Origin: a virus
IMG/VR virus record: IMGVR_UViG_3300049460_000371
Coordinates: 1 to 64,000 of that record
Reading direction: 5' to 3' (one strand)
DNA length: 64,000 bases
Shown here: piece by piece, positions 1-64,000 of the stretch
Position numbering within the stretch: position 1 is the first letter of the stretch
How the letters are laid out: each line of letters begins with the position of its first letter
Notes under the pieces: model-generated
Told to the model about the DNA's origin: nothing
The model's input: only the letters and a program-made list of their open reading frames with translations
Database searches by the model: none
Position numbers and translations under genes: made by a program

Positions 1-216
1 ATGACCACTGAATACACACTATGGGGCACCGACTCTGGTTGGAACGGCGACTGGAGTACGAAAATTACTGCAACGGACGACGACGATGCTCGCAAGCAAG
101 GCATGGCCTATTGCGAAAAATATCAGACGTCTGCCCGTCTTACGGTCTTTGCCAAACAAAACCGTGAAGTAGCGCATTACATCTGTGCGGCCGGTCGCGT
201 AACCCAATATTGGTAG
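1..216 (+). CDS. hypothetical protein (may extend beyond the window edge)
   Basis: ORF track; phage-like codon use. Confidence 0.6.
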   Translation: MTTEYTLWGTDSGWNGDWSTKITATDDDDARKQGMAYCEKYQTSARLTVFAKQNREVAHYICAAGRVTQYW

Positions 217-227
217 ATGAATTTTTC

Positions 228-256
228 TTGACGTTCTATTCATTTGAAACTACAAT
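228..256 (+). promoter_or_regulatory. sigma70-like early promoter with TTCATTTGAA spacer box
   Basis: TTGACG-17nt-TACAAT; box at 239-248. Confidence 0.75.
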
Positions 257-282
257 GTGGTATCTAATGAACGGAGGCAGAT

Positions 283-669
283 ATGAAAGAAGCTACCAAG
301 ACCCGTGCAGCAAATGGTTGGACTAAGGAGCACATCCAGCACCTGATCCAAACCAATGATCGTGCTGTAGAACGTGCGCTAATTCAGATCTACAACCGTC
401 AAACTGCCGACGAGCAACGTTCGTCTACCACCAACCGCGAAAACAGCGTGGGCTTCACAGCTTTCGACGCCGAGTTCCTGACCAGCGTCGCGCAACAGTG
501 CATTGCGCGTAATGGCCTGACGCAAGGTCAGATTCATCGCATCCGCCCGAAAATGATGAAATACTGGCGTCAACTGCTGGAAATCGCCAGTGCATGCCAG
601 ACCGGCCCATCGTTCGTCAAGCCTGCGGTGCCAGCAAAAAAGTCCGGCCAGATGTCCCTGATCAACTAA
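283..669 (+). CDS. hypothetical phage protein
   Basis: GGAGG RBS; promoter upstream. Confidence 0.8.
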   Translation: MKEATKTRAANGWTKEHIQHLIQTNDRAVERALIQIYNRQTADEQRSSTTNRENSVGFTAFDAEFLTSVAQQCIARNGLTQGQIHRIRPKMMKYWRQLLEIASACQTGPSFVKPAVPAKKSGQMSLIN

Positions 670-678
670 ACCTGTTCG

Positions 679-963
679 ATGACACAACAGATAATAGTGC
701 CATGGCATTTATGCCAACAAGTGCCAAATGACGGCACACTACAGGACAAATTCCTTAACACTATCGACCAAAATGGCCTCGTGGCTGCTGATAAAATCGC
801 AGACCTGCACGATGATATTCGGAACGGCTTGACTGAACTCGAAGTTGAATATACGATTGTGGTTCGTTGGCCCGGCTCTGTAGTGATCGAAGTTGATCCA
901 GCATTCCTGGTACCAATCCAGTTACGCTGGCCGGGCCATGGCCTAATTTTCAGATCTGTTTGA
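679..963 (+). CDS. hypothetical protein
   Basis: ORF in co-directional gene run. Confidence 0.6.
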   Translation: MTQQIIVPWHLCQQVPNDGTLQDKFLNTIDQNGLVAADKIADLHDDIRNGLTELEVEYTIVVRWPGSVVIEVDPAFLVPIQLRWPGHGLIFRSV

Positions 964-1009
964 CCCCACACATATATGAATGTATCATGGTGTTTTCAGG
1001 AGGAACATC

Positions 1010-1327
1010 ATGCCACAATTCCAATCCATCGATGAACTGTTCCGCGAAGAAGAAGCGGCTGGAATCGAACGCGCCCGACGCGAAATCGCCCTTGAAGCAC
1101 CCCTGGTTGCAGCTCGCCTGAAAGCAGAGGAAGAACGTCGTAAAACGATCCCAGTGTGGATTGTTTACGATAACGCTTACACGGGCCCTTACGCTAACGA
1201 CGACGCGGCAATCGCCTACCTGGACAGTCAGAAAATCCCCACACATGAAGCCCTCATCGTCGACTCCCTGGAAGCAGCCCAGGAATGCCTGAAAGGCGAC
1301 GAAACCGACGAGGATGAAGACGATTGA
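1010..1327 (+). CDS. hypothetical acidic protein
   Basis: AGGAGG RBS before ATG 1010; promoter-like TTGACC..TATCAT upstream. Confidence 0.75.
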   Translation: MPQFQSIDELFREEEAAGIERARREIALEAPLVAARLKAEEERRKTIPVWIVYDNAYTGPYANDDAAIAYLDSQKIPTHEALIVDSLEAAQECLKGDETDEDEDD

Positions 1328-1620
1328 TCTCAACAATTCGGTCAAACCTAGTTACCTTCACGAGACAATACTGCCAATCATATACACACGTCAATCGAGA
1401 CCTTGGTGACCTCTGTCGGTTGACTGACGACACTGAAAAAGATCTCGATGACATAGGCATCGATTGGCTTTACTGGGACTTCCGGGAAAATAATACAGTC
1501 ATCCGAGTCGATAACGATGATGACCTCTCAGTACTGATCCTCAAATACCCACTAATCCCCATCGCCAAGAACATCGAAATTAATGTCTGGCAAGTGCCAG
1601 TAGATATCTGGGCTGAATGA
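1324..1620 (+). CDS. hypothetical protein, divergent member of the DA.LFKL family
   Basis: DNDDDLSVLILKY; overlaps upstream stop. Confidence 0.55.
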   Translation: MISTIRSNLVTFTRQYCQSYTHVNRDLGDLCRLTDDTEKDLDDIGIDWLYWDFRENNTVIRVDNDDDLSVLILKYPLIPIAKNIEINVWQVPVDIWAE

Positions 1621-1637
1621 CGCACTGGTGACGATCC

Positions 1638-1910
1638 ATGACGAACACAGACATGCGTAAACCCTTTAAACTGTTCCTGGCACCCTGGATGATATACGAC
1701 GAGATCGCCATCGATCGCGATGGCGAAGAACTGAAACGCCTCCGGGTATATCCAGAAATTATTGATTGGATCAATGGCCTGGAAGAAGCATATATGATCG
1801 GCCCGAATAAACAACGTAACCTCCTGGTAGTGATCTTCCCGAAGATCAACAAATCACGCTTCCAGGCAATCAAGGCACTCTGGAAATTAACTCACCCATG
1901 CCCATCCTGA
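1638..1910 (+). CDS. DA.LFKL-family small protein
   Basis: IIDWI...AIKALWKLT. Confidence 0.6.
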   Translation: MTNTDMRKPFKLFLAPWMIYDEIAIDRDGEELKRLRVYPEIIDWINGLEEAYMIGPNKQRNLLVVIFPKINKSRFQAIKALWKLTHPCPS

Positions 1911-2464
1911 TCTTTGACGACAAACACACATATCCGGTCACGCAGGGTAATGAATATATGGGGTACTTTCGAGTACACATCATCAACCCGGTGGTGATGG
2001 CATGGCTTGAAGATCACAAGATAGGATGTGAGGTGATAAGCCAATTTTCACCACCAATGATCAAATTACATAACTGCGAACACCAACAACGAGTACAACG
2101 CAAATTCAAAACCACCCTATACAAAAACATGCTGACCACCATCAATCGCCCTCCTCATACCTACGATCAATTCACCAATAACCCCCTGAAACTGATCGCA
2201 CAAGCCTGGCTACCACTCAAAATCCTCCGCAACCTCTGGAACGCAACCACATACTCAGTCAACATCCCTGAGAAATTCCTCACACCAATCGCCCACCCAT
2301 ACATGAGCGCTGATCACATGGCCGCTATTCTGAACCCAGAACTCCAAACCTGGTTGACCAAATACCTCCCCGTGATCAAAATCTGGTACGACCGCAATAC
2401 CGTACGAATCCAATTCAAATACGAAGACGATGCAGCTCTCTTCAAACTCACTTGGTCTGTCTGA
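1898..2464 (+). CDS. DA.LFKL-family protein, possibly two tandem domains
   Basis: LQTWL...FKYEDDAALFKLTW. Confidence 0.75.
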   Translation: MPILIFDDKHTYPVTQGNEYMGYFRVHIINPVVMAWLEDHKIGCEVISQFSPPMIKLHNCEHQQRVQRKFKTTLYKNMLTTINRPPHTYDQFTNNPLKLIAQAWLPLKILRNLWNATTYSVNIPEKFLTPIAHPYMSADHMAAILNPELQTWLTKYLPVIKIWYDRNTVRIQFKYEDDAALFKLTWSV

Positions 2465-2706
2465 TGATCTTCTACCACACATACTACCGAATCAGCATCA
2501 CTAAGATTCATAGAAAAGTCGAAGACTACTACAGCTATAAACTCTACCCCGAACCAGATATCGAGGAATGGCTAACCAAGAACAAACATAAACTGGCATT
2601 CATAAACAACCTCCACCTACATACCGATCCACACGAACCCACCATCAAACTCGACTTCTACAACGAAGCTTATGCAGCTCTCTTCAAACTATCCTTCGAT
2701 ATATGA
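2464..2706 (+). CDS. DA.LFKL-family small protein
   Basis: IEEWL...FYNEAYAALFKLSF; TGATG coupling. Confidence 0.75.
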   Translation: MIFYHTYYRISITKIHRKVEDYYSYKLYPEPDIEEWLTKNKHKLAFINNLHLHTDPHEPTIKLDFYNEAYAALFKLSFDI

Positions 2707-2993
2707 TACACCTTATCCTCCTACAGGAAACTCACATAACTCGATACAACCTCCTGTACTGGATTACAGACAATCAAATAGAAGCCCATATCTACACCCC
2801 AGTACCCGGCTTCTCAACCCAAGTACACCTCATCCTCTTCCACGATACAGACCTGGTACTCTTCAGACTCACCTTCAGCGATACACCATACGGCCTATAC
2901 CATCACCCACATTACATACATGATACCAACCGTAGAAGACTATGGCTTAATACCACGACTACCACGAACCTAATCAAGTACCATCACCAATGA
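2703..2993 (+). CDS. DA.LFKL-family small protein
   Basis: FHDTDLVLFRLTF; ATGA overlap. Confidence 0.65.
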   Translation: MIHLILLQETHITRYNLLYWITDNQIEAHIYTPVPGFSTQVHLILFHDTDLVLFRLTFSDTPYGLYHHPHYIHDTNRRRLWLNTTTTTNLIKYHHQ

Positions 2994-3000
2994 TTGATAC

Positions 3001-3135
3001 CTTCACGAAGAAGGAAAGGATCATGAAATCATATTCTTGACGAAATATGTCAAAACCATCATGTTCGATGTCGTAAACTCCAGGTAGGTATTTCAAAACT
3101 TGATCGATTTCTGCTTGATTTCGTCAAGAATCATA
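3001..3135. repeat. non-coding element A, inverted copy of element B at 49619-49715
   Basis: 27-bp core 3067-3093 is the exact reverse complement of 49619-49645; internal 14-bp IR 3033-3046/3118-3131. Confidence 0.9.
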
Positions 3136-3160
3136 CTGGCATGTTTCTGCCCTTGTGTTC

Positions 3161-3167
3161 ATAAATA
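3161..3167 (+). promoter_or_regulatory. T4-like late promoter ATAAATA
   Basis: TAAATA recurs upstream of virion-type genes on both strands. Confidence 0.65.
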
Positions 3168-3216
3168 AACAACAACGTTTAACACCAGACTTGATTGGTG
3201 ACACATAGGAAGAAAT

Positions 3217-5007
3217 ATGACCCACGATATTCGTAAATTCATGAACTTGATGGAGAACGCCAAGGGTTCCCTGATGGAACTAGACTTGACTCCAAAAGAC
3301 GAGCCAAAGGTCGCCGTAAGTACACTTGGCCGTGACGAGCATGGCCGTGCCACGCATCCTGGTATTACCATGGAACCCACAAAGGGTAAGGTTACCGCGA
3401 AGCTTACCAGCTACAATAGTCAGTCCTACACGAAGCTGGCCCAGAAGGTACTTCGTATCAAAGAATTGTCCGCCGAAGTTAAGACTTTGGAAGAGGAAGT
3501 AAAACAAGAAACTCGCGAAGACATCGCTGACCTGTTCGGTGCCGCTGACATCGTTTACACCCGCGTGGTCGAGACTGTCAGCTTTGTTATGACGCTGAGT
3601 AAAAACCCAGAGCCAACCAAATCAGTCAAGTATGCGGAAGTACTGAAGGAACTGGAAGAACACTTGACGCCGGACTTGATCTCCAAATTGGAATTGATCA
3701 AGAAGAAGTTCTCCTCGATTTCAAACCGTTCACCATCCTTGTCGATTGCTGCTAAGGAAAGTGTGATGGAAGGCATGTGGGCCAAGTTCCGTGATTTCTT
3801 CCACCGCTTGTTGGAATCCATTATGGCTTGGGGTCAAAGCTACGACGAAAGCCTGAATCGTCTGCAATTGACCGCATCCGAGGCTGGTCTGATGACTGAA
3901 TCGGAAGGTGGTGGTGAAGATGTATATCCAGATGGCGAAGGTGGCGGTGACGACGTCATGGAAGATGAAGGTGAAGAAAGTGACAGTGATGAAGGCGATG
4001 ACTCCGGCGAAGAACAGTTGGACGAGATTTCGGATAACTTGGCTGATCGTGCCTATACAGCCCGTCTTGACAAATACAAGTCGGTGAAAGGTGTGGCTGA
4101 TAAAACTGCCGCTACTGCTGATTTCCATAAGCAAGCCGCTACTCATGGTGGTTTGGGTGTTGACAAAGCACAGTCAGCTAAAAGCTATGCAGTCGCCAAA
4201 GACGAAGCTGATCACTTCGCACAAGGTCAACGCAATGCTGCTGATAAGCTGAACAAGAATGCTCAGTTGAATCAAGGTCGTCAGTTCAACAAAATGGCAA
4301 AAATGGATCAGCACAACACTCCATATAGTCAGGATGCTCACGACGCTGATGAATACAACGCAGCCAAGGCAAAATCCGAAAAATATCGTGATCATGCTCC
4401 AGTTCGTGAAGACGAAGAAGAGGTAACGGAAACGGTTGACTACACCCGTATTGATCGTATCGAGAAGCAAGTTGAATTCATGGTTCGTTCGGGTCGTTCA
4501 CGTCAATACATCATCGCCAACATTGGCGAAAAGATGGGCCCTGAAGAAGCAGACTACGCGGGTGATTACTTCGACGAATACCACAAAGATCATGTGGGTT
4601 CGGATGCAACCATGGAATCGGCAGCACCAAAAAAAAGTAATGTGAAAAGTCTGTATGGCCACCAATACATCAAGGAAGACGAAGATGCAGGTGGCGATGC
4701 CGACGAAAAGGGCGATGATGCTGAATCGGAAGAAGTATCCGAGGATGATGTTGAAACTCCGGAAGGCGAAATGATGGCTGAGTTTCAGGCCAGTATGAAA
4801 GAGCCAATGGCTTATCAAACTGGTGCTACTGTTTACTGCGGCGGTCGTGAAGGTAAGATTGTTGGTACAGTTCCGGGTAAACCAGATACTTGGTTGGTAG
4901 AGCTGCCAAATGGTCAGCATGATGCTTTCCCTAAAGGCACAACATCAAGCGACAAGCCCTCTTTCTTCAAGAAAGCATTTCACTCGATTGTAGGCGAAAG
5001 CAAATAA
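3217..5007 (+). CDS. acidic putative internal head protein
   Basis: late promoter; N-terminus MTHDIRKFMNLME; many hydrophobic-X-Glu sites in acidic linkers. Confidence 0.6.
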   Translation: MTHDIRKFMNLMENAKGSLMELDLTPKDEPKVAVSTLGRDEHGRATHPGITMEPTKGKVTAKLTSYNSQSYTKLAQKVLRIKELSAEVKTLEEEVKQETREDIADLFGAADIVYTRVVETVSFVMTLSKNPEPTKSVKYAEVLKELEEHLTPDLISKLELIKKKFSSISNRSPSLSIAAKESVMEGMWAKFRDFFHRLLESIMAWGQSYDESLNRLQLTASEAGLMTESEGGGEDVYPDGEGGGDDVMEDEGEESDSDEGDDSGEEQLDEISDNLADRAYTARLDKYKSVKGVADKTAATADFHKQAATHGGLGVDKAQSAKSYAVAKDEADHFAQGQRNAADKLNKNAQLNQGRQFNKMAKMDQHNTPYSQDAHDADEYNAAKAKSEKYRDHAPVREDEEEVTETVDYTRIDRIEKQVEFMVRSGRSRQYIIANIGEKMGPEEADYAGDYFDEYHKDHVGSDATMESAAPKKSNVKSLYGHQYIKEDEDAGGDADEKGDDAESEEVSEDDVETPEGEMMAEFQASMKEPMAYQTGATVYCGGREGKIVGTVPGKPDTWLVELPNGQHDAFPKGTTSSDKPSFFKKAFHSIVGESK

Positions 5008-5010
5008 TCC

Positions 5011-5037
5011 AAAAGCCCGGAACTTCCGGGCTTTTTT
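5011..5037 (+). terminator. intrinsic terminator (AAAAGCCCGG family)
   Basis: AAAAGCCCGGAACTTCCGGGCTTTTTT. Confidence 0.85.
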
Positions 5038-5085
5038 ACGACACTTGAAACTAAATAACAGCATATAATTCATAGTGAGAATTCC

Positions 5086-5781
5086 ATGCGTTTTTCAGAA
5101 ATTTATAACTTGACCCAGCTCGATGAAACTGAATTGAGTGAGAAACAAACGGTACCGGAATATGGTACCGAATCTTATGGTACCTGGGAGATCAAGTACC
5201 GCAATGTCAAAAAGAATGGTAAGTTTGATGCTATGGGTATGCACAAACGCAATCCAAACATCCCTCGTGCAGCCTCTGATACAGTTGAAGATGCCATCGC
5301 TGATGTGAAAAAGCAAATCGACCGTTACATTGCCAATGATGACCAAGTGTTGAAATATAGCAAAGGTCAAATCAACCTCAATGCCGAGTTCACTCGTGAG
5401 TGTCTGGAACATGGCCCAACTGGTATTCGATTGTCTCGAGTCGGCGATGAAAGCATTTTGACTCTGTGCAGTCCTGAATATGCGGAGCTGGGCCCTGAAG
5501 TGTATGGCTCAGGCGAAGGTCAATTCACCAAACTGTTCCAGCGTAAACCAGGCACTGGCGATGAAGCTGGTGGCGCCGCCACTTTGTACTTGGCTGGTAT
5601 TACCACCAACAAGATTCGCCAATTGGGTCTTCAACCGAACGGACGTTACTCGTTGCAATATGTGGGCAAGGATCCGGAATACGGTCACCTGGTCTACAAA
5701 TTGATCTTCGACAGCATTACTGCCGGCCCAACCGATAAACAGCGCCTGCACACGCCTGGCTTGACGTTGGCGGTGTCATGA
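5086..5781 (+). CDS. late protein, putative virion-internal
   Basis: TAAATA at 5052-5057; N-terminus MRFSEI..LDE. Confidence 0.7.
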   Translation: MRFSEIYNLTQLDETELSEKQTVPEYGTESYGTWEIKYRNVKKNGKFDAMGMHKRNPNIPRAASDTVEDAIADVKKQIDRYIANDDQVLKYSKGQINLNAEFTRECLEHGPTGIRLSRVGDESILTLCSPEYAELGPEVYGSGEGQFTKLFQRKPGTGDEAGGAATLYLAGITTNKIRQLGLQPNGRYSLQYVGKDPEYGHLVYKLIFDSITAGPTDKQRLHTPGLTLAVS

Positions 5782-6050
5782 GATTTAGAGAATTTGCCCA
5801 CTACCGAGTAATAGTCGAGCTCGATGAAGATCGCTACGTTGGTGTCAATTATAATTTGAGTGGTCCCTGGCCTTCGCGTAGTATGAATGATAAGAACAGT
5901 TACTTGTTAGATGATCCGGAGATCTTGAATATTCAAGTCTACGATATCGATACAGGCGCTGAGATTACATCTACAATCACACCACATGAGCGGTCAATGA
6001 TTAAGGACTCAATTGCCACGGATCTAAATAAAGAAACTCGTGGCTATTGA
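5778..6050 (+). CDS. late protein with MRFREF N-terminus
   Basis: ATGA overlap with upstream gene. Confidence 0.7.
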   Translation: MRFREFAHYRVIVELDEDRYVGVNYNLSGPWPSRSMNDKNSYLLDDPEILNIQVYDIDTGAEITSTITPHERSMIKDSIATDLNKETRGY

Positions 6051-6061
6051 GTTCCTAAATA

Positions 6062-6220
6062 AAGACATGAAGTAGAGAAGATTTTGACCTTAGGACCTTG
6101 TTATCGTTAAGATGGCAAACAGGCGTCAAAAATGGCTGTCGCAGCCAGTTGGGGTGATTCGCTACCATTCCAGCAAACAGTGAACCGAGGGGAGCATCTT
6201 GCAGTGCTCCCCTCACCTTT
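6062..6220 (+). ncRNA. candidate structured non-coding RNA
   Basis: TAAATA 6056-6061, three stems, possible pseudoknot, terminator hairpin 6187-6214, no long ORF. Confidence 0.55.
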
Positions 6221-6272
6221 TGGAATTTCACTTTCCCTTTGCAAACTTACCAGTTGCCAGTAAAATGGCACT

Positions 6273-6560
6273 ATGATAAGTCATCGCGTCAAATCCTTCC
6301 TGTATGGAATTTTCGGGTCTCGTCTGCCACGAGTCGACGTGCCTGCTCATCAGTTGCATTACTATACAAAATTCATTCATAACGATATTGATCCGTATAT
6401 CATGAAGCCACTTGAATGGTTTAATAACCCCGAGTTAGTTCAATGGTTACGGGGAATTCCGCATCATATTGCTATGGATGACTATGACCGAGCCCAACCC
6501 AAATTCACGATAATTTTTCATCGTGATGCCGATGCTGTTATGTATCGTTTGAGGTACTAA
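6273..6560 (+). CDS. DA.LFKL-family small protein
   Basis: LVQWL...FHRDADAVMYRLRY. Confidence 0.75.
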   Translation: MISHRVKSFLYGIFGSRLPRVDVPAHQLHYYTKFIHNDIDPYIMKPLEWFNNPELVQWLRGIPHHIAMDDYDRAQPKFTIIFHRDADAVMYRLRY

Positions 6561-6898
6561 TGAAAAAGTTTATGTTTGGTAAGCTCGCCAATAAACTACG
6601 TCTCGGTACTGTGATTGACTATCCAGCGGCGTGCCGGGAACTTTGCCGCGATGTGACCATTCATGAACAGGATTATGACAAGGGTGTGAACATATTCATG
6701 GCCAAGTTTCGTGAAACTTCAATGTGGAACTGGCTGCAACAATGCGATGGTTATGCGTTGACTATGCAAGCAACCATGGATTACGGCGCACTCAATATTA
6801 TGGATTGGTATCAACCAATATACCTGAATATCAACATCGGAGAGATCCGATTTCGTAACGCCGTTGATGCGGCGACATTCAAACTGTCCTTCCCATGA
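6560..6898 (+). CDS. DA.LFKL-family small protein
   Basis: WNWL...FRNAVDAATFKLSF. Confidence 0.75.
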   Translation: MKKFMFGKLANKLRLGTVIDYPAACRELCRDVTIHEQDYDKGVNIFMAKFRETSMWNWLQQCDGYALTMQATMDYGALNIMDWYQPIYLNINIGEIRFRNAVDAATFKLSFP

Positions 6899-7320
6899 TG
6901 CCCAGCCTACTTGACCGATTTAATGAGATGATAATCGCTATCATTGACAGTTTGTTTGGTATGGGAGTGTTCATCATTCATGTAATGCGAACATTTTGGA
7001 CTTGGTCTATTCGTGGTGGCTTCCCTCAAACCCGCAACGATCTGACGACTGTGGTTCATACTGGATCTCCTCTGCTGCAAGGCAGACAAGTCCAAGTTCA
7101 TATGTATGAGACCTACAGCATGGACTCGTATCCGATTTTCACTGTTAGTGAGAAGTATTTGACACTGGAGTTTAAGGAGTGGCTCAAGGCCTCAGGAGCT
7201 TATAAAATTTCAGTCTTTGAACCATTTCACTCGTCTATCCATAGTCGTTACATCGTGATCTACTTTAGCAGCGAAGCACAAATGGCACTATACAAACTAA
7301 CTTGGGGTTGTGATGCTTGA
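6895..7320 (+). CDS. DA.LFKL-family protein with hydrophobic N-terminal segment
   Basis: FKEWL...FSSEAQMALYKLTWG. Confidence 0.75.
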   Translation: MMPSLLDRFNEMIIAIIDSLFGMGVFIIHVMRTFWTWSIRGGFPQTRNDLTTVVHTGSPLLQGRQVQVHMYETYSMDSYPIFTVSEKYLTLEFKEWLKASGAYKISVFEPFHSSIHSRYIVIYFSSEAQMALYKLTWGCDA

Positions 7321-7738
7321 ATTCATATTGACGGTAATACTGCATGTGCTGGATAAATCTGGGCTCGTGCCTGTGATTCAGTATTGCTATGAAGAGGTGC
7401 CCTCCTTTGTGTCTCATATCTGGAATTGGTATTTCTGTCGCAATCCATTGAAGTGGTTCGATGAGTCAACAGAAATCATGATTCGTAATCATACCAAATG
7501 GCCAGGAAGATCCTTATTCCATTTGATCAAATATATACCCAAGCACGAAGGGGATATGGTTCTTTCTACGTATGATACCAATTGGGTCATTAAGCCCAAT
7601 TTGAAAGAGTGGTTGGCGGGAAATGGGCCAAACCAGTTTAAGGCACTGATCAACTTGGAAACAGGCGACATTCATGTGCGGGTCAAGTTTGCATCTGCGG
7701 ATGATGCCGTTATGTGTCGCCTGTTGTGGTCAGCTTAA
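7310..7738 (+). CDS. DA.LFKL-family protein
   Basis: LKEWL...[15 protein letters not shown]. Confidence 0.75.
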
Positions 7739-8061
7739 ACGCCGAATGAATTGCCGCAACCGCATGTGGTGGTTGCTTGTGGATTCTTGATGCTGAATTG
7801 ACTACCCATAAGGTCTTCCACATAGTCCACTACCGCGCCTTCCAGGTATTGGGCACTCATCGAATCGACCAAAAGTTCATGCGTGGTTTCACCCAGTTTA
7901 ATCTGAAAGTCGTCTTCATTAACCGCGTCGTCGAATGTGAAGCCGTAGCTAAAACCAGAACAGCCACCACCTTGAACAAAAATACGCAGACGTGTTCCTG
8001 CTGGCTCTGAAGCCAACAAGTCAATTACTTTTGTGGATGCTGCATCAGTTAGTGTTACCAT
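7735..8061 (-). CDS. erpA: A-type iron-sulfur cluster insertion protein, ErpA-like
   Basis: [40 protein letters not shown]. Confidence 0.92.
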
Positions 8062-8105
8062 TTTGATCTCCTAAGTATGGGATCCTATTTAACGAGGTTT
8101 TGATA

Positions 8106-8423
8106 ATGATTACAATAACAGATTCAGCAATGCGTCATTTCTGCGAGATGATTTCTCGTAGCAAAGGCATGTGGCTGAAGCTCAGCGTGCGTCGTACTGG
8201 TTGCAGTGGGTACGCATATGCCCTGGAGCTAGTAAACGATTTGAGTGACGATCTCGTACCTCATGAGAGCAATGGCATTACGGTCCACATTCCAGAAAAA
8301 GACCAAGACATACTCCGTGGCCTTGAACTTGATTATCGTCGTGATGGGTTCTTTGATAATCTGGTCTTCAACAACCCCAATGCGAAATCGGAGTGCGGAT
8401 GCGGCGAATCATTCAGGCCATAA
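8106..8423 (+). CDS. iscA: A-type iron-sulfur cluster assembly protein, IscA/SufA-like
   Basis: VRRTGCSGYAY, FNNPNAKSECGCGESF. Confidence 0.88.
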   Translation: MITITDSAMRHFCEMISRSKGMWLKLSVRRTGCSGYAYALELVNDLSDDLVPHESNGITVHIPEKDQDILRGLELDYRRDGFFDNLVFNNPNAKSECGCGESFRP

Positions 8424-8770
8424 CTGACCTCAAACGGAAACTGTGGCGGATCATCTACGCCTACTATCCCGGCTTGACCCCATATAGCATCACACTTCAA
8501 CGCATTGACGGGTTGATGCATACTGGTAATACGCCTAGTGAACGTCATGGTCGTTTTACGAATGAGTATTTGACCGAGTCGCTCTACGCCGCCCCTGTGG
8601 GTAAATGGTTGGATGAGCGAACTCATGTTGTTGAGTTTGAGCTGATGACTACCGCACCATCAAGCAAATCTAGCAGAAGTGGTATCACCCGCGTGGCTCA
8701 CATTCGACTCAGTAGCGAGCTTGATATGGCCTTGTTCAAACTAACATTCGATTACGATGAGTACAAGTGA
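8393..8770 (+). CDS. DA.LFKL-family protein
   Basis: VGKWL...LSSELDMALFKLTF. Confidence 0.7.
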   Translation: MRMRRIIQAITDLKRKLWRIIYAYYPGLTPYSITLQRIDGLMHTGNTPSERHGRFTNEYLTESLYAAPVGKWLDERTHVVEFELMTTAPSSKSSRSGITRVAHIRLSSELDMALFKLTFDYDEYK

Positions 8771-9005
8771 TATAATATATGACAAACGTTTTCGTCGCGG
8801 AACGTTTGGTGGTCATAAAGTTGAAGTACCTGACGATAAGTTCAAACTGATGACCGAGCAACGTCATTGGGCCGTATGGGATCCAGACTTATTGCCTGGG
8901 GTTAAGGCATGGTTGTTGCAATATGGTCCATGGCGTAATAATGAGAAAACTTTCTATTTCGCGCGGGCGAGTACGGCCGCTTTATTCAAACTTCAATACT
9001 GCTAA
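8757..9005 (+). CDS. DA.LFKL-family small protein
   Basis: VKAWL...FARASTAALFKLQY. Confidence 0.75.
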   Translation: MSTSDIIYDKRFRRGTFGGHKVEVPDDKFKLMTEQRHWAVWDPDLLPGVKAWLLQYGPWRNNEKTFYFARASTAALFKLQYC

Positions 9006-9289
9006 TGGCTACAACGTTTAAATTATTGGTCGAACGGCATAGACGACTCTTTAACGAGTTACATGCGAGATTTGGCTACATGTCAATTATTATGACGTGG
9101 GGCGATAAGTTGATTGTGTTACGTCCTGATATTGCCGCGAGATTGATTGGTGACTACGACATCATGATTGACAACCAGGACAATAGCATACGTGGCAATG
9201 ATGTGATAAAGGTGTCCTTCACGGAAGAAGCAGATGCGATAATGTTCCGCATCTGCTATCTGGTTGATGGGCCATACGAAGTAGCTTAG
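9005..9289 (+). CDS. DA.LFKL-family small protein
   Basis: FTEEADAIMFRICY. Confidence 0.7.
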   Translation: MATTFKLLVERHRRLFNELHARFGYMSIIMTWGDKLIVLRPDIAARLIGDYDIMIDNQDNSIRGNDVIKVSFTEEADAIMFRICYLVDGPYEVA

Positions 9290-9933
9290 TGCTTGGTTTC
9301 GTATACGAGGATGAACTCGTTGCCATGTAGGAAGTCTTCTGGGGTTAATTGCTTATGACGAGCAATCTGTCGTACCAATGATGGAAAGACGATACCACGG
9401 TCGTCTAGCTCATCGACTGCATCCCAACACATTTCCACACATGACACGTGGCTGTTGTCCACGATGTCAAACATGTCATCGTATTTCTTTCCCAATTGCT
9501 TGGCAAGACCAACACGAATTTGCTGCCATTGGTCTTTGGTTATATCGACGGTGGTAAGACAAACATTGTCGCACGCAAACACATAGTCGAATGATGAAAA
9601 ATGTACTCCTGCATTGGTGGCTTCGATGAGTAAAAAGCCGTCTGGGTGTGAACCCAAACCAATGTCAAAATTCATGAGTACATGAGTATATCTTGGCCAT
9701 TTATTGGTTGACAATAAGGACAAGATGCGGATCAAATAACTGGACAGGTAAGAACGGTCCTCGATCAAAATGAAACATGGTTGAATATCCAGAAGCGCTT
9801 TAATGTAATCCTTCTCCGCGTCCGTAACTTGATACTTTCCACCAAACATCTTACGAAGCCAATGCCAGTTTATGGCACTGATTATCCGTGTAAATCCATG
9901 CAGTATTCGATATGGTAAACCATGATAGTTCAT
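9286..9933 (-). CDS. permuted papain-like NlpC/P60 amidase (YiiX/YebB-like)
   Basis: YTHV, IEAT..GV, LGKKYD, SCVEM, TPEDF; late promoter at 9952-9957 (-). Confidence 0.75.
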   Translation of the reverse strand: MNYHGLPYRILHGFTRIISAINWHWLRKMFGGKYQVTDAEKDYIKALLDIQPCFILIEDRSYLSSYLIRILSLLSTNKWPRYTHVLMNFDIGLGSHPDGFLLIEATNAGVHFSSFDYVFACDNVCLTTVDITKDQWQQIRVGLAKQLGKKYDDMFDIVDNSHVSCVEMCWDAVDELDDRGIVFPSLVRQIARHKQLTPEDFLHGNEFILVYETKH

Positions 9934-10023
9934 ATCAATACCTCAAATGAATATTTACCGGGATTCCTCGACGAATTAAACACCGATATTGCTTCATAGC
10001 GCCAGTCAAATTACAATCATGTA

Positions 10024-10977
10024 ATGCGTACAATTCTTATAACTGGTGGTGCTGGCTTTCTGGGTTATCATATCGCCAAACGTCTACTGGCAGATCCTGA
10101 TAATTTTGTTGTTCTGGTGGACAACATGAATTCATATTACTCGACTGTCTTGAAACACCTACGACTGGACTTAAATCAAGTCCATACTCGTTGCAAGGTG
10201 TATCGTCATGACATTTCAGATGAGATTGGCCTCAATGTGATTTTCTATCATCACACTCCTGAAATCGTTATCCACTTGGCAGCGCAAGCCGGTGTGCGAT
10301 ATTCGGAGGTGAATCCAATCGCATATGCGAAGTCAAACATGTTGGGTACCACTGTCGTGTTTGATGTTGCAAAGAAAAATGGCGTCAAGCATATCCTGTA
10401 TGCCAGTAGCTCAAGTGTGTATGGAGGATTGGAACCACCCTTTAGTGAAGACATGCCTCTCGTTCAGCCACTAAGCTTCTATGCCGTATCCAAACAAACA
10501 AATGAGATGACGGCCAGCAATTTCACATCATTGACTGGTATTCCCACTACTGGCCTTCGCTTCTTTACCGCATATGGCCCATACGGTCGCCCTGATATGG
10601 CTTATTGGAAGTTCACTGACAACATTCTGAAGTCGCAGCCTATCACCCTATATGGCGATGTTATGCGCGACTTTACCTATTGTGACGATGTCGCGATAGC
10701 GGTCGAAAAACTCATGGCTGTGCCAAATGGCCATCAAGTATTCAATGTGGGCAATAGCCAACCTGTTTTGGTGCGGGATATGATCACCTGCTTGGAAGAA
10801 CGTCTGAATATGACTGCCATAGTGGAGATAGTGGAACGACCTGCTAGCGATCCTCTGGTGACTGCCTGTGTCAACACCAGACTACAACAAGCAATCAATT
10901 GGGTACCAGATACTCCTATTGCTGTTGGCTTGAATGCGTTTGTCACATGGTACCTGGAGTACAAAGACCTGATTTGA
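10024..10977 (+). CDS. NAD-dependent nucleotide-sugar epimerase/dehydratase (UDP-glucuronate 4-epimerase-like)
   Basis: TGGAGFLG, HLAAQAGVRYS, ASSSSVYG, YAVSK, GPYGRPDMA. Confidence 0.92.
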   Translation: MRTILITGGAGFLGYHIAKRLLADPDNFVVLVDNMNSYYSTVLKHLRLDLNQVHTRCKVYRHDISDEIGLNVIFYHHTPEIVIHLAAQAGVRYSEVNPIAYAKSNMLGTTVVFDVAKKNGVKHILYASSSSVYGGLEPPFSEDMPLVQPLSFYAVSKQTNEMTASNFTSLTGIPTTGLRFFTAYGPYGRPDMAYWKFTDNILKSQPITLYGDVMRDFTYCDDVAIAVEKLMAVPNGHQVFNVGNSQPVLVRDMITCLEERLNMTAIVEIVERPASDPLVTACVNTRLQQAINWVPDTPIAVGLNAFVTWYLEYKDLI

Positions 10978-11005
10978 AATTTTCACAACATGAATGAAAA
11001 AAGTG

Positions 11006-11034
11006 TTGACTTCAAGTTCATTTGACTGCATAAT
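11006..11034 (+). promoter_or_regulatory. early promoter with TTCATTTGA box
   Basis: TTGACT-17-CATAAT. Confidence 0.7.
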
Positions 11035-11109
11035 GTGATACATGGTGCTGCGGAACAAGCAGCAAAGACAAAGCAGCAAATACTTCAACTACTTGAAAGG
11101 TAACAAATC

Positions 11110-11505
11110 ATGAAAATCGAAATCATCGGTCTGGCACATGCAACGTTCAACGGCACCCGCGGCGAAGCTGGTGGCGCTCCTTCCAAAGACAGCATCTTCG
11201 GTCTGGCACTGATTCAAGGCAACGTCGTGACCTTCGGCGGCCGACGCGGTGGTACGCTGCGCTTCAAGACCTACAAGAAAGACCAGCTGGAAGCGCAAAA
11301 GGCGCGCTACAACGCCAAACTGTCGGGCAACCCGTTCGGCAAGCATATCGACGCCCACTACACCCCGGTCGCTGACACCGTGAAAGCTGAACTGCTCGGC
11401 ACCGACTTCGACGTCGAAGTAGTTGGCCGTGGCTTCTACAAAGCGATGTCGGCCAAGAAACTGAACACCTACAGCCGCCTGCCAAAAGCAGCTACCGCCG
11501 CCTAA
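11110..11505 (+). CDS. hypothetical protein, probably highly expressed
   Basis: strong codon bias, RBS, terminator downstream. Confidence 0.85.
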   Translation: MKIEIIGLAHATFNGTRGEAGGAPSKDSIFGLALIQGNVVTFGGRRGGTLRFKTYKKDQLEAQKARYNAKLSGNPFGKHIDAHYTPVADTVKAELLGTDFDVEVVGRGFYKAMSAKKLNTYSRLPKAATAA

Positions 11506-11604
11506 GCTAACCTGGCCCCACCAAGATGCCCCGACAAGTTCGGGGCATTTTTGTTTTCAAGTTCATCACACAACTGAAAGCCATTTGCTATACTGGTAAC
11601 TGGC

Positions 11605-11856
11605 ATGTGCCATACTGAACGAATAGTTATGTCTTTTTCTACAGAAAAATTAGCTGAGTTGGTGATGCGTTTCGACGAGTTGAAAGCGCGTGTGGGCGAT
11701 GATACACCTGAAACGATCGCCAAGTCTTGCAACAACCCATTCAACGACGACGATGCCCATGCAATGGCATTAGAATATGATCTGCGCATGAGCTACTATG
11801 AAGAGTTGCAAGAGGCAAAAAGTCGCCTTGACGAGTATTTGACCCAATATGACTAA
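11605..11856 (+). CDS. hypothetical coiled-coil protein
   Basis: ORF track; start uncertain. Confidence 0.65.
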   Translation: MCHTERIVMSFSTEKLAELVMRFDELKARVGDDTPETIAKSCNNPFNDDDAHAMALEYDLRMSYYEELQEAKSRLDEYLTQYD

Positions 11857-11862
11857 GTTCAC

Positions 11863-11891
11863 TTGACGGGTAGTTCAGATGAATGTATAAT
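11863..11891 (+). promoter_or_regulatory. early promoter with TTCAGATGAA box
   Basis: TTGACG-17-TATAAT. Confidence 0.75.
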
Positions 11892-12018
11892 GATTCATAT
11901 GTGAGGATGTGCTGTTGTTCAGCTTCATAGCTGGTAAATTGAAGCGATGTAACATTCAGATAGCCTAGCTTTTGAAAATAAAACGTGTATTATTCTGAAC
12001 GGCAACGAGGATGAACTT

Positions 12019-12675
12019 ATGCTGGTGTATCATGGAACAAGCGAAGCCAACGTAGTGCAAATTCTGCAACAAGGCATAATGCCACGTTCATTAACTAGCC
12101 GTAGTAATTGGGCCCACACTGTTAAAAGTCATGAAGATGCGGTTTACCTTACGATCGCGTATCCTTTGCACTTTGCAAATCAAGCCTGTACGGACAAGGA
12201 GCGGTTAGCCGTTCTTGAAATTGATACTGACCTCCTGGATGAAGAGCGGTTGGTGGCAGATGAAGATGCAGTTGAACAAGCGCTGCGCGGCCACGACAAT
12301 CTACCAGTATCCTGGGGGATGAAACGTAGGACCAAGTATTACCGTGATCGTATTCACCAGTACCCACATGTGGGTAGTTTGAAAGCATTAGGCACTTGCG
12401 CGCATTTGGGCGTAATTGGCAAGCACGCAATCAAACGGGTGGCATATGTGAACCATGAAGCTTTCGTGCGTCTGGTATATAAAGGCTATGACCCTCAAGT
12501 AAGCGTTGCTGCTTACCAGGTAATAGGTGAAGGATACCAGAAGAGCACAAAATGGTTGTTCGACCCTGAAGAAGTCCAGCAAGAGTATTTGGATTTCGGA
12601 AATGGTTACAAGCATCCGCTGCTGCCAATAATAGATGACCGCGCTGGCATCAATGTTGAGTTAGTAGCAATTTAA
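12019..12675 (+). CDS. ADP-ribosyltransferase-fold protein (YHGT family)
   Basis: VYHGTS..ILQQGI, AVYLT, AVLEID. Confidence 0.6.
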   Translation: MLVYHGTSEANVVQILQQGIMPRSLTSRSNWAHTVKSHEDAVYLTIAYPLHFANQACTDKERLAVLEIDTDLLDEERLVADEDAVEQALRGHDNLPVSWGMKRRTKYYRDRIHQYPHVGSLKALGTCAHLGVIGKHAIKRVAYVNHEAFVRLVYKGYDPQVSVAAYQVIGEGYQKSTKWLFDPEEVQQEYLDFGNGYKHPLLPIIDDRAGINVELVAI

Positions 12676-12807
12676 AAGTTAGTTGTAAAGCCACAACAGA
12701 TGATAATCATTTGACCTTTGATGAATTTTCATATGTTTGTTATAATTGAACTTACGTGGTAGTAACTTACTGCTAAGATTATATTTTTCACCGAGGAGAG
12801 ATTAACA

Positions 12808-13659
12808 ATGACCCAAATTTTGACCCTGAATGCTGTAGCCGCTGCCATCCTGGAAGGCATGACTCGCCTGCGTGTGAACAAGAAAACCCGTGCGGGTGTC
12901 TGGTATACTGCGCTGCGTCCAAGCCACCGCGTCGCCGGCCGCAACCCAATGATCCGCGTGGAGCCGATCGAAAACTCGACCTCGGTGACCGCCGAACTGA
13001 CCCAGGAAATCGCCGCGATGGTCGAAGGCCTGCCAGAACTGAAAAATAACCACACCTACGTGATGTTCGATATCGGCTACGGCTGGTGGACCCTGCGTGA
13101 ACCTGAAGACGCAAACGACCAAACCAAACCGCTGATCACCGTCACCAAAGGCCGCAAATCCAAAGCTGCACCATCCGCTGCCGTGGCCGACACCAATGCT
13201 GATGCGGCGCCGACCGGCGACACGGCCGAAGTGAAAGCAGCTGAAACCCCAGCCGAGTCGAAACCAGCCGAAGTCGTTGCCGAAGCTGCAAAAATCGAAA
13301 CTCCTGCTGAAATCATCGACGCCGGCCAGCCAGCCGCTGACGAAACCAAACCGACCGTTACCGCGACCATCGCCGACGCCGCGCCAAGCGCTGATGCAAT
13401 CGCCGCTGCTGCTGCAAGCGTGACCGACAAACCTGGCGAATCCATCGAAGCCCTGGTTGCCGCGAACCTGGCTTCGGCTGAAGGTTCGGGCGATGCGGCG
13501 CCGGCTGCTGCACCTGAAACCCCAGCAGCAAGCTCGGGCAATTCGGCCAAGGCCAAGACCGCATCCCGCAAAGGTGCTGCCAAGAAGGAAGCCAAGGCCG
13601 ACGAAACCAAATCGGTCAAAGGTGCTGACGGTATCGTCACCCACGTGATCGGCGGCTAA
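12808..13659 (+). CDS. hypothetical protein with long Ala/Glu/Pro-rich disordered tail
   Basis: RBS GAGGAG; C-terminal KSVKGADGIVTHVI. Confidence 0.85.
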   Translation: MTQILTLNAVAAAILEGMTRLRVNKKTRAGVWYTALRPSHRVAGRNPMIRVEPIENSTSVTAELTQEIAAMVEGLPELKNNHTYVMFDIGYGWWTLREPEDANDQTKPLITVTKGRKSKAAPSAAVADTNADAAPTGDTAEVKAAETPAESKPAEVVAEAAKIETPAEIIDAGQPAADETKPTVTATIADAAPSADAIAAAAASVTDKPGESIEALVAANLASAEGSGDAAPAAAPETPAASSGNSAKAKTASRKGAAKKEAKADETKSVKGADGIVTHVIGG

Positions 13660-13676
13660 TCAGCCCCACGCAACAC

Positions 13677-13700
13677 CAGCCCGCTTCGGCGGGCTTTTTT
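13677..13700 (+). terminator. intrinsic terminator
   Basis: AGCCCGC-TTCG-GCGGGCT followed by T-run. Confidence 0.85.
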
Positions 13701-13741
13701 ACGACTGTAAATAGAGGAAACCAACATGAGTTGAATTCCTC

Positions 13742-14224
13742 TTGCAAGATGCCGCAACACTTGAAGACTTTGCTGAACATACCGGCCAAGCTCCTCACCT
13801 ATATGTCTGGGAGATCAACTATTTTCCAGAACGCTCTCAACACCTGTTGACCTTACCTGAATGTCAATCACTCATCAATCTTATTTGGGTTGATCAGCTT
13901 CATCTACAAGGTGATCCGCCTGTCGTGCATGACGGCAGAGGGTCACGGTGCGCACGAACATTTGAGTCTCGCATCTATCTGCCTCGCTGGGCAAGAAATC
14001 CTATGGTTGTCATCCATGAGCTTGCGCACTGTGTAACTGACCTGTTCGATTCAGATGATAGTCAGGCACATGGGCCGCGTTATATGAAGGTCTACCTGTC
14101 ATTATGGGCCATCAACTCGTCATATAAATATCCAGCATTGCGCAAACACGCAAATCGCAATGGTCTTCGGGTTAGTCCGATAGACATGATGAAAAAGTTG
14201 AAAGGATTTCAAAGATGGAACTGA
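13742..14224 (+). CDS. SprT-like zinc metallopeptidase
   Basis: VVIHELAH...HGPRY; start codon ambiguous. Confidence 0.7.
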   Translation: MQDAATLEDFAEHTGQAPHLYVWEINYFPERSQHLLTLPECQSLINLIWVDQLHLQGDPPVVHDGRGSRCARTFESRIYLPRWARNPMVVIHELAHCVTDLFDSDDSQAHGPRYMKVYLSLWAINSSYKYPALRKHANRNGLRVSPIDMMKKLKGFQRWN

Positions 14225-14439
14225 GAACGAGTATAACCACACTCATTCGAGATATGGGTCAAGATGAAACTGTAACCATAAAGATGATCGACGACTTCGT
14301 TGATGAATGTATTGCGTTCTTGGAGCGTCAACAAGTGGAAACCCAAAATAGCAATTATGCTAATGACATTTTTGAATTGGAATCAGCTAGGCAAGATGCG
14401 CTAGTGAGCAAATTCAGCTTAACGGTTCAGCCCAGATAG
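14215..14439 (+). CDS. hypothetical protein
   Basis: ORF overlapping upstream stop. Confidence 0.65.
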   Translation: MELRTSITTLIRDMGQDETVTIKMIDDFVDECIAFLERQQVETQNSNYANDIFELESARQDALVSKFSLTVQPR

Positions 14440-14479
14440 TTCACTTGATTTTTGCGCCATTTGGTGTTATCATGAGGTA

Positions 14480-14728
14480 TTGTCTGTAATGAAAGGTTCG
14501 ATTATGCGAACACTTGTTGTATGGAGTACCCGCAGTCTGGCACTGTTTATCTTTGCCATTTTGCTGAACGCCTCTCGTCAAATGTATCCACCAATTGGTG
14601 CGATCTTCTTCAATATCGTGGTCGGTTCTATCCTGTTGGGCGGTACTGCTCTGTTGGATCGCATCCTGCGTAATATGGCTCGTGCGAAATTCTTGCGTGA
14701 ATCCAACATCAACGCCACCCAGTTCTAG
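14480..14728 (+). CDS. small two-TM membrane protein
   Basis: two hydrophobic segments. Confidence 0.7.
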   Translation: MSVMKGSIMRTLVVWSTRSLALFIFAILLNASRQMYPPIGAIFFNIVVGSILLGGTALLDRILRNMARAKFLRESNINATQF

Positions 14729-14736
14729 GACTAGTA

Positions 14737-15015
14737 ATGGATGACTCTCGTGTAAAGGCGCATTTTCAAAATGCAACCGTTGAACAACTTTCGATCATTG
14801 CTGACATAGTCACGTTCTACACGAGAGCACATCAAGCCTTCAGATTGGCCGTTGAGGGTAAAACTCATCCCAATGCCGTTGCCGAAATTCATCACCAGAT
14901 GACCGAGCACATGAACGCCTCATATGCTTACATTGCTGAGGTTGATAAGTTCGTGGCCCTAGGTGGCAAGATCAATGAATTGATGGCGTATTTGACCGAC
15001 ATTAAAAATAAATGA
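14737..15015 (+). CDS. hypothetical protein
   Basis: RBS AGGA. Confidence 0.7.
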   Translation: MDDSRVKAHFQNATVEQLSIIADIVTFYTRAHQAFRLAVEGKTHPNAVAEIHHQMTEHMNASYAYIAEVDKFVALGGKINELMAYLTDIKNK

Positions 15016-15023
15016 AAATTTAG

Positions 15024-15052
15024 TTGACTCCTTGTTCATTTGAATTTATCAT
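15024..15052 (+). promoter_or_regulatory. early promoter with TTCATTTGAA box
   Basis: TTGACT-17-TATCAT. Confidence 0.75.
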
Positions 15053-15081
15053 ATGAACATACTTAACAGAGGAGGAAGCAA

Positions 15082-15633
15082 ATGTCTACCACGATCAAAG
15101 ATTTCGGCCGTCACAGCGAACGTTTCGGCGACATCCCGCCGTATTACATTTTCCCGATCAAATTCTGGTTCAAGTCCGAAATGCTGGTGCCGGACGACGT
15201 CCTGACCTGGTGCCGTAACAACTGCACGGGCTTCTACAAGGTCGTCGCCTACACGCACGAAGACAGCGTGAAAAACGGCAAAAAGTTCGCCGAAAAGATC
15301 ATGTACGTGGACAAGATCTACCTGGCAAGCGAAGAAGACGCGGCCCTGATCAAGCTGACCTTCAAGGTGCTGGATCAGAAAATCTCGCGCCCACGCATGG
15401 AAGTCGTAAAACGTCCACGCAAAACCGCCGAAGAAAAAGCCCTGAACCCAACCTCGCCAGAAGCCATCCTGCTGGCAACGCGTCGCCACGCTGCTGCTGC
15501 CAAGGCCAGCAAAAAAGCCAAGACGGCCGTGAAAACTACCACCAAACCTAAAGCGCCGGCCAAGGTGCCGAAAGTAACCGGCAGCAAATCGGTCAAGGGC
15601 AAAGACGGCATCGTCGTCCACGTGATCAAGTAA
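15082..15633 (+). CDS. DA.LFKL-domain protein with Lys/Ala-rich tail
   Basis: VLTWC...LASEEDAALIKLTF; C-terminal KSVKGKDGIVVHVI. Confidence 0.85.
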   Translation: MSTTIKDFGRHSERFGDIPPYYIFPIKFWFKSEMLVPDDVLTWCRNNCTGFYKVVAYTHEDSVKNGKKFAEKIMYVDKIYLASEEDAALIKLTFKVLDQKISRPRMEVVKRPRKTAEEKALNPTSPEAILLATRRHAAAAKASKKAKTAVKTTTKPKAPAKVPKVTGSKSVKGKDGIVVHVIK

Positions 15634-15647
15634 TCGATCACGCAACA

Positions 15648-15673
15648 GCAAAGGCTCCTTCGGGAGCCTTTTT
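15648..15673 (+). terminator. intrinsic terminator
   Basis: AAAAGGCTCC-TTCG-GGAGCCTTTT. Confidence 0.85.
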
Positions 15674-15740
15674 CATTTGGTGCTTGATCTGAATGTTGAA
15701 TGAACCTATAATAGGAACATCTAAACGCACTGGGGCAAAC

Positions 15741-16073
15741 ATGAAACAACTGAAACGTGCAGAAGTACTGGCGGCGAACTTTGCCTTCCTGGCCCTGCAT
15801 CCAGAATCTGATAAGTTTCCCAATGGTGCAGCACACATCACCGACTGCGCGGACGTGAACGAGTTCGAAACACGTTTCATGAAAGAGCCTGACCTGCTGC
15901 AACGCGAATTCGGCTGGGATCTGCCAGTATGGTGCGATGACGACCTGGTGCCGATCGAAGAATTCACGAAGGGCTTGAAATCGTACGACATCATGGATGG
16001 CGTAGAGTCGATGACCTACGACGAGTTCGTCACCAAATTGAAGGCATACATCGAACGGATGCCTTTAGCATAA
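15741..16073 (+). CDS. hypothetical protein
   Basis: promoter TTGATC-17-TATAAT at 15684-15712. Confidence 0.75.
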   Translation: MKQLKRAEVLAANFAFLALHPESDKFPNGAAHITDCADVNEFETRFMKEPDLLQREFGWDLPVWCDDDLVPIEEFTKGLKSYDIMDGVESMTYDEFVTKLKAYIERMPLA

Positions 16074-16732
16074 TGGCTACTCAGACTCCCAAATACGCGG
16101 CTTTCCGTGCGCAACTGCACGAAGACTTGATCCCGTTCTTGAATGCGCTGGAACGGTCGTATGCCCAGCGTAAAAGCGCTCGCGAACGAGCCAAGACCCC
16201 AACACGAAGTTTGGAAGGGGCCCGTCAAGATTGGCTGCAATTCGGCCACTTCGACGACTGCGGCCCCAGCTACACGGACGATTACAAGCAAGCAACGAAC
16301 AAGATCGAGTACTGGATCCCGGCCAAGATTGCGGCCGAAAAATACCACAAACTGTGCATCTATAAGTTCCTGGAAGCTGGTGGTACACCGGATCAGATCC
16401 GTGAAATCACGGAACATTTAGTGAAAATGAATCATAACCTCAACGTCAATCTGACGGACAACCCGGAGTTAACCATGGCACAAGTTGAAGGCACTATCGC
16501 ACGCATCAGCGTGACCGAAACCGATAACATGAGTTTTGCAACCTGCAAAGTCGTCATCCTGCTGGTCGGACATACGACGCTGATCAAAGGCGAGGTGACG
16601 GGCAAAGCTGACCAGCTGGACCCAATCAAACTGACCGCACCCGGCGATACGGTGTCGTTCGAGCATACTAGCGACTTCCACGAATACATCCACGGGTTCC
16701 AGAACCACACCCTCGCAGAGATGATGAAATGA
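16073..16732 (+). CDS. hypothetical protein
   Basis: TAATG coupling. Confidence 0.75.
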   Translation: MATQTPKYAAFRAQLHEDLIPFLNALERSYAQRKSARERAKTPTRSLEGARQDWLQFGHFDDCGPSYTDDYKQATNKIEYWIPAKIAAEKYHKLCIYKFLEAGGTPDQIREITEHLVKMNHNLNVNLTDNPELTMAQVEGTIARISVTETDNMSFATCKVVILLVGHTTLIKGEVTGKADQLDPIKLTAPGDTVSFEHTSDFHEYIHGFQNHTLAEMMK

Positions 16733-16938
16733 GTGTATTTGACACCAAGTACAACAACCAGACTGGCGAGCTGACTATCACCAAGTATCTGGGCGAAGAA
16801 AGCTATGCGGTGGTTCGCGTACAGCGCGACGGCACCTGCACGCTGTACGAAATTCCCCAATACGGCGGGGAAGAACGCGAAATTGGCAAGTTCGCCAATC
16901 CATGTCTGGCCCTCGACGAAGCTGATACCTGGACTTAA
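16729..16938 (+). CDS. hypothetical protein
   Basis: ATGA coupling. Confidence 0.75.
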   Translation: MSVFDTKYNNQTGELTITKYLGEESYAVVRVQRDGTCTLYEIPQYGGEEREIGKFANPCLALDEADTWT

Positions 16939-16949
16939 TCAGCCAGTAG

Positions 16950-16978
16950 TTGATTTTGCGTTCATTTGAGTTTATAAT
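16950..16978 (+). promoter_or_regulatory. early promoter with TTCATTTGAG box
   Basis: TTGATT-17-TATAAT. Confidence 0.75.
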
Positions 16979-17002
16979 GACTTATCTGAATAAGGAGCTA
17001 AC

Positions 17003-17350
17003 ATGAGCGCAAATGATTTTCGACTGGCTGGTACCGCGGTATATTTCAACGAGACCACCAAGAACTTTGAAGTGCTCTTGTCTGACGCCATCATGGGCGA
17101 ACAAGAAATGAAGACCATGTTCGATTTCGGCGATGCACTAGGCTCCGCACAAGGTGAAGTTTGTCTGACCATCAGTCTTAGCATCAACGACGTACTGGAT
17201 GACATTATCGAGGGAAATGGCCTGATTTCGGTTGACGTCGGCCAACCTGAACCAGATGTGGAAGAAATGCCGGCCGATGTTAAAAATCAGTTGATTGTCA
17301 TGCGTGACGAAATGCTGGCTGCGGTTGCACGCATCAACAAGTTGGTCTGA
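17003..17350 (+). CDS. hypothetical protein
   Basis: TAAGGAG RBS. Confidence 0.8.
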   Translation: MSANDFRLAGTAVYFNETTKNFEVLLSDAIMGEQEMKTMFDFGDALGSAQGEVCLTISLSINDVLDDIIEGNGLISVDVGQPEPDVEEMPADVKNQLIVMRDEMLAAVARINKLV

Positions 17351-17355
17351 ATATC

Positions 17356-17715
17356 ATGAAAACACTCGAACAGTTTATCGCCACCTTGACCCCCATGCAG
17401 ATCCTGCGGGTTGGTCAGGTGGTCACCGCTCACGAAACTCGTGCATGGTTCCGCGCCCGCCACAAAGTAACGGAAGCTGACTTCAAGGAAGCTGAGAAGA
17501 ATCGTCGCGGCTGGCCAGTAGCGGAAGTGGGTGACTACTACGATGCCCTAGCTAGCGAACACGAACGGGTAAAATGGCATGCTGGCAGCACCGCCGTATC
17601 CATGGACAAGTTCTACAAGAAAATGAAACATCAACTCGTCGACGCTGGTTGCACGGAAGCACAGGTGGAAGAGCTGGTGGCTATTCTGGCTAATCAACCC
17701 AAGGAACCAGCATGA
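17356..17715 (+). CDS. hypothetical protein
   Basis: operonic ORF. Confidence 0.75.
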   Translation: MKTLEQFIATLTPMQILRVGQVVTAHETRAWFRARHKVTEADFKEAEKNRRGWPVAEVGDYYDALASEHERVKWHAGSTAVSMDKFYKKMKHQLVDAGCTEAQVEELVAILANQPKEPA

Positions 17716-17936
17716 AAATTTATGTAAAGGTCACTACTCCAACGGGCAACATCTTCGGTTGCTATACGGAAAAGCCGATCTCCGATAGTGCTGAAATACA
17801 AACCCAGATGTCGCGCCTTCGGGGTGATATTCAAATGAGCCGAGCAATCACCTTGTATCCGGCAATCGGCATGGTTATGCTCGGAAGTAAGTTGGTGGCT
17901 CTCAGCAGCTTTGAAATCGATCTCATCGAGGACTGA
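17712..17936 (+). CDS. hypothetical protein
   Basis: ATGA coupling. Confidence 0.7.
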   Translation: MKIYVKVTTPTGNIFGCYTEKPISDSAEIQTQMSRLRGDIQMSRAITLYPAIGMVMLGSKLVALSSFEIDLIED

Positions 17937-17938
17937 TC

Positions 17939-18310
17939 GTGACCATCTACATCGAAACCACCCGGCAGTTCATCAAGAACCCAGATAACTGGTTGAGTCT
18001 GAAAAGTCCAGGTATCTGCGTATCGGCACGCGGCTGGAAAGAATTCTCGGACTTCGTGATTATTGGCGCACCGGCAATGGCGGTATTGTTTGAACGGTTC
18101 AATGGCCCAGTTGACCTGCATCCCGTTCATGCCACGCGCCAATTCAAGGGCAATCCCCTTTCCCTGGCCTTTACCGCTGACGAATGCCGGGAAATGTTCC
18201 TGGTGCTCAGCAAAGCGTCGTTCGTCGAGTCCTCGACCGCCTATGACGTCTGGGAGTTCCTGGCGATGCTTGCCATGGGAGTGAACGAAGAAGGCTTGGT
18301 TTCCTACTAG
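17939..18310 (+). CDS. hypothetical protein
   Basis: GTG start with GAGGA RBS. Confidence 0.7.
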   Translation: MTIYIETTRQFIKNPDNWLSLKSPGICVSARGWKEFSDFVIIGAPAMAVLFERFNGPVDLHPVHATRQFKGNPLSLAFTADECREMFLVLSKASFVESSTAYDVWEFLAMLAMGVNEEGLVSY

Positions 18311-18333
18311 TTGAAAAGCCACAATTTGGCTTC

Positions 18334-18753
18334 TTGATCGCTGCCCATTACCATACTGAAAACTATGGAGCAATAATGGGCAGCATTGTCACAATCAAAA
18401 TTTCGGGCGATTCGGATCAAGAACAGATGGCGGTATTGGGTCGAGTGACTCAGATGCTTGAGTATTTGGGAATCCAGGTCACATACGAACGATCCGAAGT
18501 CAGACAAGAACTTTTTCAGCATGCTGATACTTGGCGAGACAAGTTAGTTGAGTTGGCGCCAACCGTTCATGTTATTAAAGAACAGTCACAATCGACCATA
18601 CGCCAATCACCCACGACTGCTTGGCCGATATGGGCAAAAGAATGCGTCAAGGTGGAATCGTCGTATAATGAAAAATATGATGACGAAGCACGTCAGATAC
18701 AGATCACCCAACATATCTTGTCCCAGATTAAAAGTAGAAAGAAAACGCCATGA
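18334..18753 (+). CDS. hypothetical protein
   Basis: ORF coupled to tyrS; true start probably a downstream ATG. Confidence 0.65.
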
Positions 18754-27941: not shown

Positions 27942-28361
27942 ATGAGGAGTGCCATGAGACCATTTGCCATTTTAGCTGTGCTATTCATCCTCGCCGAAAT
28001 TGTGATGATCTCTGGTTGTGCTAAGAAAGAATCACCAACGGCGATTAAACCAGTCGCAATCCAGGAAGCGAAAGAAGAGCCGAAGCCCACGCAAGCTCAG
28101 GCCATAGACGCTATCCGTCGCTCCCATCCGCATTCCCTTCAAGTATGTTTCGATGAAGTCAACCAAGGCTTCATGATCGAATATTCCATTCTACCAGACG
28201 ATGCAAAGGAAGATCAGTTCATGCACGGCTGGAAATGGCTCAAGTTTGAACCACTCCATCTTGCAGCTAATGGCACCTGGTTTGCCTCTGAACGTGCTGC
28301 TGCCGACTATGTGCCAATCTATCCTGATGTGTTCAACCTTCCTTGCAAAAACACAAAATGA
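27942..28361 (+). CDS. putative lipoprotein, paralog of previous gene
   Basis: hydrophobic signal ending ISGC (lipobox-like). Confidence 0.75.
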   Translation: MRSAMRPFAILAVLFILAEIVMISGCAKKESPTAIKPVAIQEAKEEPKPTQAQAIDAIRRSHPHSLQVCFDEVNQGFMIEYSILPDDAKEDQFMHGWKWLKFEPLHLAANGTWFASERAAADYVPIYPDVFNLPCKNTK

Positions 28362-28999
28362 ACCAATCGACCGCATTCTGGGCTCAATGGATTGAGCTAC
28401 AACTAAAACACAACCTGGATCGCATGGTCGATCTCAGCATCAAGAATTTTCACTTCCCAGGGCTCAATTACGTTTGCTTCGACTTCATGCCGCACCAAAC
28501 GATTCGCCTCTACATCATCGATCCATCCAGCAAGCCGATCGATACCGAGAACGTACAGATCCACAATCACCTGTACGATAGTCAGATCCTGGTGCTGCAA
28601 GGCCACATCACCAATCGTGTCTACAAGCTGAATAACACTCGTGATGACTATAACGCATACGAGCTGACGTCCGCGCTACATCCAGACAATCATGACCGGA
28701 AAATCAAGCTCAAACACTTGACCAAACGTGGCTTGGACGAAGTCAAGACTATCGAATTACATCCTGGCGATATGCACTATCAGCCCCACACTGAAATTCA
28801 TAATGTCACGAATGATCAGTCGCTCTTTACAGCATTCATGGTATTCGAGTTTCCGACTGTGAAGAAACATTCAGTAATCTGGACCCGAAAGGAATACCCG
28901 GATCTAACCATTCCAACCCCAGACGCATACTTGAAATACGAACCACAGGAACTCAAAGCTTTGGTGACGCGTATGCTGGAGCAAATGAAAATTAGTTGA
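28358..28999 (+). CDS. cupin-fold protein (cysteine dioxygenase-like motif)
   Basis: IHNHLYD..ILVLQG ... EIHNV. Confidence 0.6.
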   Translation: MNQSTAFWAQWIELQLKHNLDRMVDLSIKNFHFPGLNYVCFDFMPHQTIRLYIIDPSSKPIDTENVQIHNHLYDSQILVLQGHITNRVYKLNNTRDDYNAYELTSALHPDNHDRKIKLKHLTKRGLDEVKTIELHPGDMHYQPHTEIHNVTNDQSLFTAFMVFEFPTVKKHSVIWTRKEYPDLTIPTPDAYLKYEPQELKALVTRMLEQMKIS

Positions 29000-29050
29000 T
29001 TAGTTGGTTCATTCGTGTTATCATCTTTACATTAACTAACGGAGCCAACT

Positions 29051-29314
29051 ATGTGGAATACTTTGACCGCAGTCGCAAACAGTCAGTTCCTGCCAACCGA
29101 CGAGTTCACGGAATTTGCCGTCAAGAATGAAGAAAAGTACCGCATCGATATGTCCGATCCAAAACACCCCGAAGTGGGTAATTTCTGGGTTGACGCGCTG
29201 CTCAAAGACTTCCGGGCCGCCTTCCCTGAATTGTGCGAACGCACCCGTAAAGAGAAAATCGAACAGTTCAAAAATGGCGCCCTGCGTCTGAGCGACTTTG
29301 GTGCTCGAGGCTAA
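29051..29314 (+). CDS. hypothetical protein
   Basis: RBS GGAG and promoter upstream. Confidence 0.75.
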   Translation: MWNTLTAVANSQFLPTDEFTEFAVKNEEKYRIDMSDPKHPEVGNFWVDALLKDFRAAFPELCERTRKEKIEQFKNGALRLSDFGARG

Positions 29315-29315
29315 T

Positions 29316-29504
29316 ATGGCAACCATAACTCCAGTCGGCTATACCATTTCCTATCCTGATGGTTCAGGTATCGGCCAATGGATATCCTGGATGGCTTACT
29401 TCGATACGATCGAGGAGGCCAAGAAGAAGGCCACCGACCATATCACCTTCCTGAAAGAACGAGGCCACGACGTTGTTCTGGTTACACTCACGGCAACCAT
29501 CTAA
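29316..29504 (+). CDS. small hypothetical protein
   Basis: RBS GAGG. Confidence 0.7.
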   Translation: MATITPVGYTISYPDGSGIGQWISWMAYFDTIEEAKKKATDHITFLKERGHDVVLVTLTATI

Positions 29505-29507
29505 TAG

Positions 29508-29550
29508 TTGATTTCTGGTTCATTTGAACCTATAATAGGAACATCTGAAC
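29508..29550 (+). promoter_or_regulatory. early promoter cassette (32 bp identical to 36269-36300)
   Basis: TTGATT-17-TATAAT; TTCATTTGAACCTATAATAGGAACATCTGAAC. Confidence 0.85.
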
Positions 29551-29560
29551 TGGAGGCAAT

Positions 29561-30112
29561 ATGACTGCACCAAAACTGCAAAAACGTGACGAATCCTTTA
29601 TCGCTGAGGTTCAACGTTCACGTCATGACTTCAAGCTGAAGCTGCTGGACAACGACGGGCCCAACAGCCTCATTGCTACCGTGCAATGGAGCAGTGTAGT
29701 CGACGGGATGGCGATTCGTCTGGAGTTCAATGCGATGATCTGGGCTGATCGCATTGCGGTCAACGTCAAATATCCTCCAGAAACGGCCGGCGTTCGTGCT
29801 GTCAACCCAACGTTCGAATATATAGTCGAGTACACGCCAACGATCCTGGGGCTGGTTGAAACCGCTCTGGCGAAACGCCGTTCCTTCTATGTGACGCTGG
29901 TCGCACAAAACAAAGCCAAGGCTGACAAACGCAATGCCAAGAAATTGGCTGAACGTGAAGCCAAGGTGCAAGAATTCGTTGCCGAGTTCAACAAAACTGA
30001 ACAGCAAGTTCGCAGTGCTTTTGCGATGTCGGACAAATACGCCAACCGTCTCATGAGCGAACAGAAGAAGTTGGATCTGGCACGTGACTTCCTGACCTTC
30101 GGGAGCTACTGA
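29561..30112 (+). CDS. hypothetical protein
   Basis: RBS GGAGG. Confidence 0.8.
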   Translation: MTAPKLQKRDESFIAEVQRSRHDFKLKLLDNDGPNSLIATVQWSSVVDGMAIRLEFNAMIWADRIAVNVKYPPETAGVRAVNPTFEYIVEYTPTILGLVETALAKRRSFYVTLVAQNKAKADKRNAKKLAEREAKVQEFVAEFNKTEQQVRSAFAMSDKYANRLMSEQKKLDLARDFLTFGSY

Positions 30113-30267
30113 TGAGCAAAGAATCCCGCAAACGCGAGAAGCTTCAGGTTTTCTTCCAAAAGCCTGACACTCGTACCACTCAGGAAAAAGTTGCCGATGG
30201 CAAAGCCAAGCGTGATGCTGCCCAGGCAATTGGCGTCAATCCTGGCAACAAGAAGCGGAAGAAATAA
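30112..30267 (+). CDS. small basic protein (51 aa, below the ORF-track cutoff)
   Basis: TGATG coupling; MSKESRKREK...NKKRKK. Confidence 0.6.
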   Translation: MSKESRKREKLQVFFQKPDTRTTQEKVADGKAKRDAAQAIGVNPGNKKRKK

Positions 30268-30269
30268 TC

Positions 30270-30530
30270 ATGACCGAAGGCGAAAAACAAGCACTTACCT
30301 TCTTGTCAACGCATGGCGGAAGTGTGTTAATCTCGCAAGTACCAGACAAGAATGAAAAAGACTTCTGGGGTGCGGTGGTGGCCGGCATCAACGTGTACAA
30401 AAAGCTGGACAAGCAAGGCTTGGTTGTGATTACCGAGGAAGAACCAGACGAAGAAGGCTTTACCTGGACACCCATGATCGAACTGACTGATGCTGGCAAG
30501 GCCGCAGTCAAGACCATTAAAAACGCATAA
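30270..30530 (+). CDS. hypothetical protein, winged-helix-like
   Basis: KKLDKQGLV...ELTDAGK resembles a wHTH wing. Confidence 0.65.
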   Translation: MTEGEKQALTFLSTHGGSVLISQVPDKNEKDFWGAVVAGINVYKKLDKQGLVVITEEEPDEEGFTWTPMIELTDAGKAAVKTIKNA

Positions 30531-30551
30531 GTGACTAATTGAGAGAAAAAC

Positions 30552-31124
30552 ATGAATGAACTGAAACAATTTGCAACTGCCCTTGCTCAAGCGACTGGTG
30601 GTCAGGCCACTGAAAGTAATGTGGGCGAGATTGTTTACTTCATTGCTGGTGGTTCGGTCAAGTACAACAACAATACCTACAAGGTGTTGCTCAAGGTGAC
30701 CGGCCCCGTAACGGAAGACAGCGGCGATGCTTTCGTGTTTGTTGAGCGCGTAAGCAAACGTGGTGGCGAAGAATTTCAGGTGGTGGATAACCGCCCGATA
30801 TCGCGCACCAATACGCTTAAGAACAACGTGATCGCTATCCGTCCACTGTGTCATTTGATGGACGACCCAATGCCAGGCATCGTCGCCTACACGGCGCAAA
30901 GTGCCGATGTTGCATATACGACTGCTGTCCAGCGTAATGCCGAACGAGCTGTCAAGCACGGCAAAGCGGTAAAGACGATGGAAGAGTATGCCATTAAGCT
31001 GGCAGCAGAGACAGGCTTGAGTGAACGTCAGGCTGCTCGTCTTATTGAAAAGGCTGATGGTTATGTTCGTGGCAAACGACGGTACGATCTTGCTCTGGAG
31101 TTCGCGCAAGCGGGTGTTTGCTAA
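30552..31124 (+). CDS. hypothetical protein
   Basis: ORF track. Confidence 0.75.
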   Translation: MNELKQFATALAQATGGQATESNVGEIVYFIAGGSVKYNNNTYKVLLKVTGPVTEDSGDAFVFVERVSKRGGEEFQVVDNRPISRTNTLKNNVIAIRPLCHLMDDPMPGIVAYTAQSADVAYTTAVQRNAERAVKHGKAVKTMEEYAIKLAAETGLSERQAARLIEKADGYVRGKRRYDLALEFAQAGVC

Positions 31125-31229
31125 AATTTGATTTCATCCTGAATGTACTGTAGAGTGGTGCCTCAGGATAAATATCAGATGATCACATTCTACCCATCTC
31201 ACGTAAAGGCTTCCCATTAGTTTCATCTA

Positions 31230-31589
31230 ATGGAGAAGTCAATGTCAAGAACAACACGAATCAAACAATGGTATCCCACAAGCTACTGGGGCGGGGAAAC
31301 ATACGCGGTGGGTGACTGGTATGTGGAATGGTATGAACGTTGGCGCTGTCTTCGTACTTGGGTAATTATCCCAAAGGAAGATCGCAAAGCTTACGGCAAA
31401 GTCCTTCACGAACGGCACAAAGAGAGCAGTACCGCCAACGAACGTTCACCTAGCCGCTGGTATCGCAAACGCCGTGAATCTGAATACCGAAACTGGTCGA
31501 ACCGTGAGATCCACAGCTATCTGAAAGACCCAGAGCATGAAGTGAATCTGCCCGATTTCCCAATGAGTCATATGTGGGATTGGCGCTAA
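31230..31589 (+). CDS. Trp/Arg-rich hypothetical protein
   Basis: TAAATA at 31169-31174; terminator downstream. Confidence 0.7.
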   Translation: MEKSMSRTTRIKQWYPTSYWGGETYAVGDWYVEWYERWRCLRTWVIIPKEDRKAYGKVLHERHKESSTANERSPSRWYRKRRESEYRNWSNREIHSYLKDPEHEVNLPDFPMSHMWDWR

Positions 31590-31623
31590 CAAGAACCTCC
31601 TTCGGGAGGTTTTTTGTTTTCTC

Positions 31624-31992
31624 TTGACTTTTTCATTTGTGTCATTTATAGTTCACACACATACACACACGGAGCAAATGAAAATGATGCGAGAATGGGA
31701 AGGTTCGGAAGCTGAAGCGTTGGATGACTCGGGCTTCCGCGTAGCTCTGGTTTCTGACCAAGAGCGCTACGAGCGTCATCGCCCTGCGCATCAAGCAACC
31801 CAGCGCAGCAAAGACCTCGAGTACAAGTACGATAAGGCCAAAAGCGCGCCAGTGGGCTCCATGATTCAATGTCCAGTATGTGGAACTTCGATCAAGAAGA
31901 CCACCTACCATAAAGTGTTCTGCTCAAACCAGAAAACGGTGCGCCGTGGTTCGTGCAAGGATCGTTACAACAACATGATTGCATTTGGATAG
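31624..31992 (+). CDS. zinc-binding hypothetical protein
   Basis: CPVCG...FCS...CKDRY; true start about 31678. Confidence 0.7.
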   Translation: MTFSFVSFIVHTHTHTEQMKMMREWEGSEAEALDDSGFRVALVSDQERYERHRPAHQATQRSKDLEYKYDKAKSAPVGSMIQCPVCGTSIKKTTYHKVFCSNQKTVRRGSCKDRYNNMIAFG

Positions 31993-31997
31993 GAAAC

Positions 31998-32285
31998 ATG
32001 ATGACAATTTTCAATCGCCTAGCAACCTGGTACTTTGATCGAATGAACAAAAAGATCAAAGAGAAAAGTGAACGCAAATTCAACCAAGGCTATACCTGGG
32101 CGATGGAAAATCTCAACATGCGGACTATCACCACTCAGCACCTGGTTATCATGTATGGCTCGCACAACACGATCAAGAACATGAATGACTACGGCATGGG
32201 CGTCCTGCGTGCTGTATCGGACTATCGCACGCTCGAAAACATGAGTGCGCAAGCATTCGATCAGATCGAAGCCAACATAAAATAA
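31998..32285 (+). CDS. hypothetical protein
   Basis: RBS AGGA. Confidence 0.7.
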   Translation: MMTIFNRLATWYFDRMNKKIKEKSERKFNQGYTWAMENLNMRTITTQHLVIMYGSHNTIKNMNDYGMGVLRAVSDYRTLENMSAQAFDQIEANIK

Positions 32286-32395
32286 AGCTCCAGGTAACAA
32301 CCAAATGGGGAGCATCTGCTCCCCATTTTCATGAGTAAATGCTTGATTCATTTCTCATATGAATGTACCATACGGCAAACGAATAAGGATTTACC

Positions 32396-33418
32396 ATGCT
32401 ACTGCTTACCCGCCAACAATTCAATGACGCTGTATTCCAGCGCGACAAACACAAGTGCGTCGTGTGCGGGGCAACGAACGACTTGGCTGCCCACCACATT
32501 CTCGAGCGTCGTCTGTTTGACGATGGCGGGTACTATGTGGAAAACGGTGCTACTGTCTGCCCTGAACATCACATGGAAGCAGAGATGACGACGCTGAGCG
32601 TGAAGAAAATTCGCGAACTGTGTGGGATCACCAATCCCGTTATGCCAGAGCATTTTTACGTAGACGACGAGTACGATAAGTGGGGCAACACCATATTACC
32701 AAATGGTTCCCGCACTCGCGGCGAGCTATTTGAAGAAGAGCCTGTGCAGAAAATGCTGAAAGCTGCTGGTGTCCTGGATAGTTTCCTGGAGATAGTCAAG
32801 TATTGCCGTACGTTCCACGCTACGTGGTCCCCTGGTTGTGAGGGCGATGACAAGATGCACAAGGCCATGACACAGTTTGTGGGCAAAGAATGTTACGCGT
32901 CGCAGAAACGTGATGGCGAAACCACAGCCTTGTATCCTAATAACTTCCATGCTCGTTCACTGGATGGTCGGCATCATCCAAGCCGCGACTGGGCAAAAGC
33001 GCTGTGGGGTCGTATTCGCTTTGACATTCCAGAAGGCTGGCGTATCAATGGCGAAAACTTGTACGCCCAGCATTCGATCGGCTACGATGACTTGACTTCG
33101 TACTTCGAGGTCTTCAGTATCTGGGACGAAAATAATCGCCGTTTGCCACTGGATGACCAGTTGGAATGGTGCGAAATCTTGGGGCTGACTCATGTGCCAG
33201 TTGTATGGCGTGGCATTTACGACGAAGATGCCCTTAAAGCATTGCCAGTGACCTTGGGCTGGGATATGACCAAAGTTGAAGGCTATGTGATTTCGTTGGT
33301 CGAATCGTATCACTTCAGCCAAGCGCGTAAGAACCTGGCTAAGTACGTTCGCAAAAATCATGTACAGACAGGTGATCACTGGATGTTCCAGGCCATCACC
33401 CCGAACAAACTGAAATGA
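32396..33418 (+). CDS. HNH endonuclease domain fused to RNA ligase (ATP-dependent nucleotidyltransferase)
   Basis: RDKHKCVVCG..AHHI..NGATVC..HH; KRDGE, GENL, FEVFSIWD, EGYV, KYVR. Confidence 0.85.
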   Translation: MLLLTRQQFNDAVFQRDKHKCVVCGATNDLAAHHILERRLFDDGGYYVENGATVCPEHHMEAEMTTLSVKKIRELCGITNPVMPEHFYVDDEYDKWGNTILPNGSRTRGELFEEEPVQKMLKAAGVLDSFLEIVKYCRTFHATWSPGCEGDDKMHKAMTQFVGKECYASQKRDGETTALYPNNFHARSLDGRHHPSRDWAKALWGRIRFDIPEGWRINGENLYAQHSIGYDDLTSYFEVFSIWDENNRRLPLDDQLEWCEILGLTHVPVVWRGIYDEDALKALPVTLGWDMTKVEGYVISLVESYHFSQARKNLAKYVRKNHVQTGDHWMFQAITPNKLK

Positions 33419-33427
33419 GGAGGCAAC

Positions 33428-33646
33428 ATGGCAACACCACGCATTCTCCCTGAAGCATACAAGGATTACGAAAACAAGTTCAGCATGGCCTCCATGCGCG
33501 GCTCCAACCGCATGGACCTGTGGTGTGTCGTAAAGGGCACGGTTGCGTCGTACAAGACAGAACTGAACGGCAAGACGCTCTACGACGGCCCCGACAGCGA
33601 AGCAGCGGCAATCGCTTACCGTGACGCCAAACTGACGACCGCATAA
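33428..33646 (+). CDS. hypothetical protein
   Basis: RBS GAGGAGG. Confidence 0.75.
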   Translation: MATPRILPEAYKDYENKFSMASMRGSNRMDLWCVVKGTVASYKTELNGKTLYDGPDSEAAAIAYRDAKLTTA

Positions 33647-33649
33647 GGA

Positions 33650-34105
33650 GTGACCATGAATAAGAAACCACTCGGCACAGTTGAAGGCCGTCCCGTATAC
33701 CCGGGCGACAAACTCTACGTGGACATCCGCAACACCTGCGCTACCGAATGGGGCGACGGTCAGATCGCTTCTATGGGGGCCAATGAAGGCCAGGGTGCGA
33801 TGATCATCTTCGAAGATGGTGACTATCGCATGTGCGATCGCCTCGTCTGGGAACCAAAGCCGTTGCCAGTTCCAGAACCAACGGCAAAAGCCCCAGAAGC
33901 CCCGCCGTTCGTCTTGCAAGCATACCAAAACCCGGCCAACTACTCCAAGGAAGAGTTGATGAAAATCCTGACGGCATTCTTCGACATCGCCGACGGCATT
34001 CAAGAACACGAGTTTGTTGAACACACGGGCGATAGCTGCTTGGCGTCGCAAGTCAACTACGGCGAAGCTCGCAAGCTGGTTTGCGACAAACGCTGGGGCC
34101 GCTAA
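33650..34105 (+). CDS. hypothetical protein
   Basis: RBS AAGGAG. Confidence 0.75.
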   Translation: MTMNKKPLGTVEGRPVYPGDKLYVDIRNTCATEWGDGQIASMGANEGQGAMIIFEDGDYRMCDRLVWEPKPLPVPEPTAKAPEAPPFVLQAYQNPANYSKEELMKILTAFFDIADGIQEHEFVEHTGDSCLASQVNYGEARKLVCDKRWGR

Positions 34106-34133
34106 TCTTTCATTTTGACGAGAAGATTCACTG

Positions 34134-34673
34134 ATGACTACCCTGATTGAAAAGGTGTTCGGTCCTATTGGGCAAACGCAATATCGAGCCGGTTTTCATT
34201 GGGATGGTGATCCAGCGGTAGTCCAGCAGATTTACGATTCGGCCATGGAGATGGGATTCCGAAAGATGATGTACTACGATTACGGAGATCACGCCGAGTG
34301 GCTGATTCAAGCCAAAGATGAAGAAATGGAGGCACTGTTCCGATTGACGTGGCACGACGAGATTGATGTGGTACGGTTCGAACATGACAAGAAGATCAAG
34401 TTCCCTCCAGACTGGATCACCAAGTTGCTCTACTATACGGTCAAGTATGGCGAACGTAATTTTCCACTCATGTTAATATTGCTGATCCTGTTCGCAATCA
34501 GCCCGGTGCTTCTATCAAAGTTACTCGATATACCAAGGCTGATGTGGGGAACAATGGTTGTGGTCGGGCTGATGACTTCACTGGCCTTCATTCGGGTATA
34601 CGATGACATGCGGATCCAAAAACATGAACGCAAGCTGTTCCACCGCGGGGGCGGGTTGCATGAAGAGTTCTAG
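34134..34673 (+). CDS. DA.LFKL domain fused to two TM helices
   Basis: AKDEEMEALFRLTW followed by two hydrophobic segments. Confidence 0.75.
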   Translation: MTTLIEKVFGPIGQTQYRAGFHWDGDPAVVQQIYDSAMEMGFRKMMYYDYGDHAEWLIQAKDEEMEALFRLTWHDEIDVVRFEHDKKIKFPPDWITKLLYYTVKYGERNFPLMLILLILFAISPVLLSKLLDIPRLMWGTMVVVGLMTSLAFIRVYDDMRIQKHERKLFHRGGGLHEEF

Positions 34674-35287
34674 CGTCGACCGATAACCATGTAGCGAGTG
34701 TACATGGGGAAAACTAGTTCACCAGCATACAAGGTCTCTGACAAGTTCAGAGACCTTTCTAATTCCGCAGCAGAATCGACACAGTTGACATGGTCCAGTA
34801 CATGCCGGGCATTATTGCTCTGGGCCACGATAAGCGTGCCAGCGTCGATTAAATCAATCCAAGACGAGGTATCACTGATATGCTCCATTGAGGTATTGAC
34901 TACACAGTCGTATCCCGCATAATCAAATTTGTACATATCTGAATGAATCGCCGTACCTGTCCCGGCGAGCACCAGATTTGCGATTGTGGTGGATGATTCA
35001 CTTATGTCGAGACTATCAGCCTTGAATAATGGGCACGTTTCATTGATGGCTCTTGCCAACAAACCTATCCACCCACCCACCACAATGAAACGAGCCCTAT
35101 GGGCTGGCAATACTTCAAGTAATTTGTTCAAGAGCCATTTCTTGCTCATAAGCTGTCCACTACTAAGTGCATCACGCATTTCTTCCTTCGTGACAGCATT
35201 GAAGGCCACCGGGTCATATAGGGCATTGGTGAAACCAATGATTGCGCGGTCGATGGGTGAAAGGCTATTAATCAAGTTTTCGTTCAT
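34670..35287 (-). CDS. class I SAM-dependent methyltransferase-like protein
   Basis: IVVGGWIG, SLDIS, VVNTSMEH, QSNN; late promoter 35311-35316 (-). Confidence 0.65.
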   Translation of the reverse strand: MNENLINSLSPIDRAIIGFTNALYDPVAFNAVTKEEMRDALSSGQLMSKKWLLNKLLEVLPAHRARFIVVGGWIGLLARAINETCPLFKADSLDISESSTTIANLVLAGTGTAIHSDMYKFDYAGYDCVVNTSMEHISDTSSWIDLIDAGTLIVAQSNNARHVLDHVNCVDSAAELERSLNLSETLYAGELVFPMYTRYMVIGRR

Positions 35288-35338
35288 GTTTATGGTCTCA
35301 AATGTGTTAATATTTAGCCCTCACATTGGAGCATATTC

Positions 35339-35563
35339 ATGGCAATTGCTTTATATAAAGTTCACGTTGAAGAATTGGTATTCCCATACAGACGCGAACT
35401 GATTGATACATTCCCAATGTCACAGCAAAATGATGTAATGCGTTTCGTGGAAGTTTTCAACAACGCACGAGGCCATATTTGGTCCTTCAAGCTGGAAGCA
35501 TTGTTTGATAAGACCATGGAAGAGCCACACGCCAAAATAATTGGCAATGTTCATTTGACTTGA
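35339..35563 (+). CDS. hypothetical protein
   Basis: RBS GGAG. Confidence 0.6.
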   Translation: MAIALYKVHVEELVFPYRRELIDTFPMSQQNDVMRFVEVFNNARGHIWSFKLEALFDKTMEEPHAKIIGNVHLT

Positions 35564-35616
35564 CCATTTAACCAAATGAATGTATCCTGGAGTTAATATG
35601 AACTTCGGGATATATC

Positions 35617-36261
35617 ATGCAACGTGGCTTCAACATCAGTACGCGCACGGCGTGCATCATTGGTGGATTGGTAATTGGTGCAGTCCTGTTTGACTCCTAC
35701 CAGGAGCGTCAACTGGTTCGTGAACGTCTGGATGTAGTTGAACAGCAGACCAAACAAACCGCTGCGGACATTCAGGAAATCAAGGATGTCCTGATCCATT
35801 CGGCCGAACGTATCACCTATACCCAAGACGACGAAAAATGCTTGGCCAAAAACATCTATCATGAAGCCGGGGTAGAATCCAAAGTTGGCAAAGTTGCAGT
35901 CGGTCAAGTTACCATCAATCGTCTGAAGACCGGTCGTTGGGGTGACAACATTTGCGACGTCGTGTACGCAAAAGAACAATTCAGCTGGACATTGAGCAAG
36001 AAGCTCAAAAACGAAGAACCAAAAGGTCAATTGTGGGAAGATAGTTTGCGTGTCACCGCACAAGTGCTGGCAGGTCTTCGTGTAAAGTCGTTGACTGACA
36101 GTCTGTTCTACCATACTGATTACATCAGCCTGCCAGCCTGGGTTGAGCCATCGGCATTGATCACCCAGATTGACCAGCACAAGTTCTACACGAAAGCTAA
36201 ATTCGTGCTGAAGAAAAAGAAACCGAAGGAAAAACGCAAACATCGCCGCGTTAATACTTGA
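35617..36261 (+). CDS. cell wall hydrolase, SleB/Hydrolase_2 family, with N-terminal membrane anchor
   Basis: CLAKNIYHEA..ES..GKVAV..V..NR, ICDVVY..QFSW. Confidence 0.9.
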   Translation: MQRGFNISTRTACIIGGLVIGAVLFDSYQERQLVRERLDVVEQQTKQTAADIQEIKDVLIHSAERITYTQDDEKCLAKNIYHEAGVESKVGKVAVGQVTINRLKTGRWGDNICDVVYAKEQFSWTLSKKLKNEEPKGQLWEDSLRVTAQVLAGLRVKSLTDSLFYHTDYISLPAWVEPSALITQIDQHKFYTKAKFVLKKKKPKEKRKHRRVNT

Positions 36262-36300
36262 TTGTTTATTCATTTGAACCTATAATAGGAACATCTGAAC
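36258..36300 (+). promoter_or_regulatory. early promoter cassette
   Basis: TTGATT-17-TATAAT; 32-bp identity with 29519-29550. Confidence 0.85.
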
Positions 36301-36312
36301 AAGGAGAACATC

Positions 36313-36552
36313 ATGGCAACTGAACGCACCTACTGGTCCGCCCCCGTAAACGACTGTGATGTATGCACCGCCCCAATTGGCGATGACCTGTACGATATGA
36401 AGACCAAGCAAGGTCCATGGGCTACGATGTGCAATCGCTGCGCTCTGCATGGCATGGGCATCGGTCGCCTGGGCCTTGGTCTGGGCCAGCACTATCACAA
36501 AGAGGCTGATGGCAAATACTATCTGGTGTCAGGCATGGAAGACACCAACTAA
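36313..36552 (+). CDS. small zinc-binding protein
   Basis: CDVC...WATMCNRC...GLGQ.Y. Confidence 0.8.
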   Translation: MATERTYWSAPVNDCDVCTAPIGDDLYDMKTKQGPWATMCNRCALHGMGIGRLGLGLGQHYHKEADGKYYLVSGMEDTN

Positions 36553-36634
36553 ATGTGAAAAACTGGCAATTGCTTAAATGAGCTTGCCAGTTAATAATTC
36601 GATCGCTGTTTTTACAAACCTAACGGGGATCGAA

Positions 36635-37303
36635 ATGACATTTATTAACGAAGGCATTGCCTTAATCTTGGGCGGCATGTTGTTCTGGCCGCTCGTTGCA
36701 GTTCTGTTCTTTGGCTTCTGGGCACTCTCGGAAAACAACTGGAACATCACCGGTGTTTTGGCACTGGCCGCGTTGGTCTTCCTGACCAATGAACAATACC
36801 ACTACCTGGGCTTCTTCAGCACCTGGTACAACGTTGTCGGTTTCATTGTCGGCTACGCAATCCTTGGTGGCCTGTACTCGTTCTTGCGCTGGTACCTGTA
36901 CTTGCGTGCAATCCAGAACAAGTTCATCGAACTGCGTGATGCATTCATCCTGCAATACAACCTGGCAACCGACTTCTTCCGTCAAGACTATGCAGCTGGT
37001 ACCAAGGAAGCTGCTCGTCAACAAGAGTTCATCGGCAAATTCTACTACGGTGGCGATGCACGTGGCTTCAACAGTGTGCCAAAAGAAGTCAACACCATGG
37101 GTGACCTGATCAAGTACGTGACTCCAGTCGCAAGCAAGAACAAAGTGATCATCATCCAGCGTATCACTTACTGGCCGACTTCGCTGCTGTGGTTCGCGAT
37201 CAGCGACGTGGTCCGTGAAGCTGCTGAAACCGTGTACCGCGTAATCGGCGGCAACTACCAGAAGCTGGCGAACAGCATGTTCAACGCCAAAGAAATCCTG
37301 TAA
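36635..37303 (+). CDS. multi-pass membrane protein
   Basis: three or four hydrophobic segments. Confidence 0.8.
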   Translation: MTFINEGIALILGGMLFWPLVAVLFFGFWALSENNWNITGVLALAALVFLTNEQYHYLGFFSTWYNVVGFIVGYAILGGLYSFLRWYLYLRAIQNKFIELRDAFILQYNLATDFFRQDYAAGTKEAARQQEFIGKFYYGGDARGFNSVPKEVNTMGDLIKYVTPVASKNKVIIIQRITYWPTSLLWFAISDVVREAAETVYRVIGGNYQKLANSMFNAKEIL

Positions 37304-37318
37304 CGGTTTCGAAGCGGC

Positions 37319-37346
37319 AAAAAGCCCGGGACGTCCCGGGCTTTTT
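37319..37346. terminator. bidirectional terminator, identical to 24588-24615
   Basis: 28-bp perfect palindrome. Confidence 0.85.
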
Positions 37347-37413
37347 CATTTGGAATTCGCTTGAGTGGATCAACTTTTTCAGTTACCATTTAGACAAATG
37401 AAAGGGATACATC

Positions 37414-38142
37414 ATGTCTACCAAAATCATCGTACCTGAAGTAGAAATCCTGACCCCAGAGCAGCTCGCACAACGCGAAGCCAATATGGCGACCTTCAAG
37501 AAGGCTACCGCCGCTCTGCGCTATCGTCTGCTGGGCTTGGCCAAGCATGACAAAGAATGGTACCGTGCGCTGAAGGCCCTGGAGTTCAATCTGGCCTATC
37601 ATCCAGGTTGGCGCAAAGACAAGGTGACCCCGGCTGCAATGCACCAGATCACCATCGCCAACCAGTGTCTGACCTTCATCTCGGATCTGATCGATCCTAT
37701 CCGTACTGTCATCGCGGCACTGTCGCATGACACCCCAGAAGACACGCACGTCAGTCACGCCGAGATCCGTGACAACTTCGGCAGCGAGTCCGAAGAAGAC
37801 GTAGAGCTGCTGACCAAGAAGTACCGTGGCGTCAGCAAAGATACCGACGAATATCACTTCGGCTGGTCCGATAATTTCGTGACCTCGGTAGTCAAACCTA
37901 TCGACCGCGACGATAACATCAGCAGCATGGGCGGCGTATTCGGCCTCGAGAAGCAAATTCACTACTGCGGTGAAACGGTCAAATACTTCGTGGGTTCGGC
38001 ACCTGATGGCGTTGCCCGTGGCCTCAAACATTCGCGCCGCAAGTTCCCGCAACAAGAAACCATCTACGAGAACATGAAGCTGAGCCTGGTACGCGGCATG
38101 CGTCCATATCAACGCAACAATGCACTGGGGATCGCACTATGA
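37414..38142 (+). CDS. HD-domain hydrolase, SpoT/Mesh1 ((p)ppGpp hydrolase)-like
   Basis: H...RKD..TP...H, AALSHDTPED, VELLTK, K..DR.DN. Confidence 0.75.
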   Translation: MSTKIIVPEVEILTPEQLAQREANMATFKKATAALRYRLLGLAKHDKEWYRALKALEFNLAYHPGWRKDKVTPAAMHQITIANQCLTFISDLIDPIRTVIAALSHDTPEDTHVSHAEIRDNFGSESEEDVELLTKKYRGVSKDTDEYHFGWSDNFVTSVVKPIDRDDNISSMGGVFGLEKQIHYCGETVKYFVGSAPDGVARGLKHSRRKFPQQETIYENMKLSLVRGMRPYQRNNALGIAL

Positions 38143-38402
38143 GTCTCGGTGGCGGTGGTTTCTCTAATGGCATGGCGGTCGTCTCGTATTTGTTCTTCGG
38201 GACAATTGCCGCCATGGCCCTTGCCGGTTTGTATTTTCTGATGACACTGGCGGTACCCACGTCGCCAGTGCCGACAGCGAAAGTCGAACCTTCGCGCTTG
38301 GCGTGCCAGCATAATCTGTTGTTCAGCCAAGCACGAGATGGTGCTCTGAAACAAATCATTGATGAAAACGGTCATGGCATTCCATGTAAGACAGGACCAT
38401 AG
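38139..38402 (+). CDS. small membrane-anchored protein
   Basis: N-terminal TM; two Cys. Confidence 0.7.
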   Translation: MSLGGGGFSNGMAVVSYLFFGTIAAMALAGLYFLMTLAVPTSPVPTAKVEPSRLACQHNLLFSQARDGALKQIIDENGHGIPCKTGP

Positions 38403-38498
38403 CTGACATCCAGGTTATTGAGTATTTGGTGCCAATTAGTAATATGATGGGGAGCAACTGCTCTCCATTTTTACGACAATCAACCAATAAAAGAATAC

Positions 38499-38882
38499 AT
38501 GAACGTCACTCTCACTCACGGCAAACAACTCGCACAAGCACGTAAAGTCTACACTCTCACGCTGGAATTCATGCACGGAGATGCCGACGGCGACACCTTC
38601 AAGGTCCACACCTATTCTGAAGCAAAAGTCGACAATCTTAAGCGTGACCTGATTGGCGTCAATGTCATGCGTTACAACGATAATTTCGACTCGGATGATT
38701 TCGCCAAAGCATTCGAATCCCATGGCGTTGAAAATGCAGAAAAAGTTGGTGAACTCGTTTACGAAAACATGACCGAATACGACATCCATTGGGAAGGTGA
38801 AAAGGCACGTCTGCGTGGGGTGAAGTTGATCTATACCGACGAACACGGCGTTGATTTCGATGTGTCGTATACCGTAGGTTAA
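38499..38882 (+). CDS. hypothetical protein
   Basis: phage codon bias. Confidence 0.75.
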   Translation: MNVTLTHGKQLAQARKVYTLTLEFMHGDADGDTFKVHTYSEAKVDNLKRDLIGVNVMRYNDNFDSDDFAKAFESHGVENAEKVGELVYENMTEYDIHWEGEKARLRGVKLIYTDEHGVDFDVSYTVG

Positions 38883-38980
38883 ACGGTAACACTTCGGTAA
38901 TATGGTCCCACCTGGGACCATTGCTTCATTGTAACTAGTTTTAATAAATAACCGCATGGAACATTGGGAGTTCACCGAAC

Positions 38981-39787
38981 ATGCGTTTAAATGACTTTTT
39001 CAAAACTGAGCGTGCGATACAGCACCTAGCCGAAGATGTGGGAATGACTGGTAAGCTACCAGATACACCAGACATGAAATATATGGCTCGACTCAAAGAC
39101 TTGTTCAAAGTTGATGGCGAGACCCCGCAACTCACCGTAAGCAAAGTAATCCATATGATCATGGATCGCCCTGCTTCACGAACAACCCGCATTTACATGA
39201 ACGATGTATTGCAAGGTGCCACAAAAGCTGGTATCCGTATTGAACCAGCTCTGCGACAGCACGCAGAAGAATATCTGGATGAAGGCGTGATTCCAACCAT
39301 CAAGCCACTCACAGAAGACATTGATGTAGACGGCATCAGTATTCTAAATGGCGTCACATATGATCAATTGACCGGAGCTGGTGCCGTACCATATAACCGT
39401 GAGATTGAGACATTTGGCGTTGGCGTATTGATGAAACCAAGTGTGTACCTGAGTCTCGTTTTACCATTACGTGGCAATGAACCAACTTCTCAAGTTAGTG
39501 CGGCAGTGGGACAAGAACGTCCAATTGCTTCGCCATGGTTGGCATTGAAATTTGGTGATAACAATGGTGCATTGGCTGTTGAGGAATCTAAAATCCTGAG
39601 TCATCAAGGTCGTCATCGTGCAAAGCAGATTATGGAAAAATATGGCGATGTGGAAATGCTGGTCCACTTAATCTATATTGGTGCTCGTCCTCGTCAAGTA
39701 CCTGATGCGATATTGGAAGAAATAAACCAAGGCGTGATCAACGAGTCAGGTAATTTCATTCACGGCCCATTCTGGGTTAAAGTATAA
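38981..39787 (+). CDS. late protein with ParB/Srx-like HQGRHRA motif, putative virion-internal
   Basis: TAAATA 38945-38950; N-terminus MRLNDF..LAE. Confidence 0.65.
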   Translation: MRLNDFFKTERAIQHLAEDVGMTGKLPDTPDMKYMARLKDLFKVDGETPQLTVSKVIHMIMDRPASRTTRIYMNDVLQGATKAGIRIEPALRQHAEEYLDEGVIPTIKPLTEDIDVDGISILNGVTYDQLTGAGAVPYNREIETFGVGVLMKPSVYLSLVLPLRGNEPTSQVSAAVGQERPIASPWLALKFGDNNGALAVEESKILSHQGRHRAKQIMEKYGDVEMLVHLIYIGARPRQVPDAILEEINQGVINESGNFIHGPFWVKV

Positions 39788-39789
39788 AG

Positions 39790-39818
39790 TTGACTTCTTA
39801 TTCATTTAAGCCTATAAT
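39790..39818 (+). promoter_or_regulatory. early promoter with TTCATTTAAG box
   Basis: TTGACT-17-TATAAT. Confidence 0.75.
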
Positions 39819-39824
39819 AGGAAC

Positions 39825-40214
39825 ATGATGAAAAAGGAGGGCAACATGGTTAAACAGCAAAATCCAGTTCGCGTTCTTAGCAAACCAATCTACGGTCGTG
39901 GTATCGCATATTACGTATACGAATATGCGTACCGATTTACTGGTGGCGCCAATGCAAAATTGGAGCTCTTCCATGCCCCACGTGGCCCAGAGGCAGATAA
40001 TACGCTCGTCACAACTACGGAATTCATCCGTGAATTCAAGGTAGGCGATCGTATTGCATGTTCAGCTACCAGCAACGACAAACACTGCACCATCATCCGC
40101 ATCACTCCCAAAACTATCTGGACCGATTCCATGGAACACGACTGGACTGGTTCTCCCCTGAACAAGCTTCACATTAGCGAATTCTGTGAGATGAACTTGC
40201 CCAAGAAAGCTTGA
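39825..40214 (+). CDS. hypothetical protein, paralog of 40770-41162
   Basis: NAKL...FKVGD...TI..IT.KT. Confidence 0.75.
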   Translation: MMKKEGNMVKQQNPVRVLSKPIYGRGIAYYVYEYAYRFTGGANAKLELFHAPRGPEADNTLVTTTEFIREFKVGDRIACSATSNDKHCTIIRITPKTIWTDSMEHDWTGSPLNKLHISEFCEMNLPKKA

Positions 40215-40226
40215 TCCCAAGGCAAT

Positions 40227-40712
40227 ATGGTTATACCATTGACGTTTCGTGGGGATCATATGCGCCTTGAAGCTGACTATGCGGTGCCGCTCTATCTTGC
40301 GTTAGACCGCAAAATTATAGGGAATACCCTCGCCTCGTTCGAGCCCTTCGGGGCAAATGATAACACAGCACACTATCTGAAAACTTGGCTGCTGTATTGC
40401 TGCCGAGTTGTTCAAGATCCGTTCGACCAAGATATCAAAGACATAAACGATCGCATCGCTGCGCACTTGGGTAATCCAAAATTGCCCATCATTCCTCTGT
40501 TCAGTTATCATGACTCGACGGTGGCCCGCCCAATGGCCACCAAGATGCTCGAACGCATATGTTTCTCTCCCATAACATCTGAATACCAGAAGCCGGAAAT
40601 TGGTGCCTATGTGATCTTCAATGGTACACTAGCTGTCATCAAGAATGAATGGCTAGCAGTAGCACGACAATCCATGATAAACGAATTAGTTAAAGGTTTG
40701 TCATCAGATTAG
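40227..40712 (+). CDS. hypothetical protein
   Basis: ORF track. Confidence 0.65.
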   Translation: MVIPLTFRGDHMRLEADYAVPLYLALDRKIIGNTLASFEPFGANDNTAHYLKTWLLYCCRVVQDPFDQDIKDINDRIAAHLGNPKLPIIPLFSYHDSTVARPMATKMLERICFSPITSEYQKPEIGAYVIFNGTLAVIKNEWLAVARQSMINELVKGLSSD

Positions 40713-40769
40713 TTGATTTTTAGTTCATTTGAACATATACTGTCCTTATTGTGAACTGAAAGGAACAGC

Positions 40770-41162
40770 ATGCTGAACACTCCAGTCCAAGCAGTAATGA
40801 CCAAAGCCCGTAAATCGCGCGGCATGGAATATCCGCCAAGCCAAACTGGCTACCACATCCGTGTGGAAGGCAAGGGCAAGAATGCCAAGCTGGATGTTCT
40901 GAAAATGAATGACACGACTAAGCAGGTTGAATACTGCCAGTCGTTCAAGGTCGGCGACACGGCGGAACATGGTTCCTACAACCTCAAATACATGGGTACG
41001 ATCACCGCCATCACTGAGAAAACGGTAACGGTGACCGACTTCGTGAACAAATTCGACGGACGTGTTCATCGCATGGATATGCACACGTTCTGCTGGCGAA
41101 ATCATGACCTGAACGTCGCCGAAAACATCAAGCAAAATCAAGAAACTTCCTGGAACCTCTAA
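40770..41162 (+). CDS. hypothetical protein, paralog of 39825-40214
   Basis: boxed promoter 40713-40741; FKVGD motif. Confidence 0.8.
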   Translation: MLNTPVQAVMTKARKSRGMEYPPSQTGYHIRVEGKGKNAKLDVLKMNDTTKQVEYCQSFKVGDTAEHGSYNLKYMGTITAITEKTVTVTDFVNKFDGRVHRMDMHTFCWRNHDLNVAENIKQNQETSWNL

Positions 41163-41171
41163 GGAGCAATC

Positions 41172-41366
41172 ATGGTAGGACTCGCACAAGCTGCTTACGT
41201 GTTGATCACCAATCAACATAACAAACCACAAGCCCAAGACCATAGCGGCAACGACATCTGCGAAGGTTGTGGTTGTCTGGGCCATACCAATACTGGCGAT
41301 GGCACCTACTGCCCAGACTACCAGGATGACGTGATGGCAGATTGCCGTTGCATGTACGGAGACTAA
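41172..41366 (+). CDS. small Cys-rich protein
   Basis: RBS AAGGAG; CEGCGC..C..CRC. Confidence 0.65.
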   Translation: MVGLAQAAYVLITNQHNKPQAQDHSGNDICEGCGCLGHTNTGDGTYCPDYQDDVMADCRCMYGD

Positions 41367-41367
41367 T

Positions 41368-41496
41368 ATGGAACGTGCAATGACTCCTCGCGAACTCCGT
41401 GCAGCAGTGATCGATACCCTGGCCTTCTTGGGCGTGATTGCCCTGGCCATTGGAGCGCCGTTTATCTTCCAGGCATTCGGGCTGCACCTCAGCTAA
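41368..41496 (+). CDS. small single-TM protein (42 aa, below the ORF-track cutoff)
   Basis: RBS GGAG; MERAMTPRELRAAVIDTLAFLGVIALAIGAPFIF. Confidence 0.6.
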   Translation: MERAMTPRELRAAVIDTLAFLGVIALAIGAPFIFQAFGLHLS

Positions 41497-41602
41497 CAAA
41501 CGACGACCCATGACGTCTCCTGACGTCCAGTGATGTGCCATGTTATCTTTGTGATACTGGCACGTCATTGTATTATGGCAACAACTTTTTACCATCGTTG
41601 CC

Positions 41603-42091
41603 ATGACTATCCCATCTATCTCAACCGCATCAAGCATTCAATGGGGAGCATTCTCCAAAGCTATTCACGACTATACTGAATTGCTCAAAGGGATTAAGCC
41701 CGGCCAATTGACACATTTTATAATGCCACGTCAAACTGGCAAGTCTACGCTCATGCAAGCATATTCGCGTGGGTTTTTAGACAAAGTGGATATCCCCGCA
41801 CGTCGTGGGCGTAAAGGCAAACCTCATTGGCGCTATTTCAGAGCCTTACGTCATGACCGGGCATGGTCCACACAATGGGCCAATATCGTCAAGGTCTATG
41901 AAAATCATATATCTGAGAACGATTCAGATTATAAGTTCTGGTATTTTATCGATGAACGGAAATTGGCTGAATGGCTGCGACCACAGTTGATTAACTGCAC
42001 GATAAGATTCGATCCCCAATATAACAAACGCATCGCCGTTGATTTCGACGACGAAGCTGCAAGAACCACCTTTTACCTGCAATGGGCATAA
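41603..42091 (+). CDS. DA.LFKL-family protein
   Basis: LAEWL...FDDEAARTTFYLQW; N-terminal PRQTGKST. Confidence 0.7.
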   Translation: MTIPSISTASSIQWGAFSKAIHDYTELLKGIKPGQLTHFIMPRQTGKSTLMQAYSRGFLDKVDIPARRGRKGKPHWRYFRALRHDRAWSTQWANIVKVYENHISENDSDYKFWYFIDERKLAEWLRPQLINCTIRFDPQYNKRIAVDFDDEAARTTFYLQWA

Positions 42092-42097
42092 AATAAA

Positions 42098-42703
42098 ATG
42101 AACAAACCCAATCTCGTACTGATGCGCCATGGTCAATCACTTACCAATTCTGGTACGGTCGTCCATAACGAACGCCAAAACATTCTTACCCCAAAGGGCA
42201 TCTCGGATAATATTCGCCTAGCTAATACTTTCCGTCATGTTTTTCCTGACCTGCAATTCGATCATTCGTTTGTGTCGCCCTTACCGCGTGCGATGCAAAC
42301 TCACTTCAACTTCCTGAGCACGATTGAGAACCGTGCAATCGATACCGAAATCGAAGAACGCTTCATCGAACGCCATTTGGGGTTTGAAGGCTTTCTGACC
42401 ATTCAGACCATGATTGCTCGCTATGGTCAGGACGTTGTCAATTCGTGGGAGTTGAATCCCGACGTGGCCCCTGGTACAAATGGCGAAGGCGGCGAGTCAT
42501 TACGTGACGTATACGACCGCGTGGTGTTTGGCTACCAGGAGTTGATTGTTCCACGCCTTCGTGATGGTCAAACTATTCTGCTCACAGCTCACTACTACGT
42601 GTTGAAAGTCCTGCAATCACATCTGCTGTACGGTGACGTATCAAAGGCCCCGCTGTTCGATCCGCGCAACTCTCTGCCAGTGCCATATAGGGTTGAGATC
42701 TGA
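42098..42703 (+). CDS. histidine phosphatase (phosphoglycerate mutase superfamily)
   Basis: LMRHGQS..N, SPL.RA.QT, GESL, LTAH. Confidence 0.88.
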   Translation: MNKPNLVLMRHGQSLTNSGTVVHNERQNILTPKGISDNIRLANTFRHVFPDLQFDHSFVSPLPRAMQTHFNFLSTIENRAIDTEIEERFIERHLGFEGFLTIQTMIARYGQDVVNSWELNPDVAPGTNGEGGESLRDVYDRVVFGYQELIVPRLRDGQTILLTAHYYVLKVLQSHLLYGDVSKAPLFDPRNSLPVPYRVEI

Positions 42704-42704
42704 A

Positions 42705-42962
42705 ATGAATATACTCGCTCATTTCATGGCTTGGTGCAATCCAGTCGCCAAGCCCCCAAAATATTGGGTCAAGTTGGCACGTGGCACCATTAAAGCTCAC
42801 GAGGAACGACCGTTTCCTGAGCAACCCAAGAACTTCAGTTTGGTCACAGATGCCCCCGAGATGCGATATCATGATGGTGTAACACCAGGCGGCATTGTGA
42901 TACCACTGGATGAAGAAACTTGGAAGAAAATCATGGCCGATTATGGTTATGACCTGAAGTAA
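42705..42962 (+). CDS. hypothetical protein
   Basis: ATG just after upstream stop. Confidence 0.65.
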   Translation: MNILAHFMAWCNPVAKPPKYWVKLARGTIKAHEERPFPEQPKNFSLVTDAPEMRYHDGVTPGGIVIPLDEETWKKIMADYGYDLK

Positions 42963-43086
42963 AAAAGATTTGAAGGTGATTGATATTCTATTTTGACGTT
43001 CAACTTGTAATCATGCATCATACTGATATGGCGAAACAAAACGCCAAGCAAGTAGAAAACAAAAACAACAAACTGGAAAATCAATC

Positions 43087-43314
43087 ATGTCTAAAACTTT
43101 TGAACTCTCTGAACGTCAAGTAGAAGTAGTCCGTGCAATCCGCAAACTGCAACGCTCCCTGCGTCGCGCCCCAACCCAACGTGCGGTTGCTCAAGAAATT
43201 GGTACCATCGGCCGTCGTGGCGTTTGTCACGTTATCGCCAACCTGGCACGTCAAGGCGCAGTTGATGTCTATGGCAAAACCACCGCCATCAAGTTTTACG
43301 ACTTGAAAGCCTAA
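43087..43314 (+). CDS. LexA-type winged-helix DNA-binding protein (DNA-binding domain only)
   Basis: LSERQVEV...PTQRAVAQEIG...L.RQG; terminator downstream. Confidence 0.7.
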   Translation: MSKTFELSERQVEVVRAIRKLQRSLRRAPTQRAVAQEIGTIGRRGVCHVIANLARQGAVDVYGKTTAIKFYDLKA

Positions 43315-43414
43315 GCGCCCTAGTAGCCAAATGAGCCCGCTTCGTGCGGGCTTTTTTACGTCTGTTGATCTCTCGTGTGTTCATCAGTATAATGGCGTAT
43401 CTTAAGGGGACCAT

Positions 43415-43708
43415 ATGATCAAACTGACCGCATACGAACGTATCAAGCTGTATAGCAAGATCGCCATCGCCATGATCTACAACCTGAAACCAGGTCCCTT
43501 GATTGTTCTTAAGGGGAAGGGCCTGACCTATACGGTTCACAAGAACCTGTGGGTCACCATCAGCGATGGTCATTCCAAAGACATGCTGCCACTGAACTTC
43601 TGCTCGCAAGAATTCGTCGACAACATCTCGAAAGAACTCGAGAAGCGCTTCATTTTCAGGCTTCTGAAAATGACTCCCCGTGAACAAGAATATTTGGGCC
43701 AGCAATGA
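43415..43708 (+). CDS. hypothetical protein
   Basis: promoter and RBS upstream. Confidence 0.7.
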   Translation: MIKLTAYERIKLYSKIAIAMIYNLKPGPLIVLKGKGLTYTVHKNLWVTISDGHSKDMLPLNFCSQEFVDNISKELEKRFIFRLLKMTPREQEYLGQQ

Positions 43709-44055
43709 AACAACGCAATATCGTAAAGTGGTACAAGGCATTCGTTGCACCGAATGATAAGATGGCCCAGGATGTCATTGACGCATTACCCTATACCTTC
43801 GTGGTAATCAACCCCCAACTGTCATACAGCGGCCGCCGTGGTCGTGACGAGCGGGTGCGTGACGTCATTGCTTGGTTGCGAGCCAACGTCAACCGTGACC
43901 GGTATGTGCTGTGCAGCCATGTAAACCGCAATGATGTCATGACAGCACAATACGACAACGCGATGTGGCAGTTCGGCAAGATCTACGGCGTTGCATTCCA
44001 GCATGAAGAAGATGCAGTGCTGTTCAAACTGGCAAATATCCAGCATATTACTTGA
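43705..44055 (+). CDS. DA.LFKL-family protein
   Basis: VIAWL...FQHEEDAVLFKLA. Confidence 0.8.
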   Translation: MKQRNIVKWYKAFVAPNDKMAQDVIDALPYTFVVINPQLSYSGRRGRDERVRDVIAWLRANVNRDRYVLCSHVNRNDVMTAQYDNAMWQFGKIYGVAFQHEEDAVLFKLANIQHIT

Positions 44056-44094
44056 TCTCTTGTTCATTTGAACCTATACTAGGAACATCTGAAC
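44052..44094 (+). promoter_or_regulatory. early promoter cassette (31/32 identical to 29519-29550)
   Basis: TTGATC-17-TATACT. Confidence 0.8.
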
Positions 44095-44106
44095 CAGGAG
44101 GAAATT

Positions 44107-44298
44107 ATGCAAATCGATCTGCATCTTCAATTTCAAGAAGTTACCAACCAGGACGAACTGATCGCCAACGCACCAGTCGTACCAATGGTTGGTTCGTATA
44201 TCTGTTCGCAGCACCATGGGCTGCGACTTATTACCAAGATAGTGTATGAGTTCACTCCACAAGAACTGAAGGTGTTCCTCCGTACAGTGGTTGCATAA
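44107..44298 (+). CDS. small hypothetical protein
   Basis: RBS AGGAGG. Confidence 0.75.
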   Translation: MQIDLHLQFQEVTNQDELIANAPVVPMVGSYICSQHHGLRLITKIVYEFTPQELKVFLRTVVA

Positions 44299-44696
44299 TG
44301 TCACTAAAAGATTTGGTCCGGATTTACTGGGAACGAGAGCACGAAGCCTCGGCTTCCACTGAAGCTTGGTTAACTCACTTCACAAAGACGAGTTCACGCC
44401 AATGGCCAGGGCTTCTGGCACATTGCCCGTTCAGTGTGGTGCGGATCAAGCCTATCCCGTTCGACATTGATCATATCGGTCAAGTTGAATGTGCTATGTG
44501 GCTCGCACAGCAAAGCACGAATGGGCTCGACGTAAGCCTCATCATCGAGTCATATACACCAGATCGTTCCATCTATGTGTCACATATGAAATACGTGCTG
44601 TGGAACGATCCGCAGATCGCGGGCATTATTTGTCAGGATGATGCCGTGGCTGCAATGTTCAAGCTGACATTCCCAGAGCTGCTGTTTACCAGGTAA
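44298..44696 (+). CDS. DA.LFKL-family protein
   Basis: AMWL...CQDDAVAAMFKLTF. Confidence 0.75.
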   Translation: MSLKDLVRIYWEREHEASASTEAWLTHFTKTSSRQWPGLLAHCPFSVVRIKPIPFDIDHIGQVECAMWLAQQSTNGLDVSLIIESYTPDRSIYVSHMKYVLWNDPQIAGIICQDDAVAAMFKLTFPELLFTR

Positions 44697-44709
44697 TCAA
44701 CTATTTCAC

Positions 44710-45141
44710 TTGCCAGTTGTTATACTGTGGTCCAAACACCACAATATGGCAACTGTGAATAACGAATCTCCCCACACTTGGTATAATCGATATGGCCGCT
44801 ATCTGGGCCCATACTCGATCTTCAGAGCCTCGTCACCATTCCCAATCGTTGACCTGCCACCCAAGAAGTTTATCTCATTCTTGAATTGGTATAATTGGAA
44901 AGAACTCCAGGGACACTCAACACTGGATATGAATCGAGTCAATGAGTGTGGTTATTTGGAATGGCTGTTCGACAATCATACACCAGACGAATACTGCTTC
45001 GTCTATAAAACCACGATGGAAAACGAAGGCCATGTTACCGACCCTGAGTTGTCATGGTCCCCGTACCTATCAGCTATTCTTTTTTGTTCAGAAGAAAAGG
45101 CAGTCATGTTTCGATTGACCTGCGCGGAACATTTGATATGA
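44710..45141 (+). CDS. DA.LFKL-family protein
   Basis: LEWL...FCSEEKAVMFRLT. Confidence 0.75.
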   Translation: MPVVILWSKHHNMATVNNESPHTWYNRYGRYLGPYSIFRASSPFPIVDLPPKKFISFLNWYNWKELQGHSTLDMNRVNECGYLEWLFDNHTPDEYCFVYKTTMENEGHVTDPELSWSPYLSAILFCSEEKAVMFRLTCAEHLI

Positions 45142-45599
45142 TCCCAGGTTACGAAAATTACTATGACTGGTTGATCAAGGCACGTGAATCAAATTTAACC
45201 GTGGCGCCATGGTTGGCAGGATTCACGCAATGGGTCAATCACCGTGATTACTCATACCTGGTTGCTTCTCATCCAGGTTACTTGATCAAGTTAACGGCTG
45301 ATCACTTTTACTGCATTGCTGCCGAGTGTTGGATCACCAATTGGGCGAAAGAACACATCAAGGATCATCACGATGGCACCGAGGCATTTGCCGTCATCCC
45401 TGTATCAAATTTTGGGTTAGTCCGACTCAAACATGAATATGGTTTGATCACAACCAATCGAGATCGAGCAGCCGCGCACTATCCAGAAGTCCGCCGTGTG
45501 CTGTTTGATCGGGCAGAAGATGCTGCTCTGTTCAAACTCACATTCCTGGATAAAATCACACCAGTTATCCACAAAGTAAACTACGAGGAAAAATTATGA
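45138..45599 (+). CDS. DA.LFKL-family protein
   Basis: ITNW...FDRAEDAALFKLTF; ATGA coupling. Confidence 0.75.
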   Translation: MIPGYENYYDWLIKARESNLTVAPWLAGFTQWVNHRDYSYLVASHPGYLIKLTADHFYCIAAECWITNWAKEHIKDHHDGTEAFAVIPVSNFGLVRLKHEYGLITTNRDRAAAHYPEVRRVLFDRAEDAALFKLTFLDKITPVIHKVNYEEKL

Positions 45600-45982
45600 A
45601 GTATGTGGCAATATTCAGACAATACGGTGAAGGTTGCGACTACACAATCGCGTGCGGCCAAAAATCGTTCACATTCGACGCACTTGCGGACGACGTCGCA
45701 CATGAATTCATCTTGAACAAAATTCGTGAAGAGCACGCAAGTGACGACTACAAGCTGGAACTTGTCCAACTTTTCAGAGTGGGCGAAGAAATCAAAGTTG
45801 ATCTCAAGGCACTCTACAGTGAAATCAACTCTGACCGACAAGCAGAAGAAGCGGGTCGCAAGTTGCGCAAAGCTGAACAAGAGTTGGCCCAGGCACAGAA
45901 AGCAGTGGCGGAAGCTGAAGAGAATCGCAAAGCCTTCCTGAAACATTTCTATGAAACTGGCGACGGTGGCGGCACTACGTAA
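45596..45982 (+). CDS. hypothetical protein with coiled coil
   Basis: GEGCDYTIACG; RBS GAGGA. Confidence 0.75.
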   Translation: MKYVAIFRQYGEGCDYTIACGQKSFTFDALADDVAHEFILNKIREEHASDDYKLELVQLFRVGEEIKVDLKALYSEINSDRQAEEAGRKLRKAEQELAQAQKAVAEAEENRKAFLKHFYETGDGGGTT

Positions 45983-46109
45983 GAATCGTTTGTAATTTGC
46001 GCTAACGCATAACAGTCAGCAAAGTATGTTGCTATTATCCTAATACAGCTTGGTTCCATCGCTGAGCTGTAGAAAGGGAAAGGTGACCTATGTAGGCTTT
46101 TTGGCTGAT

Positions 46110-46137
46110 AAAAAAGCCCGGAGGTTCCGGGCTTTTT
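46110..46137. terminator. bidirectional terminator between convergent units
   Basis: AAAAAGCCCGGAGGTTCCGGGCTTTTT. Confidence 0.85.
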
Positions 46138-46138
46138 G

Positions 46139-46372
46139 TTAACTCCAATACTGCCTGACGTTTGACCCCGCACCACCAGCATCAGAAATGATACCAGCAG
46201 CCGAAACGGTTCCGCGATCAGTTGGAACACCCTGAAACACCAGGTTGTTAACTGGTTCCAAATCCAACAACGGGAAACCGGTTACTTGGCCACGTTGAAT
46301 GGAGGTATTTGCATAAACCGCAGGTAACACCAAACGAATAGTAGCACCTTGTATTGATCCAATACTTGCCAT
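46139..46372 (-). CDS. small virion-cassette protein
   Basis: last gene of - strand late operon; RBS GAGGTG. Confidence 0.7.
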   Translation of the reverse strand: MASIGSIQGATIRLVLPAVYANTSIQRGQVTGFPLLDLEPVNNLVFQGVPTDRGTVSAAGIISDAGGAGSNVRQYWS

Positions 46373-46380
46373 ATATCACC

Positions 46381-47313
46381 TCATACTGGAATCAAACAAC
46401 GATCATATTGTGTCTGCCCAACATTAAGTACATGATGTGACACCGCGGTACCTGTAGTAGACTGATGATAATTTGAATCAACCAATACCGATGCCTTATC
46501 CATGTCATTCCACACAGTATTGCCGTACACCATTTTGATACCCAAAATACGACCACGCAATTTGGCTATCGACGAGCCCAAAGCGGATGACAACATTTCC
46601 ACCGCGGTCATAGTCAATGCCCCATTTTGAACAGAACCAGCAGCCAACGTACTTATTGGGTAACCACTTCCTGGCATTCCCAATGCGGTAACTACATTGT
46701 TATATGGAGTCGTAGAACTACCAGTCGTGAGGCCATTTGCTACACCACGTAATGATCCAAAAAAACCAAACCCACCAGAATTGGGATAGATTATTTGATG
46801 TGTACCAATAAAGATATTGGTCGATATCGTATCGTCTTCGCCAAAGTCTTTAGCAATTTCAAATGATCCAAACAAGAAACCATATACTAACAAGTTTGAA
46901 CGTAATCTAGTTGCAAGCCAGCGTTGATTGACAAACATTACAATGGCGGCACCATCGGCTATTGTAATTGCTTGATTGCCGAATACCGAGCCAGAACCAG
47001 AACCAGTACTGTAGTAGGTGCCGTCGTTGGTACCAACGTGAGTAGTTGCATTCCACGATTCCCAAATCTTGAATAACATTGCGGTAGTGCTAAATGCGAT
47101 TTGAACATACTTGTATGTTGATGCACTACCTTGTTGAAGAGTACGATATACTCGCCCGACCGTCAAACCGCCAGGGGCGGCGGCATCATACTGTGTCCAG
47201 CCCTTCGATACGATGTACGCATCGATTGCTGTCATGATTGATGCAGGTGTATCTGTCGCCGCCATTACAAACATGGACGAGTTTGGTCCTAAAATTGTTT
47301 CTACCATTGCCAT
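46381..47313 (-). CDS. putative virion fibre/structural protein, paralog of 47972-48904
   Basis: Gly/Ser/Thr-rich; same 310-aa length and termini as paralog. Confidence 0.75.
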   Translation of the reverse strand: MAMVETILGPNSSMFVMAATDTPASIMTAIDAYIVSKGWTQYDAAAPGGLTVGRVYRTLQQGSASTYKYVQIAFSTTAMLFKIWESWNATTHVGTNDGTYYSTGSGSGSVFGNQAITIADGAAIVMFVNQRWLATRLRSNLLVYGFLFGSFEIAKDFGEDDTISTNIFIGTHQIIYPNSGGFGFFGSLRGVANGLTTGSSTTPYNNVVTALGMPGSGYPISTLAAGSVQNGALTMTAVEMLSSALGSSIAKLRGRILGIKMVYGNTVWNDMDKASVLVDSNYHQSTTGTAVSHHVLNVGQTQYDRCLIPV

Positions 47314-47325
47314 AATATTCCCTCG

Positions 47326-47907
47326 TTATTGGTATTCAAATCTGACCATCAAATCTGAGCCGTTACCACTCAAGATGTCGATAGTCAAATACTCATTCGA
47401 CGCCATACTAACTGAGAGCGGAATGATAGTTGATGTGTTTGATGTTGCAGCAATAGTCGGCTTTGCTCCGGCACCAAAAATACTTACACCACTTTTCTTC
47501 ACGTCGATTACTAATTGCGAAGACGGAGCGGTGGTGATAGCCATAAACACTGACTGAAGTGTTACTGACTTACCAGGGTACCATCTGATGGTACCGATCG
47601 ACGATGATATCAGCCCAGGGAAGAACGAAGTAGTGAGCTGCGGGCTGTTTACTTTGGTAACCCACTCAAGTTTTGTTGCATCTGAACTAACCTGCAATAT
47701 ACTCCCTGGCGTTGAGCCACCAGTAGTTGGCCACTGTTTACCATGGAATGCAATTTTGTCAGTCGCTAATTGCAATGGTGATGCGGTGGCATCACCGCCC
47801 TCAACTGTTCTAAGCGTTGAGTCCAACCCAAAACCTCGTCCCTGGCTGTTAATTTTCAACAGCTCCTTGAACGAATCTTTAGGGCTTCGATTCTGTAATG
47901 TTGTCAT
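47326..47907 (-). CDS. putative fibre adaptor/structural protein
   Basis: late promoter 47926-47931 (-); N-terminus related to 62710-63333. Confidence 0.7.
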   Translation of the reverse strand: MTTLQNRSPKDSFKELLKINSQGRGFGLDSTLRTVEGGDATASPLQLATDKIAFHGKQWPTTGGSTPGSILQVSSDATKLEWVTKVNSPQLTTSFFPGLISSSIGTIRWYPGKSVTLQSVFMAITTAPSSQLVIDVKKSGVSIFGAGAKPTIAATSNTSTIIPLSVSMASNEYLTIDILSGNGSDLMVRFEYQ

Positions 47908-47971
47908 AATTAATCCTCAAACGTATATTTATCAGTAAAATCATTGGAACAAACAAGTCTGTAAATGAACA

Positions 47972-48904
47972 TCAGACTGGTATCAAAAAACGAGCATATG
48001 TTTGACCAGATGGATTAATGATGTGATGGCTTACTGATGTACCACTCGGGCTTTCGTGATAATTGGCATCAACTAATACCTGCGCGGTGTCCATATCGTT
48101 CCATGATGCTGAGGTAAGAGCTATTTTGGCGCCAAACACTCGACCACGTAGTAATTTAACACCAGACGATGAAATGTTAACTGCCAGTTCGACCGCAGTT
48201 ATGGTTGCCGCAATACTGGTGCCATACGCTGAGATTATTGAGCCAAGGGATAAACTTTGAAGTGGTAAACCAGTTGGAAGCACAATACTGTTATATGTAC
48301 TTGCTACTACTCCTGTCGTATTGGAATTACTAACACCGCGTAACGATCCGTAGAATCCGGCCGACGTATTAATTGGATATGCCGACGGTGTGCTAGTCAT
48401 AAAGATATTGGATAGGGTAGAATCCGCCTCGCCGTAGTCCTTCGATATTTCAAACGCCCCGTTAATGACACTGTAAACGAGAGTGTTAGACACCGCTCTA
48501 AATGCTAACCATTTTGGATTCACAAACATCACCACACCATAGCCTGCTGTGCCAGTAACGGTCGGTGCCGTTCCACCAAGGGAAACCGAACCACCAGGGT
48601 TATAATACGTACCATCATTGGTGCCCACATGAGTGGACGAATTCCATGATTCCCAAATCTTCAATTGAATGGTGGCTGCCGATACTGCTATGCCCACATA
48701 TTTGTACGTTACCGCACTACCATCTTGCAGGGCGCGATAAACACGACCTACCGTTTGACCTTGTGGAGCGGCAGCATCATAAAGTGTCCAGCCCTTTGAT
48801 GTAATGTACGTGTCCAGAGCAGTCATAACTGTTGCTGGAGTCTCACCTGTCCCATAGGTAAACAGAGATGAGTTAGGCCCCAAGATTGTTTCTGATATTG
48901 CCAT
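47972..48904 (-). CDS. putative virion fibre/structural protein, paralog of 46381-47313
   Basis: late promoter 48934-48939 (-); ETILGPNSS, KIWESWN, WNDMD shared. Confidence 0.75.
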   Translation of the reverse strand: MAISETILGPNSSLFTYGTGETPATVMTALDTYITSKGWTLYDAAAPQGQTVGRVYRALQDGSAVTYKYVGIAVSAATIQLKIWESWNSSTHVGTNDGTYYNPGGSVSLGGTAPTVTGTAGYGVVMFVNPKWLAFRAVSNTLVYSVINGAFEISKDYGEADSTLSNIFMTSTPSAYPINTSAGFYGSLRGVSNSNTTGVVASTYNSIVLPTGLPLQSLSLGSIISAYGTSIAATITAVELAVNISSSGVKLLRGRVFGAKIALTSASWNDMDTAQVLVDANYHESPSGTSVSHHIINPSGQTYARFLIPV

Positions 48905-49012
48905 ATAAGCTCCTGTTATGTATTAAGGTGCCTTATTTAGTACCCACGAGCAACAGTTGACTTTATTCATTTGGTGCAATATCATACTTGAAATTAGCCA
49001 AGTGAGGACACA

Positions 49013-49534
49013 ATGAAAGACTTCCGGGATCAACTGAATGCTGCGCGTGAAGCTCTGAATATCGCCGAGGTGCCACGAGATCCATACAAGGTGGATCGGG
49101 TGGTGAGTCTAGCCCATCGCGTTCGCATGGTGACCAATCCCCTACCAGTACCAACCGTATGTCCGCACTGCCAGGGGACGGTTGGCCTCTACAACAACCG
49201 CAAGGTCTACAACGGCCGCGAGTTCGGTAAATGGCCCTACGTTTACCTTTGCGAGAACGTCGCCTGCGGGGCTCACGTGGGTTTGCACCCAGAGACTGAC
49301 ATCCCGCTTGGAACGCTTGCCACTGACGCTATACGACAGGCCCGGCAGATTGCCAAGAGTTCCTTCAACGACCTCCATGAAGACGGCGGCCCCATGGCTT
49401 CCCGCACTGCGGCATATGAATGGTTGGCAGCGAAAATGGGGATCGAGGTTGGAACATGCCATATAGGCTGGTTCAATGAACAGCAGTGTGATCGTGTGGT
49501 TGAACTATGTGATGAATATTTCATGAACCTGTAA
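49013..49534 (+). CDS. zinc-finger protein (DUF3268-like)
   Basis: CPHC..YLC..CGAHVGLH..TDIPLGTLA; AYEWLA..MG....CHIG. Confidence 0.75.
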   Translation: MKDFRDQLNAAREALNIAEVPRDPYKVDRVVSLAHRVRMVTNPLPVPTVCPHCQGTVGLYNNRKVYNGREFGKWPYVYLCENVACGAHVGLHPETDIPLGTLATDAIRQARQIAKSSFNDLHEDGGPMASRTAAYEWLAAKMGIEVGTCHIGWFNEQQCDRVVELCDEYFMNL

Positions 49535-49563
49535 TATTCTGGCAACAATCGTTGCTCTTATAC

Positions 49564-49605
49564 AAAAATGACGTATTCCGGTTTCGGCTGGTTTACGTCA
49601 TTTTT
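49564..49605. repeat. 12-bp inverted repeat (hairpin or terminator) next to element B
   Basis: AAAAATGACGTA ... TACGTCATTTTT. Confidence 0.75.
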
Positions 49606-49618
49606 ATGACGAGAATCA

Positions 49619-49715
49619 AAATACCTACCTGGAGTTTACGACATCAGGTGTGTCATTTCTGACATACTTCGTCAAGAATCATAGAAACATGATCTTCTTC
49701 TTTCTTCATGGAAAG
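49619..49715. repeat. non-coding element B, inverted copy of element A
   Basis: 27-bp exact core plus 19/20-bp second box at the same 14-nt spacing. Confidence 0.9.
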
Positions 49716-50206
49716 TTATAGATCATTAGGTTATTATCGTGAGTAGTGGTTTAGTAGTTGGTAGTATACCTGAGTGGAAGTTGATGTAGTGTGGAATGCT
49801 GTGGGTGTTTAGTTGTTGAGGTGGAATGATGTGTATGTTGCGTGGTACAAATCTTTTATAATGTGTGTATTGCTTATTGAGTTATGTTAGTCACCCAACC
49901 TTCGTGATGAAGCAAGTGTTGTACTTTAGCGCGGATGTGTTTTCATAGTTAAATGGCTGCGTGTTGTTGGTTCTGTGGGTGAATTTTAAAAAAGTTTGTG
50001 ATCTAAGTGGTGTGTTGCTGTATGTCAAGTGATTTCTTGGATTATCTATGGTAATAAGAGGATTTTGCTTGTATGAATGTTAACTCACTTAATTGGTTGC
50101 AAATAATTTGCTTAAGAATCAGTGACTTACGTGGGGGATGAGTCTAGCGAGGGTTGTGAACTTGTAGTACATTACAGCTCTGCGATCAATAGAGTGAGAA
50201 ACCGTT
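49716..50206. other. G/T-rich, C-poor non-coding tract
   Basis: 49741-49800 has 22 G, 21 T, 14 A, 3 C; no ORF of 60 aa or more. Confidence 0.8.
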
Positions 50207-50761
50207 ATGTTTTTTAGTCATTGTTTACAGCTTTTGGGTTCCGGGGGTAGTAGTGTTCGACCGGATCAGATAACGGACGTAACCAGTGTGATGTTTCGTT
50301 TAAATTCTGGAGTTCGGATAAAGAAGCTGGATAGTATCAAGACTTCGTTGTTGATGATTGAGGCTGTTCATTTATCTTGGTCGAACTGTGACTATGGTGA
50401 ATGTGATGCTGAGTCCATGTTGATGTTCGACAATTTTGTTTCATATACGTACAGGAAGTTTTCACCGCCTATAGCTATGGCGTTGATCAAGTATGCGATT
50501 CGTGACCGTAGTTTGTCTATGCGGAATGCCAGTCGTAGTAGTAATTGGGACTTGATCCAGAATTCATTTAGTGGCCCGTTGTTGAGTCGTAATCCCAGTG
50601 TTGCCGATCTTCGTACCAGCAAGCAGTTTGAGCGGTGTTATCGTCGTTTGCGTGCCTGCATTGCGATCAGTAATTGTCTGCATGAGTATATTCGTACTGA
50701 ACTTGACCGTTATCGTGAGAAGTCGATCTTAGCGTTGCCTCGCCACCTGATTGAAGAATAG
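50207..50761 (+). CDS. hypothetical protein with T/G-biased codons
   Basis: ORF track. Confidence 0.55.
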   Translation: MFFSHCLQLLGSGGSSVRPDQITDVTSVMFRLNSGVRIKKLDSIKTSLLMIEAVHLSWSNCDYGECDAESMLMFDNFVSYTYRKFSPPIAMALIKYAIRDRSLSMRNASRSSNWDLIQNSFSGPLLSRNPSVADLRTSKQFERCYRRLRACIAISNCLHEYIRTELDRYREKSILALPRHLIEE

Positions 50762-50791
50762 GTTGATTCATTTGCATCCTTGTAGTACCAT

Positions 50792-51208
50792 ATGGTTTTA
50801 CATGAATATGGTGCTACTATGTTGGGTTACACATGTTTGATATTGAATTATGAGGATCGCCAGCGCTTGATGGCGCGCTTTCCTCCAGAGTATCAGCATC
50901 ATGTCGCCCATCACATCACCATCGCGTATGGCGTCGACGGCAGCACTATGCCTGACATGTGGGAAGGTTTCATTGTTGGTGATGCGTATGACAAGGGTGT
51001 TCAAGCACTTGTTGTTGAGATTAACGGCAATACTGTTCGCCCAGATGGTGCGCATTATCATATCACCTGGAGTTTGGATGAAGGTCGTTTCCCTGACCAG
51101 TCAATTGCGTTGTTGAACCGTGGTTGGTTCCCATTGGCTGATGGTGAACGCATTCCTGTTTCATTCACACCGGCATTTGTGCTCAGCAAGTCGAGTCGTA
51201 CCAAATGA
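50792..51208 (+). CDS. 2H phosphoesterase family protein
   Basis: two HxT motifs: HHITI and YHITW. Confidence 0.75.
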   Translation: MVLHEYGATMLGYTCLILNYEDRQRLMARFPPEYQHHVAHHITIAYGVDGSTMPDMWEGFIVGDAYDKGVQALVVEINGNTVRPDGAHYHITWSLDEGRFPDQSIALLNRGWFPLADGERIPVSFTPAFVLSKSSRTK

Positions 51209-51765
51209 CCTGGCTGTCTCCTATTCCTTTTCTGTTAGTTCCCACTCACTACAGTGAATCGTTCCATGTTATTCCCTCGGGAGCGACTGGTTTACCCATG
51301 CGCCCGCATCCTGGTTCGTTTGGGATGGTTCGTCGAAACCATGTTCATGAGGGCGTGGATCTTTACTGTCCAGAGGGCACTCCTGTCATGGCAGTTGAGG
51401 GCGGAGTGGTGGTTGCCATTTTGCCGTTCACTGGTCAGAATGCGTTTGCGGTCAACCCCAAGACGGGCGAATCTGAGCCATTGAAATGGTGGCTGGATAC
51501 TGACGTCGTGTTGGTTGAGGGTGCGAGTGGGGTCGTGGCATACGGCGAGATCACACCAGGCTGTCATGTGGGCGACATCCTTCATGCGGGTGATGTCTTG
51601 GGTGCGGTCCAGCGCGTATTGGCCAAGGACAAGGGGCGGCCGATGTCCATGTTGCATATTGAGCTTCATGTTTCTGGGACGCGGGTGCCCACTTGTTGGT
51701 ATCAGGAGAATGGGAAGCCAGAATCGTTATTGGATCCCACTCCATTTTTGCTGGCTATCAAATAA
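51205..51765 (+). CDS. M23 family metallopeptidase
   Basis: HEGVDL, GTPV.A...G.V, LHIE. Confidence 0.85.
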   Translation: MTWLSPIPFLLVPTHYSESFHVIPSGATGLPMRPHPGSFGMVRRNHVHEGVDLYCPEGTPVMAVEGGVVVAILPFTGQNAFAVNPKTGESEPLKWWLDTDVVLVEGASGVVAYGEITPGCHVGDILHAGDVLGAVQRVLAKDKGRPMSMLHIELHVSGTRVPTCWYQENGKPESLLDPTPFLLAIK

Positions 51766-51788
51766 ATGGGGGCCTCGGGCGCCATTTA

Positions 51789-52226
51789 CTAGATATCAGT
51801 TTTCTTACTTGGCTGTTCAGTCAACTCTTTCGCGCACACCATATTGAAGATATCACCCAGGAGTGTTTTTGGGTATACTACTTCTTTCTTACCAGGTTCA
51901 GTTGCGCCTTTTGCCAATACGTCTTTGGTATCAGCATCGATGAAGTCGGTAGTGGGGCCAGGTTGCGAGATCACTATCACATCGTACTTGGATCGATAGA
52001 TACCAAATTGAACGGCTTGGACGAAGCCATAATGGCGTTTGGTCTTTTCGTTGTAGAGGTTGCTGAACTTCACATAGTTGACGCCCGTGCAGGTCATGTT
52101 ATCGGCCATGACTGCCACTTCCGCGATCGTGCTATCTGAGTTTGGTTTACTGCTGATTTTGTTCCATGTTGTCTCCGCGTGCGCGGTGCTGGCCAGGATT
52201 GCCAGTGCGAATAAAAACTTCTTCAT
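51789..52226 (-). CDS. secreted/periplasmic protein
   Basis: signal peptide MKKFLFALAILASTAHA; RBS GGAG. Confidence 0.75.
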   Translation of the reverse strand: MKKFLFALAILASTAHAETTWNKISSKPNSDSTIAEVAVMADNMTCTGVNYVKFSNLYNEKTKRHYGFVQAVQFGIYRSKYDVIVISQPGPTTDFIDADTKDVLAKGATEPGKKEVVYPKTLLGDIFNMVCAKELTEQPSKKTDI

Positions 52227-52321
52227 TGAAACTCCATATTGATTTACTAATATGGTAAATGGTATCTGGTGTTCGTCATAATTATTCCTGCTTATCAACT
52301 TTCACTTGAAGAATCAAGTCC

Positions 52322-52717
52322 TTGGTATTACCATATGGCTTCCGTGACTGTGAGACTACTATGAAAAATCCGCGTTGGGTCAACAACTACCGTTTGCAAT
52401 ATTGGCTCTATGCTGTGTTGAACCATGAGTTTGGCACTGAGGTTAAGATGGAGCGTGATTCCCTGCACTCCAGGTATTCGGTCAATCGTCATGGTTTCAA
52501 TGTGAGGACTAACCGTACTCCGCTCGCTACTGCGCGCCGTCTGTTCATTGCTCGTTTGGAGCGTGCTGGTTACAAGATCAGTTCTGAGTCCACTCGTAGT
52601 ATGTTGGTCATGCAGAAAAGTGTTACTCGTTTGACCAAGCACGAGGATCAGTATATTGCCATCCGTGACATTCAGGATGGTAAGTTTTATGTGAATGGTA
52701 GTTCTTCACTCAGGTAG
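52322..52717 (+). CDS. hypothetical protein
   Basis: ORF track; true start probably ATG 52361. Confidence 0.65.
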   Translation: MVLPYGFRDCETTMKNPRWVNNYRLQYWLYAVLNHEFGTEVKMERDSLHSRYSVNRHGFNVRTNRTPLATARRLFIARLERAGYKISSESTRSMLVMQKSVTRLTKHEDQYIAIRDIQDGKFYVNGSSSLR

Positions 52718-52747
52718 TTTTCAACTCTCGCCAATAATAAAAATAAC

Positions 52748-53152
52748 ATGACCCCTACACAAAAAATCAAAAAGCATCTTCTGACTCGTCTGGAAAACTG
52801 GCGTCCTATTCGTTTGCCTGCCCTTAACACAGGTGAAGAGGTTGACAACGCCTACGAGATGTATCTGGATCTCGAGAGCGACACCTTGCAGGATCTGCGC
52901 TATGAAGTCCGCGAAGGCCAGGTCAATACCGATATTCAACCTTTCATTTGCAATACTCGTTTGCTGCGCGATTACGACGCCTCTTCAGTTGCAATGCAGA
53001 TGGACGATGGTTCGTGGGTTGGCTGGACGTATTGGTCAGGCGGTGGTCGTCATGGTGAGTCGCATGCAATCCAGTGGATGGAAGATGCCATTGAACTGAC
53101 CTGTACAGAAAAGCAGGTTATGGTTACTGAGCGCACGTTCACCAAAGTATAA
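52748..53152 (+). CDS. hypothetical phage protein
   Basis: DGSWVGWTYWSGGGRHGE motif. Confidence 0.75.
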   Translation: MTPTQKIKKHLLTRLENWRPIRLPALNTGEEVDNAYEMYLDLESDTLQDLRYEVREGQVNTDIQPFICNTRLLRDYDASSVAMQMDDGSWVGWTYWSGGGRHGESHAIQWMEDAIELTCTEKQVMVTERTFTKV

Positions 53153-53153
53153 C

Positions 53154-53921
53154 GTGCATCCGCTTCAACGTTATATTCAGATATCGTGCAGGTATTATAC
53201 CTACTATGCGAGTGGTCTGTCATCGATCAGTTGTATGTTCGAGTATATGTATACCGACCGAATCTATCATGACATAATCAATCTGAATAGTCATGGGCGT
53301 TCGGTCATGCAAAAGCGTCGATCCATCTTCAATCAATACATATCAGATCCATCATATCAACTATGGCCTGACGAGTTAACTGTTGAGATGGTAAATAGCC
53401 TGATTACTCCTGAGCTATATGCACAAGCTGAACGTCGTGCTCGTCGCAATGTGATGTTTTCTACCCGCGATCATGCTGGTAACTTCTTGAAGAATCCACC
53501 GAACAGTATCATGTTTGAAGATCCGGTGGTGTTCCGTAGTATCTTGCAGCCACATATTGATCAGTTGGGTCCGTGCATTGTTTCACAGTTTAATAATATT
53601 GCCAATATTCCAGAGTTCAAACTTGATTACGAGTCATTTGCCGCAGAGTTAAGCGCACATCATGCGGCACATCATAAGCATTATATATTTGTTAATGGCC
53701 TCGATAGTATTAATCAACTTGATGCCTCCTTACCATCAGGAAATCTGATTGCCAATGGCTTGACTGATCCCCAGATAATAGCAAGTTGTCGTGATGCCTG
53801 TCGTGCATTATTCGAGCACATTCAACTTCGAGAGTTGCCACTATCAAGTTTGCGAGACCGTTTAACTACAGATATGGATTATTTGAATCATTTGCTTGAG
53901 CGTAATGAACAAATTTGCTAA
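53154..53921 (+). CDS. hypothetical protein
   Basis: long ORF in co-directional run. Confidence 0.65.
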   Translation: MHPLQRYIQISCRYYTYYASGLSSISCMFEYMYTDRIYHDIINLNSHGRSVMQKRRSIFNQYISDPSYQLWPDELTVEMVNSLITPELYAQAERRARRNVMFSTRDHAGNFLKNPPNSIMFEDPVVFRSILQPHIDQLGPCIVSQFNNIANIPEFKLDYESFAAELSAHHAAHHKHYIFVNGLDSINQLDASLPSGNLIANGLTDPQIIASCRDACRALFEHIQLRELPLSSLRDRLTTDMDYLNHLLERNEQIC

Positions 53922-53954
53922 AATATAGCCACAATTTGTCCCAAGGAGAATCGG

Positions 53955-56015
53955 ATGACGGCCAAGATCAAGAAGGAAATGGCAGCGCTGGCCAAAGAGG
54001 TAGCGCGCCATCAAAAGCTGTATTACGAGGAGAATGACCCCGTAATTACGGACGGCGAGTACGACGTCATGTATCGCCAACTGGTGGATCTGGAAGAGCA
54101 GTATCCCCAGTACAAAGTAAAGAACTCGCCAACCGACAACATCGGCGGCAAACCGTCCGGCACCTTCACGGAGATCAAGCACCTGATCCCCATGCTGAGC
54201 CTGGGCAATAGTCTGAACGCGGCCGACACCCAGGTGTTCCTGGATAAAGTATGCGCCGAACTGAAGATCAAACCGGCCGCCCTCGAGCTGTACGAAGAAC
54301 TCAAGTACGACGGCCTGTCGTGCTCTGCCACTTACCTGTATGGTAAGCTGGAACAAGGCGCCACTCGCGGTGACGGTCTGACCGGCGAAGACATCACGGC
54401 CAACCTGAAAACTGTCCAAAACGTCCCACACGTCATCAACGAGCTCTTGGAAGTACCGCGCTTCGAGATTCGCGGCGAGGTACTGATGACGCGTGCGAGC
54501 TTCAAAGCCCTGAACGAACGTCAGGCCAAGCTCGGTGGCAAGATCTTCAGCAATCCCCGCAATGCGGCCGCAGGTGCGCTGCGCAATAGCGACCCGGAGA
54601 TCACTCGCGAGCGTGGACTGCACTTCTACGCCTACAGCCTGGGCGCATGCAGCGACGAAATCTATCCAAAAGTTGACGGCGGCATTTCGCCTGATCCATT
54701 CGGCGTGACCACGCAAGAGCAACTGCTGGCCAAGTTCGTCAGCCTGGGCTTTGTGACGGCTAGCGACCTGAAAGTCGTAACTGCTGACAAGGTGCTGGAA
54801 AGCTTCAAGGAAATTCAAGCCAAGCGTCCCGACCTGCCATACGAAATCGACGGCGTGGTATACAAGGTCAACAAGCTGGCCTATCAAGTTCAGCTGGGCT
54901 GGAAGTCGCGCACGCCTGAATGGGCAACCGCGTACAAGTTCCCGCCTGACACTGCTGAAACGGTGCTGCTGGCCATCGACATCCAGGTAGGTCGTACTGG
55001 TGCGCAGGCGCCGGTTGCTCGTGTAAAACCGGTCAAGTGCGGCGGGGTGATCGTAACCAACATCACCCTGCACAACATCGAAGAGATCACGCGCAAAGAT
55101 ATCCGCATTGGCGACACGCTGCTGATTATGCGTAACGGCGATGTGATTCCTGGTGTCAGCCATGTTATCAAGGACAAGCGCCCGGCAAACGCTGTCCCGT
55201 ATGAAATGCCAGGCGTTTGCCCATCCTGCGGCGGCGCTACCCACAAGGAAGACGACGGTGCGATCACGTATTGCCTCGCCGGCCTTGGCTGTCCTGCTCA
55301 AGTGTTGGGTGCAATTTCCCACTACGTTTCGCGCAAGGCCATGGACATTGACGGCATTGGCGACTCGACCATTCAGACGCTGCTGGATGCCAACCTGATC
55401 AAGATGCCAAGCGATCTGTACTCGCTGAAAAAAGAAGACGTGCTGGGCCTGGAAGGCTTTGGTGAGTCGTCGGCGGAGTTGCTGGTGAACGGCGTGCATG
55501 CGATCAAGAAACCAGAATTGCGTCGCTTCATTTACGCGCTGGGCATTCCCAATACGGGCGAGGGCACCAGCAAGCGCTTGGCTGAGCACTTCGGTTCGTT
55601 TGACAAGTTGCTGGCCGCAGCACACAATGAACTGATGGCGATCCCGGACATCGGCAAAACGACCGCCAGCAGCATAAGTGACTACCTGTTCGACCCAGTA
55701 ACGGGCGTGGAAGCGCGCAAGCTGGCTAAGATCCTGGAGCCTCAAGATCTGGTCAAGGTCGACACCAGCGTGATGAAGCTGAAAGGTCAAACGTTCCTGG
55801 TCACTGGTACGCTGTCAGTGAAGCGCGACGTGATCCATAAGCTCATCGAAGAAAACGGCGGTGTGGTCGCTGGCTCGGTGAACAAGGATCTCAACTACTT
55901 GCTGGCTGGTGAAGAAGCGGGTAGCAAGCTGGAGAAAGCTGAGAAATTGAACGGCAGCAAAAAGGCAAATATCAGTATCATTACGGAAGAAATTTTCCGC
56001 TCAATGATCGCATAA
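53955..56015 (+). CDS. ligA: NAD-dependent DNA ligase
   Basis: ELKYDG, TRGDG..GEDIT, NPRNAAAG, IDGVVYK, QVGRTG, Zn finger, HhH, BRCT. Confidence 0.98.
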   Translation: MTAKIKKEMAALAKEVARHQKLYYEENDPVITDGEYDVMYRQLVDLEEQYPQYKVKNSPTDNIGGKPSGTFTEIKHLIPMLSLGNSLNAADTQVFLDKVCAELKIKPAALELYEELKYDGLSCSATYLYGKLEQGATRGDGLTGEDITANLKTVQNVPHVINELLEVPRFEIRGEVLMTRASFKALNERQAKLGGKIFSNPRNAAAGALRNSDPEITRERGLHFYAYSLGACSDEIYPKVDGGISPDPFGVTTQEQLLAKFVSLGFVTASDLKVVTADKVLESFKEIQAKRPDLPYEIDGVVYKVNKLAYQVQLGWKSRTPEWATAYKFPPDTAETVLLAIDIQVGRTGAQAPVARVKPVKCGGVIVTNITLHNIEEITRKDIRIGDTLLIMRNGDVIPGVSHVIKDKRPANAVPYEMPGVCPSCGGATHKEDDGAITYCLAGLGCPAQVLGAISHYVSRKAMDIDGIGDSTIQTLLDANLIKMPSDLYSLKKEDVLGLEGFGESSAELLVNGVHAIKKPELRRFIYALGIPNTGEGTSKRLAEHFGSFDKLLAAAHNELMAIPDIGKTTASSISDYLFDPVTGVEARKLAKILEPQDLVKVDTSVMKLKGQTFLVTGTLSVKRDVIHKLIEENGGVVAGSVNKDLNYLLAGEEAGSKLEKAEKLNGSKKANISIITEEIFRSMIA

Positions 56016-56053
56016 CAATGGGGCCTAGTGCCCCATTTATCTGAAAGAGTTAC

Positions 56054-56521
56054 ATGACTGCACTGGTTGAACAACTGAATAACCATCACACCACCCAACA
56101 GTTTCTCAACGACATGACAGCGAAGCTGTATCATGCCAAGTTGATGGAGATTGTTGCCCACACCAAAGTGGAAAGTATCGGCATCACCCTGGCTACCATT
56201 AACGGCGAACATCGTGTCCTGTACTCGTTGACGCCGCACAAGTTTGCTCCTGGCGAGGCAATGACTGCCGAGAACATGCGTAGCTTCCATCAACGTGAAG
56301 ATGGCACGTTCGATTTGGCAGAGCACGGCAATGAAGGCATGTTGACCTTCCTGGAAAACGAAATCGAATGGGAGCTGTGGAACGATATCATGGCAGATCT
56401 GGGTGGCCAACTGTACTACGTTACCAGCATCTATGAATTCTACCATGATGACCCGAGTAATCATCTCGTGTTCACTCGCGATGCGTTCTGGGTTACCAAC
56501 AACCCAAGCGACTTCACCTAA
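56054..56521 (+). CDS. hypothetical protein
   Basis: ORF followed by terminator. Confidence 0.75.
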   Translation: MTALVEQLNNHHTTQQFLNDMTAKLYHAKLMEIVAHTKVESIGITLATINGEHRVLYSLTPHKFAPGEAMTAENMRSFHQREDGTFDLAEHGNEGMLTFLENEIEWELWNDIMADLGGQLYYVTSIYEFYHDDPSNHLVFTRDAFWVTNNPSDFT

Positions 56522-56636
56522 GCTGACACAAGCTTGATTCAAGCCTGGTATCGCACCAGGCTTTTTCTTTGACTGGTTGTCGCACTGGTGACGATTTCGT
56601 CAATTTGCCATGCTAAAATACAAATAAGGAGATCAC

Positions 56637-57026
56637 ATGAAAGTACGCAAGGAATGGCTCAGTGCCAATTTTGGACTTGATAACCTCCCAGACAGCAGTC
56701 TTTGGTCTTGGGCCCCATTCAAAGGATCGGACGTCGTCGAAATCCCGGATGAGTGGGTAATGCTAATGAACCAGAAGCATCAAATTTCAAATCGCGGTCG
56801 TTATCTGTTCTTAACACGAGTTGGTTGGATAGCCAATCGTGATGAAATCAAGCAACTGTGCGCGAATGGGAAAAGCATTCCATGGGATCAAGTTGAAGCT
56901 CGTGTTGAACAAAGCTTGACCAAGATGGAAAATGGAATTATTGGCGAATTCAAACGAGTCGCTGTTCAGTTCAATGTAATGGAAAAATACTTGGCCGCCA
57001 ACATACCACTCAGGCCAGCACCTTGA
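56637..57026 (+). CDS. hypothetical protein
   Basis: RBS TAAGGAG. Confidence 0.75.
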   Translation: MKVRKEWLSANFGLDNLPDSSLWSWAPFKGSDVVEIPDEWVMLMNQKHQISNRGRYLFLTRVGWIANRDEIKQLCANGKSIPWDQVEARVEQSLTKMENGIIGEFKRVAVQFNVMEKYLAANIPLRPAP

Positions 57027-57051
57027 CAAAATATTCACATGAATGTACCAT
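57023..57051 (+). promoter_or_regulatory. early promoter with TTCACATGAA box
   Basis: TTGACA-17-TACCAT. Confidence 0.7.
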
Positions 57052-57076
57052 TGCTGTCTAAAAGTTACCAAGGACA

Positions 57077-57313
57077 ATGATGAAATTTTCCGCCCTAAAC
57101 CCAGGCGCCAAGTTTGAAATGTGGAGCGGTGACGCTCTCCCGTATGCTGACATCAAGTTGTGTAGCTGCGAAAAGATTGAAAGCCGACTGGCTCGTGAAA
57201 TTCTGAACCCCAGCGAAGCTGTACTGGTCTACGGGGCACCGTTTGTCCTGGATGAAAATGAAGTTGTGGTCGTCGATGCTGGTCCCATCAACATGAATGC
57301 GTTTGTGGGCTAA
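57077..57313 (+). CDS. hypothetical protein
   Basis: RBS AAGGA. Confidence 0.7.
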   Translation: MMKFSALNPGAKFEMWSGDALPYADIKLCSCEKIESRLAREILNPSEAVLVYGAPFVLDENEVVVVDAGPINMNAFVG

Positions 57314-57674
57314 TCCGTACATCCTTGAAAGGATCAGTATGTTGCGTCTTATTGCCGATATGTTCAAACAACGACGGGAACTGATTCCTGTTTGCCCACA
57401 TGAAGCCAAGATGGCTGTATTTTCAAACATGGTTGAACGACATGTTGGAAATCGCAAGTCGATTCCTGACTATATGGCACCAGACCCAACCTATCAAGTA
57501 CCCAAATACGTGGTTCTCATGTGTGAGGATCTCGTCGAATTGATTGATCGCCCCAACGTGAAGTTGATTGATGTATTGCGCATCGAGAAGACCGCAGTCG
57601 GCCACAGCGACTATCTGCACAAGTTGGCATTACGTTGTTACCACTGCACTATCGAAAATGAAACCACTTACTGA
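57297..57674 (+). CDS. hypothetical protein
   Basis: C-terminal AVGHSDY..K.AL.C; start may be 57339. Confidence 0.7.
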   Translation: MRLWANPYILERISMLRLIADMFKQRRELIPVCPHEAKMAVFSNMVERHVGNRKSIPDYMAPDPTYQVPKYVVLMCEDLVELIDRPNVKLIDVLRIEKTAVGHSDYLHKLALRCYHCTIENETTY

Positions 57675-58050
57675 TCAAGAAATCGTCACCGCACTTGAAG
57701 CAGAAATGCGCAATGACCTAGCAGCATACACCACCCCAGGCGAAATAGTTTATTCAGTCACCCAAAAAGAAATTCTGGCCTTTGCTAGAACCCTGGGTGT
57801 ACCCATCCCGGAAGGCGGTCCCGGTAAGCTGGACACCACCCACGACATCCAGATGCGAGAGCTTCGGGCCGAGCTTGTTTGGCTCCAAGCCGACCTCAGC
57901 GAAGTGAATAAGATTCTGGCCGGGAGGACTGAGAAAGATGATCCTATAGGTCATATGCAGTTTAGTCAACGTCGTGCATCGCTCCAACAACAAATTATCG
58001 CCATGAATGCAAAAATTGCTGCATTGGCGCTTGAAGCCATTCAGCAATGA
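57658..58050 (+). CDS. hypothetical coiled-coil protein
   Basis: overlaps upstream stop. Confidence 0.7.
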   Translation: MKPLTDQEIVTALEAEMRNDLAAYTTPGEIVYSVTQKEILAFARTLGVPIPEGGPGKLDTTHDIQMRELRAELVWLQADLSEVNKILAGRTEKDDPIGHMQFSQRRASLQQQIIAMNAKIAALALEAIQQ

Positions 58051-58079
58051 ACCTATAATGGTGCATCAAGGAGGATGAC

Positions 58080-58484
58080 ATGACTATTTTGACCAATGAA
58101 GAACACATGCAAGTAGACCGTCTATACTGGGACGGTCTTGCAATGGCGCAGCTCTATCGTGTAAGTGTTTGCCTTGCTGACAAGATCCGCAGCAATGAAG
58201 CTTGGATCGCACGCACGCAAATCCGCATGACTGGCGCGGTTGCCGACCTGAATGCAACCGATCCAAAAGATGCCCGTAAGTACAAGGACGCCCAGACCGA
58301 AGTCGACAACTGCACAAAGTTGCTGACCCGCCTCACGGCTGAAAACGAAGAGCTGACCCTGAAGAAAACTAGTGCTGATGCTCAGCATGGTGTCATCTAT
58401 GCCCGCGTTTTGGCCTATCCGTTTGGTGGCAAGATCCACCGGGCATGCGAGGCTCGTTATCCACGTACCCGGCCATGCTGCTAA
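58080..58484 (+). CDS. hypothetical coiled-coil protein
   Basis: RBS AAGGAGG. Confidence 0.75.
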   Translation: MTILTNEEHMQVDRLYWDGLAMAQLYRVSVCLADKIRSNEAWIARTQIRMTGAVADLNATDPKDARKYKDAQTEVDNCTKLLTRLTAENEELTLKKTSADAQHGVIYARVLAYPFGGKIHRACEARYPRTRPCC

Positions 58485-58547
58485 GAACATTTGACGCCTG
58501 GTGATCCAGGTGTTAGTGTTTGTTAAACGAACTGAGAGAATAAGAAC

Positions 58548-59849
58548 ATGAAACAGAATATTGTCATTGTGGGTGGCGGTGCTGGTGGCTTGGAACTGGC
58601 TTGCAAACTGGGCCGAAAACTTGGTCCCGATAGCGTCACACTGGTTGATAGCCGGTTGACCCATATCTGGAAGCCATCCTTGCACGAAGTTGCAGCAGGC
58701 ACCCTGGACGTTCATGCCGAAGGGCTATCGTATCAGATGCTCGCGCATGACAATGGTTTCACGTTCGTGTATGGTGCAATGTCGGCTCTGAACAAGGGCA
58801 ACAAAACCATCCAAGTCGACGCAGTGTTGACCGACAAGGAGATCGTGTTGATCCCTGAACGCGTCATCGCATTCTCGGATCTGGTCATTGCTGTCGGCAG
58901 TGTATCCAACTACTTCAATGTTCCAGGTGCGTCGACCAATACTATCGCATTGAATGCTCCGGAAGACGCAGAAGCATTCAGGAACAAGATGATGCGTCAT
59001 CTCCATTACGCAAACGGCCCTATGCGCCGTGATACCGCGGAAGATGCTGGTGTTGATATCGTGATCATTGGCGGCGGCGCTACGGGTGTTGAGCTGGCCG
59101 CTGAGCTGTCCGAAGCTCGCAATGAATTCGCGGCATACGGCGTTCACAACCTGGATGCCAAGAAATCCCTCCGCCTCACCATCCTGGAAGGTTCGCCGCG
59201 TGTGCTGGCTCCTTTGCCTGAACGCGTCAGCGAAGCAGCTGACAAGCTGTTGAAACTTCGCGATGTTACGGTGAAAACTGGCTGTCGTGTGGTTGACATT
59301 ACTTCCACGCTGGTAACTGATTCCACGGGCCAGACGTACAAGGCTGACATCACGGTTTGGGCCGCTGGTATCAAGGCTCCTGACTTCCTGGCTACGTTGG
59401 GCTTGCCTACTGCTCGCAGTGGTGCTCTGATCGTTGACGGCAAGCTGCGCGTTGACGAGGCATATCACATCTATGCTTTGGGTGACTGTGCGTCGTTTAC
59501 TGACAAGGATGGCAAGATGGCCCCGCCGCGTGCGCAAACGGCTCACCAGCAAGCCGACTATCTGTATGATCGTTTCATGGCCTTTGCGAATGGTCGCCCA
59601 GCATCCGTGAAGGATTACCAGTACAAGGACTACGGTTCGTTGGTCTCGATCGGCCATAGCACTTCAGTGGGTAACCTGATGGGATCACTGGCCGGTCGTT
59701 GGTTCATCGAAGGTTGGTTTGCTCGCATCATGTATGTGAGCTTGCACCTGTTGCATCACCGTGCAATCTTGGGCACGATCCGCACTGGCATATTAGCACT
59801 TGCCCGCTTCCTGATCAAACGCACCGCACCTCTTGTGAAATTGCACTAA
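58548..59849 (+). CDS. ndh: type II NADH:quinone oxidoreductase (NDH-2, FAD-dependent)
   Basis: VIVGGGAGGLELA, HIWKPSLHEVAAG, IIGGGATGVELAAEL, VWAAG, ALGDCA, PPRAQ.AHQQA, GSLVS. Confidence 0.93.
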   Translation: MKQNIVIVGGGAGGLELACKLGRKLGPDSVTLVDSRLTHIWKPSLHEVAAGTLDVHAEGLSYQMLAHDNGFTFVYGAMSALNKGNKTIQVDAVLTDKEIVLIPERVIAFSDLVIAVGSVSNYFNVPGASTNTIALNAPEDAEAFRNKMMRHLHYANGPMRRDTAEDAGVDIVIIGGGATGVELAAELSEARNEFAAYGVHNLDAKKSLRLTILEGSPRVLAPLPERVSEAADKLLKLRDVTVKTGCRVVDITSTLVTDSTGQTYKADITVWAAGIKAPDFLATLGLPTARSGALIVDGKLRVDEAYHIYALGDCASFTDKDGKMAPPRAQTAHQQADYLYDRFMAFANGRPASVKDYQYKDYGSLVSIGHSTSVGNLMGSLAGRWFIEGWFARIMYVSLHLLHHRAILGTIRTGILALARFLIKRTAPLVKLH

Positions 59850-60148
59850 TGGTTACGCACACCTATAAGTTTAATCCTCAACCCAAGCAAACGGCGCGGT
59901 CGCGTCGTCGTGGTGGGCCACAGAGTAATTTCATGCCACGGGTAACGCCGTATCATCAATGGGCAAAACGTCCACTTAATGAAATAGTACTGGGTCGCTT
60001 GTTCGGTATGCTTCACAGCAAGTTGGGGCATGGTTTGCCCATTGCGCGCCTTCGTTGGAAGCAAGCTGGTATCCGTATGGATGCACGGTTTCCCACACGG
60101 GCCTCGTGTGAGTATTACAATACCTGGTCAGCAGGGAAGATTTTCTGA
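59849..60148 (+). CDS. basic hypothetical protein
   Basis: TAATG coupling to ndh. Confidence 0.6.
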   Translation: MVTHTYKFNPQPKQTARSRRRGGPQSNFMPRVTPYHQWAKRPLNEIVLGRLFGMLHSKLGHGLPIARLRWKQAGIRMDARFPTRASCEYYNTWSAGKIF

Positions 60149-60369
60149 TGAGTAGTCGTTATCATATCGTTTATCCTTGCGGGGATCGCACGAAACTGTC
60201 AGTGGTCGAGATTGTTGATGCACTCTCGTATGAGCTGTCGGAGTACGCGGTGGCGTCGCGTAATGACTGGGAAACGTACAAAGAAGCAGCCACGTATGCC
60301 AAGCAGTTGGCTAAAGATAATGATCTGACCTTCGTTCCAGATAAAGAAGAACCTGATTACTTGGACTAA
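60148..60369 (+). CDS. hypothetical protein
   Basis: TGATG coupling. Confidence 0.7.
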   Translation: MSSRYHIVYPCGDRTKLSVVEIVDALSYELSEYAVASRNDWETYKEAATYAKQLAKDNDLTFVPDKEEPDYLD

Positions 60370-60384
60370 TCATTCATCCAAACA

Positions 60385-60410
60385 AAAAGGGGAGCAACCG
60401 CTCCCCTTTT
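60385..60410. terminator. bidirectional terminator
   Basis: AAAAGGGGAGC-AACC-GCTCCCCTTTT between convergent genes. Confidence 0.85.
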
Positions 60411-60425
60411 CTATTACCAATTCAA

Positions 60426-62699
60426 TTACTTGGCAATGACAACCCACTTGGTATTCGGCAGGTCCGAATTGATAAGTGGGACACGACGGAATACCGTTTC
60501 TTCTGTGGCTGCACGCAAGATATAACCAGCCGTTGAAGAAGCAACCGCTCCATTGTAGTAGCCCTGGTTATTGTCACCACTCGATGTGATACTTGAAATG
60601 GCCATGGTGCTATATTTGACATCATCACCAACATTTGCCAATTCCCAGTTGATAAAGTCTTGAGTACGATAGACCGTGCCGCCATTAGTTGGGATCAACA
60701 CCCAGCCATTGATGATTGCAACACCTGGACCGGCAACTGGCGATGGCAATGCACTTGCTTGCCATGTAACGCCGTCATACGAATAGTTGACCAAGGTATT
60801 GTTGGCCCAGGTCATTACCACCACATTACCATCACTTGCAACGCTTGATACTGTGGCACTTGTTGGCATGGTCATTTGGCCATTAACCAGAGCAGTAACG
60901 GCACTGCCGGTTGTGGTCATATAACGTGGAACCGCTGCATTGGTGAGCACCAAAAACTTATCCTTGAATGCACCAACCAAGGCACCAGCTGATGTTGCAT
61001 ATGTTGACCATGTTTTGCCGTAGTCAAACGATACTGGACCGGATGCGCCAGCAGTGGTCGCAATGATGACGTTTGGTGATGTCTTGGATGCAACCATAGA
61101 CTGAACCAATGCAGTAGCCGCCAGAGCCACATAGGTGATCGATGGTGCTGCACTATATGTCCAGTTGATACCATCTGGTGAAGTTGCGGTTCTGAATCCA
61201 TTCTGTGTGTTTGCAAGGCCTGTCATAGTCACGTTACCGATATTGCCGTACGCCACATAGTTGCCATCACTTGTGATCAACATACCTTTCCAGCACACCA
61301 GATCAGTGCCCGATGGGATGGAAATGTTTTGCCAAGTTGCACCACTATCAAAACTGATGATACCAGTCCAAGCCGACAACAATGATGTTGATGCACCCAT
61401 AGTTACATTGTCCATCAGAACCACAACACTACCATCGTAATTTACAATAGGATAGCTATATGTGTTGGTGCTGGTCATGTTGGTCAATTCAGTAGATACA
61501 GTCCAAGTCGTACCGCTATCAGTGCTACCGCAAATAAAGGTTGTGCCAACTGGAGCGGTCACCATATGCAGAGTGCCACCTACTGAGAATACATCAGTGA
61601 CCCCACCATATTGTTGATTTGCTGCTGGATTGGTTGCATTACCAAATGGAGCCAAGGCTGATCGAACAACCCAAGTTGTGCCATTTGTTGATGTCATAAC
61701 CGCTGGCGTGCCCGTGCAGTAAATTACCATCGAACCATTTGACGCAATTGCGATTCGACTTGCACTTGCGCTAGTTGGTGTTGCAACCGTGCGTGAAGTC
61801 CAGACTGCACCATCTGGTGATGTGTAAATGTTACCTGCTGTGGTTGGTGCAGCAACGAACAAACTCACGACTGGGTTATAAGCAAGCGTGCCAACACCCA
61901 CAGTACATGCGGTATTGATGGTCCAAGATGTACCAAGATTGGTTGTGCGGATAATATTGTTGGTTGCACCTGAACCATACGACATGAAAGTACCATTCGC
62001 ATAGGTGAATGGATTGGTGTAGTTGAAAGCAGCCGACAATGTTGGGGCATTTGCCCATGAGCCGCCATTGTCACTTGAAAACACAACACCACCGGTGGTT
62101 GCTGGTGTGCCGGTATTAGCCAGAATATTACCACCACCTTCAGTGAAGAAGTATGCGGCGGCCGCTGATGGCATAGTGATTGGAGTCTGGGTAGTCAGAG
62201 TAGGATCGTTCAGGTCAATACGCAGGTGATTACCTGGTGCTGACAAGTAGAGATTCATACCATTTTGAGATACTCGACCGTTGATGTTTTGGACCATTGC
62301 TGTTGGTGCGATGCCATTGAAATCAGCGGCGACGAATGTTTTCACATAGGCGATGCCATCAGACAACGTCAACGAGTTAGACTTCCACAGCGAACCGTTT
62401 TTGAACAACAGATAAACGTTAGAACCGATTGTCCAGTTTGCGATAATCACATTGGTTTGATTCGCAGTAGTCACGATTGCGCTGCGACGGAGAACCGATG
62501 GGAATGGAACCTCATGCACATAGTCGCCCTGGAAGCCGCCAGGAATTTGGTCACCCAGAACAGGGTAGTCAGTTGAGTCAAACTTCGCGCCAGATGCGAT
62601 GTATTTTGGATTCTCGAACGAGTTAATGACTCGAACGATGGAGCCAATTGGTGCCTTATTGTTAAGGACTTCTGAGAATGTAATTGGATCAAATGCCAT
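60426..62699 (-). CDS. putative tail fibre/receptor-binding protein with BNR/Asp-box beta-propeller repeats
   Basis: repeated S.D.G.(T/S)W motifs (SSDNGGSW, SPDGAVW, STDSGTTW, SFDSGATW, SFDYGKTW, SYDGVTW). Confidence 0.8.
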   Translation of the reverse strand: MAFDPITFSEVLNNKAPIGSIVRVINSFENPKYIASGAKFDSTDYPVLGDQIPGGFQGDYVHEVPFPSVLRRSAIVTTANQTNVIIANWTIGSNVYLLFKNGSLWKSNSLTLSDGIAYVKTFVAADFNGIAPTAMVQNINGRVSQNGMNLYLSAPGNHLRIDLNDPTLTTQTPITMPSAAAAYFFTEGGGNILANTGTPATTGGVVFSSDNGGSWANAPTLSAAFNYTNPFTYANGTFMSYGSGATNNIIRTTNLGTSWTINTACTVGVGTLAYNPVVSLFVAAPTTAGNIYTSPDGAVWTSRTVATPTSASASRIAIASNGSMVIYCTGTPAVMTSTNGTTWVVRSALAPFGNATNPAANQQYGGVTDVFSVGGTLHMVTAPVGTTFICGSTDSGTTWTVSTELTNMTSTNTYSYPIVNYDGSVVVLMDNVTMGASTSLLSAWTGIISFDSGATWQNISIPSGTDLVCWKGMLITSDGNYVAYGNIGNVTMTGLANTQNGFRTATSPDGINWTYSAAPSITYVALAATALVQSMVASKTSPNVIIATTAGASGPVSFDYGKTWSTYATSAGALVGAFKDKFLVLTNAAVPRYMTTTGSAVTALVNGQMTMPTSATVSSVASDGNVVVMTWANNTLVNYSYDGVTWQASALPSPVAGPGVAIINGWVLIPTNGGTVYRTQDFINWELANVGDDVKYSTMAISSITSSGDNNQGYYNGAVASSTAGYILRAATEETVFRRVPLINSDLPNTKWVVIAK

Positions 62700-62709
62700 A
62701 ATGGTCTCC

Positions 62710-63333
62710 TTAGATATATGTTGAAGTCATGGTGCTAACTTGCCCATCGACATAGGTGTAGGTTTCAAGACGTGTAACACCCTGATAGGCAATCGAGATG
62801 GTGTGAATGGTGCCATCTGAATTATAATCATAGTTTGTCACTCGTTGATCGGCGCCAATATTTTCAGTCATGATGCTGATCTTATTTTCGTCGTTGTATT
62901 GAAAACTAGTTGAGTCAGGAATGGCATCTGAACTACCGCCACTACTTGGAATTGTTGCCCATTTAACACCAGTTGGTTTGGTGCTATCGGCCATAAGCAC
63001 TTGCCCATTAGTCCCGATATCAAGGTCAACGTTTGATGAACCGTCAGATACCCGAATCGTACCCTTGGCTGTTGGAGTTGAAGGTTCGCCGCTCGCATCA
63101 ACCCATACCATCGATGTGCCATCTTGACCTACTGCCAGAAATTTACCTGGAGTGGCGCCGGTTGATGGGAATGTGAGATTATGGATCGCAAATGCTTGCA
63201 TGGAAAGCTTTAATGGTGATACCTGCCCGAAACCATCTTCAATCGGTTGCAGGGTAGAAATCAAACCACCAGCCTCTACACGTAATAGTCCACCAAATGT
63301 ATCTTGGGGAGTTCGTCCTCTAAGAGTTGACAT
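62710..63333 (-). CDS. putative fibre adaptor/structural protein
   Basis: late promoter 63379-63384 (-); N-terminus related to 47326-47907; IGTNGQVLMADS..TG.KW fibre motif. Confidence 0.7.
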   Translation of the reverse strand: MSTLRGRTPQDTFGGLLRVEAGGLISTLQPIEDGFGQVSPLKLSMQAFAIHNLTFPSTGATPGKFLAVGQDGTSMVWVDASGEPSTPTAKGTIRVSDGSSNVDLDIGTNGQVLMADSTKPTGVKWATIPSSGGSSDAIPDSTSFQYNDENKISIMTENIGADQRVTNYDYNSDGTIHTISIAYQGVTRLETYTYVDGQVSTMTSTYI

Positions 63334-63461
63334 AGTTCTCTTCCATAAAAGGCGGCAACGTCTATGTTGCCGTTCATCTATTTAATCATATTTTCATTTG
63401 GTTATGTCGTGTTATTTTAATCTTTCAACTATTGGTGCCATACTGTCATGAAGGAGAGATT

Positions 63462-63806
63462 ATGGATAATGTATTTGTATTGATCGAATGGAACATTTCG
63501 GATGCTGTTGTGCTTGATGGTGGAACTAGCGAAGAGCAGCACCCTCATGTTCGTGGTATTGCACCAACACTTGATGAGGCAATCAAGTTGGCAGTAGTCC
63601 AAAAACTGATGGTGGATGACTGGAATAGTGATGACTGGCAAATTGAAGAAGTTGCGTTCAATACACCAATTCGCCCAACTCGGGCCGTCGAAACCCATTA
63701 TGCGATCCCAGGAGCGATTGCGATGTATAGCGAGGCGGGTAAATTTATTAGAAGCCCTGAGAAACCTGATGGCCCAACGTTTTTGGTAGACATCAAAAAA
63801 CTATAA
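63462..63806 (+). CDS. hypothetical protein
   Basis: RBS AAGGAG. Confidence 0.7.
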   Translation: MDNVFVLIEWNISDAVVLDGGTSEEQHPHVRGIAPTLDEAIKLAVVQKLMVDDWNSDDWQIEEVAFNTPIRPTRAVETHYAIPGAIAMYSEAGKFIRSPEKPDGPTFLVDIKKL

Positions 63807-63863
63807 GCTTGACTCATTTGGCGTTTCATAATACCATATGGCATTATTCATTCGGAGCATATC

Positions 63864-64000
63864 ATGGAAATCAGTTTGTATCCTTCGTCGCCCTGGGAAA
63901 TCATCAAAAATATCCATGAAGGTGGTCTGCTGAAATGGTACCATCCCAAAGTCTATTACGAGCGTGAGACTATTGTTGCTCGCAAGGATGATTTGCTGGA
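63864..64000 (+). CDS. hypothetical protein, truncated by the window end
   Basis: promoter about 63809, RBS GGAG, open frame to the end. Confidence 0.55.
   Translation, partial: MEISLYPSSPWEIIKNIHEGGLLKWYHPKVYYERETIVARKDDLL

Follow-up and report, generated by a model that had tools for sequence, protein, structure and literature searches.

Two inverted non-coding sequences in this DNA are copies of a polar, multi-copy element of ~190 nt that belongs to an uncultured lineage of T4-like jumbo phages, and each copy borders a zone of strand-skewed base composition that lies on one side of it. We analyzed a window of 64,000 nt (positions 1-64,000 of IMG/VR record IMGVR_UViG_3300049460_000371) along with its 87,353-bp source contig (G0) and related contigs. 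Across three contigs, the association between copies of the element and skew is far beyond chance. The element probably marks the place and the direction in which the phage repeatedly opens its DNA. The reading that we prefer, but hold tentatively, is that RNA or DNA synthesis may start there in one direction and leave the displaced strand unpaired, as happens at oriF and oriG of T4.

The element and its copies

The two copies in the window, A and B, consist of the following parts.

3067-3093, + strand: core 27-mer of copy A, within which the inner 20 nt (3070-3089) do not vary among the ten copies known
49619-49645, - strand: core 27-mer of copy B, an exact inverted match to the core of copy A
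3033-3055, + strand: box L of copy A, the palindrome ATTCTTGAnGAAT and then ATGTCA..; box L is present in nine of ten copies
49660-49679, - strand: box L of copy B, 19/20 identical to copy A (3033-3052), at the same 14-nt spacing
2989-3024, + strand: hairpin 1 of copy A, in two tiers (outer stem ATGAT/ATCAT, inner stem CCTTC/GAAGG)
49689-49727, - strand: hairpin 1 of copy B (inner stem CTTTC/GAAAG)
3094-3131, + strand: right flank of copy A, in which box L recurs in inverted form at 3118-3131 (it scores 29, where the best shuffle reached 24)
49564-49605, no strand assigned: hairpin with a 12-bp stem and runs of A and T on either side, adjoining copy B on its unskewed side

The initial annotation had pointed out the inverted 27-mers, the second box and a perfect 14-bp inverted repeat (3033-3046/3118-3131) around copy A, and sequence comparison bore out all three. 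The 27-nt pair is the sole inverted repeat of at least 24 nt linking the two regions; the other seven inverted pairs found in the same comparison are terminator-like hairpins or weak matches. A third copy of the 27-mer was not found in the whole source contig, allowing up to 8 mismatches in 27. Two sister contigs from the same rhizosphere metagenome (G1 and G2), which originate from T4-like jumbo phage, contain eight further copies, bringing the total to ten. Because all three contigs derive from a single sample and have almost no genes in common, the ten copies may sit in one or two genomes rather than in independent lineages.

Hairpin 1 has the same fold in 9/9 copies in which it is present, and both of its tiers show compensatory changes. 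It comprises 4-7 mostly mixed A-T/G-C pairs, without the T run typical of terminators. The inverted box scores above all 200 shuffles in five of the ten copies, copy B not being among these, and its distance varies among copies. No Rfam family matched at its gathering score anywhere in the window. From its sequence, the hairpin at 49564-49605 looks like a two-way terminator closing the gene at 49013-49534; its stem was read from the letters and seen in the fold, and the hairpin scan, with a loop limit of 8, missed it.

The complete 424,529-bp genome of a relative (G3), whose polymerase is 70-78% identical to that of G1, contains the first 21 nt of the core four times. No kb-scale skew adjoins any of these copies; a mild A/C-richness is confined to the nearest 100 nt, in 3/4 copies at or below the 5% quantile.

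One-sided skew and its base composition

The skew zones of the window lie directly beyond hairpin 1 of each copy.

1800-2988, no strand assigned: skew zone of copy A, + strand A/C-rich (1-kb GC skew -0.39, AT skew +0.22)
49728-52500, no strand assigned: skew zone of copy B, + strand G/T-rich

In 500-bp windows, GC skew is -0.40 and -0.47 at 2001-3000 and 0.00 at 3001 on the side of copy A, and +0.31 and +0.31 at 49501-50500 on the side of copy B, where AT skew stays at about -0.2 out to 52500. Scanning the contig for zones with at least 62% G+T or A+C per 600 bp returned exactly two, 1701-3100 and 49501-50500, both at elements; between scans, the limits of the zone at copy A vary from 1701 to 1801 and from 3100 to 3200. 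Both analyses agree with the earlier remark that composition is skewed on the outer sides only, and the base counts quoted for it (25 A, 22 C, 9 T and 4 G at 2581-2640; 22 G, 21 T, 14 A and 3 C at 49741-49800) are exact. GC content is 0.43-0.46 beside copy A and 0.37-0.40 beside copy B, against ~0.47 for the contig. Since the + strand is A/C-rich to the left of copy A, the - strand, which runs 5'->3' away from the element, is G/T-rich there.

The same polarity holds for 10/10 copies on the three contigs: 1-kb GC skew is -0.23 to -0.41, with the same sign relative to the core, and 0/10 copies are skewed on the opposite side. AT skew (0.15-0.26 over 1 kb) has the matching sign in all ten zones, and the upstream 1-kb GC skew of every copy falls within the top 2.3% of all windows. 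The edge of the skew is sharp, ~115 nt from the core, and the skew fades over ~3 kb to reach zero by about -3.5 kb. Conversely, 13 of the 15 strong GC-skew zones on the three contigs adjoin a copy with the predicted sign. The initial annotation had proposed that any further 27-mer should predict a skew edge of matching polarity; all eight copies on the sister contigs do so, and the G/T-rich strand runs 5'->3' away from the element in all ten. One of them, G1_199355, consists of core and right flank only, yet is skewed (GC skew -0.25), which points to the core as the determinant of the skew.

Independent unitigs from the sole public run containing this DNA end at the repeat, with mean depths of 14.1 and 11.1 on its two sides, and none of the pieces listed (8 of 16) bridges copy A. 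The 46.5-kb spacing between copies A and B is therefore that of the original assembly. Unitig ends, unequal depth, and inverted boxes that resemble terminal repeats in five of ten copies are what one would see if the repeat were an assembly artefact or a passive, MITE-like mobile sequence with no link to the skew. We regard this as extremely improbable. The ten copies lie in ten unique contexts with each zone physically joined to its core; at copy A this junction is independent of the original assembly, as unitig 1 spans 1-3095. Had the assembly been mis-joined at the repeat, flanks of like orientation would have been exchanged and the finding would still hold. With a passive repeat, the skew would not be expected to have the predicted side and sign in 10/10 cases, nor does the variable distance of the inverted box suit one.

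We then compared base composition between zones and background. On the strand running away from the element, C changes by -0.11, T by +0.09, A by -0.05 and G by +0.07, and the purine share is unchanged (0.51 vs 0.50). The shift is strongest at synonymous sites, and is seen at 4-fold and 2-fold sites whichever strand codes. Against a 4-fold background of A.22, C.26, G.22 and T.30, genes on the G/T-rich strand have A.15, C.14, G.27 and T.44, and genes on the other strand show the mirror image, in line with the opposite shifts in synonymous codon use reported from the window. In zone A genes, third-position C is 0.41-0.47 vs 0.09-0.16 for G; in zone B genes, third-position T is 0.33-0.45 vs 0.09-0.13 for A. 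The loss of C and A and gain of T and G at constant purine content indicate a footprint of transitions of the deamination type, matching the C->T and A->G changes suggested earlier. Enrichment of G and T on an unpaired strand is likewise expected for the mitochondrial H strand. The sign of the skew fits a non-template or displaced strand, for which general background is available (excerpts of PMC3269012 and PMC2695485).

From composition by itself, mutation cannot be told apart from selection for a G/T-rich strand as the cause. Selection could act if a C-poor, G/U-rich RNA or a G-poor template were needed beside the element, and the purpose could be hybrid formation, escape from Rho or from a C/A-dependent RNase, or recombination as proposed for GRINS. 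T enrichment is no help to the stability of RNA:DNA hybrids. The ten zones are nearly alike in composition (A.20-.23, C.13-.17, G.27-.31, T.30-.35), the short A/C-rich tract recurs at three of four G3 copies, and the GRINS paper, in the part available, ties correlated GC and TA skews to gene conversion (PMC8256042), all of which would suit selection. We nevertheless find it distinctly unlikely, because synonymous sites change most and purines are untouched, as under pure transitions, and because the smooth 3-kb decay and the damaged protein composition look like a pressure that is resisted rather than a designed block. Nor are the zones duplicates of one another: zones A and B share only the 27-mer, and of three blastn matches of at least 150 nt between the source contig and G1 or G2, none lies within a zone.

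A transition footprint that starts sharply ~100 nt from the site, decays over ~2-3 kb and affects C and A on one strand would also result if the element recruited a deaminating enzyme. The element would then anchor a natural, strand-specific local hypermutation, in which a machine loads at the 27-mer, moves one way, and either exposes one strand of the neighboring accessory genes or deaminates it enzymatically. Zones do contain mostly small accessory genes, and the presence of skew on G0-G2 and its absence from G3 suit a lineage-specific factor. If this were true, the 1-3 kb of accessory genes beside each copy would evolve much faster than other parts of the genome, giving giant phages a built-in generator of diversity. 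We consider it a long shot: PF00383 (cytidine/dCMP deaminase) has no match in the three contigs, which are estimated to be 23-70% complete (the control was positive in 12/14 genomes), and the loss of C is not specific to TC context, with ratios by preceding base of 0.52 (G), 0.57 (A), 0.71 (T) and 0.89 (C).

Copy orientations are grouped, with three minus copies followed by three plus copies on G1, and one plus followed by three minus copies on G3. Ter and Chi sites have similarly grouped orientations, which would fit a polar barrier or processing signal met from the skewed side, such as a fork trap resembling Ter, or a hotspot of the Chi or break-and-resection kind. This is very improbable given the strand concerned. 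If forks arriving from the zone were arrested, or if a break at the core were resected 5'->3', the A/C-rich strand would be the one exposed, contrary both to a deamination footprint and to the preference of RecA-type proteins for GT. In addition, Chi is not 27 nt long and has no hairpin attached.

Genes at the loci and a possible start site of synthesis

The genes in the two zones of the window are all on the + strand.

1898-2464, 2452-2706 and 2703-2993, + strand: three tandem genes of zone A, coded by the A/C-rich strand and aimed at the element
50207-50761, 50792-51208 and 51205-51765, + strand: genes of zone B

The zone A genes form a small paralog family with a C-terminal motif of the ..E.DA.LFKL.W type, of which a motif search found 11 members on G1. 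Two of the zone B genes have matches, to phrog_36523 (E 1.2e-19) and to an endolysin-like family (E 5.5e-10), and the first ~480 nt of zone B hold no ORF of at least 40 aa on the + strand. The skew is independent of the coding strand, as had been argued from the + strand genes on both flanks. At 3/10 loci, neighboring genes are aimed toward the element, so that anything started there would run antisense to them. At the other 7/10, ORF maps show the nearest zone ORFs running away from it. This direction is backed by family matches or conserved paralogs at five loci, namely copy B, G1_171066 (AAA ATPase), G2_25948 (YqeY-like), G1_199355 (M41 peptidase) and G1_79647, and by ORF length only at G1_14621 and G2_79839. 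Copy G1_79647 lies inside a 320-nt gap between diverging gene blocks, a gap that must therefore hold promoters, and both this copy and copy B are located at switches of transcription direction.

These arrangements raise the question of whether the element is a very active, specialized promoter with a structured leader, the skew being a by-product of transcription alone that arises from strand-asymmetric damage or repair affecting the non-template strand, with no role in replication. ORFs leaving the element at seven of ten loci, the divergent gap at G1_79647, a sigma70-family protein encoded on G1 and a skew whose sign fits the non-template strand are consistent with it. On the other hand, 19 sigma70-like promoters of the phage itself leave no footprint (downstream 1-kb GC skew -0.08 to +0.09), and a transcript from the element would run antisense to real genes at three of ten loci. 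We found in the element neither a conserved sigma70 -35/-10 pair or MotA box common to the copies nor the phage's own promoter class (TTG..TTCAnnTGAA..TAnnnT). A search for a T7-type RNA polymerase was negative, its positive control being silent as well. The conserved block of 27 nt exceeds what a sigma-type promoter needs, and we know of no report, and found none in the literature, of a GC skew of 0.4-0.5 caused by transcription alone. On balance we judge the promoter explanation unlikely, though worth keeping in mind.

We tentatively infer instead that single-strandedness lies behind the skew and that it stems from synthesis starting at the element. The element would be a fixed start of one-directional nucleic-acid synthesis, in which a hybridised primer RNA (R-loop) or a nick-primed leading strand would set out at the core, cross the hairpin and enter the DNA beyond it. 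The opposite strand would stay unpaired over 1-3 kb until lagging-strand synthesis covers it, and generations of C and A deamination on the exposed strand would write the G/T-rich footprint.

Several lines of evidence favor a start site. The first is the one-sided skew itself, together with its near-exclusive occurrence at copies, its transition-like make-up and the lack of skew at ordinary promoters. The second is the antisense arrangement at three loci, comparable to T4 oriG, whose primer RNA is annotated in the T4 record as opposite to gene 34 (that of oriF is the uvsY transcript). Third, G1 encodes T4-type machinery, including a gp43-type DNA polymerase (phrog_262, E 1.9e-181), RIIA, sheath and baseplate wedge, and in T4 lacking the gp41 helicase, leading-strand synthesis is described as covering only ~2.5 kb (PMC3016281, in part), the length scale of the zones. 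Fourth, the location of G1_79647 and copy B at transcription switches resembles that of several T4 origins as described in the same review (PMC3016281). The G3 copies without kb-scale skew, and T4 oriF and oriG without such a footprint, count against a simple origin, and the failure to find a conserved promoter, a Phage_GPA nickase or, in the search with the silent control, a T7-type polymerase counts against a start site. Base composition next to the copies gives no clear sign of an A+T-rich unwinding element. Of the initial proposal, the polar cis-acting site stands, while its examples, namely origins, D- or R-loops and helicase or nick loading sites, stay conjectural: we could link the element to none of the expected factors, be it a promoter, initiator, nickase or polymerase.

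Comparison with known systems

Like the element, T4 oriF and oriG are short (~100-200 bp), polar and present several to a genome in a T4-type phage (Kreuzer & Brister 2010, PMC3016281). According to the excerpted text, their R-loops persist and keep the non-template strand single-stranded; the primer RNA runs one way and is either the transcript of a gene or complementary to one (PMC3016281; T4 record). The T4 origins are described there as having no common sequence, each combining a MotA-dependent promoter with an A+T-rich unwinding element (PMC3016281), whereas the element has a 27-mer core in all copies, plus box and hairpin, and no recognizable promoter. Kb-scale keto skew is present at the element and absent at the T4 origins: oriF has a GC skew over ~750 nt only, without AT skew, oriG has none, and in the 58 kb of T4 examined no 600-nt window exceeds 57% G+T.

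In organelles, as here, C->T and A->G changes affect the unpaired strand, silent sites respond most strongly, amino-acid use is altered and the effect is graded with distance. Organelle asymmetry extends over the whole genome and is linked to one or two origins. Its examples include the G/T-rich mitochondrial H strand and chloroplast deamination gradients, attributed to strand displacement (excerpts of PMC3269012, PMC2695485). The element differs in having patches of 1-3 kb at many dispersed sites of a 300-400-kb double-stranded phage genome.

The localized nick sites of phiKMV-, T5- and tf-like phages are also specific, strand-polar, multi-copy and non-coding (PMC3517423, in part). By eye, the words CCTA, CCTGGAG and CGAC on the core strand entering the zone recall the phiKMV consensus CGACxxxxxCCTA/CTCCGG (PMC3517423), but their order differs and the core does not match that consensus. 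Known nick sites, as far as that source describes them, are all on one genome strand (PMC3517423), whereas copies of the element occur on both. By analogy, a nick at the core would prime displacement synthesis in the required direction.

PeSL cassettes are conserved composite non-coding stem-loop repeats between small accessory genes of T4-type genomes, as the element is (PMC4122927, PMC2839356, both in part). They are numerous, combine an early sigma70 promoter with a terminator and are proposed to shuffle modules, and the excerpted text does not describe skew (PMC4122927). The element has few copies, a one-sided skew and no sigma70-type site, and hairpin 1 lacks a terminator-type T run.

A published description of such a site-anchored skew was not found, and GRINS come closest. 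In GRINS, too, GC and TA skews are intense and correlated across more than 500 bp, are most pronounced at third positions and go with the same amino-acid shifts (2021, PMC8256042, in part). All ten zones have the composition by which GRINS are defined, with correlated GC and TA skews that each average more than 0.15 in absolute value across a region longer than 500 bp (PMC8256042). GRINS are, however, duplicated regions with over 80% identity within a gene cluster (PMC8256042), and no such duplication of a zone was seen between zones A and B or, among blastn matches of at least 150 nt, between the source contig and G1 or G2. As far as the available part of that paper goes, GRINS have both skew signs on one strand, and an anchoring cis element or polarity is not described (PMC8256042), whereas each zone here has one sign, set by the orientation of the conserved element.

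The inverted pair and its sister copies

We examined the inverted pair of elements, copy A and copy B, in the window, which is the first 64 kb of one virus contig of 87,353 bp. Sequence comparison agrees with the initial annotation in its details: the 27-nt core at 3067-3093 is the exact reverse complement of that at 49619-49645, the second box matches at 19/20 positions with the same 14-nt spacing in both copies, a perfect 14-bp inverted repeat surrounds copy A, and both quoted base counts are exact on recount. This 27-nt pair is the sole inverted repeat of at least 24 nt joining the regions of copies A and B, and no further 27-mer copies occur in the contig with up to 8 mismatches allowed. 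Measured per 500 bp, GC skew reaches -0.40 and -0.47 across 2001-3000, against 0.00 from 3001 on; at 49501-50500 its value is +0.31, and AT skew stays near -0.2 as far as 52500. Exactly two zones in the contig reach 62% G+T or A+C per 600 nt, each at an element. Beyond the window, contig positions 78501-79400 hold a third skewed patch (GC skew +0.29 to +0.37, AT skew positive), which is purine-rich, not keto-rich, has no element nearby, and overlaps an ORF (78494-79180) with a homolog on G2.

The exact core is also found six times on G1 (296,594 bp) and twice on G2 (113,103 bp), IMG/VR contigs of one metagenome. A reversed-pattern control of the core search gave zero matches, a profile made from the copies and run on the three contigs recovers the same ten and nothing else, and a search for the exact core in metagenome contigs gave 0 matches.

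Exact core copies on the three contigs
Window, 3067-3093, plus strand: core of copy A
Window, 49619-49645, minus strand: core of copy B
G1, 14621, minus strand: core copy
G1, 79647, minus strand: core copy
G1, 102971, minus strand: core copy
G1, 171066, plus strand: core copy
G1, 199355, plus strand: core copy
G1, 261669, plus strand: core copy
G2, 25948: core copy
G2, 79839: core copy

On the strand that carries the core as GATGTCG..., the skewed side of each copy is the 5' side. The 1 kb 5' of the core has a GC skew of -0.23 to -0.41 and an AT skew of +0.15 to +0.26 in 10/10 copies, and every value ranks in the top 2.3% among all windows of that size; across the core, the adjoining 1 kb stays within -0.09 to +0.09. 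Averaged over the copies, the skew sets in sharply about 115 nt from the core, peaks at -0.38 at 400-600 nt, and falls smoothly to zero by about 3.5 kb. Further copies of the 27-mer had been predicted to mark a skew edge of matching polarity, and all eight on G1 and G2 do. Merging windows whose |GC skew| is 0.28 or more gives 15 zones on the three contigs, 13 of which adjoin a copy and have the predicted sign. One G/T zone, at 32.6-33.6 kb of G1, consists of a low-complexity repeat of Ala/Gly type and was rejected as an instance of the same phenomenon. Same-orientation copies cluster along the genome; the directions predicted on G1 converge between 103 and 171 kb, and one pair of copies diverges in the window, as does one in G003, a complete relative treated below.

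The contigs are metagenomic and all come from one sample; the only run containing this DNA is a rhizosphere metagenome, probably the source sample. At copy A, loose unitig ends continue into sequence flanking two other copies, G1_199355 and G2_79839, and therefore all three contigs are in the same sequencing run. Only eight ORF pairs link the window contig to G1 and G2 at E below 1e-8. Being nearly without common genes, the three contigs may belong to one genome or to two; the ten copies do not stand for ten independent lineages. Mean depth of the Logan unitigs in window 1-8000 is 14.1 vs 11.1 on the two sides of copy A, the left unitig extends 1,764 nt past the contig start, and among the 8 unitig pieces listed (of 16) none bridges copy A. 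Strain variation, or a mis-join at the repeat, may account for these unequal depths. If flanks had been swapped between copies, the polarity result would stand, but the spacing of 46.5 kb could be different.

Anatomy and distribution of the element

Read on the strand where the core is GATGTCG..., the element opens with a two-tier hairpin (-81 to -45). The outer stem is ATGAT/ATCAT, altered on both sides in one copy (ATTCTT/AAGAAT), and the inner stems among the copies are CCTTC/GAAGG, CTTTC/GAAAG, ATCTTC/GAAGAT, ACAATC/GATTGT, CTATC/GATAG, CTAT/ATAG, and CATC/GATG. The hairpin folds alike in 9/9 copies having the module, and RNAalifold recovers it too; the compensatory changes indicate pairing within a single strand, whether RNA or DNA. 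A box follows (ATTCTTGAnGAAT then ATGTCAGAAA, 9/10 copies), then a 10-14-nt spacer and the core, in which 20 nt are invariant in 10/10 copies and 27 nt nearly invariant. Beyond the core, at variable distance, lies an inverted copy of the box that scores better than all 200 shuffles in 5/10 copies, copy B not being one of the five. In G1_199355 the element consists of core and right flank alone, and the skew is nevertheless present.

Other readings of the conserved stretch were rejected. A consensus RNA fold spanning the full element is not supported: RNAalifold gives hairpin 1 alone, and the long arms are out of register. Read as a small protein (frame ..PGVYDI..), the element has a frame that ends 1-31 codons past the core among 15 copies, with an inconsistent start. 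The ORF-level match between copy A and G2_79839 is merely the conserved DNA. Rfam gave no match to the element.

G1 codes for a gp43-type DNA polymerase, RIIA, a tail sheath, a baseplate wedge, and a ribonucleotide reductase, and the polymerase shares 51.6% identity with its counterpart in Sinorhizobium phage Phosso, 49.1% with the one in Agrobacterium phage Atu_ph07, and about 42% with those of RaK2-like phages. Cultured phages, near or distant, gave no DNA matches (best E-value 2 for the element alone). Phosso and Atu_ph07, the closest cultured relatives by polymerase, contain no core at up to 3 mismatches and no nhmmer match, and zones comparable to the contig's are absent from both: Atu_ph07 has weak GC-skew windows only, without AT skew, and the sole Phosso zone is a proline-codon repeat.

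Scans with 14-mer half-cores gave 218 new loci, mostly chance, with a related element only on two contigs, G003 and G004; a set of loci sharing GATGTCGTAAACTCCAGCAATT.. resembles unrelated coding sequence and was set aside. G003, from another metagenome, is 424,529 bp long with direct terminal repeats, is rated 100% complete, and has a polymerase 70-78% identical to that of G1.

Sites on G003 that match the core's first 21 nt
132686, plus strand: core copy
155902, minus strand: core copy
190337, minus strand: core copy
276682, minus strand: core copy

There are no keto-skew zones at all on G003, and only the 100 nt adjoining its cores are mildly A/C-rich (G+T.34,.38,.44, and.40; null.50, sd.06). 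A fifth related copy, with 1 mismatch on a 31.9-kb contig, is without skew as well. Since the core is present in G003 without skew, the core is the older of the two, and the kilobase-scale footprint is special to the window's lineage. Just 5' of the G003 cores are short, iteron-like direct repeats (among them a 10-mer in three copies and an 11-mer in two).

Genes in the skew zones and the origin of the skew

Right of copy B, PHROG matches show genes on the G/T-rich strand, and the genes on that strand adjoining G1_171066 and G2_25948 encode an AAA ATPase and a YqeY-like protein, respectively. Adjacent genes point away from the element at 7 loci and toward it at 3 (one judged by eye only; the 293-aa ORF beside G1_102971 was taken as real by eye only). 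The skew is independent of gene direction, being seen over genes of either strand. A small paralog family coded on the A/C-rich strand left of copy A also points toward G1_261669 and has at least 11 members of normal composition on G1; in the members closest to the element, the motif is worn toward G-poor codons.

Sites of the paralog family
Window, 1898-2993: three tandem genes left of copy A
G1, 199.7-205.1 kb: family members
G1, 259.2-262.8 kb: family members

The family's proteins are 70-110 aa long, end in ..E.DA.LFKL.(W/Y), and often form tandem arrays, the worn motif lying inside skew zones. Selection on the composition itself is among the chief competing explanations of the skew, and we consider it quite unlikely.

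Synonymous codon use is shifted in opposite directions by coding strand. At 4-fold sites, the background (A.22, C.26, G.22, T.30) becomes A.15, C.14, G.27, T.44 in G/T-strand genes. The corresponding values in genes of the other strand are A.29, C.38, G.15, T.18, in a tally whose 'anti' class includes at least one spurious A/C-strand ORF (G1 169885-171009, rejected as a gene, the opposite ORF having an AAA domain). At 2-fold sites, T/(C+T) moves from.51 to.80 in G/T-strand genes or.37 in the others, and G/(A+G) from.48 to.80 or.19. Over the ten zones, the outward strand is A.219, C.154, G.292, T.335, with a keto share of.627 and a purine share of.511 vs.500. C to T and A to G changes on one strand with an unshifted purine share form a pattern of transitions, which is what deamination of an exposed strand would give. 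C loss has no TC-specific signature, and the contigs gave no match to cytidine/dCMP deaminase, Phage_GPA, or UDG families. Enzyme-driven targeted deamination is another competing reading, which we regard as very unlikely. Stop-codon recoding behind the many short ORFs was rejected, as no genetic code lengthened them sensibly.

A specialised promoter, with purely transcription-linked asymmetry, is an unlikely source of the skew. Scans for sigma70 promoters and intrinsic terminators found none inside the element, and no skew follows the 19 ordinary promoters (TTG.., TTCAnnTGAA box, TAnnnT; 12, 3, and 4 on the three contigs; range -0.08 to +0.09). A search for T7-type RNA polymerase gave no match, its control being likewise silent everywhere. 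The ordinary promoters form a uniform, sigma70-like class and read TTGAy, about 8 nt, the palindromic TTCAnnTGAA, 2 nt, and TAtAAT, with a Shine-Dalgarno and start codon about 20-30 nt later; the palindromic box may be an operator. The 12 on the contig are all on the plus strand (window 228-57051, contig 64890-85140). A sigma70-family gene is present on G1 (region 2, E 2e-19, 305-aa frame; piece L013, 7507-7716, minus strand). Near-identical hairpins AAAAAGCCCGG..CCGGGCTTTTT, flanked by A and T runs at 5011-5038, 24584-24616, 37318-37350, and 46109-46138, are probably two-way terminators. The window also contains an NAD-dependent DNA ligase gene (53955-56015, PHROG E 1e-187) and one tRNA gene, tRNA-Asp (13973-14064).

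We tentatively favor a different cause, in which the element is a polar start site of displacement-type synthesis. The footprint's sign would set the direction, the strand left unpaired being the one running 5' to 3' outward from the core; synthesis would thus begin at the element and proceed into the zone. Events with a fixed starting point that stop at variable distances would account for the sharp edge and the 1-3-kb decay. The primer could be an RNA persisting as an R-loop, leaving the non-template strand single-stranded, as PMC3016281 describes for T4 oriF and oriG; a nick in the strand entering the zone would serve equally well. The same review reports that leading-strand synthesis in T4 extends no further than about 2.5 kb when the gp41 helicase is missing (PMC3016281). 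In the T4 record, the oriG primer runs antisense to gene 34, and the uvsY transcript serves as the oriF primer. The element is like these T4 origins in its length scale, in its sense/antisense mix, and in that two copies sit at transcription-direction switches. Models of a barrier or of resection predict the wrong strand and are extremely improbable.

Significance and comparison with known systems

To our knowledge, hardly any replication origins or other DNA-opening sites are known from giant phages, the majority of which have not been cultured. If a cis element writes a directional footprint, start sites and their direction would be readable from metagenomic sequence alone. The footprint also shows that, over kilobases, a local process can override which codons and even which amino acids real genes use, with a bearing on the diversification of giant-phage accessory genes and on the unexplained skews of GRINS, duplicated bacterial gene regions with intense nucleotide skews.

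No description of site-anchored, kilobase-scale keto skew in phages was found in full-text literature on jumbo-phage strand asymmetry, R-loop origins, and nucleotide skews. The core loosely resembles the phiKMV nick consensus, in a non-colinear way, and departs from that consensus; the element falls outside the definition of PeSL cassettes. It behaves like T4 origins but comes out negative in the promoter test that defines them. The annotated T4 oriF has GC skews of +0.38, +0.30, and +0.18 over its first 750 nt with AT skew absent, and oriG has no skew. GRINS (PMC8256042) have a similar skew but, unlike the zones here, are duplicated, occur in both signs, and are without a described anchoring element. 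The asymmetry of organelle strand-displacement is similar as well. We class what we describe as an origin-type strand asymmetry that is here local, multi-site, and bound to a defined cis element.

Follow-up and report, generated by a model that had tools for sequence, protein, structure and literature searches.

The 64,000-nucleotide stretch of viral DNA analysed here (the window) contains an RNA whose constant bases are exact complements of the 23S rRNA. For this reason the phage probably grips the rRNA of its host with an RNA of its own, and we lean slightly towards reading the element as a late, stand-alone phage RNA that would base-pair with the host 23S rRNA. Judged from sequence comparisons, it is a member of a widespread, uncatalogued family of phage RNAs, and an anonymous spacer in the window thereby becomes an annotated RNA gene.

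The spacer (6051-6272) belongs to a very large uncultured soil phage, whose record extends over 87 kb and holds one copy of the RNA; the ORFs on either side of the spacer, 5778-6050 and 6273-6560, are both on the + strand. A search for sequencing runs containing this DNA listed one run of DNA, a rhizosphere metagenome that may be where the contig comes from, and none of RNA. The spacer contains only short ORFs of at most 58 aa, none of which has a ribosome-binding site. The RNA unit occupies approximately 6068-6222 on the + strand, with a core at 6083-6194. On this strand, RNAfold gave the 222-nt spacer an energy of -70.5 kcal/mol, compared with a shuffle mean of -54.8 (z = -3.31; none of 200 shuffles equalled it), and the interval 6068-6222 an energy of -55.8 kcal/mol (z = -3.36; equalled by 2 of 200 shuffles); the fold of the reverse strand was ordinary (z = -0.93; 38 of 200 shuffles equal). 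The initial annotation, made from the sequence alone, had described a structured, stand-alone RNA without coding content, and the fold z, the ORF content and the family model described below agree with this for the + strand. All the stems that it listed are present in the sequence where it had placed them, and RNAfold yields exactly these helices; P2, which had been given as 6099-6105/6111-6117, comprises 8 bp when taken as 6098-6105/6111-6118. The parts of the RNA are as follows.

6056-6061, + strand: TAAATA, a T4-type late-promoter-like core seen in the sequence, 21 nt 5′ of the model match
6083-6194, + strand: RNA body, the match of the family covariance models
6082-6088/6125-6131, + strand: helix P1, TTTTGAC/GTCAAAA, pairing in the sequence and in RNAfold; it is extended by within-RNA pairing of the AGG of block 2 with CUU at 6089-6091
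6087-6097, + strand: block m1, ACCUUAGGACC (DNA ACCTTAGGACC), with core CUUAGGACC, complement of 23S 1921-1931
6098-6118, + strand: hairpin P2, UUGUUAUC/GAUGGCAA with loop GUUAA, from RNAfold and family covariation
6120-6128, + strand: block 2, CAGGCGUCA, with family core AGGCGUC (AGGCGTC at 6121-6127), complement of 23S 1827-1835
6133-6147, + strand: hairpin P3, UGGCUG/CAGCCA, from RNAfold and family covariation
6139-6142, + strand: UCGC in the loop and top of P3, 5′ strand of the pseudoknot in the family model
6148-6156/6166-6174, + strand: hairpin P4, GTTGGGGTG/CATTCCAGC with loop ATTCGCTAC, from RNAfold; as RNA (6148-6174) GUUGGGGUG/CAUUCCAGC, presenting the loop block L4
6156-6166, + strand: block L4, GAUUCGCUACC (DNA GATTCGCTACC), in the loop of P4
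6158-6166, + strand: UUCGCUACC inside L4, complement of 23S 1929-1937
6175-6186, + strand: single-stranded tail AAACAGUGAACC, with AGTGAA at 6179-6184
6180-6183, + strand: GUGA in the tail, 3′ strand of the pseudoknot in the family model
6187-6196/6205-6214, + strand: terminator-like hairpin GAGGGGAGCA/TGCTCCCCTC, then ACCTTTTGG, from RNAfold
6187-6221, + strand: the whole terminator-like unit, GAGGGGAGCA/UGCUCCCCUC plus ACCUUUU, a 10-bp G+C-rich hairpin

Folding of P1 sequesters part of m1 and of block 2. The element had been judged not to be a tRNA, and an Rfam search had been proposed as a check on its novelty; both the tRNA and the Rfam searches came back empty at the site. ARAGORN found no tRNA at the spacer, and in Rfam 15 no family (tRNA, tmRNA, riboswitches and small ribozymes included) reached its gathering threshold in the window. 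A search of 5900-6400 at E values up to 10 returned no match within 6085-6317, permissive filters returned chance-level matches only, and 13 loci of family members had no Rfam match at the gathering threshold. In BLAST against GenBank phages, the spacer, its 2.5-kb surroundings and two family members were all without a match; BLAST cannot pick up blocks as short as the conserved ones. Nothing in this analysis supports the ribozyme or packaging role that had been suggested for the RNA. A pistol-like ribozyme, a T4 gene 32-like leader pseudoknot, an anticodon-loop mimic, a sarcin-ricin-loop mimic and anti-Shine-Dalgarno mimicry were likewise considered, and were set aside once the 23S complement emerged.

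Membership of the window RNA in the family is indicated by two covariance models. Model R1, whose seed includes the window, matches 6083-6188 with 34.7 bits. Model R2, for which 71 matches from other phage loci were used and the window was excluded, matches 6083-6194 with 27.8 bits (E = 4e-5), the sole match in the 64 kb and in the 87-kb record and the second weakest of 62 R2 matches. The 71 matches came from 100 phage loci that had been chosen by their loop-block pattern; 100 bacterial control loci (702,853 nt) gave one weak match of 18.6 bits. The window carries the m1 core, the middle block AGG(C/U)GUC and the L4 loop block in the last hairpin of the scaffold, and its P2, P3 and P4 stand in the family register in the R2 alignment. 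The m1 core is at least 95% conserved in the 62 members, though the second scan did not demand m1; the invariance of AGGCGUC and L4 is partly imposed, because the search patterns demanded both in most members. A first gapped DNA pattern was too loose, and most of the 96 viral and probably all of the 120 bacterial stretches that it gathered were chance. Single flanking proteins led to no relatives in IMG/VR, and aligned homologues of a 231-aa protein of the window led to three syntenic loci (L002, L006 and L007). The small ORF that follows short-type members was considered as a homologue of this protein and discarded, the A1 profile having no match at E values up to 10 among the collected downstream ORFs.

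Homologues from phage metagenomes, whose covariation the initial annotation had wished to see examined, could thus be aligned for 62 members, and they show that the scaffold of P1, P2, P3, P4 and a pseudoknot is conserved with many compensatory changes. RNAalifold on a plain MAFFT alignment was uninformative (7 pairs, -2.2 kcal/mol); the structure was therefore drawn by hand and the covariance models were left to realign the sequences. In the 62 sequences, 79.6% of the cells are paired, compared with 60.1% in shuffles (none of 500 as high), and the covariation score is 0.414, against 0.137 for shuffles and 0.03-0.08 for slid partners. Across the family, both sides change in all five pairs of P2 (91.0% of cells paired) and in 7 of the 8 pairs of P4 (helices 5 and 6), and all four pairs of P3 covary (89.3% of cells paired); P1 (helix 1) has no covariation in this alignment. 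A single-sequence z of about -3 is no rarity, and on this ground the spacer might be said to hold chance hairpins without function; the family covariation, the R2 match and the conservation in unrelated phage contigs refute this, and its probability is negligible.

A pseudoknot had been proposed between the TTCGCT loop of P4 and AGTGAA in the tail. It can be drawn, with 6 bp including one U-G, but is possible in only 9 of 30 distinct members. The TTCGCT loop itself does not vary in the family and, in the window, complements 23S rRNA. The family does have a pseudoknot, so that this part of the proposal stands, but the partner of the 3′ tail is the loop of P3, not that of P4. Both sides change in five of the six P3 loop/tail pairs, and in all of 5000 permutations the true partners did better than permuted ones. 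In the window, the pseudoknot UCGC/GUGA has four pairs, one of them G-U, with two mismatches flanking them in the 6-pair register (the R2 alignment sets GUCGCA against AGUGAA, with 4 standard pairs), and both the upper two pairs of P3 and the tail/P4-loop pairing compete with it.

The complementarity to 23S rRNA was read against E. coli rrlH. In the window, m1 is an 11-nt perfect Watson-Crick complement of 23S 1921-1931, and past a UU bulge GUUAU (6100-6104), as read by hand, complements 1916-1920; block 2 is a 9-nt perfect complement of 1827-1835, and part of L4 is one of 1929-1937, also over 9 nt. The consensus of the family says the same: its m1 13-mer is the complement of 1919-1931 at 13 of 13 positions, and its L4 core that of 1929-1937. 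At the letters that face 1919-1920 the family has variants, GGACCGU and GGACCAU, where the window has GGACCUU plus the bulge. On the target, the duplexes of m1 and L4 would lie end to end along a single unbroken 19-nt strand, 1919-1937. When perfect complements of at least 8 nt were counted for 75 distinct family RNAs, 60-123 matches fell on each position of 1919-1937; the other peaks were at 1828-1834, matched by block 2 in 48 of the 75, and at 1968-1976 (5-11), with at most 13 elsewhere. The target is what we take to be the region of helices 69 to 71, made up of the 3′ strand of helix 69, a linker, helix 70 and the 5′ strand of helix 67, presumably on the subunit-interface face of domain IV. 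Of 23 matching rRNA records from eight genera of Proteobacteria and Firmicutes, 20 agree with its 34-nt stretch 1912-1945 at 100% identity. This identity of the target across distant bacteria would account for the presence of the same blocks on scaffolds of different kinds, and it makes the family a natural design for a ribosome-binding RNA.

Duplex energy as a test of rRNA targeting was not significant for two of the three window blocks. Block 2 has its best duplex on the whole 23S rRNA at its own site (-17.3 kcal/mol; none of 60 shuffles equal), and the energies of m1 with the P2 arm and of L4 against the whole 23S rRNA, computed for the window alone, were unexceptional (7 and 27 of 60 shuffles equal, respectively). 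Since a complement of 8 nt or more can be located in the 23S rRNA for 1429 of 1500 shuffled RNAs too, the case for targeting rests on conservation and clustering rather than on energy.

The same blocks could conceivably be kept for another reason, namely that they contact a protein of the host or the phage (one acting on this part of domain IV, for example), in which case the RNA would be a protein-binding or decoy RNA, its complementarity a by-product, and no pairing with rRNA would take place. The blocks are indeed kept as sequence without covariation (helix 1). Many long-type members, moreover, have both CCUUAGG and its partner CCUAAGG, the letters of 23S 1924-1930, and a protein could therefore recognise the small duplex, similar to rRNA, that such an RNA contains. 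Yet the variant members, as far as their sequences tell, keep the target rather than the sequence: L4 is replaced by loops that complement a neighbouring stretch of the 23S rRNA, 1968-1976 in one variant (L036) and 1971-1978 in another (L050), and one type (L019) is a plain contiguous 17-nt antisense of 1921-1937. This is expected of a nucleic-acid target and not of a protein-binding site. No partner gene is conserved either, and we regard a protein-binding role as quite unlikely.

The late-promoter-like TAAATA upstream and the terminator hairpin downstream, between which the initial annotation had placed the RNA, are both present in the sequence. Of the 23 copies of TAAATA on both strands of the record, 14 fall in the 12.2% of the DNA that is intergenic in a crude ORF map. 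In the family, the motif stands at most 50 nt upstream in 41 of 61 members, compared with 2.6% of random windows; its typical distance from the model match is 3-9 nt, against 21 nt in the window. A simple terminator scan with a 5-T rule did not list the hairpin at 6187-6214, because only 4 T follow it. The nearest relative in architecture, on a 523,836-nt phage contig (L257), has a hairpin of different sequence in this place and then the identical CACCUUUU. Another candidate for a repeated phage promoter, TGGCACTAT, was dropped, having 3 copies in the 87 kb, 1 of them intergenic.

These signals bear on whether the element acts in cis, as a 3′ UTR stabiliser or terminator of ORF 5778-6050, or as a leader or attenuator of the paralogous ORFs that come after it. 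The genes on either side of the RNA run in the same direction, the upstream ORF closes with a strong hairpin, and short-type members form a subgroup in which a ribosome-binding site with a small ORF comes no more than ~30 nt after the terminator hairpin. However, the RNAs mostly have the TAAATA of their own just mentioned, and the neighbouring genes are not conserved over the family but vary by lineage (a phrog_639-like regulator with DNA polymerase, a ParB-like protein, an endolysin-like protein and unknowns). In the window, a sigma-70-like promoter (TTGCAA, 16 nt, TAAAAT; 6239-6266) separates the terminator from the next ORF. There is no constant class of downstream gene such as a riboswitch or attenuator leader would have, and this promoter intervenes as well. 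A role in cis would also leave unexplained three blocks complementary to one rRNA region, and we consider it improbable.

If the RNA does pair with the host 23S rRNA, it would be transcribed late from the TAAATA promoter and end at the 6187-6214 hairpin; the self-masking P1 would open, and base-pairing with the rRNA would be begun by the exposed loop of P4. In the mature ribosome, the bases that the RNA would target already have pairing partners. The likeliest substrates would be free or still-assembling 50S subunits, where the region is not yet locked, and the pairing might keep helices 67, 69 and 70 from closing and thereby impair 50S maturation or subunit joining. What a phage would gain from disabling ribosomes late in infection is not obvious. 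As a more tentative proposal, which we find possible but would not press, many unrelated phages, from T4-like to half-megabase ones, produce a small RNA with a pseudoknot, which hybridises to three junction strands of 23S domain IV (helices 67, 69 and 70, on the bridge-forming face of the 50S subunit) and so controls host ribosomes directly, either through a block of late 50S maturation or of subunit joining, or by marking the ribosomes. Phages are known to use proteins for taking over ribosomes. If the proposal is true, the family would supply the first natural case of an antisense RNA directed at bacterial rRNA, and the first natural sRNA-rRNA antisense pair in bacteria, as well as a new class of host take-over tool, in which a conserved viral RNA is directed against a highly conserved, central stretch of the 23S rRNA. 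A phage RNA complementary to 23S rRNA is not described in the titles and abstract openings covered by our literature search.

The RNA might, on the other hand, pair with 23S sequence (in rRNA, rRNA fragments or rDNA) in order to bring an enzyme there, such as an RNase III-type nuclease acting on stacked duplexes, an RNA ligase or a modifying enzyme, or it might tether itself or a cargo to ribosomes. Such a guide or adaptor would share the same 23S complementarity; the abutting m1 and L4 duplexes on 1919-1937 would give it a helix of nearly two turns, its scaffold with the covarying pseudoknot is more elaborate than plain antisense needs, and an RNA ligase is encoded by the phage. However, no conserved protein partner was found among the genes beside the family RNAs and no catalytic or protein-binding motif was recognised, and we think this function unlikely, if worth keeping in mind.

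Among cultured phages, the Vibrio phage ICP1 and the Rhodococcus phage Trina seem to carry related elements, that of Trina at about 28.4 kb. The gap between gp139 and gp140 of ICP1 yields the most abundant ICP1 transcript, which is non-coding and unexplained, and which at ~800 nt is longer than the ~150 nt of the window RNA; the passages of that paper on the transcript do not mention rRNA complementarity (Barth et al. 2020, PMC7567579). In our analysis this gap opens, 20 nt after ORF140, with a module-like stretch that has m1-like and L4-like loop blocks with one change each. The R2 match there (HQ641347, 80988-81088, - strand) is weak (10.7 bits, E = 0.44), and it is the sole R2 match in 40 kb of ICP1.

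The pairing scheme that we favour has parallels in three known systems. In group II introns, EBS2 and EBS1 read IBS2-IBS1, and here too two separated elements would read one continuous target strand in the same 5′-to-3′ order; the phage RNA differs in having 110-155 nt, without intron domains or a catalytic core, and it has no Rfam intron match. The trans-encoded or loop-presenting antisense RNAs of bacteria, plasmids and phages rely on a seed and an intrinsic terminator, with kissing-loop initiation as in CopA/CopT or RNA I/RNA II. Like them, the window RNA is small, has a promoter-like motif and a terminator-like hairpin, keeps conserved unpaired bases both towards its 5′ end and in the loop of a hairpin, and has a presumed Watson-Crick target in trans. 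Its target, however, would be an rRNA rather than an mRNA or a replication primer, and it has three blocks, two of them in permuted order with respect to the target, on a conserved pseudoknot scaffold. The universality of such a target would account for the spread of the family over very different phage lineages. Finally, the U3-type snoRNAs of eukaryotes chaperone pre-rRNA by base-pairing at several sites, and bacteria are not known to rely on RNAs of this kind. In both cases a single small RNA would base-pair to several strands of an rRNA junction that lie apart from one another, and would prevent the native helices from taking shape. The phage RNA has neither sequence nor structural homology to these snoRNAs and no box C/D or H/ACA; moreover, whereas a snoRNA serves the assembly of the cell's own ribosomes, the phage RNA is encoded by a virus and would be turned against those of its host.

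The RNA feature on the + strand of the window at about 6068-6222 is real and uncatalogued. The window covers the first 64,000 nt of an IMG/VR record that is 87,353 nt long and whose completeness is put at 23%; the only sequencing run found to contain its DNA is a rhizosphere metagenome. The window comes from a very large phage, since it encodes an RNA ligase and an NAD-dependent DNA ligase as well as a tyrosyl-tRNA synthetase; with the IscA-like protein, these are auxiliary genes typical of such phages.

5086-5781 (+), 231-aa protein, upstream of the RNA
6004-6056 (+), hairpin of high stability, -25.1 kcal/mol (z -6.8; equalled by 0 of 200 shuffles)
6051-6272, 222-nt spacer housing the RNA, between + strand ORFs 5778-6050 and 6273-6560
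6056-6061 (+), TAAATA, matching the T4-type late promoter core
6239-6266, sigma-70-like promoter, after the putative terminator of the RNA
6273-7738 (+), four tandem small ORFs of 95, 112, 141 and 142 aa
7735-8061 (-), IscA-like Fe-S assembly protein
18750-19964 (+), tyrosyl-tRNA synthetase
32396-33418 (+), RNA ligase with HNH-like N-terminus
53955-56015 (+), NAD-dependent DNA ligase

The initial annotation had described a stand-alone structured RNA here. Each of its stems was found where it had been placed, and RNAfold reproduced its fold, with the identical four hairpins and outer stem. The + strand of the spacer folds at -70.5 kcal/mol, where shuffles average -54.8 (z -3.31, equalled by 0 of 200), and the presumed transcript, 6068-6222, at -55.8 kcal/mol (z -3.36, 2 of 200), while the opposite strand of the spacer reaches only z -0.93 (38 of 200). 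ARAGORN calls no tRNA at the RNA, in agreement with the earlier reading. Elsewhere it places a 92-nt tRNA-Asp at 13973-14064 (+), a doubtful call, since it lies inside ORF 13742-14224 and the whole window is without an Rfam tRNA at gathering score. Rfam 15 gave no match of any kind in the window at gathering scores, and permissive filters gave none within the RNA body. The weak permissive matches trace to the separate hairpin at 6002-6057, outside that body, which covers the stop codon of ORF 5778-6050, ends where TAAATA begins and may act in termination or processing of the upstream transcript.

TAAATA 6056-6061 fits a late promoter core of the T4 type. In the 87-kb record, 14 of its 23 copies fall in the 12.2% called intergenic; it lies at most 50 nt upstream of 41 of 61 family members, while only 2.6% of random windows contain it. 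Family members mostly have 3-9 nt between it and the RNA, the window 21 nt, and in 37 of the 61 members four or more consecutive T stand close to the 3' end. Since a sigma-70-like promoter follows the putative terminator, the downstream ORFs need not rely on read-through. These four ORFs look like paralogues with a common C-terminal motif, D-A-x-x-F/Y-K/R-L; none matches Pfam, nor does the first, the only one scanned, match PHROGs.

A BLAST search of GenBank phages gave no match. The 231-aa protein, which has no family assignment and 10 homologues (50-87% identity, metagenomic throughout), served as the route to three syntenic metagenomic loci, L002, L006 and L007, in which the RNA follows it at a distance of 300-900 nt. 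Their spacers before the small paralogous ORFs share ACCTTAGGAC, AGG(C/T)GTC and GCTACC with the window, and the hairpins between these blocks differ from it in letters; the paralogous ORFs again follow the RNA at L002 5759-6761 and L006 3518-4400. A first scan of IMG/VR with a gapped pattern of the first two blocks, its matches then filtered for the third, found family members in unrelated phage contigs. A second scan demanded only AGGCGTC and the loop block (in the loop of hairpin P4) and returned 109 stretches, most of which carry the 5' block although it was not demanded there. Two main architectures emerge: a long type with outer stem P1, hairpins P2, P3 and P4 and a single-stranded 3' tail, to which the window RNA belongs, and a short type that lacks P3 and the tail and uses P4 itself as terminator. 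The member closest to the window lies on a 523,836-nt contig (L257), and both have CACCUUUU after the putative terminator. Another member (L014 26-107, - strand), which immediately follows a tRNA gene on its 3' side, has no loop block but keeps the pairing of P3 loop and tail.

A covariance model, R1, seeded with 32 long-type sequences including the window and with a structure written by hand, gave 71 matches when run on 100 of the second scan's loci (E up to 0.001) and a single weak one (18.6 bits, E 0.003) in 100 bacterial control loci (702,853 nt), themselves chance matches to the loose pattern of the first scan. The latter element, L126 4632-4738 (+) on a Fibrobacter succinogenes MAG contig, has the 5' block and AGGCGTC and lacks the loop block. 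A second model, R2, seeded with the 71 matches, the window excluded, and with the pseudoknot written instead of P3, matched 62 of 64 sources (all but L002 and L065). It found the window RNA at 6083-6194 (27.8 bits, E 4e-5), its only match in the window and in the whole record, with the second lowest score among the 62 matched sources.

The covarying homologues in phage metagenomes that the initial annotation had looked to were thus found. In the 62-sequence alignment, which was fitted to the model and is hence biased towards structure, standard pairs fill 79.6% of cells against 60.1% when shuffled (0 of 500 shuffles as high), and covariation scores 0.414, where shuffles give 0.137 and partners slid by 1-3 columns give 0.03-0.08. 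Both sides change in 5 of 5 pairs of P2, 4 of 4 of P3, 7 of 8 of P4 and 5 of 6 of the pseudoknot; in P1 they do so in 1 of 9, its 5' strand being kept as sequence rather than as pair. The slid controls and an independent permutation test of loop and tail argue against an alignment artefact.

That test concerns a pseudoknot between the 3' tail and the P3 loop, whose letters co-vary between lineages (CCCCCA/UGGGGG, CCUACA/UGUAGG, CUCAC/GUGAG, GGUAC/GUACC and CCUCCG/UGGAGG, for example). Among 30 distinct of the 32 sequences, the longest complementary run averaged 4.70 for matched and 3.71 for mismatched loops and tails, and 0 of 5,000 permutations reached the observed mean. The window's version would be only UCGC 6139-6142 with GUGA 6180-6183. 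The initial annotation had paired the tail with the P4 loop instead; that pairing reaches 6 bp in 9 of the 30 sequences (the window and an AGUGAG class), the others getting to 3-5 bp, and is not maintained by the family. In the window RNA itself either pairing may form. The observation made in the initial annotation is confirmed and its interpretation supported in part.

On the conserved pseudoknotted scaffold sit three blocks complementary to 23S rRNA (reference, E. coli rrlH), either exposed or partly masked in P1. The consensus 5' block is an exact complement of 1919-1931 (13 of 13) and the loop block complements 1929-1937, so that the two, in permuted order, span 19 contiguous nt of the rRNA. 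In the window the perfect complements are to 1921-1931 (11 nt), 1929-1937 (9 nt) and, through CAGGCGUCA at 6120-6128, 1827-1835 (9 nt). Across 75 distinct family RNAs, most of them found with patterns that themselves demanded two of the three blocks, perfect complements 8 nt or longer concentrate at 1919-1937, where each position has 60-123 matches; 1828-1834 has 48, 1968-1976 has 5-11, and no remaining position has more than 13. Some complement to 23S 8 nt or longer occurs in 1,429 of 1,500 shuffled RNAs. By duplex energy, 7 of 60 shuffles equalled the window's 5' block with P2 arm somewhere in 23S and 27 of 60 the loop block; block 2, equalled by 0 of 60, alone stands out. The rRNA reading rests on invariant bases, clustering on one junction and variant loops. 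Where the loop block was not demanded, different loops complement 1968-1976 in one group and 1971-1978 in a second, and as these variants keep complementing 23S, the target rather than the sequence is conserved. In a third variant type, 17 contiguous nt are antisense to 1921-1937, and the stretch before them, read by eye, complements about 1967-1973.

By inspection, 23S 1830-1834 and 1969-1973 are mutually complementary and would be two strands of one rRNA helix, presumably helix 67; the family seems to target both, block 2 the one and the alternative loops the other. All blocks would then address strands meeting at one junction of domain IV. Of the 23 records in the phage collection that match the 34-nt segment 1912-1945, 20 do so at 100% identity; these records are really bacterial rRNA (Klebsiella, Listeria, Dickeya, Acinetobacter, Paenibacillus, Escherichia, Staphylococcus and Salmonella).

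Judged from these complementarities, the RNA somewhat probably functions by pairing with 23S rRNA; any particular consequence is much less certain. A discrete transcript would be made late, and pairing would begin at the exposed P4 loop with 1929-1937. P1 would then open, letting the 5' block pair with 1916/1921-1931 and block 2 with 1827-1835. The domain IV junction might thereby be held unfolded in the free or assembling 50S subunit, hindering maturation or subunit joining. A guide recruiting an enzyme is a rival explanation, as are a decoy for a protein and an element acting in cis. The genes adjoining the RNA vary from lineage to lineage, which speaks against both a fixed protein partner and a cis role.

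Cultured phages offer two possible counterparts. Barth et al. 2020 (PMC7567579) report a gap in Vibrio phage ICP1 as the source of the phage's most abundant transcript. This ORF-less gap opens with a module-like stretch holding both blocks, with one change each (L328 20988-21088, - strand; HQ641347 80988-81088), a weak R2 match (10.7 bits, E 0.44) and the sole one in 40 kb of ICP1. Rhodococcus phage Trina (L329, NC_042040.1, about 28431-28450) has 19 of 20 contiguous nucleotides antisense to 23S 1924-1943, between lysin A and tail spike and co-directional with them. The annotation there is a hypothetical protein of 40 aa, and the phage could provide an experimental system.

Our literature search found no description of this phage RNA family; if the putative pairing with 23S holds, it would represent a new viral way of acting on ribosomes. 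The RNA would work like antisense RNAs that present a loop and like sRNAs built of a seed and a terminator. By gripping several strands of an rRNA junction it would resemble U3-type snoRNAs, and by reading one strand with two elements in permuted order it would resemble group II introns with their EBS/IBS pairing. It is a member of none of these families, and no Rfam family matches it.
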